Shown here: positions 1 through 53,699 of the stretch, piece after piece
Layout of the letters: the number at the start of each line of letters is the position of its first letter
Numbering within the stretch: the stretch's first letter is position 1
Origin: a virus
Taxonomy: Duplodnaviria; Caudoviricetes
Virus record (IMG/VR): IMGVR_UViG_3300046720_000004
Coordinates: 1-53,699 of that record
DNA length: 53,699 bases
Strand: one strand, 5' to 3'
Made by a program: the position numbers and the translations under genes
Notes under the pieces: generated by a model
The model's input: the letters and a program-made list of their open reading frames with translations, nothing else
What the model was told of the DNA's origin: nothing
The model's database searches: none

Positions 1-441
1 CCGCCGGGACCGAGGATCGAACTCCGCGAACATGTCCAAAGCGCTCTCGACAGTGATCAGCGGCGTCGAATCATCGCCATCGTTGCTGCCCACCACGATG
101 TACGAACGCCGCATCGCCAGAGCATCCAGGTGTCCCATCTGCGACTGCTCATCCATGTCGTTGGCCTGCCAGATCCGCCACAGCTCATCGTCGGCATCCG
201 CGACCCCAGGAAAACGGAAGCCCTCAACGTCCAGGCGCTCCTCGATGCTGTCGACAATCAGACGCGGCCAGTTGATGACGACCTGCCGCACCGTCTCCTG
301 CAACTCCACCTGCAGCTCCGGAGCCATGTACGACAACGGCTGAGTGCCCTCGTAATAGGAATTCAGCCGCTTCAGCTCGCCCAGCTCCTTGTCATGACAC
401 GCGACGAGACGCGTCAGCCACTGCAGCTCGGAACGCTCCAC
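1..441 (-). CDS. Phage portal protein, SPP1 gp6-like (N-terminal part; runs off the window)
   Basis: Not in the ORF track. Manual translation from GTG 441: MERSELQWLTRL...YYEGTQPL...NWPRLIVDSIEERLDVEGFRFPG...LWRIWQAND, typical actinophage portal motifs, directly downstream of TerL. Confidence 0.9.
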   Translation of the reverse strand, partial: MERSELQWLTRLVACHDKELGELKRLNSYYEGTQPLSYMAPELQVELQETVRQVVINWPRLIVDSIEERLDVEGFRFPGVADADDELWRIWQANDMDEQSQMGHLDALAMRRSYIVVGSNDGDDSTPLITVESALDMFAEFDPRSRR

Positions 442-451
442 AGGCACCCCC

Positions 452-2086
452 TCACCGCATGATCAGCATCTTTGACTTCTTCTTCGGCCGGGCCAGGCCT
501 GCGGCGATGGCGTCATTCGCGGCCTCGTGCGCGAGCACGGAACACACCGAGAGGTCGATCTTTTGATGAACGACGGCCTTACGCAGGACATAGCGCTTCG
601 CGGGTCTCGCCGCCTTGCGTGTATTCCGCACATGGGTCGACGTCACCTCGCAGCCGTCATGCCGGAACGTCGTGTCCGCTTTCGTGACGTCCGTCAGCAG
701 CTGATCGCACGCGGCATGCATCTGCACGACCCGGTTCGTGTGCCACTCCGTGACGCGCTTATCGCCGTAGCGTGCCTGCCACGCAGCGACCTCGCTGGTC
801 CAGTACGGCGGGTCGAAGTAGCCGCGCACCACCTCGTAGCGGCCGAACACTTCATCAACCGCGGCGTCGACCTCCAGGCGCGGCACCTGGCCGTCCCACT
901 CCTCCGGATCCCAGATGCACGGCCGCCGGTCCGGCCCGTAGGTCGGGGTGAACTGGTAGCCGTCCAAGGTCTCGGCTCTCAAGCCGGTCCAGTCATCCAC
1001 GTCGGAGCCGTCGAAGCCGAGAGCGATGCGGGTGCCGTCGGGCACCTCTTCGAGCACGAGCCGCGCATCCCAGCGATCCTGGAGAAGCCAAGTACCCATG
1101 CCCGCCGTAATGCGGTTGCCGTGGAAGCGCTCCGCCTCCGCAGGCTCCTTCTCCAGCAGCTCCGCCGCTTCACCCTCGATGGCGTCGAGATCGATGTGCG
1201 CGCTACCCCGATAAACGGCAGCATGGATCTTCCGCCGGTCCGCCTTCCTGGCATAGTCAAGATCCTTGGGCGGCACCCGGTGAAACCGGTAAACGTCCTT
1301 CACCTTGGTCTCCGCCGTCTTCTGCGCGACCGAGCCCTCGGTGGGATCCCAGGCGTTCGTCTGCTCCAGCGATCGGCCAGACATGCCGGCCAGGCCACGC
1401 CGCTGGGTGGTCGCCACCTTGGTCATGCCGTTGCCGACGGTCCAGATGCCGGTCTCATCCTGCACGGCGAACGTGATCGGGTTGCCCAGACGGGACTGAG
1501 CGGACGCAGTAACAACGTCGATGCGGCCGTCGCCCGGCAGGCGAATGAACTGCTCACCCACCTTCATCACTTCGGCCAACGGTCCATTGCGGATCATCGC
1601 CTGAAGCGGTCGATACGTGTTGTCCGTCTGGTCCTCGGACGTCGCCGTAATCTGGATCAGCGGCTGATTCCACGAACGCCCCATCGGCTCGCCCGGCTCG
1701 TACTCATACACCCAGCCGCAGCCGCAACGATGATCCGAGCACCGGTAGCGCTCACCGCCACGCGCCCAGCCGTTGAACAGCACCGGCCCGACACCCTCGG
1801 CCACCACGATGGACGCGGCCCAGGGGCCTTTGCCCGACTTCTGCGGCGCCACCGCCTGCACGCGGCGATAAGCGAACGCGGTGGACAGCTGGCCAAGCTG
1901 CGCCGTCGGCTTGACCCGGTAGAGGTTAGCCGTGATGCGCAGCTGCCAGTCATACATCTCGAACGGCATCGGCGTATCGTCCACGCCACCCACCGATTGC
2001 AAACGGCAGTGCCGCGTGATCCAGTCCGGGACAACGAACAGCGTCGGGAAGTCGAGCGCCCATGTCCCGTCGTCAGCCGCTACCAC
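452..2086 (-). CDS. terL: Terminase large subunit
   Basis: Walker A-like PQKSGKG, Walker B-like FAVQDETG, RNase H-like LGFDGS..DD, YFDPPYW, C-terminal KIDL; lies between TerS and portal. Confidence 0.92.
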   Translation of the reverse strand: MVAADDGTWALDFPTLFVVPDWITRHCRLQSVGGVDDTPMPFEMYDWQLRITANLYRVKPTAQLGQLSTAFAYRRVQAVAPQKSGKGPWAASIVVAEGVGPVLFNGWARGGERYRCSDHRCGCGWVYEYEPGEPMGRSWNQPLIQITATSEDQTDNTYRPLQAMIRNGPLAEVMKVGEQFIRLPGDGRIDVVTASAQSRLGNPITFAVQDETGIWTVGNGMTKVATTQRRGLAGMSGRSLEQTNAWDPTEGSVAQKTAETKVKDVYRFHRVPPKDLDYARKADRRKIHAAVYRGSAHIDLDAIEGEAAELLEKEPAEAERFHGNRITAGMGTWLLQDRWDARLVLEEVPDGTRIALGFDGSDVDDWTGLRAETLDGYQFTPTYGPDRRPCIWDPEEWDGQVPRLEVDAAVDEVFGRYEVVRGYFDPPYWTSEVAAWQARYGDKRVTEWHTNRVVQMHAACDQLLTDVTKADTTFRHDGCEVTSTHVRNTRKAARPAKRYVLRKAVVHQKIDLSVCSVLAHEAANDAIAAGLARPKKKSKMLIMR

Positions 2087-2270
2087 CGAACGCCACGCTC
2101 ATATCGATGTCCGCCTCGAAGCAGACGACTTCGATCCCGAACTGATCCCGGATGACCTGGCCGATCCGCTGCATGTCCTCCGCATCCAGTTCACAGCTGT
2201 TTCCGACGTTCCCGATCAGCAAAATGTCACCGGGCTTCGCCAGGACCACGTGCCGAAGCTCGGCCATCAC
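2073..2270 (-). CDS. Small hypothetical protein between TerS and TerL
   Basis: MAELRHVVLAKPGDILLIGNVG...; overlaps the TerS stop (GTGA) and the TerL start. Confidence 0.6.
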   Translation of the reverse strand: MMAELRHVVLAKPGDILLIGNVGNSCELDAEDMQRIGQVIRDQFGIEVVCFEADIDMSVAFGGSG

Positions 2271-2731
2271 GCACCCCCAGATACGGCCCGCAGCCGGGCA
2301 CGCGCCGAGTTCGGCGCGTTCGGCGCCGGGGCGGCAGACAGTTGCTCGGCCTCGCTGCTCGGCCGGTCGATACGCCACCGGTTGGCGCGCATCCCCGGCG
2401 TGGAAAGGCCGAGGGAATCGGCCAGTTGTCGGACCAGCGTCGACAGCACCACCGCCGAGTCCGGCTTCTCCGCTTCGGCGAGCCGACGGACATACAGCGC
2501 CACTTCCACATCCTGGCCGTAGCGCTCCCACATCAAAGCCTGCGGCATCCGCCACAAGCGATCCCACAGCGCCGCCTCACGAACGCTCTGCTCCTCGAAC
2601 GGCCAGTTGGGCATTGCGCCTTCACGGCCTTCAGCGGGCAGGATCGTCCACTCGCCGGCGTCCCGCTCGCGTCGCAGCGCGCTCGGATCCGGTGCCGGCC
2701 CGCTCCTGGTGCGTGCTCCACCCTTCGGCAT
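2267..2731 (-). CDS. terS: Terminase small subunit
   Basis: MPKGGARTRSGPAPDP N-terminus, LWRMPQALMWE, LGLSTPGMRANRWRI: typical actinophage TerS. Confidence 0.85.
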   Translation of the reverse strand: MPKGGARTRSGPAPDPSALRRERDAGEWTILPAEGREGAMPNWPFEEQSVREAALWDRLWRMPQALMWERYGQDVEVALYVRRLAEAEKPDSAVVLSTLVRQLADSLGLSTPGMRANRWRIDRPSSEAEQLSAAPAPNAPNSARARLRAVSGGA

Positions 2732-2799
2732 CTCGATCACTCCAACAAGCCGCGTTGCGCGGCAAAAGCGCCGTCACCTTGCGTGACGACGGAGCATGA

Positions 2800-2905
2800 T
2801 CATCAAGGCTCTGAACCCGGCCGACTTGGGAGCCACCTCCCCGGCGGTCCTGCGGCTAGGCCGCATTGGGGGTCACTCCCCACCCCCCGCTCACCCAGGG
2901 TGACC
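2800..2905 (-). other. Putative cos/packaging-site region
   Basis: Intergenic gap upstream of TerS and downstream of the HNH genes, containing GGGGTGGGGAGTGACCCCC and ACCGCCGGGGAGG on the minus strand; position inferred from HNH-cos-TerS synteny. Confidence 0.4.
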
Positions 2906-2929
2906 AGCCTGGGCAGGGCGGACCGGCGG

Positions 2930-3181
2930 TCAGCCGTCGGCCATGGAACGCACCTCGACCTGCTCGGCGACCCTCAGCATGCCGGCCCGTTCGATCCAGC
3001 CCAGGCCGTCGGAGTAGGCCAGGCTCAGCCTGGTGTCGCCGTCCTCCTGTACCACCTTGAGCAGCACCATGGCGCCGGCCACCAGTTCGCCCGGCTCGAT
3101 CGTGGCACGCACGCCGAGTCCGTCGATCACGTCGCCGACCGGCCGCACCTCAGTGCCCGCGTTCTCGTCCCATCCACTCAT
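2930..3181 (-). CDS. Hypothetical protein
   Basis: MSGWDENAGTEV...; GGAGG RBS upstream, high-GC codon usage. Confidence 0.65.
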   Translation of the reverse strand: MSGWDENAGTEVRPVGDVIDGLGVRATIEPGELVAGAMVLLKVVQEDGDTRLSLAYSDGLGWIERAGMLRVAEQVEVRSMADG

Positions 3182-3232
3182 GCGTGCCACCCTCCGGGCT
3201 GGTGCTGTGCCGTCTGGCTGGCGCTTACGGGT

Positions 3233-4078
3233 TCAGCCGATGAGGAGGAGCTGTTCGCCTCCACCTCGGTGCTGCTTGCTGAGGTTGCAGGTCAGGTGGG
3301 CGAGGTGCACGTTGGTGCGCACGTGGTGCCCGCCCTTGGCCAGCGGGATGATGTGATCCAGGCTGGCGCTATTCGGGTGAGGCCATGACAGCTTCGGGTT
3401 GACCTTGCGGTGGCAGAGGCCGCACTTCCAGCCGTCTCGTTCATAGATCTCCAGCGAGTCGATGTGCTCGCTGTCGCCAGACAGCATGGCCACGCGGCGG
3501 CGGTGCTCTTGGTCTCGGCTCCGTGCGCGTCGCCTGTCGAGGTAGCACGACTCGCAGAACTGCCGATTGATCATCGATCCCAGCGGAAGCGGTTCCTGGC
3601 AGACGCTGCACTGTCCGGCGTCCAGGGTCCCGTTGCGTCGCAGCCGCATGTAGTGGGCCTCGCACAGCGCGGCGAGCGCCGAGCGGGGCTGCTTGACGCA
3701 CCCATCTACGACGCACTCAGTGTGACGTGTGGGCTGCCAGTGCGGACCACCGTAGACCCGCCACAGCCTGTAGTGCCTGACGCACCACCCATGCCCATGC
3801 ACGGGACGACCGCACGCGTCAATATCGCAGGCTCGCCGCTTGACTGTTCGGTCTTCGAGCGGGTCGCCGTACTTCCGCCACTTGATGTAGTGGGGCGAGC
3901 ACATGTTCCGTGCCCACGACGGGCGCTCGCAGTCAACTACCTCGCAGTGCTCGGGCTGTCTTGGCGGCGTCCACTCTGCGCTGCCGTGGTTCACGAGCCG
4001 TCGGTGGTGCAGCTTGCAGTAGCCCCTGCCGTAGTGGATGCGTTCGCATCCGGGCAGCGCGCATATACGCTTTCCCAT
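3233..4078 (-). CDS. Free-standing HNH endonuclease with four tandem CCCH zinc-finger-like repeats
   Basis: C-terminal IYERDGWKCGLC...SLDHIIPLAKGGHH...N..LAH..CN; N-terminal Cx4Cx8-10CxxH(Y) repeats. Confidence 0.88.
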   Translation of the reverse strand: MGKRICALPGCERIHYGRGYCKLHHRRLVNHGSAEWTPPRQPEHCEVVDCERPSWARNMCSPHYIKWRKYGDPLEDRTVKRRACDIDACGRPVHGHGWCVRHYRLWRVYGGPHWQPTRHTECVVDGCVKQPRSALAALCEAHYMRLRRNGTLDAGQCSVCQEPLPLGSMINRQFCESCYLDRRRARSRDQEHRRRVAMLSGDSEHIDSLEIYERDGWKCGLCHRKVNPKLSWPHPNSASLDHIIPLAKGGHHVRTNVHLAHLTCNLSKQHRGGGEQLLLIG

Positions 4079-4109
4079 GTCGGTCCTGTCGTCTCAGGGT
4101 CGTTCCACG

Positions 4110-4138
4110 CCCCGGGAGTGTTAGCGCACTCGCCGGGG
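4110..4138 (-). promoter_or_regulatory. Leader hairpin upstream of the HNH gene
   Basis: CCCCGG-C-GAGTG-CGCTAA-CACTC-CCGGGG on the minus strand, between a GACAAT -10-like box and the HNH start. Confidence 0.55.
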
Positions 4139-4166
4139 TCCTTGCTCTATTGTCCCACGTCAGCGG

Positions 4167-4535
4167 CTATCTGCGGTTCCAACCGCCTTGTTGGTCAGGG
4201 CTGTTGGCGGTCTCTCGGCTATGGCATGGACCGCAGAGTCCGCGTCCGTGCTGCGGGTCGTTGGGGTCGAGATCGCGCTCGACCAGGTCGCGTCTGCTGA
4301 GCGGGTGGTGGTCGGCGTGCCGGCTCGGTGCCGACTGGCACAGGACGCACACGGGATCGCGGGCGAGGACGGCTGGCCTGAACCGATGCTCGTGCTCACG
4401 CCCGTAGCCGCGCTGTCGCGCGGTGCCGCGTCGCTGCTCTGCCTGTTGCTTGCATCCGTCGCAGCGGCCGCTGCCTTGGGTGTACTCGGGGCAGCCTGGT
4501 GTAGAGCACACGCGCCAGCTGGTGCGTCTGGGCAC
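4167..4535 (-). CDS. Packaging-associated HNH protein (HK97 gp74-like)
   Basis: CSTPGC..RC..C, ARQRGYG, VLARDPVCVLC, ADHHP, GLCGPCHSRET; upstream of the terminase genes. Confidence 0.85.
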   Translation of the reverse strand: MPRRTSWRVCSTPGCPEYTQGSGRCDGCKQQAEQRRGTARQRGYGREHEHRFRPAVLARDPVCVLCQSAPSRHADHHPLSRRDLVERDLDPNDPQHGRGLCGPCHSRETANSPDQQGGWNRR

Positions 4536-4582
4536 CGCGTCACCTCCGCTGTACCGTGTGCGCACTCAACCGAGGGGGAGTC

Positions 4583-4798
4583 ATGGGTAGGTCGGATGGG
4601 GCTGTTGGTGTGTTCGCTGTGGGTGTGGTGCTGGTGTTCGTGGCGGTGATCGGCCGGGTGTGGTGGCCGCTGCTGCCTGCTGTGTGCCTGATGGTGGGTG
4701 CTGTGGCTGCGACGGCTCGGGCCCGGCGGACCGGACCGGCGCCTGACGTGACGCTGCGACCTGGTGGTGACGGTAGGCCGTGGCGCGGGCGCGACTGA
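4583..4798 (+). CDS. Small membrane protein (opposite strand, moron-like)
   Basis: GAGGGGGAG RBS, two hydrophobic segments. Confidence 0.5.
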   Translation: MGRSDGAVGVFAVGVVLVFVAVIGRVWWPLLPAVCLMVGAVAATARARRTGPAPDVTLRPGGDGRPWRGRD

Positions 4799-4897
4799 TC
4801 AGGCGACGCCGAACAGCCGCGCTACCGCGAGCACACCAACAGCGGCGAGGGTGACGCCGAGGGCGAAGGCCAGGGCGCTACCGAACGGCTCCTTCAT
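4799..4897 (-). CDS. 32-aa single-TM peptide
   Basis: GGAGG RBS; MKEPFGSALAFALGVTLAAVGVLAVARLFGVA; below the ORF-track cutoff. Confidence 0.5.
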   Translation of the reverse strand: MKEPFGSALAFALGVTLAAVGVLAVARLFGVA

Positions 4898-4912
4898 GGG
4901 TGGCGCCTCCGA

Positions 4913-5521
4913 TCATGGCTCGCCAACTTCGTTCAGCGCTGCCCCATCGAGCGCGGCGTCGATGAGGTCGGCGACCGGCTCCCATGTGCGCGTGACGCCA
5001 CGGATGCGGGCCGACTCGGCACGTACTCGGGCGATCGTGGCGGCCTGCGCGTCGCGTTCCTTGCGTATCCCGTCGGCGGCGTTGCGGATGTCGCCCCAGT
5101 CGCTCCGTGGGCCCATGCCGAGGGCCTGCTGAAGTTCGCTCTTCCGCTTGGCGCGCCGGTACGCATCCTGGGGGATGGCCTGCCGACCTTGGGTCTGGCC
5201 CGCTCCCTTGAGCGTCTGCGTGACCTTCGCTTGGGCGGCGAGGATCTCGTCCTGCACCTGCTCGCGGAACTGCTCGAAGTCGCCTTCGACGCGCAGGCGG
5301 ATGGGGTAGCCGTCGGGGCCGAGCGGCACCTGGTTGGCGGGGATGTCGATGGTTTCGCTGAAGCAGAGGACGTGGCGGGCGCCGGTCCGCGTAGCGCTGT
5401 TGTCGGGCCAGCGGGCGATGTCGGCCGCTGTCTCCTCGTCGACCTGGTCGATGACGAGGATGAACGGGGCGCGTTCATCTGCGGCGCCTTCGGGGAGTTC
5501 GAGGATCTGCAGGCGGGCCAT
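4913..5521 (-). CDS. Hypothetical phage protein
   Basis: MARLQILELPEGAADERAPFILVIDQ...; TGATG coupling to the upstream gene. Confidence 0.7.
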   Translation of the reverse strand: MARLQILELPEGAADERAPFILVIDQVDEETAADIARWPDNSATRTGARHVLCFSETIDIPANQVPLGPDGYPIRLRVEGDFEQFREQVQDEILAAQAKVTQTLKGAGQTQGRQAIPQDAYRRAKRKSELQQALGMGPRSDWGDIRNAADGIRKERDAQAATIARVRAESARIRGVTRTWEPVADLIDAALDGAALNEVGEP

Positions 5522-5838
5522 CAGCCGGTCACTTTGCCGAGCGTCGGGTAGGGGCGGCGGGTGTAGTGGGCGCCCTTCCAGGAGATGGCTTCGCCGTCGG
5601 CGGAGGCGAACACTTCGGGGCCGAGGACGGTGATGTCGCCGTCTTGGTGCGGGTAGGTGATGGTGTCCTTGGGGTCGTCCTGGCACACGATGCTGCGGAC
5701 GTGGGCGACGGGCGTGAGGGCGACGACCTGCTTACCGTTGCGGGTGAAGGTGTAGTGGCGGTCGGCGTCGTACTCCACGCCGTCGGCTTCGACGGTCTCG
5801 GTGTCGCCGGTGAGGTAGTTGATCGTGTAGCGGGCCAT
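5521..5838 (-). CDS. Hypothetical phage protein
   Basis: MARYTINYLTGD...; strong GC3 bias. Confidence 0.7.
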   Translation of the reverse strand: MARYTINYLTGDTETVEADGVEYDADRHYTFTRNGKQVVALTPVAHVRSIVCQDDPKDTITYPHQDGDITVLGPEVFASADGEAISWKGAHYTRRPYPTLGKVTG

Positions 5839-5841
5839 GCC

Positions 5842-6225
5842 TCACGCCGCCTTGTGCTGGCTGGTGTGGACGGGCTGTCCGCTGTCGCTGTCCTGCGGCT
5901 CTTCGTCGACGAGGGTGTAGGTCTTGCCGCCATCAGCGGACATGGCGCGCGGGTCGCGGGTGTTCTGCCAGAGCGGGGTGCCGCTGATCTCCGACCGGTC
6001 GATCCACTCGGCGGGGTCGTCGGTGAGCGGGCTGAGGGATTGGAAGCGCAGCAGCTTCTCCAGGACAGCCGTGGAGTGCTCGGCGGAGAATCCGCTGTGG
6101 CCCATTGCCGCGAAGGCGGAGATTACCTTGCACAGGCCATTCGTGAGCCATTCGTCCTCGCCGATGAGGGCGAGTTTGCGGCGGGCGTGGTCGACAAGCG
6201 GACTGTCGGTGGTTGTGCTGGTCAC
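5842..6225 (-). CDS. Conserved hypothetical phage protein
   Basis: GTG start coupled to the upstream stop; GHSGFSA...PLTDDPAEW...WQN.R motif recurrent in phages. Confidence 0.7.
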   Translation of the reverse strand: MTSTTTDSPLVDHARRKLALIGEDEWLTNGLCKVISAFAAMGHSGFSAEHSTAVLEKLLRFQSLSPLTDDPAEWIDRSEISGTPLWQNTRDPRAMSADGGKTYTLVDEEPQDSDSGQPVHTSQHKAA

Positions 6226-6641
6226 GGGGCGGGCTCCTCGGAATGCACGATGGCGACGAGTGTGAAGGTGAAGGTGGGGGTTGCTGTTCCCCCCACCACC
6301 CACTGGGACCGGTAGCGGGTGAAGTCCAGATTCGCGGCCTGCACGAGCGCCGAACTCGCCGCGAGGGGGCTTGCCGCCGATGTCGCGGTCTGCTGCGGAA
6401 AAGTGACCACCGTGTGCCACTTGCCGGACGCTTCGTTGAATCCCTGGATCGTCACGTCCAGGGTTGGCGTGGTGCCGGAGACGGCCGAGACGTCCAAGAC
6501 GAAGATGGCTTTGGCGAAGGCTCCCAGCTCGGGGTATTCGCGGGACTGGGTGGTCTGCGTGTTGGTGGCTGCGCGGGCGCCCACGGACTGTTCGTTCTCC
6601 GACGGCAGCGTCCACATCGGCACCGTCATTTTGATCGCCAT
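6222..6641 (-). CDS. Beta-rich putative virion accessory protein
   Basis: Thr/Ser/Val-rich beta-sandwich-like sequence (LDVSAVSGTTPTLDVTIQ...RYRSQWVVGG..PTFTF). Confidence 0.6.
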   Translation of the reverse strand: MAIKMTVPMWTLPSENEQSVGARAATNTQTTQSREYPELGAFAKAIFVLDVSAVSGTTPTLDVTIQGFNEASGKWHTVVTFPQQTATSAASPLAASSALVQAANLDFTRYRSQWVVGGTATPTFTFTLVAIVHSEEPAP

Positions 6642-6644
6642 AGC

Positions 6645-7472
6645 TCAGTCCTCGATCGTGCCGATCATGTTCGCGATGTTCACGAACCGGCGGGTGCTGG
6701 TGGACGCGGAGAACTCGAATGAGTGGTGCATCCCGGCGAACGCGGTCGAGTCGGTGACGTCCAGGGAGTAGCCGGAGAGATCTACGGCGCTTTCGCCGTC
6801 GAGCTGAATGCTGATGTATCTCCCCGTCACGAAGTCCACGATCAGTTTGACCCAGTGCCAGCCGCCGGCCCGGTCGAGGCGGCCGGACGGGACGTCGTAG
6901 GTGTGGCTGCCGGCCCCGTTTTGGACCACGCTGGTGCTGACCGCGGTGTAGGTGGCGGCCCCTGACGCGGTGGTGCCGCTCGCGGTGTTCGTAGCGGCGC
7001 CGTCCAAAATTCTGGCGACCAGGGGCTGGTTGTTGCCGTTGGGGTCCAGCCACACCCGGCCGTGGTGCGCGGATGCCCCGTTCCGGTTGTAGATCGACAT
7101 CGAAAGCAGCGCGTTCGACGTCAAGTTCAGCGAGGTCATACGCACCCAGGCCTCAAGACCGTACCGGTGCCGGTAGCCGTCGTGGATACGCCGCTTGACG
7201 ACCACACCGGCTGTAATCGCCGTGCGGCCGGGATTGGTGGCGGAGCTGTTGGTCTGCCCACCGGTGTCCAGGCGCAGCGTGGGCCGGCCGCCGAGCATGA
7301 TGTCGCAGTCCCGGCCGGCCCAGCCCACGCCGTCATTCCACAGGCCCGGCTGAACGCTGCTGAAGTTCTCCACGTACAGGACCCGGCCGCCCGTGGTGCG
7401 TGTGGGCGCCGGGCGGGGCGGCGCGATCTGCACGGTGCTGGTGTACCCGCCGATACTGGAGATCCCGCCCAT
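6645..7472 (-). CDS. Putative receptor-binding/lectin-like virion protein
   Basis: Gly/Thr-rich, GGWHWVKL...I.LDG (ConA/LamG-like pattern); TAATG coupled. Confidence 0.55.
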   Translation of the reverse strand: MGGISSIGGYTSTVQIAPPRPAPTRTTGGRVLYVENFSSVQPGLWNDGVGWAGRDCDIMLGGRPTLRLDTGGQTNSSATNPGRTAITAGVVVKRRIHDGYRHRYGLEAWVRMTSLNLTSNALLSMSIYNRNGASAHHGRVWLDPNGNNQPLVARILDGAATNTASGTTASGAATYTAVSTSVVQNGAGSHTYDVPSGRLDRAGGWHWVKLIVDFVTGRYISIQLDGESAVDLSGYSLDVTDSTAFAGMHHSFEFSASTSTRRFVNIANMIGTIED

Positions 7473-7792
7473 TACAGGGTCACCCCCGAGATCGTGAGCG
7501 TGACCGCGGACGCGGATGCCGCGAGCGCGGACAGGAAATCACCAGTAGCCATGACCTGGGACAGATCGATGACGCTGGTCTGCCCGGCGCTGAGGGCGAG
7601 TTGGTAGAAGAGACGGTTGGCGGCGCCTGCCGTGCCTCCGCTGGGGACGAGGCTCAGCGACAGGGCGACGCTCCCCCCGGTGGTGTTGACCGCGACGATC
7701 TCCTTGAGGATCGTGCCGCCGCCTGCGGTGTACAGGGTGGTCTCGGTGGCCGGGGCCTGGCCTTGGTACAGCCGCGCGGGGGTGTAGGCCAT
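7472..7792 (-). CDS. Small beta-sandwich virion accessory protein
   Basis: TTLYT...I.AVNTTG...M..GD.L.A.AS.ASAVTLTISG, a recurrent phage fibre-associated pattern. Confidence 0.6.
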   Translation of the reverse strand: MAYTPARLYQGQAPATETTLYTAGGGTILKEIVAVNTTGGSVALSLSLVPSGGTAGAANRLFYQLALSAGQTSVIDLSQVMATGDFLSALAASASAVTLTISGVTL

Positions 7793-7793
7793 G

Positions 7794-8192
7794 TCAGCCG
7801 ACCCCCATCCACAGCAGTGCGAGGAGGTTGTCGCGGTCGGTGGTGGTGGCCAGCGTGGATACCGGGGCGCCGTTGAGGTTGCCGGTGACGGTGAGGTCGC
7901 CGTTGAAAGTGGCCGCGGCCGTGGCCGGGTCGAGGTCGAACACCGCGTCGTAGGGCGAGGTGCCGATCCGTGTGCGGCCGATCAGGTGGGGCCCTGCTGC
8001 TTCCCAGCGCATGACGGGGGTCTGGGTGCCGGTGAAGTCGGCGCCGGACCAGCAGGACACGATGACGTCGAGGCCGCCGATTTCGAGGTCGAGGCCGCCG
8101 CCGGTGACGCGTAGGCGGTAGGCGCCGGTCCCGTCGGCTCTTTTGACGGTGAGGTCGTCGCCGTCGATGACCAGTTCGTTGAGGAGGTCCAT
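7794..8192 (-). CDS. Putative fibre subunit
   Basis: MDLLNELVIDGDDL...FNGDLTVTGNLNG; coupled to its neighbours. Confidence 0.6.
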   Translation of the reverse strand: MDLLNELVIDGDDLTVKRADGTGAYRLRVTGGGLDLEIGGLDVIVSCWSGADFTGTQTPVMRWEAAGPHLIGRTRIGTSPYDAVFDLDPATAAATFNGDLTVTGNLNGAPVSTLATTTDRDNLLALLWMGVG

Positions 8193-8977
8193 CAGCCGAT
8201 CACCACGACCCGGAACTCGCTTGCCGTCGGGGCGACGGCGAAGGTCACGGTGACGGTGTTGGTGTCGGTGGCGGTCCAGTCGGTGAGCACCATGGTGTCG
8301 TCGGAGTTGCGGCGCACCGTGACGGACACGTCTTTGGTGCCGAAGTTGTGGGTGACCGCGATGCTGGTTGCGCTGCCGTTGCCGATGGATGCGGCGACGT
8401 GCCGGGCGGTGACGGAGGTGTCGATGCTGACGGCGTCGGCTTCGACGGTGATGCCGCTGCCGGCGCCGACATCCAACGTGTTGCCGGTGCGGGCGAGTCC
8501 TGCCCCGGCGACGGGGAGGTTGGCGCCGCCGAACTGCGCCCACACGATGCTGCTGGTGTCGATCGTGGGGGTGTTGGTGGTCTGCGTGAACGCGTTGTCG
8601 GCGTTGACGGTGCCCGCTTGGACGAGGACGGCGGCGGAGTCGAGCTCGGCGCTGGAGTCCGCGTCCGTCGCCCGCGCGGGGGCACCCGAGACGGCGACGA
8701 CGTAGATCCCGTTCTCGGACTGCGTCGTCTGGTCCTTGATCAGGATCCGGTCGTTCGTGGCGAGGGCGACCCCGTCGATCACGTCGCCGTTCTCGAACGA
8801 CGTGGCGAGCGTCCCGTTGGTGGTGGTGGCCGCACGGACGGGCTGCTTCCACGTCAGGCCAGCGACCTTCGAATCCACGTACTGCTTGGTGACCGCATCG
8901 GTAGCGGCTGAGGGATCGGCGAGGTTGACGGCCCGCTGATTGTTCAGATCCGCGCCGGTGAGCAGGGGTACGGCCAC
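8192..8977 (-). CDS. Phage fibre/head-decoration-like protein
   Basis: NLADPSAATDAVTKQYVD, WKQPVRAATT, IDGVALATNDRILIKDQ...NGIY fibre motifs; C-terminal THNFG domain; GAGGA RBS. Confidence 0.8.
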   Translation of the reverse strand: MAVPLLTGADLNNQRAVNLADPSAATDAVTKQYVDSKVAGLTWKQPVRAATTTNGTLATSFENGDVIDGVALATNDRILIKDQTTQSENGIYVVAVSGAPARATDADSSAELDSAAVLVQAGTVNADNAFTQTTNTPTIDTSSIVWAQFGGANLPVAGAGLARTGNTLDVGAGSGITVEADAVSIDTSVTARHVAASIGNGSATSIAVTHNFGTKDVSVTVRRNSDDTMVLTDWTATDTNTVTVTFAVAPTASEFRVVVIG

Positions 8978-8986
8978 GCGATCCTC

Positions 8987-9607
8987 CTAGGAGCACATCG
9001 CCGTGCCGGCGACCGGGGACGGGAAGCTGACGACGGCCAGGAGCGCCGAGTTGTGGACGATGTCCGCGTACACGACCCGCCCGCCGGTGTCGATCAGGGA
9101 CAGGTTGGGTGTGCGGCCCAAGGCGTGGGTGATCTGCCATGTGGCGGCGGGAGTGGTTTGGGTGTGGAGGTAGGTGCCGCCTGCTGCGCCTGGCGGCCCG
9201 GCGGGGCCTTGGGGTCCGGCCGGTCCGGCGGGGCCGGTGATGACGATGTAGTCGCCGTCGGCCGGGGTCACGGGCGTGATGGCGGGGAGGGACACCTCGG
9301 GCGCGGCCTTGGGCAGGGCGATGTCGAAGGCGTCGCCAACGACAGCGTCGTAGAAGCTGAGCCGGACTTCGTAGGTGAAGTCGGTCGGGTTGATTCCCGT
9401 GCTGTCGGTGGCGACGACGGTGAGGGTGAAGTTGCCGTCGTCGTCGAAGGGTTCGCGGGCGGGGCCTTGGACGGCGAGCCCGGTATCGGCGTCCACGACC
9501 GTGGTGGGGCGCGGGATGAGGGTGACCGCGCCGCGCATGCCGGTGCCGTCGGGGTGCGTGTACTGGCCGGTGACGGTGACGGTGTCGACGCTGACGGGGA
9601 GGGGCAC
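8987..9607 (-). CDS. Collagen-repeat virion appendage protein
   Basis: GGGAGG RBS; GPAGPAGPQGPAGPPGAAG collagen run; C-terminal WQITHALG domain. Confidence 0.75.
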   Translation of the reverse strand: MPLPVSVDTVTVTGQYTHPDGTGMRGAVTLIPRPTTVVDADTGLAVQGPAREPFDDDGNFTLTVVATDSTGINPTDFTYEVRLSFYDAVVGDAFDIALPKAAPEVSLPAITPVTPADGDYIVITGPAGPAGPQGPAGPPGAAGGTYLHTQTTPAATWQITHALGRTPNLSLIDTGGRVVYADIVHNSALLAVVSFPSPVAGTAMCS

Positions 9608-9888
9608 GGGGCACCTCCCGGCGTGTCTGTGGCGGTTGGTGCCCGCTGCCCGGTTCGGCTTCGCCCCCGGGCCGGGCAGCGGGAGAGGGGTGGGAAGCCC
9701 TGGGGCGTGGGGGCGGCCGGGGCTTCCCGTCGCCTGCGCTCCGACGCTGCAGGCGAGCCGGTGTGGGCCTGCCGCCTTGCGCACTCCCACTTGGCGGGGC
9801 GGCAGGCCCGGCCGCCCTTCGTCCCGCACCCCGCAGGGCGGGCGGGCGCGGCCCCTGCCGGTGACGAGCCGGCGGGGCAGTCCGGGGG

Positions 9889-10176
9889 TCAGGCGGCCGA
9901 TCGGCGGACGTGACGCCCGCGAGCATTGGCCGCCGGGTCTGCGGGGCTGTTCTTGCGGCCCGCTTCGGCAGCGGCTCGAATCGTGGGGAGATGAAAGAGG
10001 TCGCCTGCTTCGCCCCGCAGCACGGGCTCGATCTTGCCCCGGGTCATCCAGACGCGGATCGTTCCGGGCTTCACGCCTGCTGTGCGGGCGGCTTCCCATA
10101 GGTCGCCGATCTCGTCGCCGCGCTCGATCTGGGCGGCGTAGACGTCGAATCCGTCGGGATTGGGGAAGGATGCCAC
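9889..10176 (-). CDS. HTH DNA-binding protein (putative late regulator)
   Basis: EAARTAGVKPGTIRVWMTRGKI MerR/Xis-type HTH; GGGGAGG RBS. Confidence 0.7.
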   Translation of the reverse strand: MASFPNPDGFDVYAAQIERGDEIGDLWEAARTAGVKPGTIRVWMTRGKIEPVLRGEAGDLFHLPTIRAAAEAGRKNSPADPAANARGRHVRRSAA

Positions 10177-10312
10177 GAGCACCTCCCCGGGTACGCGAAG
10201 ACCCCACCGGGATAGTCACGGTGGGGGTCACGGGGGGTCTTGGGACGCGTGTAGCACTCTTGATTTTGGAGATTACAGTCCGTTAGCTCTTGACACAAGC
10301 GGGGCGCGCTGG

Positions 10313-11023
10313 TCAGGCCGCGACTCCCTCTCTGTATGCGGCCACAGCCTCCTGTGCGTGCCTCAGTTCGCGCCATGCGGCTATGTCGTCCCACCGCGTG
10401 CCGCAGCTGGGGCAGCGCACCTTGTGGTTGGTGGTGGAGGCGGTGAGCTGTGCCCCGCACGGCCCGGAGTCGGAGACGACCGGGCAGAGCCCGATCCGGA
10501 CCCGGCCTGGGCGTGGGTCTGGTGACAGGGCGGCGGTGCATTCGGCGTGGATGCGCCGGATCTCTTCCATGTCCTGCCCGACTTCCTCGTAGCGTTCGCA
10601 TGCCCACTGGAGGTTGATCCGCAGGAAGTCGACGTGCTTCGGCACGGCCTGCGCGGGCGCTCCGGCCCATGTCGCCACGGTGCGGCCGAGGATCTTCCGC
10701 CATGCGTCCTCGATGTCCCGCAGTCGGGTGGCGACACCGCCGACGGCGGCGAGGGAGAGGACTTCGGCGTTGGCGGGGATTGGGGGGACGCGGGATCCGG
10801 TGGGCATTCCGGTGCCGCGCCTGGGGCCTCGGATGAGTGCGGCGGTGGTGTTGATCTGGGCGAAGAGGGCGGGGAGTTCGGCGAGGCGTTCGCCGGTTCG
10901 ATCTTCGCAGGGGCGGCAGGCCCGGCGCCCGGTTTCGTCTTCCCATAGGCCGCTTTGGCAGGCGACGCAGCGGGGCCACTCGTATGTTCCGTCGGATGTT
11001 TCGATGAGGATGGGGTGGTTCAC
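10313..11023 (-). CDS. Zinc-ribbon protein, putative late-transcription factor
   Basis: CVAC, CRPC, GLCP...CGAQL...RCPSCGTRW; located just before the late genes. Confidence 0.6.
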   Translation of the reverse strand: MNHPILIETSDGTYEWPRCVACQSGLWEDETGRRACRPCEDRTGERLAELPALFAQINTTAALIRGPRRGTGMPTGSRVPPIPANAEVLSLAAVGGVATRLRDIEDAWRKILGRTVATWAGAPAQAVPKHVDFLRINLQWACERYEEVGQDMEEIRRIHAECTAALSPDPRPGRVRIGLCPVVSDSGPCGAQLTASTTNHKVRCPSCGTRWDDIAAWRELRHAQEAVAAYREGVAA

Positions 11024-11217
11024 GGCGGGCTCCTCGGTAGTGCGGCGGTGCGGCGGTGCGGGTGCTGTGCCCATTGTGTACCTGCGCCGCGGAAAGCTAG
11101 GCGAATCGGCCGTATAGCGCGGCATTCGAAGGGCGTGGCGGCCAAGGGTCGCACGCGGTGGCGGGACTGCGCGGGTTCCTGTGCCACAGCCGGGCGCATC
11201 CGGTCACACTGGACGCC

Positions 11218-11415
11218 ATGGCGACGACGTTCACGGTGCTGGGCGACTCCGAGGCGGAGGTTCGCGCGGAGTTGGCTCTGCTGCTGCGCAGTGTGGCGGG
11301 CCTGTCGCCGTTGGGCCGGCCGGTGCGGCTGATGGGGCGTGGGAGTGAGCCCAGGTGGATGGCGCGGGCGCAGCGGCGGGCCGAGCGGCCTGTGCGGGAG
11401 CCGGGCCGGGTGTAG
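11218..11415 (+). CDS. Small hypothetical protein
   Basis: MATTFTVLGDSEAEV...; convergent with the 11426 gene. Confidence 0.5.
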   Translation: MATTFTVLGDSEAEVRAELALLLRSVAGLSPLGRPVRLMGRGSEPRWMARAQRRAERPVREPGRV

Positions 11416-11425
11416 GGGGATCCGC

Positions 11426-11839
11426 TCAAGCGTCCGGCGCCCACTCGGGCCGGTAGTCGGCGTGGCCGGAGAACGGCAGCGCGTGCAGGCGGAGCGTCTG
11501 ACAGGGGTAGCGGTCGCAGCACTGGGCGCACTCGAAGCCGATCACCCCGGGCTCGTCCCAGCCGTGGGCACGCCGCCGGAAGTGCAGCTTGGCTACCTGG
11601 CGCTTGGCGACCACCTCGGCGAGAACCCGGGCCGGATCATGCCGGGCGATGTGGGGGGTGATCCGGCGACTGATGGTGTGGCCCATCCCGGGCGTCTCGG
11701 GCATCGGGTCCCAGAGCAGGAGGGTTTCGCCATCGGGGTCGACACGCCACGTCTCCGAGGCGTACTCGCTCGCGGCCCGCGCAGTCTGCTCGTCTTCGTC
11801 GAGGCGGGCGCGGAGGAACGCCGCCAGGTCCAGGCTCAC
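11426..11839 (-). CDS. DUF6221-like protein
   Basis: LAAFLRARLDEDE...HIARHDPARVLAEV.AKR...YPC.TLR..A.P...H.DYRPEW. Confidence 0.8.
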   Translation of the reverse strand: MSLDLAAFLRARLDEDEQTARAASEYASETWRVDPDGETLLLWDPMPETPGMGHTISRRITPHIARHDPARVLAEVVAKRQVAKLHFRRRAHGWDEPGVIGFECAQCCDRYPCQTLRLHALPFSGHADYRPEWAPDA

Positions 11840-12018
11840 TCGAATCCGTCCCGGTACAGGTTGTCGAACTCGCGGCCGAGGTCGGCGAGTTCGGGGTGCT
11901 CTTCGATGGCGGCTTTGTCGAGTCGCGCCCTGGCGTTGCGGGTGGCAGCGCCGAGCCGGCGGAAGGCGGCGGCGGCGGCCGCGTCCATCTCGGCGGGGAG
12001 GTCGCGGGGCTCGCTCAT
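11836..12018 (-). CDS. Small hypothetical protein
   Basis: Coupled overlaps at both ends. Confidence 0.55.
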   Translation of the reverse strand: MSEPRDLPAEMDAAAAAAFRRLGAATRNARARLDKAAIEEHPELADLGREFDNLYRDGFE

Positions 12019-12653
12019 GCCGTCATCATCCTCTCTCCGTCTATCTCCTGCAGCAGCCCGCTCATGCGGTTGATGGTGCGTGTCGCCCCGGCTGCCCGGA
12101 GTTGCGCGGCCGCCCCGGGCCGGGCGTTGTAGCCGACGAAGCGGACGCCGGCGCGGCGTGCGGCGTGGGCGTCGGCCGGTGAGTCGCCGACCAGGAGCGT
12201 GTGGGCGGGTTCGGTGCCGAGTCCGACGATGGCGCGGAGCACGATGTGCGGGTGATCTTTCATGAGCCGCAGGTCGGTGCGCCCGTAGACGTGCCGACCG
12301 AACGCGGTGACGCCGTGCAGGTCCAAGACCCTGCGGATGGCCCCGGCGTGGTTGTTGGCGACCACCGCGAGCAGGGCGCCGCGGGCCACCAAGCTGTCGA
12401 GCAGGCCCCGGACACCCGGGGTGAGCGTGGCCGTCTCGGCCGCCACCAGTTCCCCTTTGGTGACCAGGGCCTCGACGTCGGCCCGGGGGACAGCGCGCAT
12501 GATCCGGTGCGGATCCTGGCAGTGCGCGAGACCCGCGGGCAGGTCGTCGCCGAGCGCGGCCCGCAGATCAGCGGCGAGCCCGGCGGCGGGATACCCGGCG
12601 AACAGGTCGCAGAGCGGCCCGTCAGCGTCGAACAACACCGTGGCGAGGGTCAC
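12015..12653 (-). CDS. HAD-family hydrolase
   Basis: VLFDADGPLCDLF (motif I), MKDHP, VGDSPAD (motif IV). Confidence 0.85.
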   Translation of the reverse strand: MTLATVLFDADGPLCDLFAGYPAAGLAADLRAALGDDLPAGLAHCQDPHRIMRAVPRADVEALVTKGELVAAETATLTPGVRGLLDSLVARGALLAVVANNHAGAIRRVLDLHGVTAFGRHVYGRTDLRLMKDHPHIVLRAIVGLGTEPAHTLLVGDSPADAHAARRAGVRFVGYNARPGAAAQLRAAGATRTINRMSGLLQEIDGERMMTA

Positions 12654-13093
12654 TTGCTGCGCGCCGCCTTCGCGGGCGTGGCTTTGTCGCTCTGCCCGGT
12701 GAGTGCGCGGACCTTCGCGGCGGCCCACCCGGCGGCGACGATGACGCCGATGAGGGTGACCCCGATGGTGGTGGCGTTGGCGCCGACGGCGCCGATGATG
12801 CCCATGATGGTGCCCCCGGCGATGATGACGACGGCGCAGATCGCCCCGACGCACACAGCGACGACGGCGAGGATCAGCACCACGATGACGATGAGCTGCC
12901 GGAGCCACGGCGGGTAGGACTCCTCGCGCGGCATCTGTACGACGATCTGCTGCTGAGCCGGGAACTGGCTCACGTGGTAGGGCACGCCGCCGTGGTACTC
13001 GATTGCGGGCGGGCGGTGGTGCGCGGGCTGCACCACGGCGGCCGGGGTGATGGGGGTCGGGTCGGGGCGGGGCATGGGCGTGCGGTCGGGCAT
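12650..13093 (-). CDS. Membrane protein (Spd-like)
   Basis: Pro-rich N-terminus and 2-3 TM segments; downstream of traB. Confidence 0.6.
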   Translation of the reverse strand: MPDRTPMPRPDPTPITPAAVVQPAHHRPPAIEYHGGVPYHVSQFPAQQQIVVQMPREESYPPWLRQLIVIVVLILAVVAVCVGAICAVVIIAGGTIMGIIGAVGANATTIGVTLIGVIVAAGWAAAKVRALTGQSDKATPAKAARSK

Positions 13094-13176
13094 GGCGTGT
13101 CCTGACTGGGATGGTGGTGTCCGGACTGATCCGGCTCCCCGCCCCACCGGTACGGGACCGGCAGGACAGGCAGCCG

Positions 13177-13494
13177 TCAGCGGGTGTTCTTGCTCTGGCG
13201 GGCGGCGGCCTGGAGCCGGTCGAGGAGGTGCATGGCGGTGAGGACGGCGGCCATCGCTGCGGCGAGCCGCACGAAGCCGAACGCGGTGACCATCGCGACC
13301 AGCGCCAGCGCAGGCCAGAACATCCGGACACGCGTGCCACGGCACTGTCCTGCGGCGGGCTCAACGACCGCGGTCTTGCTGCAAGGGGGTTCGCTCACGG
13401 TGTTGGCCCTTCCGGGGGTTGGGCATCGGGGGCAGGTGATCCGCCGGTAGCCGCCGAACCAGGTGGCGACGCCGGTCGGCTTGGGAAACTTCAC
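13177..13494 (-). CDS. Zn-finger-like membrane-associated hypothetical protein
   Basis: AAAGGAG RBS; CPRC, hydrophobic C-terminal half. Confidence 0.55.
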   Translation of the reverse strand: MKFPKPTGVATWFGGYRRITCPRCPTPGRANTVSEPPCSKTAVVEPAAGQCRGTRVRMFWPALALVAMVTAFGFVRLAAAMAAVLTAMHLLDRLQAAARQSKNTR

Positions 13495-13511
13495 GGCGGT
13501 CTCCTTTCGGG

Positions 13512-13649
13512 TCAGATGCCGAGGACTGCGCGCATGGTGCGCGCGGCTTCGGGGCGTGGGCGGGTGGCGGGCTTACGGATCGGCATGCGCGGGTCGGTGC
13601 GCTCGCGCGGCGGGGCGGCGTCAGACCTCGGACTGCTGGATACGCTCAT
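13512..13649 (-). CDS. 45-aa peptide (paralog of 17842-17994)
   Basis: AAGGAGGG RBS; ends ...PEAARTMRAVLGI. Confidence 0.55.
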   Translation of the reverse strand: MSVSSSPRSDAAPPRERTDPRMPIRKPATRPRPEAARTMRAVLGI

Positions 13650-13734
13650 CGGTGATCCCTCCTTCGGGGTGGTGATCGGGTGGGGCCCGCCCGTGGCTTG
13701 CAGGCGTAGGGGCGGGCCCCGGCTTATGGGGTGG

Positions 13735-13991
13735 TCAGCGGGTGGTGCAGGTGGGGTACGACGAGCCCGGTAGCAGTCCCGGTAGTCGGCGCCGCCGACC
13801 CGGAATCTGACGGTGCGGCCGTCCGGAGTGCGGACCGTCAGGGACCGCCGGAAGGTCTTGGTAGCGGGCTGCCAAGCCTGGCGCTTGTCGGTGACTCGGC
13901 CGGCGGGGCCAGGCGCGTAGGGGGTGCAGGCGCCGACCGCCAGCAGGGCACTAGCAGCGAGCACGGCGGCGGCGACGGGGCGAATGAGCAT
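13735..13991 (-). pseudogene. Small lipoprotein with an apparent 1-nt frameshift
   Basis: Lipobox LAVGAC; adding one G in the run at 13766-13768 gives ...DYRDCYRGSSYPTCTTR-stop. Confidence 0.55.
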
Positions 13992-14012
13992 GAGTGCTGT
14001 CCTGTCGGGTGG

Positions 14013-14339
14013 CTAGTTGTAGAGGCGGGCGGCGCGTTCGGTGCGGCGGGCATGGTCCTCGGCCTGCTTGCGGCCCTGGCGGGCGGCGGCCCGGTCCTTG
14101 CGTGCAGCAGCGCGTTCGGTGGCCTTCGCGCGGGCGAGTTCGTTCCTCGCCTGCTCGGCCAGGCGGTCCGCGGCATCCGCGTCGCGGGCCCAGCGGTCCG
14201 CGGCCCGGTCCTGGATCCGCTCCAGGCGCGCATCCAAACGCGGGTCCACGGCGTCGGCCGTGGCCTGCTTCATGCCGCGCGCGAGCAGCGCGACGCGCTG
14301 CCGACGCTCCTTCGGGGTGTAGGTACGGGGCACGTCCAT
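14013..14339 (-). CDS. Helical plasmid/AICE-type hypothetical protein
   Basis: YTPKERRQRVALLARGMKQ...DPRLDARLERI; immediately after traB. Confidence 0.6.
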   Translation of the reverse strand: MDVPRTYTPKERRQRVALLARGMKQATADAVDPRLDARLERIQDRAADRWARDADAADRLAEQARNELARAKATERAAARKDRAAARQGRKQAEDHARRTERAARLYN

Positions 14340-14400
14340 GACGGTCTCCAAACGGGGCTGTAGACGGGGTTTTCAGGGGTCTGGACTGGCTCGCGGGGCG

Positions 14401-14502
14401 CCTCCCTGCCTCCCTGGCAGGGGCGTTTCCGCTGGTCAGTAGCCGTATAGGGGTTCAGGGAAGTGGTTAGGGAGAACTCCCTGCCTCCCTGACGCCTCCC
14501 TG
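14401..14502 (+). repeat. clt-like locus: five 8-bp direct repeats (C/A)CTCCCTG
   Basis: Copies at 14401, 14409, 14476, 14484 and 14495, overlapping and following the traB stop. Confidence 0.7.
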
Positions 14503-16632
14503 CTCGTCTGAGTCGCGAATATCGAGGGCGCGCAGCACCCGATCGCGGCTGACGACCATCTGCCCGTCGGACTTGTAGGGCTCGGCGCCGACGTCCGCGA
14601 GAAGCGACTTCAGGTTGGAGAACGTCCACTCGCGGTACACGGCCGGGTTGCGCTCGGCGAGCTGCTGCAGGACCTCCTGGGTGCGGATGCGGGGCGCGCT
14701 GCCGAGGACAGCGGCGACGTCGGCGAGGTGGTCGACCGGTTCGACGGCCTCCAGCTTGTGGAGTGTGGCGACGCGGTTCCGCAGCGCCTTGGCCCGGTCG
14801 GCCGGCTCGTGGGCTTCATCGGTGCCGATAAAGTGCGTGCGGATCGTGATCGACGCCTGGCCGGGGGGCAGATCGACGCCGTCGCCTGCGACAACAAGCG
14901 TTCCCTTGTCGAGGCCCTGCCGCAGCTTGTGCGGGGCTGCGCCGCCGTCAACAGCCTTGGCGCCGAGCGCCATCTCGGCCTGCGACTCGCTGCCGAGCAC
15001 CAGCGCGCCACGGATGTGGGCGCCTTCGCGCACCATCTTGGGCAGGTTCTGGTCGGTGGGGTCCTGCGTGCCCTGCCACAGCAGGACATCGACGGCCCGG
15101 CCCTGGTTGTGGATCTTCCGGGCGGCCATGAAGTACCTGCTCGTGGACTTGCTCCCGCCGTAAGGCGCGCCGTCCTTGACCTTGCCGTCGTCGGTGACGT
15201 ACTCCGTTTTTGCCGGGCACATGAACGCGACCTGCGCCTCGTCCACGAGCAGGATCAGCGGGTTCCACTTGGTGCCCGCCGGGGCCATCAGGCGGCGCTC
15301 CATCTCCGCCACGCCTCGTTCGAGCATCTCCGTGACCTCGATGACGTGCTCATCGGTCGGGCCTTCGATCAGGACTCTGGCCAGGCCGAAGAACATGTGC
15401 CAGTCGCCGTGGCCCTTGAGGTCGCCCACCCAGAACTCGACACTGAGGTCGAAGGCCAGCCACAGGGCGAGCGCACGCAACGCCGCCGTTTTGCCCTGAT
15501 TTGACAAGCCGGTGATCAGCAGATGCCGCTGATACAGGCTGATCGTGGCGAGGTCGCCTCGCAGGTCCTGGCCCCACGGGGCCCGGCCCTTGGCGTAGTC
15601 GGCGGTCATGTCGGGGTCGAGCACCAGCGGGGACGGGCCGATCGGCTCGTCTAGCGCGCCGGAGTCGGCAATCCACAAGCGGACCGTGCGCGCGGCCGGG
15701 GCGACGGTGGGGAAAACCTCGTGCTCGTGCCGGCCCAGGTTCTCCGCCAGCTTCCGCCGCCGGTTCATCACCTCCTCGGTGGATGACCCGGACGGCAGGG
15801 TTACATCGACCTCGACACCGCATCCGGCAATCTTGATGGGGCCGAGCATGGACGCCCCGGCGTCACCCATCTCCAGGATCGCCTTCTTCAGAGCGGAAAT
15901 CCCCAGGTCACGCAGGGCGGTGACCACGATCGACGGGGTGATGGGGTCTCCGCTACCACTGCGCTGATGGACGGGCAGCGCCCACTGGGGGGCGGCCTGC
16001 TGGTGACGTCCGACGGCCCACAGAGCGAGGAGCGCGGCCCACGGGCCGACTGCCATCAGCGGGCCCCACACCACGGCGACGATGACGCACGCCGTGCGAA
16101 TGAAGTCGATAACAGCAGCGGTGGGCGCCAGGATCCATGAGGGGTCCTCGTTGGCGATGGCCAGCGCGATGCCCAGGGCGAGGAGCCCGCCGGCGCCGAG
16201 CCCGGCACTGACCGCAACGCCCTTCGCGACCTGCAGTGGAGCCTTGATCAGGTCCATGCGCCGGGAGTGGCGGGCCGCACGAAACCGCTGCCCGAGCTCC
16301 TCCCACTCCCTGACCTGCTCAAGCTGGCCTGCGGCCTCGGCGGCGCGCATCATCCGCTCGTAGCGGGCCGGGGTCCGCGAGTCCCACGCGCGGCGGGTGA
16401 CGATACGGGTGCCGCCGGCCACGTACATGCTGTGGCGGACCATCAGGCGGCCGGTGACGCGGGTCCGGTCGTGGGTCAGCACGGCGCGGATGCCCCGGAT
16501 GTGGCGACGCCTGCGTGCGGCCTGCTTGGCGGCCGGTGCGGGCTGCTTGTTGGTCGGGAGGTCGAACACCTCACGGCCGGAACCCTCGCGGACCTTGACC
16601 AGTTTCAGCGTCTGCTCAGCGGTGGCGGTCAT
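14467..16632 (-). CDS. traB: FtsK/SpoIIIE-family conjugative DNA translocase (TraB-like)
   Basis: N-terminal TM segments, Walker A HLLITGLSNQGKT, DLKG, Walker B LLVDEAQ, GRAVDV...GTQDP, C-terminal wHTH-like region. Confidence 0.9.
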   Translation of the reverse strand: MTATAEQTLKLVKVREGSGREVFDLPTNKQPAPAAKQAARRRRHIRGIRAVLTHDRTRVTGRLMVRHSMYVAGGTRIVTRRAWDSRTPARYERMMRAAEAAGQLEQVREWEELGQRFRAARHSRRMDLIKAPLQVAKGVAVSAGLGAGGLLALGIALAIANEDPSWILAPTAAVIDFIRTACVIVAVVWGPLMAVGPWAALLALWAVGRHQQAAPQWALPVHQRSGSGDPITPSIVVTALRDLGISALKKAILEMGDAGASMLGPIKIAGCGVEVDVTLPSGSSTEEVMNRRRKLAENLGRHEHEVFPTVAPAARTVRLWIADSGALDEPIGPSPLVLDPDMTADYAKGRAPWGQDLRGDLATISLYQRHLLITGLSNQGKTAALRALALWLAFDLSVEFWVGDLKGHGDWHMFFGLARVLIEGPTDEHVIEVTEMLERGVAEMERRLMAPAGTKWNPLILLVDEAQVAFMCPAKTEYVTDDGKVKDGAPYGGSKSTSRYFMAARKIHNQGRAVDVLLWQGTQDPTDQNLPKMVREGAHIRGALVLGSESQAEMALGAKAVDGGAAPHKLRQGLDKGTLVVAGDGVDLPPGQASITIRTHFIGTDEAHEPADRAKALRNRVATLHKLEAVEPVDHLADVAAVLGSAPRIRTQEVLQQLAERNPAVYREWTFSNLKSLLADVGAEPYKSDGQMVVSRDRVLRALDIRDSDEQGGVREAGSSP

Positions 16633-16637
16633 AGCGC

Positions 16638-17759
16638 TCAGCTCCCGGTCTCAGCAGTCTTGGTGGCGGTCTCGCGCCGGTACTGAGCGCGGGCAACTGC
16701 AAGTCGTCGAGCAGCGGTCGCATCTGCCTTGCGAGTGATGCGCTTCGCGTCCTTCAGGGATGCCGCCTCGGCGTCGCACCCCTTGCGCATGAGCGCGACG
16801 AGCTGCTCGATCTCGCGGTCGATGCCGCCGAGCGCGGCGACCTTTCCGCTCTCACGCTTGCCGGTGCGGCGGCGCCGGGAGTTGCTCTCACGCGGCTTGC
16901 GGGTGGGAGTGCTCTCACTCTCACTGGAACTCTCAGGCGGGGTCTCGCTCCCACTCTCACCGGCGCTCTCACCGGCGCTCTCACGAGCGGCAGGCGGCGA
17001 GAGCGGCACGCGAGCGCTCTCACTCTCAGGCGGGGTCTCGCCCGTGCTCTCACGGGCGCTCTCGCCAACGGTGGCCTGCAGGTGCTCGGGCAGTTCGATG
17101 CCCAACACGTAGGCGCGGTAGATGGCCCAGGTTCCGGCGCGGTCGATGGCCCAGCGGAGGGGGTGCAACCGTGGGCGTTCGGTGCCGAGGCGGCGGGACG
17201 CTGCGGCGCGGGCCTCGGACATCAACCCCTCGAACAGGATCACGGCGGCGGGGGGCATGTAGGAGGCGATCCACCGGCCGGTGGGGTCGCTGATGTGCGC
17301 CCAGTTGATCCACGCCGACAGGGCGGTGAAGGTGACGATGAGGAGCCGCCAGGTGGTGGCGCCGCGGCCGTTGATGGAAGCGCGGAAGACCACCAGGGAC
17401 AGGCCCGCCGCTGCACCGTCGAACGTGATGGGCACGAGCCACGCGGTGTCCTGATCCAGGCCCATGTGGTCCATGCCGAACGCGTGGAGGCCGATGAACG
17501 AGGCGGTCCACCCGGCCAGGGCGACGATGAGGACGAGGACGAACCCGGTGATGCCGAGTCCGGTGTCGCGGGTCCAGTGCCCGGCGGCGCGGGCACGGTC
17601 GGCGAACGCCCGGGGTGCGGGCGCCGCTTGGTGGGTAGTCGGCGGTCCGGCTGGTGCCTCGGGTTCGCTGTGCGCGGGTTCGGCCCGGGGCGCGGGCATG
17701 GGCGTGGCGAGGAGGTTTCGCACGCTGGTCCACTGTCCGAGCAGCGGGTCGGCGGTCAC
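16638..17759 (-). CDS. DUF2637/Spd-like membrane protein with C-terminal DNA-binding helix
   Basis: Four TM segments (SF.GL..FG...AWLVP...DG...WINW.H), ES-rich linker, C-terminal HTH-like region. Confidence 0.75.
   Translation of the reverse strand: MTADPLLGQWTSVRNLLATPMPAPRAEPAHSEPEAPAGPPTTHQAAPAPRAFADRARAAGHWTRDTGLGITGFVLVLIVALAGWTASFIGLHAFGMDHMGLDQDTAWLVPITFDGAAAGLSLVVFRASINGRGATTWRLLIVTFTALSAWINWAHISDPTGRWIASYMPPAAVILFEGLMSEARAAASRRLGTERPRLHPLRWAIDRAGTWAIYRAYVLGIELPEHLQATVGESARESTGETPPESESARVPLSPPAARESAGESAGESGSETPPESSSESESTPTRKPRESNSRRRRTGKRESGKVAALGGIDREIEQLVALMRKGCDAEAASLKDAKRITRKADATAARRLAVARAQYRRETATKTAETGS
16848..17065 (+). repeat. ~11 intragenic copies of RCTCTCA
   Basis: Copies at 16848, 16884, 16911, 16917, 16929, 16953, 16965, 16977, 17016, 17022 and 17046. 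Confidence 0.75.
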
Positions 17760-17841
17760 GGCGGGGTCCTTCCGGGGGTTGTGTTGGCTGGCTGTTCCCC
17801 TTGGCGCACCGGCGGGGGGCCGGTGCGCGCGCGGGCAACGG

Positions 17842-17994
17842 TCAGATGCCGAGCAGGCGCTGCATGGTGCGCGCGGCTTCGGTGCGAGGCGGGGTCGGTG
17901 TGGGCTTCTTCGTGATGGCGCGGGGCCGGTTCTGACCCTCTTCGGGGCGGCGCTTCGGCAGCTCCGGCGGCTTGGGGTCGTCTGCGCGTACCAT
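17842..17994 (-). CDS. 50-aa peptide (paralog of 13512-13649)
   Basis: AAAGGA RBS; ends ...TEAARTMQRLLGI. Confidence 0.55.
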   Translation of the reverse strand: MVRADDPKPPELPKRRPEEGQNRPRAITKKPTPTPPRTEAARTMQRLLGI

Positions 17995-18156
17995 TTCGGG
18001 TGGTCCTTTCGGGGGCTGATGGGGCGTCCCTGGTGCTGTCCGGCGGTGGGGGCGCCCCGTTCTTGTGGGCCGGGGTTCCGGCTCGTGCCCGCGGTCTGCG
18101 TCTGAGGCGTGCCGCACGGGTTCTGCGGAACCGGGGCTTGGGCTGGGGTTGGGCGG

Positions 18157-18342
18157 TCAGGCGGGTGTGGTGCGGCGGAGGGCGTTGACCTCCGCCGGAT
18201 GGATCCCGGCATCCAGGGCCGCGTGGAGGTTGGTGCGCATGACCGCGACGTCGGCCGGGTTGGGCTGGCCGTGCTCCATCTGCTCGATGACTGCGTCGAC
18301 CGCGCCGGCGGCCTGCTGCGCGATGTGCTGCTGCCTGTTCAT
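18157..18342 (-). CDS. Small hypothetical protein
   Basis: GAGGA RBS; MNRQQHIAQQAAGAV... Confidence 0.6.
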   Translation of the reverse strand: MNRQQHIAQQAAGAVDAVIEQMEHGQPNPADVAVMRTNLHAALDAGIHPAEVNALRRTTPA

Positions 18343-18466
18343 GTGGTCCTCTCTCGTCGTGCTCGGTCTCGCGGTGGTCTTGGGTGGGCCGGGACGGTGG
18401 GGTCCGTCCCGGCCCGTGGGGTGCCTGGCCGCCGTGGGGGACGGGGGTGGGCCGGGCACCCCGGCT

Positions 18467-18733
18467 TTAGGGGGTGGGGTCGGGCGGCCGCTCGGTGGTC
18501 CACGGGAACGGCGACAGGCCGGCCGCAGCTTTGAACACGCGGATCGCCGCGCCCGCGGGGGCGTCGGGCAGGGCGTACACCCGGCCGCGCCCCAACGAGG
18601 CGAGGAGTCGCGCGGCGTGGTGCTCGCAGCCGTCCGCCCCTGCGTTGTGCCGGTCCAGCACGGTCACGACGACCGGGCCGTCGCACGGGGTGGGGTCCTC
18701 GCGGTGCGCAGCGGGGCAGCGGGCGGTGGTCAC
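18467..18733 (-). CDS. Small Cys/His protein typical of Streptomyces plasmids/AICEs
   Basis: RCPAAH.EDPTPCDGP...GCEHHAARLLASL...AAIRVFKAA. Confidence 0.7.
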   Translation of the reverse strand: MTTARCPAAHREDPTPCDGPVVVTVLDRHNAGADGCEHHAARLLASLGRGRVYALPDAPAGAAIRVFKAAAGLSPFPWTTERPPDPTP

Positions 18734-19326
18734 TGGGTCACCTCCGCGAGCGTGTCCAGGACGGGCCACAGCACGTCATCGCGGCCGTACTCGGGATCGA
18801 CCAAGGTGACCTGCCACGCCCGTTCCACGGCGGCGAACGCATCCCGGCCGACGGTCGGCCACATCACCCGCAGGTCCCGGCGGGTCAGGTGCCCGCCGAA
18901 GGAGGTGTACGGCCCGTCGTCGCGGGTGGTGACGGTGACGCCGTCCCCCCAGGGGCCGGGCACCAGGCCGGGCACCGAAACCAGCAGGCCCGCCTGCCCG
19001 GCCGCGGGCAGCAGCCGGGACAGCGCTGCCGGGTCCGCGACGTGTCCCTGCACTGCGGCGCGCTGGGCCCACGTGGCCCCGTCGAACCCGGGCCTCGGTC
19101 CGTGGCCCGGCTGCGAACAGGTGGTGAGGAAACCCGCCCGGTTCGCGGCGGCCAGCGTCGGGACCAGCCCGGCCGTCTCCTCGTCCGGGCCGCACCGCGG
19201 CTGGTAGCCCGGCTGCGAGCGGATCTCGCCCTCCAGCCACAGGGCCATCAGCGAGCCCAGGTCGGCCACCGCGCGGGCGGCCACCCAACGGCGGCGATCA
19301 GACCGGGACATCCAGGGGAGGTTCAC
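18730..19326 (-). CDS. Conserved hypothetical protein (DUF6919-like)
   Basis: MALWLEGEI..QPGY...PDEET..LVPTLAAANRAGFLT..SQPG...QRAAV.G. Confidence 0.7.
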   Translation of the reverse strand: MNLPWMSRSDRRRWVAARAVADLGSLMALWLEGEIRSQPGYQPRCGPDEETAGLVPTLAAANRAGFLTTCSQPGHGPRPGFDGATWAQRAAVQGHVADPAALSRLLPAAGQAGLLVSVPGLVPGPWGDGVTVTTRDDGPYTSFGGHLTRRDLRVMWPTVGRDAFAAVERAWQVTLVDPEYGRDDVLWPVLDTLAEVTQ

Positions 19327-19853
19327 GCCGCCACCTCCGCCGGGTGCACGCTCTCGGCGTGTGCCAGCTGCACCCGGTATGCCTGGCCTTCGTCGGCCTG
19401 CAGCCGCAGGTGCTCGCGGTAGAGCTCTTCGTCCGTCAGGCGGCTGGTGCCGAGGTGGTGCCGGACGACGGCGGTGAGCTGCGCCCGACGCTCGGGCCGG
19501 GACAACTGCACGCAGTGGACCAGCTCGTGCACGAGGTAGTCCTCAAGACGCGGGTCTGTGGCGGCCCAGCGCAGGACCAGGACCAGCACCCCGTCGGGGG
19601 CGACCACGGTGCGGGCCGCAGCGGTACGGGCGTCCGACCACGTGCGCAGCCACACCGCGGCGTGACGCCACCGCGAACCCCGCCCCGCAACCGCGGACTC
19701 CGAGCGGAGCACCGCCGTGGCCAGGGCGGTGCGGGACACGATCCGGACCTCCACCGGAGGCAGGACCGCGCCGGTGCGGGCCGACACCACAGCAGCCGCG
19801 CGGGCAGCTGGTGCGGCCAGGGCGGGCGGGACAGAGAACGGGGCGGAGGTCAT
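19323..19853 (-). CDS. Putative zincin metallopeptidase
   Basis: LVHELVHCVQ (HExxH) plus downstream DEGQA. Confidence 0.65.
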   Translation of the reverse strand: MTSAPFSVPPALAAPAARAAAVVSARTGAVLPPVEVRIVSRTALATAVLRSESAVAGRGSRWRHAAVWLRTWSDARTAAARTVVAPDGVLVLVLRWAATDPRLEDYLVHELVHCVQLSRPERRAQLTAVVRHHLGTSRLTDEELYREHLRLQADEGQAYRVQLAHAESVHPAEVAA

Positions 19854-20122
19854 GAGGCCACCGCGCCGATCTGCGTGCCGTGCAGCTCGTCAGTCAGGCG
19901 GACGCCGTCGCCGGGGTGGGCCAGGTCGTACCGCGCCGCCTCGGCCAGCAGGGCGAGTTCACGCTCCCAGTCACCGCGAGCCGCCACGTACTCCGTGACT
20001 AGGTCGGCGCGGTATCCGGCATCCGCGTCAGCGACCGTGGCGCGGGCCCGGTGCTGGACGGCCAGGTCGCTCGCAGCGGCAGCATCCGCGTCGAAAAGCG
20101 CGGACAGGACAGTGGACATCAC
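19850..20122 (-). CDS. Hypothetical protein
   Basis: Coupled overlaps at both ends. Confidence 0.6.
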   Translation of the reverse strand: MMSTVLSALFDADAAAASDLAVQHRARATVADADAGYRADLVTEYVAARGDWERELALLAEAARYDLAHPGDGVRLTDELHGTQIGAVAS

Positions 20123-20394
20123 GCGACCTGCTCTTTCTCGGGCTCAGTGGCCGATCCGTAGCGCAAGCGCTCGGCGACCGCAGACTCAGGGATTCGGATG
20201 GCCCCGCCACGCTTCTTCGCGCCCTGCTGGCGCTGCTTGCCGTAGCGGACGGCTTCCAGCTCTCCCTCTTCGATCCACCGGTACACGGTGGAGATGTGGA
20301 CGCCCAACGCCGTGGCGACCTGGCGGACGCTCAGCACGGCGGGGCTCGGGGGAAGCATGGCGGGGGCTCCAATCGTGTTGCGGGACGCGAACAC
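20119..20394 (-). CDS. Excisionase-type HTH protein
   Basis: LSVRQVATALGVHISTVYRWIEEGELEAVRYG...IRIPESAV. Confidence 0.85.
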   Translation of the reverse strand: MFASRNTIGAPAMLPPSPAVLSVRQVATALGVHISTVYRWIEEGELEAVRYGKQRQQGAKKRGGAIRIPESAVAERLRYGSATEPEKEQVA

Positions 20395-20399
20395 TCCGG

Positions 20400-20433
20400 A
20401 CTGTACAGGGTTTCCTGAGACCCTGCAATGCTC
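20400..20433 (-). promoter_or_regulatory. Leftward promoter/operator of the xis-tra operon
   Basis: TTGCAG-N17-TACAGT with TCAGGAAACCCTG in the spacer. Confidence 0.7.
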
Positions 20434-20518
20434 GCGTCAGAATGCACCCGCGCCGCACAGGCTTACTGTGAATATAAGTAAGGTTCTCCGGAAACGCTGC
20501 ACAGCCAGGGAGAGGTGT

Positions 20519-21061
20519 ATGACCAGCGCAGATTGGGTCGGATCTTCGATTCCGTACATCTCGCCGACCGAAGCAGGACGCGGAGACGCTTGGCGAACCG
20601 AAGCCGCCGCCCTAGGAGGCAAGGGCACACAAAAGCTCGCCGAGGTCGGAGAACGCGTCCCGCCACCCGCCGTGCAGGACGCCCTGCAGCTATCCGCAGG
20701 AGAACTAGCCGTCGTGCGCCGCCGCATCATGTATCTCGATGACGCGGCGGTAGAGCTCACCGACTCGTACTACCCGCAGCGCATCGCTGCGGGCACCGAC
20801 CTCGCCATGCCCCGCAAAATCCGAGGCGGGGCCGTCCGCCTCCTGGGCGACCTGGGCTATGCGGCCGCAATCGTCAACGAGCAGATCGAGGCGCGCCCGC
20901 CCAGCGCAAACGAGCGCGAGGAGTTGACCCTCAGCGCAGACGAGTGGGTTCTGGTGCTCACCCGGCTCATCGCAGACGCCAGCGGCCAGCCGATCGAAGC
21001 CAGCGTGATGGCGATGCCCGCCAAGCAGAGGCGGCTGCACTATTCCATGAAAGTGGACTGA
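20519..21061 (+). CDS. UTRA-domain-only GntR-family protein
   Basis: GAGAGG RBS; UTRA motifs (VVRRRIMYLDDAAVELTDSYYP...KIRGGA); no N-terminal wHTH. Confidence 0.8.
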   Translation: MTSADWVGSSIPYISPTEAGRGDAWRTEAAALGGKGTQKLAEVGERVPPPAVQDALQLSAGELAVVRRRIMYLDDAAVELTDSYYPQRIAAGTDLAMPRKIRGGAVRLLGDLGYAAAIVNEQIEARPPSANEREELTLSADEWVLVLTRLIADASGQPIEASVMAMPAKQRRLHYSMKVD

Positions 21062-21064
21062 GAC

Positions 21065-21817
21065 ATGGCAGACGATAGAGAAGCGTGGGCCAGCCACGAA
21101 CTCATTGGCTCCTACTTGCGAGAGGGGATCCTCTCCGGCGACTTCGAGCCCGACACCCCACTGCCCTCCACCCGGGTGCTGAAGAAGATGTTCGGCGCCG
21201 CCCCGCAGACCATCTTCAGCGCCACCCAGAACCTTGCCAAGGAGGGCCTGGCCTACAGCAAGAAGGGCACCGGCATCATGGTCATCGGCCACAAGCAGAG
21301 GACGATGCAGCCCGCGAAGTACAAGGATCCGGCCGATCCGGGCCAGCCCTATAGATGGATTGGCGAGGCCAGCAAGCGCGGCTACCGGGGCAGCAGCAGC
21401 CTGCTCGACGTGAGTGAAGTAGTGCCGCCTGCCGATGTGCGCAAGGCCATGAGCCTTGCGGGCGACGCTAAAGCGCTGCGGCGCACTCAGGTGCTCATGC
21501 TCAATGATGAGCCGTGTGAACTGGTGAAGAATTACTACCCTCTCGACCTGGCTCGGGGCACGGACCTGGAGCAGCGCAAGAAGATTCGTGGGGGAGCCCC
21601 GCGGCTGCTGGCCGACCTGGGCTATCCACCTGCGCGGTGTATCGACCGGGTGTCGGCACGCCTGCCGACCCCGGAACAGTACGAGGCGCTTCAGATGACG
21701 ATGAAGCTGCCGATCCTGCGCACATTCCGTATCACCCACAGCGTCGGCGACCTGGTGATCGAGGTGACGGTCATGGCGAAGGCGGGCAACCGATACGAGC
21801 TGGAGTACGAGTTCTGA
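21065..21817 (+). CDS. GntR/HutC regulator (KorA/KorSA-like)
   Basis: LREGILSGDFEPDTPLPS wHTH plus UTRA domain; divergent from the tra operon. Confidence 0.88.
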   Translation: MADDREAWASHELIGSYLREGILSGDFEPDTPLPSTRVLKKMFGAAPQTIFSATQNLAKEGLAYSKKGTGIMVIGHKQRTMQPAKYKDPADPGQPYRWIGEASKRGYRGSSSLLDVSEVVPPADVRKAMSLAGDAKALRRTQVLMLNDEPCELVKNYYPLDLARGTDLEQRKKIRGGAPRLLADLGYPPARCIDRVSARLPTPEQYEALQMTMKLPILRTFRITHSVGDLVIEVTVMAKAGNRYELEYEF

Positions 21818-21902
21818 CCGTCGATCACGAAGCGGGGCTGCGAGGACGAGTACGGCGACCCCACCTACACCGACAACTACTACGGCTGACCGCACGCAAT
21901 GG

Positions 21903-21938
21903 AACAGCGCCCCACCCGAGCCGGGTGGGGCGCTGTTT
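21903..21938. terminator. Bidirectional terminator
   Basis: AACAGCGCCCCACCCG-AGC-CGGGTGGGGCGCTGTT between convergent genes. Confidence 0.85.
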
Positions 21939-21946
21939 CGTCGTGT

Positions 21947-22213
21947 TCAGCTGGCGGTGCGGTCCGCCACGTTGATGATGTACACGGCGCGGTGCCGTCT
22001 GTGTTCGAGATACCAGACCATCAGCGGGTCCTCGGCGATCGTGTACACACCGGAGACGCCGGAGTCCTCAATGGGCGGCTCGCCGAGGTGCTGGGCGCTG
22101 GCGGCGTCGCACAGGCGGCCGGCAAGGTCTTCGACCCGTTGCACGGCCTCGGCCGATAACCCGCCGACGACCTCGCTGGCGTTGGGGTCGTACTCCCAGG
22201 TCCAATCGCTCAC
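21947..22213 (-). CDS. Putative RelE/ParE-like toxin
   Basis: 88 aa, W.WEY.P...L...MVWYLEHRRHRAVYIINV; coupled behind the 22210 gene. Confidence 0.5.
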   Translation of the reverse strand: MSDWTWEYDPNASEVVGGLSAEAVQRVEDLAGRLCDAASAQHLGEPPIEDSGVSGVYTIAEDPLMVWYLEHRRHRAVYIINVADRTAS

Positions 22214-22566
22214 CTGGCGACCCCGGCCTCTGCGGTCTTCAGCATCTCGCTGATCTCGTGCCCGACCCTCCGCATGTCCTCGCGGGTCTCGGTCTCCTGG
22301 AACGCGCGCTCCAGCTCGCGCAGGGCGGCGGAGCGGGCCGGGTAGCGGTGCAGCTCGACCCACACGGCCCATTTGTACAGAAACATGCGCATCGGCACGG
22401 TGGAGTCTGTCTGCACAGCCTCCTGCCACACGTCGCGGAACTCCTGGTCGAGCTTGACGGCCTCGACCGGGTCGAGGCGCCGCACGGCGATCCGCAACGC
22501 GGCCTCCGTCCTCGGCGGCATCGGGAACAGCGGAGCTTCCGAGTGCTCAGTGCGTTGTGCGGACAT
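22210..22566 (-). CDS. DUF6247-like putative antitoxin
   Basis: MSAQ...PMPPRT.AALR.AV.RL.P...F...W.EA...P...F..KW. Confidence 0.65.
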   Translation of the reverse strand: MSAQRTEHSEAPLFPMPPRTEAALRIAVRRLDPVEAVKLDQEFRDVWQEAVQTDSTVPMRMFLYKWAVWVELHRYPARSAALRELERAFQETETREDMRRVGHEISEMLKTAEAGVAR

Positions 22567-22655
22567 GGCAGCCTCCAGCGGCGGTGAGGTTGGGCCGACC
22601 CTAACGCAAGCGGCGGCTCGTGCCGCCGCTTGCTGTCCGGTCTTGGGCCATGAGA

Positions 22656-22689
22656 GAGCATTGCAACATATCAGGAAACCCTGTACGGT
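22656..22689 (+). promoter_or_regulatory. Rightward promoter/operator of the second replication operon
   Basis: TTGCAA-N17-TACGGT with the same TCAGGAAACCCTG spacer as at 20400-20433. Confidence 0.7.
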
Positions 22690-22703
22690 CCTGGTCATAG
22701 GCG

Positions 22704-22793
22704 TTGATCCAGGCTTCCAGCCGCCAATGCGAACGGCCGAGGTGCTGAAACACCCCGGCCGCGACAACCAGCGAGTACCAGCTCGCTGATCAA
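22704..22793 (+). ncRNA. Putative structured leader RNA (multibranched)
   Basis: TTGAT/ATCAA closing stem enclosing GGCT/AGCC, CGGCCG..GGTG/CACC..CGGCCG and CAGCGAG/CTCGCTG hairpins. Confidence 0.4.
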
Positions 22794-22816
22794 GGAACCC
22801 CAACGAAAGGTCCAAC

Positions 22817-23245
22817 ATGACTGTACTGCAACCTGCCCTGCCCACCTCTGCCCGGTCGTTAGCTCTGAGCCTGTGGGGTGGCGGGAGTCTCGCCGTCCCT
22901 GAGCCGTCGTGGTGCACCGGCGAGCACGCTGCGGACCGGGTCAGCGGCCACCCGGTGGACATCACCCACGAGTCGGGCAGCGTCGCCTTGAGCCTCCCGG
23001 TGTGGGGCAGCGGCGTCGACGTCCTCCTGCGCGCGCGCATCACCTCCCGCCCGTTCTCCGGGCCCGAGCACACGGCCCCGACGGTCACCATCGAGACCAG
23101 CGGGGACGAGGTCATGGAAGGCCTCGACCCCACCGACCTCGACAGCGTGATCGCCCAGGTTGAGCGGCACGTCGAAGCGCTCCGCGAGATCCGCGAGCAG
23201 CTGGCCCGGGCCCGCCACGAACACGAAGCGGAGCGGAGACGATGA
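22817..23245 (+). CDS. DUF6907-like protein
   Basis: GAAAGG RBS; EPSWCTGEH...DITH. Confidence 0.7.
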   Translation: MTVLQPALPTSARSLALSLWGGGSLAVPEPSWCTGEHAADRVSGHPVDITHESGSVALSLPVWGSGVDVLLRARITSRPFSGPEHTAPTVTIETSGDEVMEGLDPTDLDSVIAQVERHVEALREIREQLARARHEHEAERRR

Positions 23246-23316
23246 ACGAGATCACGCCGTTCGAGTTCCCCGACACGGGGCAGCCCGGGCCCGACCTCGC
23301 CACCTGCACCCGGTAA
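23242..23316 (+). pseudogene. Truncated Bro-N/antirepressor N-terminus
   Basis: MNEITPFEFPDTGQP then a stop after 24 aa; ATGA-coupled. Confidence 0.55.
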
Positions 23317-23420
23317 CCCGCCGCGCGCACCAGGCCCCGCCCACCGCGGCGGGGGCGGAACACGACAGCGGCCGGGCGGCGGTAGGCCGCCCGGCCCGAG
23401 AGAAAGTCGCTCCCTTGAGC

Positions 23421-24071
23421 ATGATCCGCATCGCGGGGCCGATCGGCCCTCAGGACATAACATCGATCGCCAAGGCGGCAGCCTTGGACGACAAGCTGAG
23501 CTACGCGGCCCGCGGGCTGCTGCTCGACCTCATGAGCCGCCCAGAGGACTTCCTCGCCAGCGCAGACATACTGTCCCGGGCAGCCCGCGCCGCCCGCGGG
23601 GACACGCTGGGCGAAGGCCGCCGGGCGATGCGGGCGCTCTTCGCCGAGCTGGAGCGGGCTGGGTACATACGGTGGGGGCGGAGTCGGACTGCGAGCGGGG
23701 AGTTCTTCACCGCGATCACGGTGACCGATCTTCCGGGCCATGAGGAAACTGCGGAGGTTTCCCAACCGGCAGCCCCCTCAAGGCTGGAGACCGACCAGAG
23801 CGGCATCGTCTACGTCATCGGGGACGGCCGCAGCAACGTCGTAAAGATCGGGATTACCAAGAACTTGCGGTCTCGACTCAAGGGCATGCAGGTCAGCTAT
23901 CCATACGAGCTACGCGTGCTGTGCTCTTTCCCGGGCAGCGTCGGCCTGGAGGCGCATCTTCACCGGCGTTTCCACGGTCTGCGAACGCAGGGCGAGTGGT
24001 TCGACTTCGCCGGGGTCGATGCCGTCGCGGTGATCTCTCAGGCCGCTGCCAACTTCGAGGTGACCGAGTGA
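23421..24071 (+). CDS. wHTH fused to a T5orf172/GIY-YIG-like domain
   Basis: D.KLSYAARGLL..L.SRP...ELERAGY N-terminal half; IVYVIG...VKIGIT..L.SRL..Q...E.HLH.RF..R.QGEWF C-terminal half. Confidence 0.8.
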   Translation: MIRIAGPIGPQDITSIAKAAALDDKLSYAARGLLLDLMSRPEDFLASADILSRAARAARGDTLGEGRRAMRALFAELERAGYIRWGRSRTASGEFFTAITVTDLPGHEETAEVSQPAAPSRLETDQSGIVYVIGDGRSNVVKIGITKNLRSRLKGMQVSYPYELRVLCSFPGSVGLEAHLHRRFHGLRTQGEWFDFAGVDAVAVISQAAANFEVTE

Positions 24072-25264
24072 GCCTCGACCCGATCCTGTGGGCGCTGAAG
24101 GACGCGACCGTAGCCGACAGCCTGGAACGGCTCGTCCTGGTCGTCCTCGCCGAACACGCGGGCTCCGCGGACGGCTGCACCGCCTTCCCGTCCCGCGACA
24201 CCATCTCGTCGCTCGTCCTCGCCGACCCGAAGACCGTGCAGCGAGTGATCCAGCGGCTCATCAAGCGCAGGCTGATCGCTCGCGGCGACCAGAGCGCAGC
24301 CCGGTACATCCGGGCGGACCGGCGGCCCGTGGTGTACGACCTGCTGATCCCGTACTCGTGGTTCCCCAACCCGGAGCGAATGAACGAGGAGCGCCGGAAG
24401 CGGGGCCTGACGCCGTTGACTCCGAAGGACCGGCCGGACATCGTTCTCGCTCCCTCCAGGGCGCGGCGCAAGGACCTGGGCGTTCCGCGGCCGAAGAAGG
24501 TCGAGCGGGGGGACTCGCAGTCCCCGCGTCAGACGCAGGAGCAAACCGGGCACGGGGGGACTGTGAATCCCGCACGGGGGGACTCACAGTCCCGCACGGG
24601 GGGACTTGAAGACCCCCGAACCTCCTATGTGAACCTCCCATCTGGAAACCACCCATCTCTCTCTCCTCCGCCGTCACCTGAGCCGCCCGCCGCTGCTCCC
24701 GTTGCCGGCGAGGAGAGAGAGACGATCGCGGCTTCGCCGGACAAGCCCACCTCCACTGCCCAGCGGGTGGTCCGTGCCGCTGCCGTCGTGACCGCCGAGG
24801 AGGAACCGGCGTTCATCGCGTGGGCCACCACGGTCCATCAGCCCCGTGGCGGGGCGTGGTGGCGTGCTGTGGCCGCCAACGGGGACCTGCCCGACCTCGC
24901 CGACGAGTGGCGCGCAGAACGAGCCCCAGCGCCCGCACAACGGCCCCCAGCCCGGGTCATCCCCGAATGGTGCGGGCAGTGCGACGGCGAACCCATCGCC
25001 CAACGCTGGCAGGAAGGCGACGACGGGCGGGTGCGCCAATGCCCCCGCTGCCACCCCGACGCCATCCCCACCCACGCCGACAAGCGCGCACACCAGCCCT
25101 ACAAGAACCCGGTCGACCAGTCCGCCTACAACAGGGACCTGTGGGGACGGCCGCTACCCGGGACGGACACGCGGGTCGCCGGGTGGCTCGCCCTGCCCAC
25201 CCAACTCCAGGCCGAGGAAACCCAGGCGGCAGCGAGCATCGGTGACCCGTATCACCAGCCGTGA
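24068..25264 (+). CDS. Replication initiator 2 (N-terminal HTH, C-terminal Zn finger)
   Basis: RLVLVVLAEHA...AFPSRDTI...VQR.I.RL HTH; internal iterons; WCGQCD...CPRCHP. Confidence 0.75.
   Translation: MSLDPILWALKDATVADSLERLVLVVLAEHAGSADGCTAFPSRDTISSLVLADPKTVQRVIQRLIKRRLIARGDQSAARYIRADRRPVVYDLLIPYSWFPNPERMNEERRKRGLTPLTPKDRPDIVLAPSRARRKDLGVPRPKKVERGDSQSPRQTQEQTGHGGTVNPARGDSQSRTGGLEDPRTSYVNLPSGNHPSLSPPPSPEPPAAAPVAGEERETIAASPDKPTSTAQRVVRAAAVVTAEEEPAFIAWATTVHQPRGGAWWRAVAANGDLPDLADEWRAERAPAPAQRPPARVIPEWCGQCDGEPIAQRWQEGDDGRVRQCPRCHPDAIPTHADKRAHQPYKNPVDQSAYNRDLWGRPLPGTDTRVAGWLALPTQLQAEETQAAASIGDPYHQP
24506..24619 (+). repeat. Intragenic iterons (putative origin 2)
   Basis: GCACGGGGGGACT at 24550, 24572 and 24594 (22-bp period) plus CGGGGGGACT at 24506. 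Confidence 0.7.
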
Positions 25265-25347
25265 GCTGCGGTTTTACCGCCGAACAGGTACCGATCAAGA
25301 CGGCATCTGAGAGATAATCAACTACCGTAAACCAGGAGGAAACCATC

Positions 25348-26205
25348 ATGGGTGCCGCACTGCATCTGGCCCACGCCCACCAGCCTCCGCCCGGGCCGAA
25401 ACGCAAACGCAAGGGCGGCGGAGGGAATGATGGCCCGGAGGCGTTCGCCAGCTTCGCCAGACGGATCTACGCCGACGACCGGGCCGACGGCGACGCCCGC
25501 GCCCTGCTCCTGGCCGTCGCCTACGCCATCACCCTGTCAGGCGCCGGACAAGGTGACGGCCGGTCGCAGTGGACCGCGGTCCGGCAGGCTCTCGGTATCG
25601 GCATTGGCCGCCGCCGATGCGTGGATCCGCTCGCGGAGCTGGTGCGCAAGGACGTTCCCCGCTACACCTCGCCGGAGTACATGCCTGGCGGGTACGACTC
25701 GCTCCACCGCCGCTGTCAGGCCCCGCGGCTGCGCCCGTACCAGACGCGGATCCCGGCTGGCGCCGACGCACGCACCCGCGCGGCATATGCCAAGCAGGAC
25801 GCGGAAGACTTCCGCAACGCCCAAGGCGTCTGCGGTGAGGGCGGGCAGCACGGCGTGGTAGAGAAGGACCCCGTCACCGGCTGGCACACGATCCGGTACT
25901 TCTGCAACCGGCACCACGCTCACGCCGCGCGGGTCGCCGCGCAGGTGAAGGCGCAGAACGCCGCTGCCCCGGCGCCGATCCCGAACCAGGGCGGCCTGTT
26001 GCCGTCGTACTTCGACGCGGACTGGCTGCGGGTGTACCGCTGGCACTCCCGCCGGAAGGACTGGCAGCCGCCGGTGTACGGCCTGCGCGCCGACGACTGG
26101 CCCACCCCCGGCAGGGACACTCCGATCCACCACCCTCGGCTGCGCCTGGTCGTGGGTGGCACCGAACTCGACGGGGAAACCGGGCAGGATGGAGGGCATG
26201 GCTGA
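25348..26205 (+). CDS. Hypothetical Cys/His-containing protein
   Basis: AGGAGG RBS; C..PR, CG..G, FCNRH motifs. Confidence 0.65.
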   Translation: MGAALHLAHAHQPPPGPKRKRKGGGGNDGPEAFASFARRIYADDRADGDARALLLAVAYAITLSGAGQGDGRSQWTAVRQALGIGIGRRRCVDPLAELVRKDVPRYTSPEYMPGGYDSLHRRCQAPRLRPYQTRIPAGADARTRAAYAKQDAEDFRNAQGVCGEGGQHGVVEKDPVTGWHTIRYFCNRHHAHAARVAAQVKAQNAAAPAPIPNQGGLLPSYFDADWLRVYRWHSRRKDWQPPVYGLRADDWPTPGRDTPIHHPRLRLVVGGTELDGETGQDGGHG

Positions 26206-26440
26206 CACATGGGATGGCGACCCGCTCGCCGATGCGAACGTCTTGAAGGTGGACGTCCATTACCGGATCCACGACGTAGACACAGGCAAGCTCTTGGGAT
26301 TCGGCACGGCCCTTCGGGGGGTGCTCGGGGCGATGACGGAGCACTGCAGGCGCGTCGCGGACGCGAACCCTGGTCGGTTTCTCGTCGTCCGGCAGTACGA
26401 CCGGCCTGCCGGGCCGCAGTTCGAGAACGAGGCCGGGTAG
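26198..26440 (+). CDS. Hypothetical protein
   Basis: GGAGG RBS; overlaps the upstream stop. Confidence 0.6.
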   Translation: MADTWDGDPLADANVLKVDVHYRIHDVDTGKLLGFGTALRGVLGAMTEHCRRVADANPGRFLVVRQYDRPAGPQFENEAG

Positions 26441-26573
26441 CCTCCGGAGTTCCTGCGGCTCGACCGCCGCCCGACCGACCTTGCCGTGTGGCGGTCGATC
26501 AAGCCTGCCGGATCCGACCCGTTCAAGGTCGACGAGGAGGGTTGCTCGCCGGCATCTGACCCCGCACAACGCG

Positions 26574-26609
26574 CAGCCCCCGCCGCCGGACACCCGGCGG
26601 CGGGGGCTG
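26574..26609. terminator. Bidirectional terminator
   Basis: CAGCCCCCGCCGCCGG-ACAC-CCGGCGGCGGGGGCTG. Confidence 0.8.
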
Positions 26610-26622
26610 TGTCGTGCGGCGT

Positions 26623-26817
26623 TCAGCCGTCGGTCTTGGCTCTGGTGTTTGGCCGTGTCGGCAGCTTCGCTCCGGGCCGGCGCAGCCACCAGTGGACGAG
26701 TTCCTTGATGACGGTGCCCCGGTCGCTGTCCTGAGTTTCGGCGCCTGCGAGCAGGTCGGCCCAGTCTTCGTCGGAGAAGCGGACTGACCGGTGCTTGTTC
26801 TTGGGCACGTTCGGCAT
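26623..26817 (-). CDS. Ribbon-helix-helix repressor
   Basis: KHRSVRFSDEDW...R..VI.ELV.WWLRRPGAKLP.RP. Confidence 0.75.
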   Translation of the reverse strand: MPNVPKNKHRSVRFSDEDWADLLAGAETQDSDRGTVIKELVHWWLRRPGAKLPTRPNTRAKTDG

Positions 26818-26833
26818 GGGGCCACGGTAGCAC

Positions 26834-26905
26834 GGTGTACGTACAAGAACCTTGGGAAAGGGGGTTGTGGTGTACGTACAGAACGCGCTAAGGTGTACGT
26901 ACACC
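26834..26905. promoter_or_regulatory. Three palindromic operators TGTACGTACA
   Basis: Copies at 26836, 26871 and 26894 in the divergent intergenic region. Confidence 0.8.
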
Positions 26906-26925
26906 AGCAACTAGGGGAGTAGGTC

Positions 26926-27465
26926 ATGGCGCGTCAGCAGTGGTGGACCCTCAGCAAGCAGGACATGACCGAGCGCGCCGCCACCCTCGGCCACACCCTC
27001 ACCTGGAAGCGCCTCCCCCGCCCGACGAAGGACCACGCCCTCGTCTTCGAGGGCACGTGCGCCGACTGCGGTGCAACCGTCCAGATCGGCCGCACCTGGT
27101 CCTCATGCGGGACCATCCGCAACGCCCGCGACGAAACATGCTCCGGGCCCGGCACCACGGTCCTCACCGAAATCGAGCAGGGGCGTGCCAGCGAGCTGTT
27201 CGCCGAAGCGGTCGGTGAGTACGTCCAGGACCTCGCGGACGCCGGTATCACCTTCGCCCGTCCGAAGGCGCCGTTCCGCAACCCGCTCGCCCCGGAGGGC
27301 GAGTGCGGCGTGATGAGCCGCGACGGCTACACCTGCACCCGCCGCCTCAACAAGCGCGGCACCCACAACGGCAACGAATGGGGCGGCCCGCACGGGCACG
27401 TCGGCACCCACCCCGACGACGACTTCACCAACCCGTTCGACGACGACGCCGTGCTCTACGCCTGA
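26926..27465 (+). CDS. Hypothetical Zn-binding protein
   Basis: GGGGAG RBS; CADCG, ECG...CTR...H. Confidence 0.65.
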   Translation: MARQQWWTLSKQDMTERAATLGHTLTWKRLPRPTKDHALVFEGTCADCGATVQIGRTWSSCGTIRNARDETCSGPGTTVLTEIEQGRASELFAEAVGEYVQDLADAGITFARPKAPFRNPLAPEGECGVMSRDGYTCTRRLNKRGTHNGNEWGGPHGHVGTHPDDDFTNPFDDDAVLYA

Positions 27466-27489
27466 CAGTGATGATGTGAGTGGTGGTTC

Positions 27490-27680
27490 TGCTGATGCGT
27501 CTGACTCGCCGTCTGACTGACGTCTTCGACTGTCCTGTTTGGGATTTGTCGGCGCGTCGGCGGGGCCACCACGCACGCGGCCGGACGGGCGCTTGTGACT
27601 TCATAGGAGCTTGGTCAAGAAGCCCCGTCACTGTCTTGTCCACCCGCCCGACCGGCGCGTGCCGCCCTCGGCTCGGACAA
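27490..27680 (+). ncRNA. Putative bridge/seek RNA of the IS110
   Basis: Contains CATAGGAGC (identical to the right end) and TCACTGTC (reverse complement of the left-junction GACAGTGA). Confidence 0.55.
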
Positions 27681-27695
27681 GCGGCAAGGACGGAC

Positions 27696-28781
27696 ATGAC
27701 CAGCATGACGCACGACAGCCCGGAGATCACCGGCGGAGTCGACACCCACGGCCTCACCCACCACGCGGCGGTGATCGACTCCATCGGCCGGCACCTGGCC
27801 GACCGGGAGTTTCCCGCCTCCATCCGCGGCTACCGGGACCTGCTGGACTGGATGCGTTTGCATGGCGCCCTGGCCGCGGTGGGTGTGGAGGGCACCGGCG
27901 CCTACGGGGCCGAGCTCGCCCGGGTGCTGACGGCGGCCGGGGTGGCGGTCGTCGATGTGGACCGCCCGGACCGCAAGACCCGGCGGATGAAGGGCAAGTC
28001 CGACCCGATCGACGCCTACGCCGCAGCGACGGCTGTGCTGTCCGGCCGGGCCACCGGTATCCCCAAGAGCCGGGACGGTGTGGTCGAGGCGGTGCGGGTG
28101 CTGCGGATCGCGCGTCGCAGCGCGGTCAAGGCCCGCACCCAGGCCATGAACCAGATCCGGGGCCTACTGGTGTCCGCACCCGCGATGCTGCGCGAACAGG
28201 TCGCGGGCCTGGAGCGGGCCGCGCTGATACGCACCCTGGCCCGGCTTCGGCCCGGACAGGACCTGTCCCGTCCGCTGGCCGCGACCCGGGCGGCGCTGCG
28301 CCGCCTGGCCCGCCGCCACCAGGCGATGGATGAGGAGATCACCGAGCTGGACGCGGAGATCGGCCCGCTGACCCAGCAGGCCGCCCCCGCGCTGCTGGAG
28401 CTGTTCGGCGTCGGTGCGGAGACCGCCGGCCAACTGCTGGCCTCGGCCGGGGACAACCCGGAACGGATGCGGTCCGAGGCCGCGTTCGCGCACCTGGCCG
28501 GGGTCGCACCCATCCCGGCGTCCTCCGGCCGCACCCACCGCCACCGCCTCAACCGCGGCGGCGACCGGGCCGCGAACAACGCCCTGCACACCATCGTGCT
28601 GGTCCGCATGCGCTACGACGAGCGCACCCGCGTCTACGTCGAACGGCGCACCAAGGAAGGGCTGTCCAAGAAGGACATCATGCGCTGCCTCAAGCGATTC
28701 GTCGCCCGCGAGGTCTACCGAGCACTGACCACCACACCAACAGCACGAACCACTCAAACCGACCTCGCTCCTGCGGCTTGA
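27696..28781 (+). CDS. IS110 DEDD transposase/recombinase
   Basis: GGVDTH, GVEGTGAYG, KSDPIDA, P.PASSG, RLNRGGDR.AN.AL. Confidence 0.95.
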   Translation: MTSMTHDSPEITGGVDTHGLTHHAAVIDSIGRHLADREFPASIRGYRDLLDWMRLHGALAAVGVEGTGAYGAELARVLTAAGVAVVDVDRPDRKTRRMKGKSDPIDAYAAATAVLSGRATGIPKSRDGVVEAVRVLRIARRSAVKARTQAMNQIRGLLVSAPAMLREQVAGLERAALIRTLARLRPGQDLSRPLAATRAALRRLARRHQAMDEEITELDAEIGPLTQQAAPALLELFGVGAETAGQLLASAGDNPERMRSEAAFAHLAGVAPIPASSGRTHRHRLNRGGDRAANNALHTIVLVRMRYDERTRVYVERRTKEGLSKKDIMRCLKRFVAREVYRALTTTPTARTTQTDLAPAA

Positions 28782-28879
28782 CATCCATAGGAGCATCCCC
28801 GCACCAACCCCGGCCCCGCCCTTCGCCGGGCGGGGCGCCCACCGCCCGCCACCCCTACCGCCCGCGAAGGACCACCCCC

Positions 28880-29023
28880 ATGGACGTGTACGAGATCACC
28901 GAGGACGACGCCAACCAGGACATCGCCGAAACGCTGATGTGGGCCGCGTCCGAGGGCAAGCCCCTCGTGGTCACCCTCACCGACGGACGCGTGGTGCACC
29001 TCGTCCCGAGCGCCGCAACCTGA
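28880..29023 (+). CDS. Small hypothetical protein
   Basis: GAAGGA RBS; MDVYEITEDD... Confidence 0.55.
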   Translation: MDVYEITEDDANQDIAETLMWAASEGKPLVVTLTDGRVVHLVPSAAT

Positions 29024-29058
29024 CCAACCCGCACCACCGACCCGAGACGGAGCCCACT

Positions 29059-29334
29059 GTGACCGCCCGCCGTGACACCGCCTACACGACCGCCGCCCCG
29101 CAGGTGTGGATCCTGAGGAGCGGAGAAGACCACGAAGGCGGCGGCGTCCTCGGCGTCTACGCCACCAAGGACGCCGCGAAGAGTGCGTTCGTCGAGGCCG
29201 CCCAATCCATCGCCTTCGACCTCGACGCGGTGTGGCAGGACGAAGACATCGGGGCCGTACACGCCCACGGCGGCTGCGACTGGGTGTCCCTCGAACCTCA
29301 TGAGGTCATCGGCCTGCCGCAGCTCACCCCCTGA
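29059..29334 (+). CDS. Hypothetical phage protein
   Basis: VWIL..GED.EGG.VLGVYAT...A motif. Confidence 0.6.
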   Translation: MTARRDTAYTTAAPQVWILRSGEDHEGGGVLGVYATKDAAKSAFVEAAQSIAFDLDAVWQDEDIGAVHAHGGCDWVSLEPHEVIGLPQLTP

Positions 29335-29368
29335 CGCCCGACCACCACCACCAGGAAGGAGGTGCCCC

Positions 29369-29833
29369 GTGGACTGGAGGCACCGCGCGGAATTGAATAT
29401 CGGTGATCACGAACAACCACTGCGGAGGCGTCACCGCCGCGGACTAGACCTTACCGGGATTGTCAACGAGAAGTTTGCTGACCGGTTCTGGTCCAAGGTC
29501 GATCGCGCCGGCAATTGTTGGGAGTGGGTGGCCCACTGTAAGCCCAATGGTTATGGCCAGTTCACAGTCAGCAAAGGCCTGTTCTACGGCGCCCATGCAG
29601 TCAGCTACGCACTGGCATACGGCGCCATACCCCCGAACATGAGTATCTGCCACCACTGCGACAACCCCCCTTGCGTCAACCCTGACCACCTCTTCATGGG
29701 GACCCAGTCAGACAACGCGTTCGACATGCTCGCAAAGGGCCGGGCCAATCGCTCAAGGGGCGAGGACGAGCGGCGGCGGCTCCGGCGCTCCCGGCAGCCA
29801 TCCCGCCAGCGGCCCCGCACCAACACCGCATGA
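29369..29833 (+). CDS. HNH endonuclease domain fused in frame between WhiB-like termini
   Basis: AAGGAGG RBS; MDWRHRA...; RFWSKVD..G.CWEW...GYGQF...AH..SY...CH.CDNP.CVNP.HL..GT..DN; ...EDERRRLRR. Confidence 0.7.
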   Translation: MDWRHRAELNIGDHEQPLRRRHRRGLDLTGIVNEKFADRFWSKVDRAGNCWEWVAHCKPNGYGQFTVSKGLFYGAHAVSYALAYGAIPPNMSICHHCDNPPCVNPDHLFMGTQSDNAFDMLAKGRANRSRGEDERRRLRRSRQPSRQRPRTNTA

Positions 29834-29891
29834 CCCACCGCCCCGCCCGGCGGTGCGCCGGGCGGGCACCCGACACGGCAGGAAGAACCCC

Positions 29892-30395
29892 ATGACCGAC
29901 AGCCCGAACCGCGACCGGCTCCACGCCCACCTGTACGACGCGATCGACGCCTTCCAAAGGACCACCAAACTGCCCGGCCTCCAGCACGCCCAGATGCGCG
30001 GCCACCTCGCCGACCACCTCGCCCGAGTGCTCGACGCTGAGCCCGAGCGGGACGCATGCCCGTCCCGTTTTTCCGCCACCCCGGCCGAGATCGACCGATG
30101 GATGCGCGAGCACTTCGCCGAGGACGCCTACCTGCGCTACCAGCAGGCCATCGGTAGGCGGGCCGTCGAAGATGCCGTTGAGGACGCGCAGGTGGTCCGC
30201 CGCCAGGCCGACAACGAGGGCCTGAACAATGCGGCCTGGCGGGAGGGCTGGGATGACGCCATCGACCGCATCGACCCGGACCGCACCGGCGACCCGTACC
30301 CGTCAGTGCTCCAGTGCTCCCGGCACAACGGCTTCGGGGACTGCCCCGGCGCGCCGTGGTGCACACCCGGGCAGGACACGCCGCCCGGCCCTTGA
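29892..30395 (+). CDS. Hypothetical protein
   Basis: MTDSPNRDRLHAHL...; strong GC3 bias. Confidence 0.6.
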   Translation: MTDSPNRDRLHAHLYDAIDAFQRTTKLPGLQHAQMRGHLADHLARVLDAEPERDACPSRFSATPAEIDRWMREHFAEDAYLRYQQAIGRRAVEDAVEDAQVVRRQADNEGLNNAAWREGWDDAIDRIDPDRTGDPYPSVLQCSRHNGFGDCPGAPWCTPGQDTPPGP

Positions 30396-30414
30396 CCGCC
30401 GCCCCACCCACGAC

Positions 30415-30444
30415 GAGGCCCCGCCGGATCTCCGGCGGGGCCTC
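30415..30444. terminator. Bidirectional terminator at the convergence of the plus-strand block and the early arm
   Basis: GAGGCCCCGCCGGA-TC-TCCGGCGGGGCCTC. Confidence 0.85.
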
Positions 30445-30467
30445 ACTGCTGGCGGCGCAAGGGCGGG

Positions 30468-30953
30468 TCAGGCTGGCGCCGCCAGCCACTCCGGGGTGAG
30501 CCGCCACCCGTCGGCCGTAGCCGCCAGATGCCGCTCATACAGCTCCCGGATCGCAGCCTCACCCACCGACCGGCCCCCCGTCCTGGCCCGCTCCGCGTCC
30601 CGCCGGATGCACTCCTCCAGCGGCACCCCGGTCAAGTCATGCACCACCCACACGACGGTGCGGGCGAACACGTCACGGAGTCGACCCGGCCCGAACGGCG
30701 TGAGGTGGGTGTTGTCCACCACCAGGTCATAGCCGCCCTCAATGCACGCCAGGATCGCGGCGTCCTGGACGCGCACGGCTGTCCGCTCGTGCTCCCGGCT
30801 CCACGGCTGCCCGGGGTCGAGCATCGCCCGAATGTCGTCGAGGTTGACCCGCCGCACACGGCCGCCGGACTCGGCGACGAGCCGCCGGGCGACGGTGGTC
30901 TTACCGGACGCGGGGAGCCCGGTGGTGAGATGCACGGTGCGCGGCTCAGGCAT
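30468..30953 (-). CDS. P-loop kinase (polynucleotide kinase/PseT N-domain-like)
   Basis: GLPASGKTT, VNLDDIR, VVDNTHL, PLEECIRRD..R. Confidence 0.85.
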   Translation of the reverse strand: MPEPRTVHLTTGLPASGKTTVARRLVAESGGRVRRVNLDDIRAMLDPGQPWSREHERTAVRVQDAAILACIEGGYDLVVDNTHLTPFGPGRLRDVFARTVVWVVHDLTGVPLEECIRRDAERARTGGRSVGEAAIRELYERHLAATADGWRLTPEWLAAPA

Positions 30954-31218
30954 CGACGTCCTCCCCGCTGCCGTCGTCTGTGATGGTGCACTCCGGGTGG
31001 GGGTGAACTTCCTCGCCGTTCTCCTCGTAGCAGAGTCCGCAGTCGAGGAGCCGGTCGATGTGCTTGGTCCAGTTCTTGTTGAGCCCGCATAGCAGGCACC
31101 ACGGGTTCGGCCCGTCGGGGATGTACCGGTGCCGGGCGTCTTGGGCGTCGCCAGCGGTGCCGTCGATCCCAGCAGCCCGCCGGGCAGCATCGCCCCGGTC
31201 CTGGAAGTCGGTCATCAC
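30946..31218 (-). CDS. Small Cys/His protein
   Basis: CLLCG, CGLCYEE.GEEVHPHPEC. Confidence 0.6.
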   Translation of the reverse strand: MMTDFQDRGDAARRAAGIDGTAGDAQDARHRYIPDGPNPWCLLCGLNKNWTKHIDRLLDCGLCYEENGEEVHPHPECTITDDGSGEDVDA

Positions 31219-31739
31219 CAGTTCCCCTTGAAGTGCGGGGCGTTGGCGCTGAGGTACTGGTTATCGTGCAGCGGGCGAGCGCGTACCCATGCGGTGCGGG
31301 GGTGGAGTGTGCGGGGCGCGTAACAGTGATGGCAGATCCAGCACCTCCATCCCTTCGGCTGCCAGTGGTGGGGGCCGACGTCGTTCGACTGGTCGGGCTT
31401 GGGGATGATTTGGTCGATCTCGGCAGCCGCCGTGTCAGCGGGCTTGTCGTCCAGGTACGCGGGTGCCCACCGGCGTAGGGCGTCGTACCAGGACCATCCC
31501 TCAACAGCGGGAAGCAGATCCTCGCCGACGTACTCGCGGGTGAGGCGGAGAGCTTCAGCGAGCTCTCGCACGGCCGGGGAGCGCTCGGCATCCTCCGCGT
31601 CCCGCTGCTCGTTGTCGGCCATGTCGACGAAGGGGCGCAGTCGGGCGACTTCGGCGCGGGCGTGCCGGAGTTCGTTCAGGGCGGTGGCGAGGTCGGTGGG
31701 CTCGGCGTCCGGCGCCATGCGGTCGGGTGTGTCGGTCAT
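31215..31739 (-). CDS. Hypothetical phage protein
   Basis: Coiled coil, LTREYVG..LLP..EGWSWYDAL, CWICHHC. Confidence 0.6.
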   Translation of the reverse strand: MTDTPDRMAPDAEPTDLATALNELRHARAEVARLRPFVDMADNEQRDAEDAERSPAVRELAEALRLTREYVGEDLLPAVEGWSWYDALRRWAPAYLDDKPADTAAAEIDQIIPKPDQSNDVGPHHWQPKGWRCWICHHCYAPRTLHPRTAWVRARPLHDNQYLSANAPHFKGNW

Positions 31740-31742
31740 GGG

Positions 31743-32450
31743 TCAGTCCTCCGGGGTCTGGTCGAGTGCGGTGCCGGTCCCAACTCCAGGCCCGGTTTCG
31801 TTGGCATTGGCCTCGCGGGTGCCAAGTTCCGTTGGCTCGTCGAGGGCACGGATGGTCGGGCAGGGCCAGCGGACGGCCAGATCGACCGCGCCGCACTGGG
31901 CGCATGCCTGCGCGATGCGTCCGTAGGCGGCGGGGTTGGCGTCCGACTTCCAGCCCGCCCGGACGTCGGGGTCAGGCTGGTGCAGTTTCCGCACGCGGGC
32001 GATGGCGGCCTCGGCGGTCTGGCAGTCGTGGAGTTGACGCGCCTCCCGTTCCAGTTCGGCGATGCGTCGGTCACGGGCCCGGACTTCGCTCCACGCTTGG
32101 TTGACGCCGTCGTTGAGATCGGCGATGGCGGCGTCGTAGCCGGGGCCGTGGTGCGTGACAGCGTCGAGGAGACGCCGCAGGAAGGCCCGCGCGGGGACGC
32201 CTTCCCGCTGCCGCAGCGAGTCGGGCGGCCGGGCCGCCGCGGAATCGATAAGTTCGCTTCGCTGCCCCCGGGGTGTATCAGGTGCGAGTTCGCACCGCCC
32301 GGTGTAGGTGTGGCCCTCGGCGCACTCATCACCGCATGAGCTCAGCCGAGCGGTGACTGTGCAGCAGCCGCAGCGGGGCGGGCACGGACACTCGCGGTCG
32401 CTCGGCCGGGAGCACGCGCGCACGACCGGGGGCACATCGGGCACTCTCAC
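31743..32450 (-). CDS. Hypothetical phage protein
   Basis: CGDECAEGHTY..RC; AIARVR.LH...C..C...WPCPTIRAL. Confidence 0.55.
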   Translation of the reverse strand: MRVPDVPPVVRACSRPSDRECPCPPRCGCCTVTARLSSCGDECAEGHTYTGRCELAPDTPRGQRSELIDSAAARPPDSLRQREGVPARAFLRRLLDAVTHHGPGYDAAIADLNDGVNQAWSEVRARDRRIAELEREARQLHDCQTAEAAIARVRKLHQPDPDVRAGWKSDANPAAYGRIAQACAQCGAVDLAVRWPCPTIRALDEPTELGTREANANETGPGVGTGTALDQTPED

Positions 32451-32773
32451 CGCCCCACCTCCAGCGCCGCGTTACGGGCGGCGATCTTCGCGAGCTTGTT
32501 GTTCAGGACGTAGTCCGGGTTGCCGACGATGGAGGCGAGGGCGACCGCAGCGGTGACGATCACGTCGCAGAGTTCGTCCTGCACATCGGGATGGCTGTGG
32601 GTGACGCCCTTGCGCGGGTTCTGGCCCTGCACGCCGATCCACGCTTGGGCTACCTCCCCGACCTCTTCGGCGATCTTGAGTATGCGCAGGGTGATCTCGG
32701 CGTCGCTGCGGCCGTTGGACCGGTCCAGCCAGTCCACGAACGACCGGATCGTCTTCCACTGCTCGGGGGTCAC
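32447..32773 (-). CDS. MazG-like nucleotide pyrophosphohydrolase
   Basis: LKIAEEVGEVAQA.IG..GQNPRKG...DELCDVI. Confidence 0.85.
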   Translation of the reverse strand: MTPEQWKTIRSFVDWLDRSNGRSDAEITLRILKIAEEVGEVAQAWIGVQGQNPRKGVTHSHPDVQDELCDVIVTAAVALASIVGNPDYVLNNKLAKIAARNAALEVGR

Positions 32774-33006
32774 TTCTTCTCCTCGACGGTGAAGCTGATG
32801 ACGATCTCGCCATCGCGGACGTGGAACCGCAGGGCGTCATCGGGGAGCGAACCGACCGCGGGCAGGTCGCGGGCTTTCCAGTACGCCTGCTCGGCGGCCG
32901 CCCACGCCTTGCCGACTTCGGCGCCAGCGGCGCCCCAGGGTTCGGCGGCGGGAACGATCCACTCGCTGCGGGTAGAGGCGATCGTGCGGGTCGTGTATGT
33001 GGCCAT
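32770..33006 (-). CDS. Hypothetical protein
   Basis: Coupled; MATYTTRT...EWIVPA..PWGA. Confidence 0.65.
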   Translation of the reverse strand: MATYTTRTIASTRSEWIVPAAEPWGAAGAEVGKAWAAAEQAYWKARDLPAVGSLPDDALRFHVRDGEIVISFTVEEKK

Positions 33007-33169
33007 CAGGTGGTGTCCTTCGGGGTGTTGTTGCGGTGGGCGAGGTGCGCGCCCGCCCTCGCGGCCAGCTCCCGTATCCGTCGCCGCAGCAGCGCAGCCT
33101 CCTCCGGTGACAGGCGGCGGCGGGATGCGGCGTCAGCGAGGATCAGCGCCTGCTCGACACGCGTGGCGC

Positions 33170-33601
33170 TCACTGGTCCGCCTCCTCGGGCGGGCCGACG
33201 ATCCGGTAAGTCAGGCGGGTGCCGCCGCGGAGCCACAGCAGGTGCTCGGCGTCGGCCCGAGACCTGCAGAGCACCGCGATGGGGATCCACGCGTCGCGGT
33301 CCCGCATTTCCAGGTACCAGCGGTACCCGTCGAGGTGGTCGTGGCCGTCACGTCGGGCATACGTCGAGTCGCACCGGACCATGCCCCGGGCGCCGCACGT
33401 GCACTCGAACCAGGCGCAGGTTTGGGTGAACCTGATCGTGACCTGGTGTCCGTTCAGGACGGCGGTCCGCTCCCGCATCAGCCGGTCCGCGTGCTCGATC
33501 AGCCGTCCACGGGGCTCGGCGTGCTGGCGGTCGGTGTGCGGGATCCAGGCGCCGTTGGCGTCCCACGTCAGCGGCAGGTCACACTCCGGGCAATAGCTCA
33601 C
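33170..33601 (-). CDS. Zn-ribbon hypothetical protein
   Basis: CPECD, FECTCG; GTGA coupling. Confidence 0.55.
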   Translation of the reverse strand: MSYCPECDLPLTWDANGAWIPHTDRQHAEPRGRLIEHADRLMRERTAVLNGHQVTIRFTQTCAWFECTCGARGMVRCDSTYARRDGHDHLDGYRWYLEMRDRDAWIPIAVLCRSRADAEHLLWLRGGTRLTYRIVGPPEEADQ

Positions 33602-33954
33602 GGCTGCGCCTCCTCGCCGACGATTTGGCGGGCCACCGCGAGGGCGGGCGCGAGCCATGCCGCGTCCGGGCGGGACCGGCCCACGGACTCCGCCAGATCG
33701 GCGGTGTCCTCCAGCCACGCGGCTAGGGCCAGGCCCACGCCGGGGTGCATGGCCTCGATGTAGTCGGCGTTCGCCCCGTTGCTCATGGGCTCGTCCACGA
33801 CGTAAACGGGCGGCTCATCCTCGGCGCCGGGGCCGTTATAGAGCAGCCGGTCGCCGTGGTCGAGGGAGAGCCACGGGCCGGGGGTCAGTTCGGGATCGGC
33901 GAGCAGGGCGCGCAGCAGCGCGGCGGCCTGCCGAAGTTCGTCGGCCGCGGTCAC
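33598..33954 (-). CDS. Hypothetical phage protein
   Basis: ADELRQAA..LR...TPGPW...NADYI.AMHPGVG.ALA.WL. Confidence 0.65.
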   Translation of the reverse strand: MTAADELRQAAALLRALLADPELTPGPWLSLDHGDRLLYNGPGAEDEPPVYVVDEPMSNGANADYIEAMHPGVGLALAAWLEDTADLAESVGRSRPDAAWLAPALAVARQIVGEEAQP

Positions 33955-34066
33955 CGTCGCCCCCCGCGTATGCGCCCCAGCGCCCGGCGGCCGAGCGCCC
34001 ACACGGCGTACAGCACCACGGCGGCCAAGGGCAGCGTGGCGGGCAACGTGCCCCACACGCGGCCGC

Positions 34067-34351
34067 TCACCGGGCACCGCCAGCGGCGGGGGCGGAGTCT
34101 GCGTTGACGGCCGGGTACAAGTCCGGGAGCGCGAGGCAGGCGTCGATCACCTCGGCCAGGACTGCGCTGTCCTTCGGATGCGGCTCGCCCTTCGGGTGCA
34201 TGGTTCCGCGGACGTAGCCCATGACGGCGGCGTCTCGGATGAGCGCCCGCTCTCGGTCGGTGAGCGAGGCGAGAACGGCGTTCACCGCGTCAGCGCGGCT
34301 GGCGCGCTGCCTTTCCATGTAGCTGATCAGGAACTCGGGAAGATCAGGCAT
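34067..34351 (-). CDS. Hypothetical protein
   Basis: AAGGAG RBS; LTDRERALIRDAAVMGYVRG. Confidence 0.65.
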   Translation of the reverse strand: MPDLPEFLISYMERQRASRADAVNAVLASLTDRERALIRDAAVMGYVRGTMHPKGEPHPKDSAVLAEVIDACLALPDLYPAVNADSAPAAGGAR

Positions 34352-34407
34352 GATCGGTGCTCCTTCGGGTGTGGGGCCCCCGCCACGGCAGACGGGGGCA
34401 GGGGTGG

Positions 34408-34638
34408 TCAGAACTCCTCGGCGCGAAAGGCGTAGCCGGTCGGGTGCGTGACGGCCACGCCGAGGACGGCGTCCCGGACCTCGCGGCCGAACGTCAAGCC
34501 GTCGCAGCCGAAGGGGACGCCCTGGCCCGCCAGCGTCCGCAGCGCTGACATACCGACGGCCTCGCCGTCCGGCAGGGGCTCGGTGCTGGACTGGAACTGC
34601 GACCCGTCAGGGCGGGTGACGATCAGCCGGTAGGACAC
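34408..34638 (-). CDS. Hypothetical protein
   Basis: AAGGAG RBS. Confidence 0.55.
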   Translation of the reverse strand: MSYRLIVTRPDGSQFQSSTEPLPDGEAVGMSALRTLAGQGVPFGCDGLTFGREVRDAVLGVAVTHPTGYAFRAEEF

Positions 34639-34695
34639 GATCAGCTCTCCTTCTCGGGGTTGTGGTGCGGCTGCCGGGCGGGCGCACGGCAGGGG

Positions 34696-35253
34696 TCAGG
34701 GTGCGGGGTGGGCTGCGATGGCCTCGCGGACCGCGCGCACTGACGGCGCATCGTGGGTCGCCGGGTGCTGCGGTGTCCGCGCGAGCATCCGGCCGAACAG
34801 GCGCAGGCGCCCCGGCGGGCAGCCACGGGAATGCCACACCGCCTCATACCGCCACGTGTTGCCGCGGGCGTCAGCGAGCTCGCCGGGGGCCATGACACGG
34901 CCCACCTGCACGCGGACGAAAGGATCCCCCTCGCCGTCGTCGTCGGGTGGCGCCCAGTAGGCCTCGGCCTGCCAGCCGTGAGCCCGGGCGTGGGCGATCA
35001 GCTGCACCGCTGCCGCGGGCAGGGCGTAACCGTCGGGCGGGGTAGCGGTGATGGCGCGCAGCCGCGCGTCGAGGAGGGCGAGACGCGCCGTCTGCCGGGC
35101 AGTGCGGGCGCCACCAAGCCGGCGGAGCGTCATGTGGTCGGCGTACAGCCGCCGGTACTCAGCGGCCGGGGTCTCGGGCGTGCACGGCGGCGCGCCGAGG
35201 GCCTCGGCGTAGGCGTCGGTGAGCGGCACCGTGAGCGCCGCGGGTTCAGCCAC
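34696..35253 (-). CDS. Hypothetical protein
   Basis: AGGAGG RBS; coupled. Confidence 0.55.
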   Translation of the reverse strand: MAEPAALTVPLTDAYAEALGAPPCTPETPAAEYRRLYADHMTLRRLGGARTARQTARLALLDARLRAITATPPDGYALPAAAVQLIAHARAHGWQAEAYWAPPDDDGEGDPFVRVQVGRVMAPGELADARGNTWRYEAVWHSRGCPPGRLRLFGRMLARTPQHPATHDAPSVRAVREAIAAHPAP

Positions 35254-35674
35254 GAGGCACCTCCTGCCATGCGTTGACGGCGAGCCACGCGAGGACCGTG
35301 ACGGCCACGGCGAGCAGGGCGGCTGCGCCGAACACAGCCGCCCGCTGCAGGTCGTAGGCCCAGTGCGCGGCGGTCAGCAGCAGCTCGACCATGAACTCGG
35401 TGCCGGTCACTTGCGGCGGTCCTTCCGGTGGTGGATGCGGGCCTGCACACGCATGCCGCACGTGGCGATCAGGCAGAACACGGCGCCGATGAACGCGGCC
35501 GCGGGATTGACGGTCACGGGCGTCACCAGCCCGGCCGGTCGGGAGGCTTCGGGTTCGGCGGCACCGCACCCGTCAGCACCCTGACCACCGGGATGTGCGC
35601 CGCGCACACCAGCCCAGCGCCGAGGACAACCATCGGCAGGACCACGAGGGCGACCACCAGGGCCACGTGCCAGA

Positions 35675-36028
35675 TCACCGGGCCTCCCGCATCCACGCGG
35701 GGCGTCCGGGCGCAAGCTCGCGCAACCCGCCATCACTGGTCCAGGTGTGCGACCGGGCCCAATCCGCGCGCGGGGACGCGGCCCGCAGCAGCGCGGCAAC
35801 GGCGGCGGTCGCCCCCCGCGGCGGCTCAATCGCCTGACCAGCGGAAGTCGAGGCGAGCATGACGAACTCCATGCGCGGGGAACCCGACGCGTCAGTCCAC
35901 ACCGGGGTGACCCGGATCGTGCGCGCACCCGGGATCAGGGCGTCCACCGCCTGCGTCAATACCGTCGGCGGGGCCTGCGCGTGAAACGCCACCCCGTCAT
36001 GGACCAGCTTCGTCAAGGTGACCATCAC
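35675..36028 (-). CDS. Hypothetical protein
   Basis: Coupled; ..LL.A..PRADW.RSHTW. Confidence 0.5.
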   Translation of the reverse strand: MMVTLTKLVHDGVAFHAQAPPTVLTQAVDALIPGARTIRVTPVWTDASGSPRMEFVMLASTSAGQAIEPPRGATAAVAALLRAASPRADWARSHTWTSDGGLRELAPGRPAWMREAR

Positions 36029-36261
36029 GCCACCGCCCGCGGCGTCCAGGGGCGCGGCATGGCGTCCACGACCTGGCCCAGCTGGGCCACGAACAGGGCC
36101 CGGACATCCAGGGGCACGTCCGGGCCGAACTCAAGGTGCAGGCTCACCAGGGGCCCGCCGTGGCCATCCGCGGCCGAGATATGAACGACGGACTCAAGGC
36201 CCTCGGCGCAAGCGCCGCGCTGGGCCGGTCCGGGTCGGGTGGTCGGTATCTGCGGGTTCAC
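36025..36261 (-). CDS. Hypothetical protein
   Basis: Coupled small ORF. Confidence 0.45.
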   Translation of the reverse strand: MNPQIPTTRPGPAQRGACAEGLESVVHISAADGHGGPLVSLHLEFGPDVPLDVRALFVAQLGQVVDAMPRPWTPRAVA

Positions 36262-37289
36262 GGGCTACGCCTTTCTGTGCGGCTGGTACGGGGTCCCGCC
36301 CCGCCGGGGGGATGAGGGGCGGGACCCTTGGCCGCCACACCGTTGGGGCGGGAGCGGCCGGGAAGAGTGGTCAGGTGACCGGCGGAATGGCCGGGGTGAC
36401 AGCGGGCCGGATGGTTCACCAGGCGGTACGGGGCGGGTTGTCGGGGCCGGTTGGGCATCGGCGGGCGGGGGCCGGGGCGCAGGCGGCCCGTGGCCCTGTG
36501 CGCCCGCCTGCGGGCCTGAGACGCCCCGGGAACCTCCCCCGCCACCCATCGAGGGGGCTGCGGGCGGCACAGAGGCGTACAGGCCATCTCCTGGGGCCCG
36601 TTCGGGGTTGCGGGTAGGTCCGGTCATCGGCCTGCGGTCCTCTCGGGGGTGGGTGGGCTGCCAGCGGCCGTCTGCGGGCTCCGGCGCCCCGGGGGACCGC
36701 CGGGCCGGGTTCGTGGCCCCACGGGCCGTACAGCCGCCGTCTCGGGGCCCCTGACGGATCCGGGACCGTGCGATGTCGTCACCGGGCACCCCCACGCCGC
36801 CGGTCCGCGCGCACCAGCAACCACAACTCCCGATCACCCGGCCGACGCCGCGCGGTAGCCCACATCCCGACCCCAGCCGCCATCGCCAGCACACCCACCA
36901 CCCACACCAGGCCCGCCATCACGCCGCACCACCCCGCCGGTTGGCCCCGCCAGTGGTTGGCCCGGCAGGCGGTCCGACGGCAGGTCGGCGGCACATACCC
37001 ACAGGCGGCAGGTCGGGGCGAGAACGCAGCGCGGCGGCGGCGAGGAGCCGGCGGACCAGGTCCACGTCGGCGAGCGCCACAGGGTCGGTGGGCTCGGGCG
37101 GAAGGACACGACCCGGAACAACAGCCCAAGCGCAGGTCCATGCGTGGCGGCACACAGGGCAGCGGTAGCCGGCGAGGAGCCCGCCGTCACCATCCGGTAT
37201 CGCCATCAGCGGCAGAGCCACGACGCGGCGCGCCGGGTGATGGCCGGAGTCGCACACATCGCCGTAGCGCGGATTGAGGTCTTTCACGG

Positions 37290-39887
37290 TCAGCCCTTTC
37301 CGAGGTTGGCGAGGCGGGCGTAGTGGGCTTGCCACGCAAGCGGGATGTCGATCTTGTTGATGCCTTGGCGTTGCTTCTCGACGAGCACGTCAACCTCGCC
37401 GGAGCGGTCCTTCGCGCCCTCGTTGCGCTCGGTCTCGGTGGGCTCCGGGGGACGGTGGAGGAGCAGAACGGTGTCGGCGTCGTTCTCGATGGCCCCGGAC
37501 TCGCGCAGGTCCGACATGGCCGGGCGCTTGTCAGACCGGGCCTCCGACGCCCGGTTGAGCTGCGTGAGGGCTACGACGGGCACGTTGAACTCGATCGCGA
37601 GCCGCTTGAGGTCCCGGGAGATCTCGCCGACCGCGGAGACGCGGGACTCGTGTCGCCCGGTGGCTTTCATCAGCTGCAGGTAGTCGATGACCACGACGGC
37701 GGCGGGCATGCCCTGGCCGGACATCCACCGGAGCCGGGTGCGGACGTGGGCGACGGTGAGCTGCGACGCGTCATCGATGATCAGCGGGGCGGAACGGACC
37801 TGGTCGGCGACCTTGGCAATGCGGTTCCAGTCCCAGTCGCTGAACTTCCGCTCCTCGAACGCGGTCAGGGACACCCGCGCCTCGGCGGCCATGATCCGGT
37901 CATTGATCTGGGCGCGGGGCATCTCCAGCGTGAAAAGGGCAGCGGGCTGGCGGCACTTGACCGCGGTGTGCGTGGCGATGCCCAGACCGGCGAGGGAGTT
38001 GTGTGTCGGGATGCAGGCCCGGCTGGCCAGGAACAGGTGGCTCTCGTTGTCGACGCGCACGCACCGCACCGGGACCGATGGGATCGGCCGCACGTCCACG
38101 ATGTAGCGGCGGTCAACGCCAGCCCGGTTCGAGGTGACGAGGCGCTGCGCCTTGCGGGGCAGGTAGACGACCTTGTCGGTCGTGGTGAAGCTGACGGTGT
38201 GGCAGATGGACGTCTCCACCGTGCGGCCCTTCACGCTCTTTGTGCGCATCGTGGGCCGGTAGCCGAGCGAGGCGATCAGCTCGTAGGTGTCCTCAGCCAG
38301 GCGGCGGCTCGTGACGGCAAACCGGACGCCGCCGGCCTTGTTGACAGTGCCGTTCGTGTCAAGCAGCCCAGCAAGGAGGTCGCGGCGCTGCTGCTCCGAC
38401 GCCCGTAGGTACGAGAAGGGAATGTGCTTGTTCCCCAGGACACCGATGCTGCGGAGCAGCGCCGTCATGCTTTGGTGCTTCTCAGCCCGGGGCGCCGACG
38501 TCGGAACGTAGCTGCGCTTCCAACCGGTCAGGTTGGGGCCGGTGATCTTCCGGATGGTGTCGGCCGCGACGCAGACGTGGACGGCCGCGCGCTCGATCGG
38601 CATCCCGTCGCGCACCAGGGCTACGCCGTCGGCCACGCGCTGGCGCCATTCGTGCTGGTTGCTGATCCCGTAGAGCAGGTAGTTCTTCCGCGGCGTGATC
38701 TCGTAGCCGTCGAGACGGATCCGGTCGAGGATCTCGGGGTCGACAGTGGTGATCTCGGGGGTGAGCGAGCTGCCGTCCCCCAGCCACGCCCCCAGGGTGT
38801 ACGGGGAAATGGGCAGGTCGGCTTCGGGAAGGTTGAACGGGCGGGCATTGACGACCGAGTGATTGGCCCGGCGTTCAGCGGTCGCCGTCCTGACGGTTGC
38901 CGCGATCTCGGCAGTGGTGCGGACTGTCGGGAACGTGCGTTGGTTGCGGTAGCGGTTGTAGCCAGTTGCGGCCTGCTGGGCTGATCGCAGCGAGGCGCGT
39001 GTGTCTGTGAGCCATTGGTGCTCTGCGTCGGCGACGATCACTGTGCCGTCGGAGAACTCGACCTCGTAGCAGGGGCGATCGTGTATGACATCGGTCGCTG
39101 CCATCACGGTGCACGGCTTGCCGTCGGCCCCGATGAGCTGCTCACCGACTCGGATCTCACTCATCGTCGTCCAGCCGGTTGGCGTAGGCAGCGGCGTGTC
39201 GAGCGCCAACGCCTTCCCGCCGCCCGGTCGGGCCCCGATGACGACGAGCTGGCCGCCGCGGATGCGGACCTTGGCGTCGAGGTCGATCCAGGGAGTGGGA
39301 AGCACCGGGTTCAGGTCCGGCTTCTCCAGGGATTCGAGGTAGTCATCGAAATCGTCGGCGATCAGCAGGGCTTGGGCGTCGGGCCGCCCGCTGGTGGCGG
39401 CTTGGACGTCGGCGAGGATCATCTCCGAGTCGGTGAGCTCGAACGTCGCCGCGGAGGCGATCCGCATGCCGCGGTGGCATGCCTGCCACATGCCGCGGCG
39501 GGCAGCGTCGGTAGCCACGGTCTGGGCGTGGTAGCGGACCCCCTCGAAACCGACGGCGCCTTGCCGGGCGAGGTCGTAGACGCGGACGGGCTGCCGGCCG
39601 AACGCGGCGAGGCCGCCGGTCTGTTCGAGGTGGCGGACCACGGCCGGGCCGTCGACCCAGTTGCCGGATCCGGCGAGGTGGAGGGCGGCGGCGAACGCGA
39701 CGGCGCAGTGGAGTTGGTGGAAGTGGTCGGGGGTGACGAGTTCGGCGGCGGCTTCGGCGTAGTTGCGTCCGCAGATGGCGGCCCCGGCGACGGCGGTCTC
39801 GGCGTCGAGGACGTCTTGGCTGGGGTTGTGGGCGGTGACGGTGGCGGGGATGCCGCCGGTTTCGGGGTCGTCGTAGGGGGCGGTCAT
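37290..39887 (-). CDS. dnaB: Replicative helicase DnaB with intein
   Basis: AE.AV.GA N-domain, IGARPGGGK|intein|S, FTLEM, VIDYLQL, QLNRASE.R.DKRP.MSDLRESGAIENDAD, KQRQG. Confidence 0.95.
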   Translation of the reverse strand: MTAPYDDPETGGIPATVTAHNPSQDVLDAETAVAGAAICGRNYAEAAAELVTPDHFHQLHCAVAFAAALHLAGSGNWVDGPAVVRHLEQTGGLAAFGRQPVRVYDLARQGAVGFEGVRYHAQTVATDAARRGMWQACHRGMRIASAATFELTDSEMILADVQAATSGRPDAQALLIADDFDDYLESLEKPDLNPVLPTPWIDLDAKVRIRGGQLVVIGARPGGGKALALDTPLPTPTGWTTMSEIRVGEQLIGADGKPCTVMAATDVIHDRPCYEVEFSDGTVIVADAEHQWLTDTRASLRSAQQAATGYNRYRNQRTFPTVRTTAEIAATVRTATAERRANHSVVNARPFNLPEADLPISPYTLGAWLGDGSSLTPEITTVDPEILDRIRLDGYEITPRKNYLLYGISNQHEWRQRVADGVALVRDGMPIERAAVHVCVAADTIRKITGPNLTGWKRSYVPTSAPRAEKHQSMTALLRSIGVLGNKHIPFSYLRASEQQRRDLLAGLLDTNGTVNKAGGVRFAVTSRRLAEDTYELIASLGYRPTMRTKSVKGRTVETSICHTVSFTTTDKVVYLPRKAQRLVTSNRAGVDRRYIVDVRPIPSVPVRCVRVDNESHLFLASRACIPTHNSLAGLGIATHTAVKCRQPAALFTLEMPRAQINDRIMAAEARVSLTAFEERKFSDWDWNRIAKVADQVRSAPLIIDDASQLTVAHVRTRLRWMSGQGMPAAVVVIDYLQLMKATGRHESRVSAVGEISRDLKRLAIEFNVPVVALTQLNRASEARSDKRPAMSDLRESGAIENDADTVLLLHRPPEPTETERNEGAKDRSGEVDVLVEKQRQGINKIDIPLAWQAHYARLANLGKG
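37998..39212 (-). mobile_element. Ala-start (class 3-type) intein with LAGLIDADG endonuclease, 405 aa
   Basis: ALALDTPLPTPTGW...DAEHQW...LGAWLGDG...LLAGLLDTNG...VRCVRVD...IPTHN|S. Confidence 0.9.
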
Positions 39888-40762
39888 GTGTTCGCTCCGA
39901 TGGCGTCGGGGTTGCAGGCGGGGCACCGGTATTCGCGGCCGTCGCGCTCCAGCCACCGGTAGCCGGGGGCGTCGCACTCACCGCACCAATCGGGCAGAGG
40001 CGGGGGTGCAGGCTGGGACGGCTTCGGTGGCGGACCGGCGGTGTAGGCGTCGTTGTAGCGACGGTCGCGGAGCCAGGTAGCGGAGAGCTTGATGTACTTG
40101 ATCGGCTCGCCTGCGACTTCATGGGCGTAGGCGACGGCGGCGGCGGTGATCTTCTTGGGGTCGACTCCGCTCAAGACGGCGGCAACCCAGAGGTCGCGGG
40201 TTTTGTCGAGGTCGCGGCTCTTCGGGTAGAGCGCCCAGAAGCTGCCGAACTCCTTTTTGTCCTCGTCGGTGATCTCGCGGGGCGGAGGGGTGGCGGCAGA
40301 AGAAGAGTTCTTTGAGGGGTATGAGGAGGAGGGGGTAGCCGTGGCTCCTTCTGAGTGAGCCGTGGCTACCCCTTGCGGCCTTGAAGGGGTAGCGGTGGCT
40401 CCTCCATGGGGTAGCGGTGGCTCCTCCTTAGAGGTAGCGGTGGCTACCCCTTCCGGGAGAGTGAACGGAGGCACCTTGAACGTCACCCGCGTGCCGGGCA
40501 CCGCGTACAGAACCCGACCGTCCTTGCCCTTGCCGATGGGTACGCGGAACTCCCAACCAGCCGCAGCGAGCCGCTTGAGGGCGTTACGGATCACATTGGT
40601 GTCCTTGGCGCCTGTCCAGCGGGCAAGCTCCTCAAGGCTGACGTAGCTCCTCCGCGTGCCCTCGCGGGCGTCGTCGGCGATCTCCAGGGCAACTGCGCGT
40701 TGCAGACCGGTGATGTCCGGCCCAAGCGCTTCCCGCAAGTCACGGCGGAGCTCGTAGCCCAT
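39884..40762 (-). CDS. Replication initiator 1 (lambda O-like), coupled to dnaB
   Basis: N-terminal HTH, GVATAT repeats, F..FW..YPK...K...TWLR..RY.D, C-terminal WCGECD...CPACNP. Confidence 0.8.
   Translation of the reverse strand: MGYELRRDLREALGPDITGLQRAVALEIADDAREGTRRSYVSLEELARWTGAKDTNVIRNALKRLAAAGWEFRVPIGKGKDGRVLYAVPGTRVTFKVPPFTLPEGVATATSKEEPPLPHGGATATPSRPQGVATAHSEGATATPSSSYPSKNSSSAATPPPREITDEDKKEFGSFWALYPKSRDLDKTRDLWVAAVLSGVDPKKITAAAVAYAHEVAGEPIKYIKLSATWLRDRRYNDAYTAGPPPKPSQPAPPPLPDWCGECDAPGYRWLERDGREYRCPACNPDAIGANT
40331..40451 (+). repeat. Five intragenic iterons GGTAGC(C/G)GTGGCT(A/C)C (putative origin 1)
   Basis: Copies at ~40334, 40357, 40388, 40410 and 40433. Confidence 0.75.
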
Positions 40763-40888
40763 CGACTCTCTTCTCTCGCTTGCATCGATCAGGGCATGGC
40801 GAAGAAACCCCCTGTTCAGGGCGGCCTCTCCACGCCACTGATCGCCTGTCCAGCTAGTGCCCAGTCTACCGGAGGGTGTATAGGCACT

Positions 40889-40933
40889 CGCAATACATTA
40901 GCAATACGCTTGGCGCGTTGGGGGTGTGTTGCG
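40889..40933. promoter_or_regulatory. GCAATAC repeats (putative RHH operator)
   Basis: CGCAATACA 40889, AGCAATACG 40900, inverted TGTGTTGCG 40925. Confidence 0.5.
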
Positions 40934-40959
40934 ATTGGACAGTCAGTTACGCTGTGCGC

Positions 40960-41151
40960 ATGACGACGAAGGGGACGGCGGGCCGGATGGTTCGCATCGA
41001 CGGCGAAACGTGGGATGCCTACGGCGAGGTATGCGACGCCAAGGGCCTCTCGCGCGCCGCCGACCTTCGCGTCTACATCAAGGCCCAGATCGCCGCGCAC
41101 CGCCGCCAACAGGCCGCCGACCGCCGAGCCGAGGATCGCGCCACCCCCTGA
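40960..41151 (+). CDS. Ribbon-helix-helix protein
   Basis: KGT.GRMVRIDGETW.AY...C...G.SRAADLR.YI. Confidence 0.75.
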   Translation: MTTKGTAGRMVRIDGETWDAYGEVCDAKGLSRAADLRVYIKAQIAAHRRQQAADRRAEDRATP

Positions 41152-41164
41152 CCCGCCGCACCCT

Positions 41165-41199
41165 CCCCGCCCCTGGCCCACCCGCGGGGCGGGGTTTTC
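41165..41199 (+). terminator. Terminator
   Basis: CCCCGCCCC...GGGGCGGGG-TTTT. Confidence 0.65.
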
Positions 41200-41213
41200 G
41201 TGCGCCCGGGCGG

Positions 41214-41492
41214 TCACGGGGTGCCGCCGCTATCCGGGTGCCACTGCGGCAGGGAGTCGTAACGGCCGCCCGGTTCCCGCTCCTCCGGCCACGGCGCGTT
41301 GCCGACGTCCCGGCGGTAGTGCCGCATCCCGGCGTCCTGCCGGGCGGCGTGCATCCGGTTGACGGGGTCGCGTTCGGCGGCTGGCCGGGCGTTCTTGTTT
41401 GGCGCGTTGCACTGCTCGCCCGGCTTTGCCTTGCACGTGGGGCAGCGGTGGGCGAGTGCGTATGCGTGAAGCGGCGGCCAGGGAGTAGTCAC
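41214..41492 (-). CDS. Phage zinc-finger protein
   Basis: CPTCKAKPGEQC...H.AR. Confidence 0.7.
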   Translation of the reverse strand: MTTPWPPLHAYALAHRCPTCKAKPGEQCNAPNKNARPAAERDPVNRMHAARQDAGMRHYRRDVGNAPWPEEREPGGRYDSLPQWHPDSGGTP

Positions 41493-42187
41493 CGGCCGCC
41501 GCCCTCGATCGCGGCGCGGCCGATCGCGTCCAGCTCCAACGCCGTCAACTCGACCCAGTAGTCGATGACGAGGTGATTGATCGCGTCTTCGTACTCGCGC
41601 CGTGACATCTGCGCGAAGGTCTGACGGGCCAGGATCGACGCGTCGTCGGCATTAAGTTCCCGGCCAGGATTTTCTTGCCCGAACTGGGCGAGCGCGGCAG
41701 TGAACTCGTTGTGCCAGTTGGCGCCCAACTCAGGCTGCAAGAGGCTTGGAAGACAGTCGTTTCGGAACCCGGTCCATACCTTCCAAGCCGTCTCGGCCGA
41801 CTCGGCGATGTTGGGATTGATAACGCTGGGCTTGAACGTGTTTGCCGTAGCCGCAGCCTTCGCAGCATCGGGGCGTTCAAAGGGGAGCTTTTGGGCGTAG
41901 GCAGTGACCGCGCCATAGTCCGCGTCCGCGAAGTACTCGATAGCGCCTGAGCGGTGCCACCGTTGTTCACAGAACGCGATCAGCGCTTTCTCATTGGCGG
42001 CATACCCGACGTGCTGGGGCGAAGCCCAGGTGTGTTCGATCTTGGCTGCATATCGCGCCGCATCGCGGGCGTGCTCGGTGAAACGCTTGGCGGCGTTGAG
42101 CGTGCGCCCGACTTTGACTATGCCGTTGCTGAAGCGCATCACGTACACGCAGCCCTGCTCGCCATTGGTGAATCGTTCGATATTCAC
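41489..42187 (-). CDS. GIY-YIG/T5orf172-like domain protein (lower GC)
   Basis: GCVYVMRFSNGIVKVGRT...RF.EH...E..L...EYF. Confidence 0.65.
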   Translation of the reverse strand: MNIERFTNGEQGCVYVMRFSNGIVKVGRTLNAAKRFTEHARDAARYAAKIEHTWASPQHVGYAANEKALIAFCEQRWHRSGAIEYFADADYGAVTAYAQKLPFERPDAAKAAATANTFKPSVINPNIAESAETAWKVWTGFRNDCLPSLLQPELGANWHNEFTAALAQFGQENPGRELNADDASILARQTFAQMSRREYEDAINHLVIDYWVELTALELDAIGRAAIEGGGR

Positions 42188-42474
42188 GGCCGTGTTCCTT
42201 TCTTCGACGCTTGCGTGGCGGCTTGCGCGGCCCGGTACGTGTGCGGGTTGGCCTGGCGTTTCCCGGACGCGACCGCGCGTGCGTCGACCACCCGGGAGTC
42301 GCCGAGCGGGCTGGGGATGCGTTGGGGCGTGTAGCCGGGCCCAGGGGTGGGTTCGGGCCTGCCTGCGAGGCGGGCGGGGGTGTGGTCGGGGCATGCGGTG
42401 GTGTTGATGTACCGCCGGGCGTCCGGCTTGCCGCAGTAGCGCCCTTCCGCGCCGATCCAGTGGCCGCAGGTCAC
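42184..42474 (-). CDS. Cys/His hypothetical protein
   Basis: CGHWIG...RYC...CPDHTPARLAG.PEP. Confidence 0.65.
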   Translation of the reverse strand: MTCGHWIGAEGRYCGKPDARRYINTTACPDHTPARLAGRPEPTPGPGYTPQRIPSPLGDSRVVDARAVASGKRQANPHTYRAAQAATQASKKGTRP

Positions 42475-43475
42475 GCTGCGGCCTCCTTGCCGGTGGGCTC
42501 CGGGTGGCGAATGAGGATGGTGCTGAGGTGGTCGGGGGTGATGCATAGCCGGTGGGCGGCCTGCTCGCGGGTGTGGCCTTGGCGGAGGAGTTCGCGGGCG
42601 TCGTCGGCGAGGTCTTGGCCGCGGCTGGATGCTTGATGCCGGGCGGCGAGCTGGGCCTTTCCTCGTGCCGGCCCGTCGAGGTGTGCGTGGTCGGTGAGCC
42701 ACTGGGTGTGTGCCTGCTGGCAGCGGTTGCACATGGGGAGTTGCTGTACCCGGTGGGTGTGCCAGCCGTGGTCGGTGCCGCAGTGGCCGGTCCAGTCGGG
42801 GTGCGCGTCTGGGGCGTCGATCGCGTTGTCGTCCCATGCGGCCGGCGGCGCCCAGCTGTTCCGCGTGGCGACGGTGCGCGCGAGGGTTCTGGCTTGCGCG
42901 CGCACGGCCGCTTGTTCGGGGGTCCGGGTGGAGAGCCGCTTGTATCCGGCTTTGACCTTGCGGGCGGTTCCTGCGGTGACGACCTGGGCGTGGGCGAGGT
43001 CTCCGAGTGGCCGCGGGTGGATGTCGAGCTGGGGTCCGAGGGCGGTGAAGCCCCAGCCGACGGCGACAAGGGCCTGGATGCGGCGACGGGTTCCGGTGCC
43101 GTCGACGCGGGCGCCGTCGGGGATGGGGCAGTCTTCGGCGCGGATGCCGAGGATGGCCTGCGCGGATTCGGTGCGGAGTTTCGCCTCGCTGCGCTGGCCG
43201 AGCGTGCCGTAGAGGATGCGGGCGATGGTGGCCCGAGGGACGCCTGCGGCTTCGGTGATGCCGGGCATGCTGGCGCCGGCTTTGCGGAGCATGGCGATGT
43301 GCTGGCGGACGGGGTTGGCGTCGGCGTAGGGCTGCCAAGTGCCGTATCCGCGTAGGCGGTGGCGCCGCCGGGTGTAGGCGCGGAAGTTTTCTCGGCAGGG
43401 GTCGCAGGTGCAGCCGTAGTGCTTGTGCCGGGACAGGGTGCCGTGTTCCGGTAGCGGCCTTGTGGCGGTGGTCAC
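42471..43475 (-). CDS. Multi-HTH DNA-binding phage protein
   Basis: HG...YGC.C..C, HTH segments, GT.RR.QAL.A.GW, W.PP.AWDD, CGT..G...H. Confidence 0.75.
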   Translation of the reverse strand: MTTATRPLPEHGTLSRHKHYGCTCDPCRENFRAYTRRRHRLRGYGTWQPYADANPVRQHIAMLRKAGASMPGITEAAGVPRATIARILYGTLGQRSEAKLRTESAQAILGIRAEDCPIPDGARVDGTGTRRRIQALVAVGWGFTALGPQLDIHPRPLGDLAHAQVVTAGTARKVKAGYKRLSTRTPEQAAVRAQARTLARTVATRNSWAPPAAWDDNAIDAPDAHPDWTGHCGTDHGWHTHRVQQLPMCNRCQQAHTQWLTDHAHLDGPARGKAQLAARHQASSRGQDLADDARELLRQGHTREQAAHRLCITPDHLSTILIRHPEPTGKEAAA

Positions 43476-43680
43476 TGTGGTCCTTCTTCTTCTCGCTGCT
43501 GTGTGGCGGCGAGGATGTGGTCGCAGGTGCGGTGGAGGTCAGGGTCGCTGCCCCACTCGATGTCGATGCGGGGGTGTGCGGCCCGTGCGCGTGCGCGGCG
43601 TTCCAGCCGGGTGAGCCGGGCGAGGATGGTGATGGCGGCGGCGTCCAGGGCGAGCGACGCGAGGAAGGCGATAGCGGCGG

Positions 43681-44052
43681 TCACGCGGCGGCCCTCGCCT
43701 CGCGGTAGGCCGCGGTGCCAATCCAGTGGTGGCAGATGGAGCGGTGAACGGTGGCGCGGCCGGAGCCGTCGAACTTGACGTGTTCGATGACGCCGCGTTT
43801 GGAGGCGCGGATGAACCGCGGGCCCCAGCAGTTGGGGTGCGGCGGTTCGTCGACGAGGCCCTCGCGGATGAGGTCGGCGGCCTGGAACACCACGCCGCGG
43901 GCGGCCATCGCTTCGATCGCCTCGTCGCAGTCCGTTGACCACTTCGGGTCGAGCTGGCCTATGCGGCGGGTGCCGCGACGCTTCGCAGCCTCGCCGGCGG
44001 CCGGGTTGACGACGCCCTGGGCGGGCTCTGGGAGCTGCAGCTGGCCGGTCAT
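43681..44052 (-). CDS. Hypothetical phage protein
   Basis: GGAAGG RBS; EPPHPNCWG.RF..A...G.I. Confidence 0.65.
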   Translation of the reverse strand: MTGQLQLPEPAQGVVNPAAGEAAKRRGTRRIGQLDPKWSTDCDEAIEAMAARGVVFQAADLIREGLVDEPPHPNCWGPRFIRASKRGVIEHVKFDGSGRATVHRSICHHWIGTAAYREARAAA

Positions 44053-44127
44053 GGCCGGGTTCCTTCCGGGTGTGGTGTGCTGGGTGCGGGCCGCCCCTGT
44101 GTCGGGCAGGGGCGGCCACAGGGCGGG

Positions 44128-44835
44128 TTACTGGGTGGGCGGCGGGATGAGTGGCCAGGACGGGTTGACGTGCGCGTCCGGGCGGGACCGGCGCAGGTAC
44201 TCCTGGTATCCGGTGGCCCAGCGGGCGTGCCAGGTGATCTGCCATGCGTGCAGCTGCTCGGCCGGCACCTGCAGCTCGGGGTACTTCTCGGCGATGCGCA
44301 GGGCCACTTCGAGGGCAGCCTGCGCATCGGCGTCCGCGGTGTGGGCGCCGGTCAGGGTGACGCCGTAGTGCGTGCACAGCGCGGTGAGGGTCCGCTTGCC
44401 TGTGCGCCGCTTGTCTGCCGCCCGGTCCAAGGCGAGCGGGTCAACGATCGGCGCGACCGGGCGGCCGATGCGTTCTGCCACCGTGGGCACGCCGTGCCGT
44501 GCGCACTCGGCGTCCAGCAGCGAGAGGTCGAAAGGCGCATTCATCACCACGAGCGCGGCCCGGCCGGCGGAGAGTTCACCGGCGAGAGCGTCGGCGATCT
44601 CCTCCACGACCTGCTTGGCGGGGCGGCCGTGCGCGCGGGCGTGCTGTGTGGTCACGCCGTGGATGCGGCTCGCGTTCTCGGGGATCTCCACGCCGTCCGC
44701 GTCGGACAGCCAGCGCAGCACCTCACCGCCCGGCCGGACCAACGCGGCGGTGACGATCCGGTCCGCGTCGACGTTGATGCCCGAGGTTTCCGTGTCGAAG
44801 CTGGCGAGCGGCCCGAGGTGCCAGAAAATCGTCAC
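44128..44835 (-). CDS. DnaQ-like DEDDh 3'-5' exonuclease
   Basis: FDTETSG, IHGVT, NAPFDLSLL, AHTADADA. Confidence 0.9.
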   Translation of the reverse strand: MTIFWHLGPLASFDTETSGINVDADRIVTAALVRPGGEVLRWLSDADGVEIPENASRIHGVTTQHARAHGRPAKQVVEEIADALAGELSAGRAALVVMNAPFDLSLLDAECARHGVPTVAERIGRPVAPIVDPLALDRAADKRRTGKRTLTALCTHYGVTLTGAHTADADAQAALEVALRIAEKYPELQVPAEQLHAWQITWHARWATGYQEYLRRSRPDAHVNPSWPLIPPPTQ

Positions 44836-45380
44836 GCCGCGCCGCCTTCGAGCCGGCCCGGACCAGTGACGCCGGGAATCGGCAGCTCCCCGGACAGCCA
44901 CGCAGCCTCAATCGCCGCGGCACCCTCGGAGCCCTTCGCGCCCTTGAGGAGCAGGCGATGTGTTCGGGAACGGGACGGCTTGATCTCCACGCCGGGCACG
45001 TCGTGGATCTCGCCGGTCTCCTTGTCGATGACCTTCGCTGCGTTCGCCGCGGTCATCTCCCCGAGCAGCCGGGAGGCGAATGCGGTGCGTACCTCGGTGA
45101 TGAAGCGCCGCTCGATCTCCGTCGGATAGGTGGACATCACCCAGGCTTTGAATGCCGCTTCGTCAGTGATGCGGGCCTCGGAGCTCCCGCTGGAGAGGCT
45201 GATGGTGCCGACGTTGGTGCCGTTGGGAAGAGTGACAGCGATCTGTCGGGTGCCGATCTCCTTCTCGGCGGCATCGAGGCCGGCCTGCATGTCGGCGCGG
45301 ACGGTCTTGAGGCGGCCGAGGACCTTGACGGCGAGGGCCTTGAGGGTTGCTTCCTCTATGGCCAGTTCCCGCAAGTTCAA
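44832..45380 (-). CDS. Hypothetical protein of the recombination module
   Basis: AGGAG RBS; D.ETGEI..VPGV. Confidence 0.7.
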   Translation of the reverse strand: MNLRELAIEEATLKALAVKVLGRLKTVRADMQAGLDAAEKEIGTRQIAVTLPNGTNVGTISLSSGSSEARITDEAAFKAWVMSTYPTEIERRFITEVRTAFASRLLGEMTAANAAKVIDKETGEIHDVPGVEIKPSRSRTHRLLLKGAKGSEGAAAIEAAWLSGELPIPGVTGPGRLEGGAA

Positions 45381-45442
45381 TGTGGTCTCCTGTGTGCGGG
45401 GGACGCCCTCGTTTCGGGCGGGGGCGTCCCCGTTCGGCGGTG

Positions 45443-46279
45443 TCAGGCGGCTGCGGGCTGGCCGAGCATGAGGTCGCGGGCTTGCCGGTATTCGGCGGTG
45501 GTTCCCTGCTCGATTGGGTGGCCGAAGGCCGCCTGGAATTGCGCGGGAAGGCCGTCGGCGAAGTTGACCTGCGCAGCGGCGTCTTTCATTTCGGCGTGGG
45601 CGGCGGCCCGGTCCTCGGGGTCTTCGCCGGGCGGTACCGGAGCGGGACGGGTGGCTGGTGCCGGGGGCCGCGGGGCCGGGTCGACGCGGGTGGGGGGCTC
45701 CTCCTCGCGGGGGACCGCGGCCTGCGGTTCGGGCCGGACCGGGGTGTCCTCTTGCTCCGGCTGGGCGGAGGCCGTTGGAGCCGTGTGCGCCAGGGACCGG
45801 AGAACGACGGGGTTGAGCGAGCCGTCGTTGTAGAGGCTCAACCCGAATGCGTCGCCGAGGTTCACGGCGGCGCGCTTAAGGGCTTGAGAGTCGGCGGTCT
45901 TCATGGCCATGTCGTGGGCGTCGGCAAGGCTGGGCAGGTTCGGCGCGTCGCCCATGGCGGTTCCGTGCCAGTGTCCGAGTTCGATCCCGTTGACCTTGAC
46001 GGTCAGGACCACGGTGGCCCGGTAGATGACGGTCCATCGGCTCTTGCCGTTGGCGTTGCTCGGCTTGTGTTCGATCTGCGCGACGAGGGTCATCTCTTGC
46101 TGGTCGGTGGAGTAGCCGCCGAAGCCGAAGACGCGGATGAGGTGGCGGCGGATGTCCCAGGCTTCGACGTGCGCGAAGCCCTTGCCGTCCTTCCCGATGC
46201 GCTCAGCTCGGATGCCGCTGAGGAGGAAGTCGATCTGTTGGGGGGTGAGTCGGCCGGCAGCCGGGATGGCGGGTGTCAT
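45443..46279 (-). CDS. Rad52/Sak-family single-strand annealing protein
   Basis: HVEAWDIRRHL.RVFGFGG, A.K.A.SQALKRAA.NLGD.FGLSLY. Confidence 0.85.
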   Translation of the reverse strand: MTPAIPAAGRLTPQQIDFLLSGIRAERIGKDGKGFAHVEAWDIRRHLIRVFGFGGYSTDQQEMTLVAQIEHKPSNANGKSRWTVIYRATVVLTVKVNGIELGHWHGTAMGDAPNLPSLADAHDMAMKTADSQALKRAAVNLGDAFGLSLYNDGSLNPVVLRSLAHTAPTASAQPEQEDTPVRPEPQAAVPREEEPPTRVDPAPRPPAPATRPAPVPPGEDPEDRAAAHAEMKDAAAQVNFADGLPAQFQAAFGHPIEQGTTAEYRQARDLMLGQPAAA

Positions 46280-46351
46280 GGGTGCGTGTCTCCTGTTGTG
46301 GTGGCCCGCCGCGGCCGGGTGGTCTGGCCGCGGCGGGGTGGCCGGGTGGGG

Positions 46352-47002
46352 TCAGGCGGCGGTAGGGGTGGCGTGGTGGGTGAGGAACTGCTGGCCGATC
46401 CACTCGGAGTAGGCGGGCGGGACGGCTTGGCGGGCTTCGGTTTTGTTCATCCAGGTGCAGCCCATGGCGTCGGCGTATGCCCGCTCGCCCTTGTGCTCGA
46501 AGGCGAGCAGGCCGCGTCGGTGCCAGCAGGGCGGGAGGAGGTCGCCCCCCCCGCCCCAGGAGGTTTCGAACACGCGGTGGCGGCGGACGTTGAGGCCGAA
46601 CTGTGTGCCGCACAGCAGGTAGTCCGGGCGAAGGGCCCCGTCCCACGCGGTCTCCGGTACGTTCTCGATGACCCACGGCTGGCCGGTGGATTGCATGGCC
46701 TCACGGCCGGGGGCGAGCAGGTTTGGATGGCTGTCCCGGCTGCCGCGCCATGCCGTGACGCGGGCGAAGTGCTGGCACGGCCAGGACCCGTGGGTGAGGT
46801 CGTACTCGTGGCCGTGCTCGCGCGCGTACTCGACGGCGTCGGTCTGGATGAACGTGAACGGGTAGTTGGGTTGCGGCGCGATGTCGACGCCGGTCACGTC
46901 GAAGCCGGCGAGGTGGTAGCCCATGGAGAGTCCGCCGGCACCGCAGCAGACGTCGAGAAGCCGCAGCCCGTTGGGTGTGCGCTCAGGGAGATGGAGAATC
47001 AC
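46352..47002 (-). CDS. Orphan short C5 cytosine DNA methyltransferase
   Basis: LDVCCGAGG, GVDI, PCQ, VIENV, R.HR.FE, QAVPP. Confidence 0.85.
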   Translation of the reverse strand: MILHLPERTPNGLRLLDVCCGAGGLSMGYHLAGFDVTGVDIAPQPNYPFTFIQTDAVEYAREHGHEYDLTHGSWPCQHFARVTAWRGSRDSHPNLLAPGREAMQSTGQPWVIENVPETAWDGALRPDYLLCGTQFGLNVRRHRVFETSWGGGGDLLPPCWHRRGLLAFEHKGERAYADAMGCTWMNKTEARQAVPPAYSEWIGQQFLTHHATPTAA

Positions 47003-47156
47003 TTCCCCGCCCCCTTTAGGCCGAGCGCCTGCCATAGCGGCATGACGTCCGGGGTGCGCTTGGGTGCCTGCGGGGGGACGGCCTTCACGACGCGCACGGC
47101 GTCGGTGGGGCTCGGGGCGGTGGCGTGGCGGCCCTGCATCAGGGCGGCGGTGGGGG

Positions 47157-47522
47157 TCACGCGGCATCACCCCCGGCGTATGCCTCGCGGCGTTCCTCGG
47201 CGGTCGGCAGGTCGCCGTCGCGCACGTACCGGGTGGTGACGCCGAGCTTGGCGGCTTCCCGCACGGTCTGCTGGCATACGGCGAGAGGGGCGACGATGAG
47301 CGCGGTCTTGCCAGACAAGCGGGCCCATTCGACCTGCATGAAGCTTTTGCCGAGTCCGGTGTCTGCCCAGATGGCGGCGCGTCCGGTGCGCACGGCCCAG
47401 GTGACGATCTCTTTCTGCCAGTCGTGCAGCATCGGGTGCACCGCGCCCGGGTCGATAGTGCGTCCGAGCTCGGGGACGGCGGCGTGCTTGCAGGCGAGGA
47501 AGTCCGCGTAGGAGGTGTTCAC
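47157..47522 (-). pseudogene. Truncated SF2/SNF2-like helicase N-terminus
   Basis: Y.DFL..K, L.DWQ..IV.WA...GRAAIWADTGLGKS..Q, LIVAPLAV..QT.REA; ends before Walker B. Confidence 0.7.
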
Positions 47523-47921
47523 CGTTCCCCCTCCTGCCGCGGCTCGTCGTCGCGGTGGCCGCGGAATCCGGCGTTGAAGTCGGCGCGCTTGGTGTCGTCG
47601 GGGCCGTAGCCGAGGCGGCGGTTCAGCCACATCCGCAGGTCGTAGCTGTAGATGGCGAGGGCTGCGCCGCCGATCAGGGCGGCCAGGGCGGCCGCGAGGA
47701 TGATCAGGTCGAGGATCATGAGTCGCCTTCGGTGGGGTGCGCTTTTACGGGGGTGCGGGCCATCCAGTGGATGTCGCGGCCGAATCCGCCCGTCTTGTTG
47801 CGTGCGAGGGCGATGACCGGCAGCAGGTCGGTGTGGTCTGCCCGCAGGCACGTGTCGGTGCAGTAGCCCGATAGGTGGTCTGTTGGTGTGTCGCAGCCCT
47901 TGCGGGTGCAGGTCGGGTGGC

Positions 47922-48158
47922 TCACCGGGTCACCCCCGCCCGGCGGTCGATTTCGTCCTGCACCCGGTCGGTGGCTCTCGCGCAGACCTCGTCGATTGGG
48001 AGGTCGTAGTGCACCGCGAGGTGGATGCACCGCAGTTCCCCGGCTTGGATGTTGGCTAGGGCGTAGTCGCTGGTCAGGGCCAGGGCGGCGCTGTGCAGCG
48101 TGCCGCGGTTGGCGTCGCCCGGGCTCACGAAGGGCGGCAGGTTGTCGTAGGCGGCCAT
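47922..48158 (-). CDS. Hypothetical protein
   Basis: Coupled small ORF. Confidence 0.55.
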   Translation of the reverse strand: MAAYDNLPPFVSPGDANRGTLHSAALALTSDYALANIQAGELRCIHLAVHYDLPIDEVCARATDRVQDEIDRRAGVTR

Positions 48159-48391
48159 CACGCGGCCCCCGTGGTGTGCCGGGCGGCGCGGTCGACGCGG
48201 AGCCGGTCGAGGCCGGCGGCGTAGGCGTTGACGAGGTCGAGGGCGAGGCGGCGGGCAGGCCCGTCCGGCATGGCTCTGATCTCGGTGCGGAACCGGGTGA
48301 CGAACAGGACCGCGAGGTCGTCGAGGAGTTCCACGTCGCCCATGTCGGTCGCCACCAGCGGGGCTTCGGGGCGGTCGTCGAGGGCGGTCAC
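48158..48391 (-). CDS. Hypothetical protein
   Basis: Coupled small ORF. Confidence 0.55.
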   Translation of the reverse strand: MTALDDRPEAPLVATDMGDVELLDDLAVLFVTRFRTEIRAMPDGPARRLALDLVNAYAAGLDRLRVDRAARHTTGAA

Positions 48392-48509
48392 GTGGCACCA
48401 CCGCTCTTCGCGGCGGCCGCGGCCTGCTGCTTGGCGGCCTTGCGGCGGCGTCGGGCTGAGGACCGGCGCTCGCGGCCGGTGGGGTTCAGGCCGACCAGGT
48501 CGGGGGCGC

Positions 48510-48827
48510 TCATGCCGCGCCCCCGGTGAGCTCGGCCGTCGGCGTTCCCGCGGCGAGTCGAGCGAGGAGTTCGGGGCAGATCTCGTAGTCGGCGAGGTCG
48601 TGCAGCTGCACGTCGATCTCGTGCGGGTGGCGCGGTTCGACGTCCATGTGGTGCAGGTCCAGGACGAGGAGCGTCACCATGCGGCGGTAGGCGCCCTTGT
48701 CGCTGATGAGCACCGGCCCGTCGGTGTCGACGGGTTCGTGGTCCCACCACCAGCGGCGGTCCAACTCGTCCTCGAACTCGTCTGTCAGGTCCCACACGCG
48801 GTGGTCGGGGCTGGTCCACAGGGTCAT
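48510..48827 (-). CDS. Hypothetical protein (phiSA1p31-like)
   Basis: D.RVWDL...ED..DR.WWW. Confidence 0.55.
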   Translation of the reverse strand: MTLWTSPDHRVWDLTDEFEDELDRRWWWDHEPVDTDGPVLISDKGAYRRMVTLLVLDLHHMDVEPRHPHEIDVQLHDLADYEICPELLARLAAGTPTAELTGGAA

Positions 48828-49603
48828 GACGCGCCGTCCGTCTTGCCGGGGTCGGCTGCGGACTGGGTGGGCACGGATCCGTTGAGTGCGGCGCGTAGGG
48901 CCGGTGTGTAGATCGCCGCGGCGTTCTCGGTCTCGGACTCCTCGACCAGCGCCTCGACGGCGGCGACGCGCTGATGGAGTGCGTCCCGCTCGGCCTCGGC
49001 CTTCTGCCGCGCCTGATGTGGGGTCAGTGCACCGAATGCCACCCGCTGGAGGATGAACACGTACCGCTCGGGGGACTCGCCGACCTTGACCTCCATCTCG
49101 ATGGGGGTCTCGCTGTAGTTCGGGGCGTCGCCGAGCATGGCCCGGGCGGCTCCGACCCATTGGGCGACCGTGTCGCGGGCGGGCTCGATCTCCATGGCCA
49201 TGCCGTTGCGGAAGTCCATGGCGCGGATGCTGGTCTCGGCGAGCTGCTTTTGAATCCAGCGTTCGCGGGCTTCCTCGTCTCGGCCGCCGAGTTCCGCCTG
49301 GAGCTCGTCGCGCTCGGTCCGGACCCGATCCAGCTCGTCCAGCAGCGCGGGCACGTCCTCGCGGGCGTGGGCGATGAATCGGGCGTTGCTGTACGTCTCT
49401 CCGCCGCCGGGCTCGCCTACGAGCTGGGCGACCACGCCGTCAGACACCGTGCCTTCGCGGGTGATCCGCGGGCGGGATTCGACGACGTAGTTGCCATTGC
49501 CGTCGTAGTAGGTGCCCCAGTGGCCCGGGGTTGCGGCCTGCTCGCGGGCGCGAATTTCGGCGAGGCGCCCGTCCGTCATCGGGGTGGGGGTGGTCTCGCT
49601 CAT
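48824..49603 (-). CDS. Ead/Ea22-like phage protein
   Basis: RLAEIRAR..AATPG.W...NARFIAHAREDVPALLDE. Confidence 0.7.
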   Translation of the reverse strand: MSETTPTPMTDGRLAEIRAREQAATPGHWGTYYDGNGNYVVESRPRITREGTVSDGVVAQLVGEPGGGETYSNARFIAHAREDVPALLDELDRVRTERDELQAELGGRDEEARERWIQKQLAETSIRAMDFRNGMAMEIEPARDTVAQWVGAARAMLGDAPNYSETPIEMEVKVGESPERYVFILQRVAFGALTPHQARQKAEAERDALHQRVAAVEALVEESETENAAAIYTPALRAALNGSVPTQSAADPGKTDGAS

Positions 49604-49929
49604 GCCGCACCTGCCTCAACGTGGATTTGTGTGATGGGAGCGGCCGGCGGGGCGCAGTACCGATGCAGCGCTTCCGCGAGCAGGAGTCCGGCCTTGCTGG
49701 TGACGGTCTGCCGTGCGCCGCCGCAGCGGTCGAGGAGTTCCTCGATCTGGGCGTCGGGGTCGGCCGCGTCGGCGATGTCGGTGAGGAGGTCGGGGTTGTG
49801 TCGGGACTGGTCAACCAGGTCCCGGAGCAGGCAGCTGAAGAGGGCGCTCACGTCCAGTTCGGCGCCCAACCCGGCCGGGCTGACGTAAACCGGCAGAGCG
49901 GCCGGGACGCGGGCGGCGGGGGTACTCAT
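49600..49929 (-). CDS. Hypothetical protein
   Basis: ATGA coupling on both sides. Confidence 0.55.
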   Translation of the reverse strand: MSTPAARVPAALPVYVSPAGLGAELDVSALFSCLLRDLVDQSRHNPDLLTDIADAADPDAQIEELLDRCGGARQTVTSKAGLLLAEALHRYCAPPAAPITQIHVEAGAA

Positions 49930-50099
49930 GCCGACACCGCCGTCCGGCTGTGGTGGGCGTTGAAGTAGGCGCGGGTGTGGGCGAGGCGCCGACGGGCCCG
50001 GTCCCGCACGAGCGGGTTCCGGGAACGCAAGGCGGCAACGGCGTTCTTCTCTTCGCCGCGTGCGGCCTTGACGCTGGGGATGGTGGATGATCGAGGCAT
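49926..50099 (-). CDS. Small basic protein
   Basis: GAAGGGG RBS; MPRSSTIPSVKAARGEEK... Confidence 0.5.
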   Translation of the reverse strand: MPRSSTIPSVKAARGEEKNAVAALRSRNPLVRDRARRRLAHTRAYFNAHHSRTAVSA

Positions 50100-50184
50100 G
50101 ACCTGCCCCTTCTCTTGTTGGGATGGTGTGGGGTGGATCTAGGCCGGCTCCGGGATTAGGCCCCCGGGGTCGGCCGCAAGCCGC

Positions 50185-50406
50185 TCAGGCGGCGGGGGTG
50201 TTCGCGAAGTCGGCCGCCTCGGCGGCGAACCAAGCGCGGACCTTGGTCAGGTCGTATCGGCGGAAGCGGCCGATGTACTCGACCGGGAAGGCGTTCGGGC
50301 TGCCGGGCGGGTAGCGCCTCACGCGGTCGTCGATAAGCGAAAAGCCGACCTTGAGGGCTTCGCAAAGCTCCTGCTGCTTCAGTAGCTCTTTGGCGGGGGG
50401 CGTCAC
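50185..50406 (-). CDS. Excisionase/AlpA-like wHTH protein
   Basis: AGGAG RBS; LL.QQELCE.L.V...P..Y.GRFRRYDL..V.AW. Confidence 0.7.
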   Translation of the reverse strand: MTPPAKELLKQQELCEALKVGFSLIDDRVRRYPPGSPNAFPVEYIGRFRRYDLTKVRAWFAAEAADFANTPAA

Positions 50407-50439
50407 GGCGGTCTCCTGTCTCCTGTAGAAGTAGAAGTT

Positions 50440-50715
50440 CTAGGCGTGCGAAGGCGGGGCGTTGGCTGTGGTGCTGTCGTCGGCGAAGAGGTCGCCGAGG
50501 GGCTTGCCGACTGCGTCGGCCATGAGCTGTGCGGCGCGGTCGCTGAACTCTTCTCGCGCGCTGGAGCCGGTGGCCACGCAGAACCCGATGAGGGCCTGTG
50601 AGAGTCCGCGCCCCTCGGGGTCGATCCTTTTGGTCCTGGCGGCCATTGCAGGGATGGACAGTCCGGCCTCGCGCATGGCTTCTTTCAGGTACCGGCCGGA
50701 GTCCCGTCTGTGCAT
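50440..50715 (-). CDS. Cro-like HTH protein
   Basis: L.EAM..AGLSI..MA.RT...GLSQALIG; first gene of the leftward arm. Confidence 0.75.
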   Translation of the reverse strand: MHRRDSGRYLKEAMREAGLSIPAMAARTKRIDPEGRGLSQALIGFCVATGSSAREEFSDRAAQLMADAVGKPLGDLFADDSTTANAPPSHA

Positions 50716-50787
50716 GTGCGATCCCCTTGGTGGCGCGTGTTGCTCTTGGCCGCTTTGCTGCCGGTGTCCGGCGGTTGCGGTCTCTCC

Positions 50788-50982
50788 TTTCTACAGTAGA
50801 TGTAGAACTTGGTCAAGCCTTCTGTGCCCTGATTCGACTTGATGCACATGTGACTCAGGGTGTGCGCGCGACTCTGGAGAGTGCGGCTGCTAGGGATCGC
50901 CGTAGCGCCATCCGGTCAACCTTCTACATAAGCTTGCCTAACTAGCGGGCCTTCTACACACTTCTACATGTGGACGTAGAGG
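50788..50982. promoter_or_regulatory. Immunity region with TTCTAC/GTAGA operators and a leftward promoter
   Basis: TTCTACA-GTAGA-TGTAGAA at 50789 inside TTGACC-N17-TAGAAA (minus strand); CTTCTACA at 50921, 50951 and 50961. Confidence 0.7.
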
Positions 50983-51350
50983 TGACCGACGGCGAGCACC
51001 AGGACATCGCTGCCCTGCTTAAGCGGGTGATGGGCGAGACCGGCATGTCGCAGAGCGACATCGCTGAGCGCTCTGGTATCCACATGGCCACCCTGAATGC
51101 GTGGGTCACGCGTCGCCGCGCGCCAGGGAGGGGGCCGCGCACGGCGGAGATGCTGCGCAGCCTCGCGGGCGCCCTGCCCGGCATCACTGTCGCGGAGATT
51201 TTTGAGGCGGCCGGCCGGCGAGTCCCAGCCGGGCTAAGCCCGGAGGGGGAGCAGCGCATGCTCGCCATCTACCGGGGCCTCAGCCCCGCGCGCCAGCGGC
51301 TGGCCGATCAGGTGATGGAAACGCTCTCCACTGAGCAGCGGTCTGTCTAG
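50970..51350 (+). CDS. CI-like XRE repressor
   Basis: MSQSDIAERSGIHMATLNAW HTH; divergent from cro, upstream of int. Confidence 0.85.
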   Translation: MDVEVTDGEHQDIAALLKRVMGETGMSQSDIAERSGIHMATLNAWVTRRRAPGRGPRTAEMLRSLAGALPGITVAEIFEAAGRRVPAGLSPEGEQRMLAIYRGLSPARQRLADQVMETLSTEQRSV

Positions 51351-51463
51351 CTCGGCGGCGATTCGAGCAAAGAGTAATGCTTATATCTGATTGTGGGTCT
51401 AACCTGGGATTCCGCTGTCCTCCACCCGGCGGCCGCCGATTGCCGTTTCCGCCTGGGGGCAGC

Positions 51464-51700
51464 ATGTGTACACGTGTCCGCGTGACCGCCACGACCGTGC
51501 CCGCCTTCCGCCGGTCTGACGTCGCGATAGACCTCCCCCTGGGGCTCACTCACGGGCAGAGCCTCGTCCTGGTCCGTGCGATTCTGGCCGGGCTGGGTGC
51601 GAAGCAACCGGACCTGGGTGCAGTCTGCTGGTGTGGGGAACGGGTGCAGGTGAGCGATCCGGCTCGGCAGTACAAGGTGGAGATGCGTCATGGCGCGTAG
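51464..51700 (+). CDS. Small CxC protein between repressor and integrase
   Basis: ...VRAIL..LG..Q...GAVCWCGE; overlaps the int start. Confidence 0.55.
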   Translation: MCTRVRVTATTVPAFRRSDVAIDLPLGLTHGQSLVLVRAILAGLGAKQPDLGAVCWCGERVQVSDPARQYKVEMRHGA

Positions 51701-52934
51701 AGCGATGAACAATCCGCGGCAGATCCGCCTCAAGACGTGCGGTTGCCCGATGTGCACGGCCGAGTACCGGCCAGACGAGAAGCCGACGCGTAAGGACTGC
51801 ACCGGCACCTGGCAGGCCCGCTACAGGGACCCGTCCGGCAAGCAGTGCTCGGAGAACTTCGCCACCAAAAAGGAAGCCGAGGAGTTCCTCGATGATGTGC
51901 GCACCAGCATCCGCCGCGGTACCTACCTCGACCCGAAGCGCTCACGGATCGCGACCAGGAAGTGGCACGCCATCTGGTGGCCGCAGCAGGTCGGGGCGGC
52001 GAGCACCATGGACCGCGATGAGCGGTTGTGGCGCTGCCACATCGAACCGAAGTGGGGCGGCTGGCCTCTGATCTCCATCGGCTACATGGATGTGGTCGGA
52101 TGGGTGAGGGACCTGGAACGTCAGCTCGCGCCGTCCTCCATATATAAGGTCTTCCAGATCCTCGACCGGATGATGACCGCGGCCCGCCTGGACAAGCGGA
52201 TTTTGTCCAACCCGTGCGACGAGGTGAAGCTGCCGAAGCAGAAGAAGAAGCACCCCGCCGACCGTCGGCCGCCGACCTACGAGCAGCTTGCTCTGGTGCG
52301 GGCCGAGCTGCCGGGGTATCACCACGCGCTGCAGATCGTCGCGCAGGAGACGGGACTGAGGTGGGGCGAACTGGCGGGGCTGCGGCTGTGCAATGTCGAT
52401 CTTGGCCGAGCGCGCATCGAGGTGCGGGAGGTGCTGGAGGAGGTTGGGGGGAAGCTGACCCGGAAGGCGTACCCCAAGAGCGACGCCGGGTTGCGGACGG
52501 TGCCGCTCACGCCGCTGGCGGTGGAGGCGATCCGCGCGCACCTGGAGCAGCGCCCCGCGGTGGCGGCGCGGTCGGAGCTGGGGGACGGGATGTGCGCGAA
52601 GGAGCTGGTGTTCCGGGGGCGGAGTGGTGCGCCGCTCGGGCGGAACCACTTCAGGCGGTTGTGGGTGCAGTGCATCCAGCGGGCCGGGGTGGCGCGCAAG
52701 GTGAAGGGTGACCTCGGCCGGGTCGAGTGGTGGCCGCAGTTCCACAAGCAGCGTCACGCCTACGCGTCCCGGCTGCACGATGCCGGAGTGCCGGAGGTGG
52801 TGGTGCAGGAGATCCTCGGACACGAGCGGGGCGGTGAGGTGACTTGGCTGTACACCCACGCGGCGAAGGACACGGCCGGGCAGGTGCTGGCGGCGCTCAC
52901 CGGGCAGCACCCACCGCTACGGGCCGTGTCGTGA
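51690..52934 (+). CDS. int: Tyrosine integrase
   Basis: WQARYRDP.GKQ arm-binding domain; TGLRWGEL, PKS, HKQRH, LGH and LY catalytic residues intact. Confidence 0.95.
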   Translation: MARRAMNNPRQIRLKTCGCPMCTAEYRPDEKPTRKDCTGTWQARYRDPSGKQCSENFATKKEAEEFLDDVRTSIRRGTYLDPKRSRIATRKWHAIWWPQQVGAASTMDRDERLWRCHIEPKWGGWPLISIGYMDVVGWVRDLERQLAPSSIYKVFQILDRMMTAARLDKRILSNPCDEVKLPKQKKKHPADRRPPTYEQLALVRAELPGYHHALQIVAQETGLRWGELAGLRLCNVDLGRARIEVREVLEEVGGKLTRKAYPKSDAGLRTVPLTPLAVEAIRAHLEQRPAVAARSELGDGMCAKELVFRGRSGAPLGRNHFRRLWVQCIQRAGVARKVKGDLGRVEWWPQFHKQRHAYASRLHDAGVPEVVVQEILGHERGGEVTWLYTHAAKDTAGQVLAALTGQHPPLRAVS

Positions 52935-53061
52935 GCAGAATCCACATGGAGTCCACATCTCCACCAGGTTGGACCAAGCCGGACCAGGTTGGGTCAGGCT
53001 GGAAATTCCTGGTCACGGGGCGGCGGAAGGGTCTGACCGGCATGGTCATTTGGGTGCACCG

Positions 53062-53107
53062 TCCCTGATAAGGAAGAGGCCACAGGTTCAAGTCCTGTTA
53101 GCCCCAC
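53062..53107 (+). pseudogene. 3' half of tRNA-Ile(GAT), att core (not a full tRNA)
   Basis: TCC-CTGATAA-GGAAG-AGGCC-ACAGG-TTCAAGT-CCTGT-TAGCCCC-A; no matching 5' acceptor strand or D-arm upstream. Confidence 0.85.
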
Positions 53108-53122
53108 AAAGCGGACACTACG

Positions 53123-53165
53123 CAGGTGAGAGGCCCGGATCCCGATCTTCGGGGGCTGGGCTTTC
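53123..53165 (+). terminator. Terminator after the att core
   Basis: GGCCCGG..CCCGA-TCT-TCGGG..CTGGGC-TTT hairpin. Confidence 0.55.
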
Positions 53166-53699
53166 TGCATGGATGGATCTTGGGAGTCCACATAGAGTCC
53201 ACATCGCCGATTCGATCAGGGGTCCCCCGAACGGGTGATCAGGATGGATGGGCTCTTCCGTGCGGCCGCCGCGTGGTGCAGGGTCGTACCTCCAGGGAGG
53301 GAACGCGCTTCCGCGCCCGGTCCCTGATGCGCCCCCGCTGGACCAGTGGGGAAAAGGTGGTGGAGCTCCAGCTCCGCCGGTGGAGCCTCGACTCCACTGG
53401 CGTGCCCCCGGCCGGGAAAATCGGCCGGGGGCACTGTGCTGAATGTAGACCGCCCCAGCCCCTCCGCAATGGAGGGGCTGGGGCGGGACGCCCGGCAGGA
53501 TCCGGCGTCTAACGGTGGCGGCGCGGATGCGCAACGCGCAGTGCCACCGCTCCTGCTCCGCCGCACCTTCCTGGTCGGCGGATCCTTGCGGTCTTGCTCG
53601 GCTTAGACCAACGAACAAATGCGCAGGTAGTCACGCGAGGTTTTCGAGTGGTCGATGAACGATGTGTCCCACCGCCGGTACAGACTTTTGATCTTCGTC

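Follow-up and report, generated by a model that had tools for sequence, protein, structure and literature searches.

Two initiator genes with in-gene iterons and a shared putative zinc ribbon on a mosaic phage/plasmid element

In phage lambda, the origin of replication (ori-lambda) lies inside gene O, and in phage P22, genes 18 and 12 couple the initiator directly to DnaB. In Bacillus subtilis, the zinc-binding domain of the loader DnaI holds the replicative helicase. To our knowledge, helicase loading at actinobacterial phage and plasmid origins is poorly understood, and we know of no DnaC-type loader in actinobacterial hosts. Actinomycetes harbor pZL12/PhiZL12 and PhiNon1, which are described as both plasmid and phage, PhiNon1 also as integrating (PMC4487206, PMC7157519, PMC5431353).

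Here we analyzed a 53,699-nucleotide stretch of viral DNA (the window, which is the whole record) that we read as a fragment of a temperate phage/plasmid hybrid of mosaic composition with a Streptomyces-like host. In this reading, to which we assign a probability of about 0.6, the element has two lambda-O-style initiator cassettes of different ancestry, each with its origin inside its own gene, and the zinc ribbon common to both initiators is a portable module that most likely docks a conserved protein of the host replisome.

Two initiator genes of different ancestry

The genes on which the comparison is based are the following:

1-441, minus strand: portal gene fragment, truncated by the record end (phrog_104, E 3.4e-46)
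452-2086, minus strand: large terminase (phrog_19179, E 1.7e-144)
14467-17759, minus strand: FtsK/SpoIIIE-like protein and DUF2637 protein, candidate transfer genes (phrog_1358, E 1.5e-15; DUF2637, E 1.2e-34)
20519-21817, plus strand: two GntR/UTRA regulator genes (a GntR gene is at the equivalent place in pCQ3 and in a Streptomyces xanthii plasmid)
23415-24071, plus strand: HTH and MUG113/T5orf172 gene, sharing 4 nt with the start of rep2 (an equivalent gene precedes the pCQ3 homologue)
24068-25264, plus strand: rep2, plasmid-type initiator, 398 aa (HTH_36, 28.2 bits, cut-off 25; phrog_1032, E 1.2e-15)
37290-39887, minus strand: dnaB with an intein, in ATGA overlap with rep1 (DnaB_C, 215 bits; TIGR00665, E 4.9e-80)
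37998-39212, minus strand: intein in the DnaB P-loop, aa 226-630 (intein-less homologues align across the gap)
39884-40762, minus strand: rep1, prophage-type initiator, 292 aa (phrog_270, E 5.2e-23; HTH_36, E 2e-4)
51705-52934, plus strand: tyrosine integrase (Phage_integrase, E 4.2e-18)

Packaging genes, a plasmid-type rep and candidate transfer genes are all on one molecule, as in a pZL12-like plasmid-phage, the plasmid state itself being predicted from the genes. With its terminase and portal, FtsK-like and DUF2637, plasmid-type rep and integrase genes, the window is like pZL12/PhiZL12 and PhiNon1 as these are described. A tRNA-linked attachment site within the record was also considered and was rejected because no tRNA gene was found there.

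Both initiator ORFs were confirmed where the original prediction had placed them, and the GTG start of rep2 at 24068 agrees with the N-termini of its homologues. Rep2 belongs with plasmid proteins (118 related clusters): its residues 1-190 are ∼57% identical to proteins of pCQ3 and other Streptomyces plasmids, and relatives of its N-terminal half occurred in 34 records of the plasmid collection, 24 of them from Streptomyces. The relatives in pCQ3 and the S. xanthii plasmid also share neighbors with rep2, namely a GntR regulator and DUF2637 or TraB. A close known counterpart is pCQ3 (NC_013449), whose Rep is 57% identical over Rep2 residues 1-192, is preceded by the nuclease-like HTH gene and a GntR regulator, and is accompanied by capsid, tail, TraA/TraB and integrase genes. 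In contrast to Rep2, however, the pCQ3 Rep ends in an unlike C-terminal half that bears a different Cys motif, there is no WCGxCD ribbon anywhere in that plasmid, and only six window genes match it at E≤1e-5. Our literature search found no paper on pCQ3 replication. The gene next to rep2 (25348-26205) had no family match in Pfam, PHROG or NCBIfam.

Rep1 has a different distribution. It has 318 related clusters and 25 genome loci, and its relatives are on Streptomyces genome contigs, complete chromosomes included, whereas the plasmid collection gave no match and the phages gave two weak matches, both to one Mycobacterium phage. Rep1 was also absent from a 99-kb provirus that holds a Rep2-type locus (L007). 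As Rep2 relatives are on plasmids with shared neighbors while Rep1 relatives are on Streptomyces genome contigs and in none of the plasmids, it is a fair reading of these family distributions that one element holds a plasmid-type and a prophage-type replicon.

The predicted coupling of Rep1 to DnaB was borne out, as the stop codon of rep1 and the start codon of dnaB overlap (ACATGACC), and DnaB_C matched once in the whole record, in agreement with a single DnaB. The protein has both the N-terminal and the C-terminal DnaB domain. The DnaB_C score was above its cut-off; the TIGR00665 score (269.5 bits) fell short of its cut-off of 385, which we attribute to the intein splitting the match. The record had no match to DciA or SSB, and the genes scanned included no P-type or DnaC-type loader.

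Domain layout and candidate origins

The AlphaFold2 (AF2) models gave both proteins the same order of domains: a winged helix, a disordered linker, a small helical domain and, on a tether rich in proline, a putative C4 zinc ribbon. The parts of the proteins, and the DNA elements inside their genes, are as follows:

24068-24442, plus strand: Rep2 aa 1-125, predicted winged-helix DNA-binding domain (AF2 pLDDT 92-98)
24503-24615, within the CDS: Rep2 iteron array, four palindromic units (GGGGACT-n-AGTCCC) spaced 47, 22 and 22 bp
24617-24689: two GAACCTCC repeats and a GC-poor, strand-skewed stretch, putative unwinding element (GC 0.54-0.56, GC skew -0.70)
24749-24931, plus strand: Rep2 aa 228-288, four-helix domain (AF2 pLDDT about 96)
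24965-25066, plus strand: Rep2 aa 300-333, putative zinc ribbon (BLASTP, six-frame motif scan; AF2 pLDDT 58-73, two short strands)
25091-25144, plus strand: Rep2 tail motif HQPYKNPVDQSAYNRDLW (similar tails end many ribbon-less Rep1-family proteins)
39899-39991, minus strand: Rep1 aa 258-288, putative zinc ribbon (BLASTP, motif scan; AF2 pLDDT about 55)
40043-40285, minus strand: Rep1 aa 160-240, helical middle domain with an FGxFWxxYPK motif (AF2 pLDDT 86-97; phrog_10293, E 6e-14, and 'primosomal protein' phrogs)
40280-40349: strand-skewed stretch of low GC immediately beyond the Rep1 iterons, putative unwinding element (GC 0.56-0.62, GC skew +0.57 to +0.74)
40331-40459, within the CDS: Rep1 iteron array, five units with the core GGTAGCC-nn-GGCTACC, spaced 21-33 bp
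40490-40762, minus strand: Rep1 aa 1-91, winged-helix domain (AF2 pLDDT 74-89; alignments A2 and A3 have many invariant columns here)

The two N-termini had been described as apparently unrelated, and this did not hold. Both match HTH_36 (for Rep1 at 21.5 bits, below the 25-bit cut-off, and as its only Pfam match at E≤0.01; for Rep2 together with HTH_Crp_2 only, at the same threshold), both match phrog_270 and phrog_678, and the profiles of the two families align over the winged helix with a probability of 89.7% (E 1.9e-6). By these profile comparisons the N-termini are related, as HTH_36-type winged helices. A Foldseek search of both models against the PDB returned 0 matches at E≤0.001 and pointed to generic winged helices only (for Rep2, of the MarR/Fur type), and NCBIfam had no family for Rep1, Rep2, the Rep2 C-half relative P0005 or two viral ribbon proteins.

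The Rep2 iterons had been predicted to have a 22-bp period. Exact GCACGGGGGGACT copies are indeed at 24550, 24572 and 24594, with a degenerate copy at 24503, and Tandem Repeats Finder reported a period-22 array (score 83). A loose search (≤2 mismatches) is by itself not above chance, giving 6 matches against 5.28 expected, with 6 reached in 40 of 100 shuffles; the case is made by the exact phased copies and by the recurrence of this four-copy array in the homologous rep genes of three loci, namely L007, the S. xanthii plasmid (L002) and pCQ3 (L001), in the last of which its position within the gene is also unchanged. The copies are read in different reading frames, indicating that the constraint is on the DNA. 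The GAACCTCCC pair also occurs in L007 and L002. For Rep1, whose iterons had been predicted as well, we found 5 matches at 40334-40447, a number reached in 0 of 100 shuffles, and the core recurs in four related loci (L068, L069, L074 and L087).

Both arrays sit inside the coding sequence of their own initiator, in the DNA for the disordered linker, and both are followed by a GC dip with extreme strand skew. We propose that each winged helix would bind the four to five palindromic iterons within the linker-coding part of its own gene, that the GC-poor, strand-skewed stretch beyond them would be the likely melting site, and that the small helical domain and the proline-tethered C4 ribbon would form the effector end. 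Rep1 would be the prophage-type copy, translated together with the element's own DnaB, and Rep2 the plasmid-type copy, beside regulator and transfer genes. The origin activity of both cassettes is predicted from this arrangement.

The arrangement recalls lambda O, which likewise has an N-terminal DNA-binding domain, phased iterons within the gene in the part for a flexible linker, and a C-terminal effector part. As with rep1, the gene next to O encodes the helicase partner, and lambda O-like phrogs were matched by both Rep1 and Rep2. In contrast to O, neither protein matched the Pfam O-protein model (Phage_rep_O) at E≤0.01, the effector end consists of a helical domain and the C4 ribbon, and Rep1 is coupled directly to DnaB, as in P22, with none of the scanned genes encoding a P-type or DnaC-type loader. 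The original prediction of two origins stands in outline, as two separate initiator/origin cassettes of different ancestry; its second part, in which the shared ribbon is the hook for DnaB, is not supported (see below).

The shared ribbon and its spread

The original prediction of a C-terminal zinc finger common to both proteins was largely correct. BLASTP aligned the two ribbons with 18 of 34 residues identical (E 3e-8), but only in Rep1 is the ribbon at the very end, whereas 65 more residues follow it in Rep2. The two copies are the only ones in the six frames of the window, and at the DNA level they make up the inverted repeat that is listed first for the window (25021-25066 versus 39899-39944; 46 nt with 76% complementarity). 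Recent gene conversion between them was rejected because the identity is just 76% over those 46 nt. Each has two CxxC knuckles about 15-18 residues apart, as expected of a C4 zinc ribbon, which would bind zinc; the models of this part are of low confidence (AF2 pLDDT 55-73), with short strands in Rep2 only. Neither Pfam nor NCBIfam scans had a model that matched the ribbon, and the best hit of a ribbon-protein profile against PDB sequences was weak (5y05, a mycobacterial coiled-coil protein, E 0.11).

A profile search recovered the ribbon in at least 981 protein clusters at E≤0.001 (50 at E≤1e-10), mostly replication initiators with many different N-termini. Among the best 150 of the 981, the commonest phrogs were those of replication initiators (phrog_270 in 55 of 150, phrog_391 in 36 of 150), and in 92 of 149 no more than 15 aa separated the ribbon end from the C-terminus. 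Within both families it is an optional part, present in 10 of 120 Rep1-family and 15 of 118 Rep2-family members. The halves of the initiators also recombine: the Rep2-type N-half occurs in combination with four or more different C-halves, and P0005 has the Rep2 C-half (73% identity over 148 aa, with the four-helix domain also 73% identical) on a different N-half. Judged by these comparisons, the ribbon is a portable module shuffled among many actinobacterial initiators. In the ESM Atlas, the Rep2 ribbon matched unnamed actinobacterial clusters only (best score 0.80), and a word-based search that used just the ribbon recovered only 2 proteins from 4 candidates.

Both window ribbons are of a minority 'RW' variant: the usual T/S before the R is missing in 2 of 36 scanned viral ribbons, and RW was present in none of the nine other Rep1-family ribbons. 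Each of the two ranked high among the ribbons nearest to the other, at 5th and 13th of 276.

Possible partners of the ribbon

The ribbon is not confined to this element. We read it as a portable C-terminal adaptor, aimed more likely at a host replisome protein than at the phage DnaB; in this mechanism it would dock the initiator to a conserved component such as host DnaB, primase or similar, and would not be a hook reserved for the phage DnaB.

Alternatively, the ribbon could be no recruiter and instead bind DNA (e.g. the melted origin strand), or pair initiators for copy-number control or stability, which we regard as unlikely. Tandem arrays of 2-4 ribbons are present in some proteins (P0241-P0243), with more than one in 15 of 149 among the best 150 clusters, and the basic loop residue (R) is nearly invariant even though the scan pattern, which fixed the alignment columns W, C, G, C, D, C, P and C, did not impose it. 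The structure match 5y05, which we take to carry a zinc ribbon, would also suit this function. On the other hand, in the Rep1 family the place of the ribbon is taken by short acidic-hydrophobic tails that resemble protein-docking peptides, and a tether rich in proline holds the ribbon at the very C-terminal end, although neither point is decisive.

In the original prediction, the single DnaB of the element would be recruited by both ribbons and the same phage helicase would serve a lytic as well as a plasmid origin; we consider this rather improbable. Of 25 ribbon-bearing virus records, 19 have no dnaB (DnaB_C matched in 6), and among the seven that are ≥90% complete it is missing in five and present in two, but as many viral records are incomplete, the absence of dnaB counts for little. 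Rep2 relatives are on plasmids such as pCQ3 with no DnaB annotated, the ribbon is optional in both families, and ribbon-less Rep1-family genes (L078, L082) also have dnaB downstream. Yet dnaB was the sole family to recur among 49 ORFs downstream of ribbon initiators (four loci; within 2.5 kb in 4 of 21 ribbon loci), and a ribbon gene directly precedes dnaB in the window, in L054, where the two genes likewise overlap, and in L069, so that some link to the helicase may exist. The lone dnaB of the record and the lack of DciA and SSB matches also speak for this reading, and the rare RW variant common to both ribbons would fit a common partner within the element. DnaI is a functional precedent, as it too has a small zinc module on a replication-initiation factor, but that module is at the N-terminus of an AAA+ loader rather than the C-terminus of an initiator, and neither Foldseek nor the profile search against the PDB gave a sequence or fold match to it. 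A complex prediction of the window DnaB (865 aa, alignment A5) with Rep1 240-292 (alignment A1) and zinc scored 0.13 and 0.05 against a mark of 0.32, which is evidence neither way. More speculatively, and again with low probability, the WCGxCD...R...CPxC(H/N)P ribbon might be an undescribed portable helicase- or replisome-recruiting adaptor of actinobacterial phage and plasmid initiators, with the same RW variant in both replicons because they engage the same partner, possibly the element's DnaB.

Finally, it is very improbable that the two reps are paired by accident, through an assembly chimera or a recent plasmid-prophage fusion with one replicon idle: the record is a 'linear' metagenome contig from soil with a CheckV completeness of 69%, an IS110 transposase is 2.2 kb 3' of rep2, and pCQ3 matches so few window genes, but a Logan contig runs, with zero differences and at even depth, through rep2 and the IS110 element and across 5 kb of the early-gene block, both ORFs and both iteron arrays are intact, and pCQ3 too joins phage, transfer and two candidate replication modules. 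A search of sequencing runs turned up a single DNA run from soil, which may be the source sample, and listed no RNA run. In a second assembly of run X1 (possibly the sample from which the record was assembled) a single contig bridges 21169-35437, and read depth was flat at 8.6-9.6, the IS110 bins excepted. With megablast, positions 22000-45000 matched plasmids at the IS110 region only and had no match in phages.

If the ribbon just binds DNA or stabilizes the protein, the finding shrinks to ordinary annotation. If both ribbons engage the element's DnaB, one helicase would serve a lytic and a plasmid origin. The two compact rep/ori cassettes are possible parts for Streptomyces vectors, and their presence in one element allows a plasmid-type and a prophage-type replicon to be compared side by side. 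The ribbon is a common, as yet unnamed C-terminal module of these initiators, and the natural domain swaps show that it moves as a unit.

Layout of the element

The window, a complete IMG/VR virus record of 53,699 bp, is recorded as 'linear', with ~70% G+C and a CheckV completeness of 69%. Its gene layout, based on a codon-score gene map and family scans, is as follows:

1-441, minus strand: portal gene, cut by the record end
452-2086, minus strand: large terminase
After the terminase, left-end block, minus strand: HNH gene and tail-fibre-like genes
14467-16632: FtsK/SpoIIIE-like gene
16638-17759: DUF2637 gene
Plus-strand block: two GntR/UTRA regulators, HTH-MUG113 gene (23415-24071), rep2 (24068-25264), IS110 transposase (27480-28781)
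Long early block, minus strand: polynucleotide-kinase-like gene, dnaB, rep1 (39884-40762), exonuclease, Rad52-like recombinase, methylase
51705-52934: tyrosine integrase

In a second assembly, of the only public run holding the sequence (soil run X1, which may be the source sample of the window), a single contig spans 21169-35437 with zero differences, and read depth in this run is even (8.6-9.6) except in the IS110 bins; therefore we treated rep1 and rep2 as lying on one molecule. Located 2.2 kb 3' of rep2, the IS110-family transposase gene shares 87-90% identity with copies from plasmids of Streptomyces and Embleya, and its depth of 11-12 in run X1, compared to about 9 elsewhere, suggests further IS110 copies in the sample. 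The two divergent intergenic regions flanking the GntR genes share a 36-nt inverted repeat (86% complementary, 20398-20433 and 22656-22691), which possibly represents operator sites of these regulators. A 56-nt direct repeat (80% identical, 13510-13565 and 17840-17895) brackets the FtsK-like/DUF2637 block.

Common build of the two initiators

The original prediction had placed both initiators correctly: Rep1 has 292 aa and Rep2 398 aa. Rep1 carries five iteron units with a palindromic core (0/100 shuffles reached 5 matches), and this core was found again in four relatives. The Rep2 array consists of three exact 13-mers with 22-bp spacing and a fourth, degenerate copy; if 19-nt units are taken, the copies are spaced by 47, 22 and 22 bp, and each is an imperfect palindrome. 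The translation frame differs between successive Rep2 copies, suggesting that the DNA rather than the peptide is constrained. In homologous genes of a 99-kb provirus (locus L007) and a S. xanthii plasmid, the same four copies with two GAACCTCC repeats behind them occupy the matching position, and the four-copy array is present in the homologue of plasmid pCQ3.

The N-termini of the two proteins had been described as looking unrelated, but they are related. HTH_36 is matched by both (for Rep1, under the curated cut-off), as are the PHROG families phrog_270 and phrog_678, and the two family profiles can be aligned over 68 columns of the winged helix with a probability of 89.7%. The AF2 models show one order of parts for both proteins: the winged helix is followed by a long disordered stretch, encoded where the iterons lie, then by a small helical domain modelled with confidence and a low-confidence zinc-ribbon motif (WCGxCD...R...CPxC, hereafter ribbon); compared to Rep1, Rep2 has an additional disordered tail. 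Immediately 3' of both arrays (in gene sense), the G+C content drops to 0.54-0.62 and the strand skew is extreme; this stretch is the likely melting site. The ribbon is indeed common to both initiators (18/34 residues identical, E 3e-8; 46 nt at 76% at the DNA level), and the two copies are the only such pair in the six frames of the window. We consider the structural description solid.

The rep2 start overlaps by 4 nt with the HTH + MUG113/T5orf172 (nuclease-like) gene, the N-terminus of which weakly matches initiator phrogs (phrog_4707, E 1.4e-4); an equivalent gene also precedes the pCQ3 rep homologue.

The ribbon as a portable and optional part

A DNA pattern derived from the motif matched 60 stretches in viral contigs and yielded 56 in-frame ORFs, in which the ribbon mostly lies 31-40 residues from the C-terminus. 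In a full-protein family scan of 25 ribbon proteins (22 viral, Rep1, Rep2 and cluster representative P0005), replication-initiation phrogs dominated (phrog_2447 and phrog_3926 in 11/25 each, phrog_270 in 10/25) and HTH_36 was matched in seven. A 37-position ribbon profile, eight columns of which were fixed beforehand by the search pattern, found 981 cluster representatives (E<=0.001) among 1.84 billion proteins. Among the best 150 of these, initiator phrogs were the most frequent, the ribbon ended <=15 residues from the C-terminus in 92/149, 15 had more than one ribbon and 36 were <150 aa. Scans of ribbon proteins matched no Pfam or NCBIfam model to the ribbon, and no description of it was found in the literature listings searched. 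The ribbon is a portable module. Three representatives (P0241, P0242, P0243) are built almost solely of three or four tandem copies. The module is not strictly confined to initiators, since a WCGRC-type ribbon also forms the end of a protein that is not an initiator (locus L061 262-936, minus strand; L006 6521-7198) and is encoded two genes downstream of a replisome-organiser-like gene with a ribbon of its own.

The ribbon is optional within both families and is also swapped between proteins. It occurs in 10/120 Rep1-family and 15/118 Rep2-family proteins, some four-Cys motif being present in the second half of 55/118 of the latter, and P0005 joins a different N-half to a Rep2 C-half (73% identical over 148 residues). 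In the ribbon's place, many Rep1 relatives end in the tail LRAVxGG-(W/Y)QP(Y/F)xNPxDxSVY, and Rep2 has a similar motif after its ribbon (25091-25144). This tail (examples in Rep1-family alignment A2 and loci L068, L072, L074, L075, L078, L081, L082 and L092) is found on initiators with differing middle domains; its tip, in which a hydrophobic residue comes after acidic ones, presumably resembles the SSB C-terminal peptide.

DnaB and the two replicons

As predicted, rep1 is coupled to dnaB, the rep1 stop overlapping the dnaB start. The record contains one DnaB_C match, and neither DciA nor SSB was matched in it. DnaB holds a 405-aa intein (37998-39212, minus strand) directly after the P-loop lysine, which starts with Ala instead of Cys, ends His-Asn followed by Ser, and has two LAGLIDADG-like motifs. 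We take this residue pattern to be that of a class 3 intein, a class reportedly first described in a mycobacteriophage DnaB.

Could the ribbon let both origins share the phage DnaB? Among the 49 ORFs in the 2.5-kb downstream regions of 21 viral ribbon genes, DnaB alone recurred as a family (4 loci). Both window ribbons are of the minority RW variant, and among 276 ribbons each stands near the top of the other's list of closest ones (5th and 13th); these small numbers are in favour of a partner common to both ribbons within the element. DnaB_C was found in 6/25 ribbon-bearing virus records (2/7 among those at least 90% complete), suggesting that the ribbon works mostly in elements without their own helicase. 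Of the Rep1-family genome loci (25), one with a ribbon (L069) and two without it (L078, L082) have dnaB downstream, so that a coupled dnaB does not need the ribbon. Judged by its distribution, the ribbon is more likely to be a general adaptor directed at a host protein than a means for both origins to share the phage DnaB.

Rep2 residues 1-190 match 34 plasmid records (24 from Streptomyces), and the neighbours of rep2 are identical in kind in pCQ3 and the S. xanthii plasmid; in these two and in the provirus locus L007, the N-half of Rep2 type comes with other C-halves. Rep1, with 318 clusters of relatives, had zero matches in the plasmid collection, and its 25 loci lie on Streptomyces, Kitasatospora and Catenulispora genome contigs. 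The element therefore combines a replicon of plasmid type with one of prophage type. Capsid, tail, TraA/TraB and integrase genes are found on pCQ3 as well, which also has a second candidate replication module (L004 20708-24796; pCQ3 65708-69796) with a 473-aa HTH protein, a DUF721 protein, which we assume to be a DciA-type helicase operator, and ParA/ParB. Elements of combined plasmid and phage type have been described in actinomycetes, for example pZL12 (as cited) and PhiNon1, in PMC4487206, PMC7157519 and PMC5431353. For the element studied here, two replicons serving two life styles is a reasonable reading.
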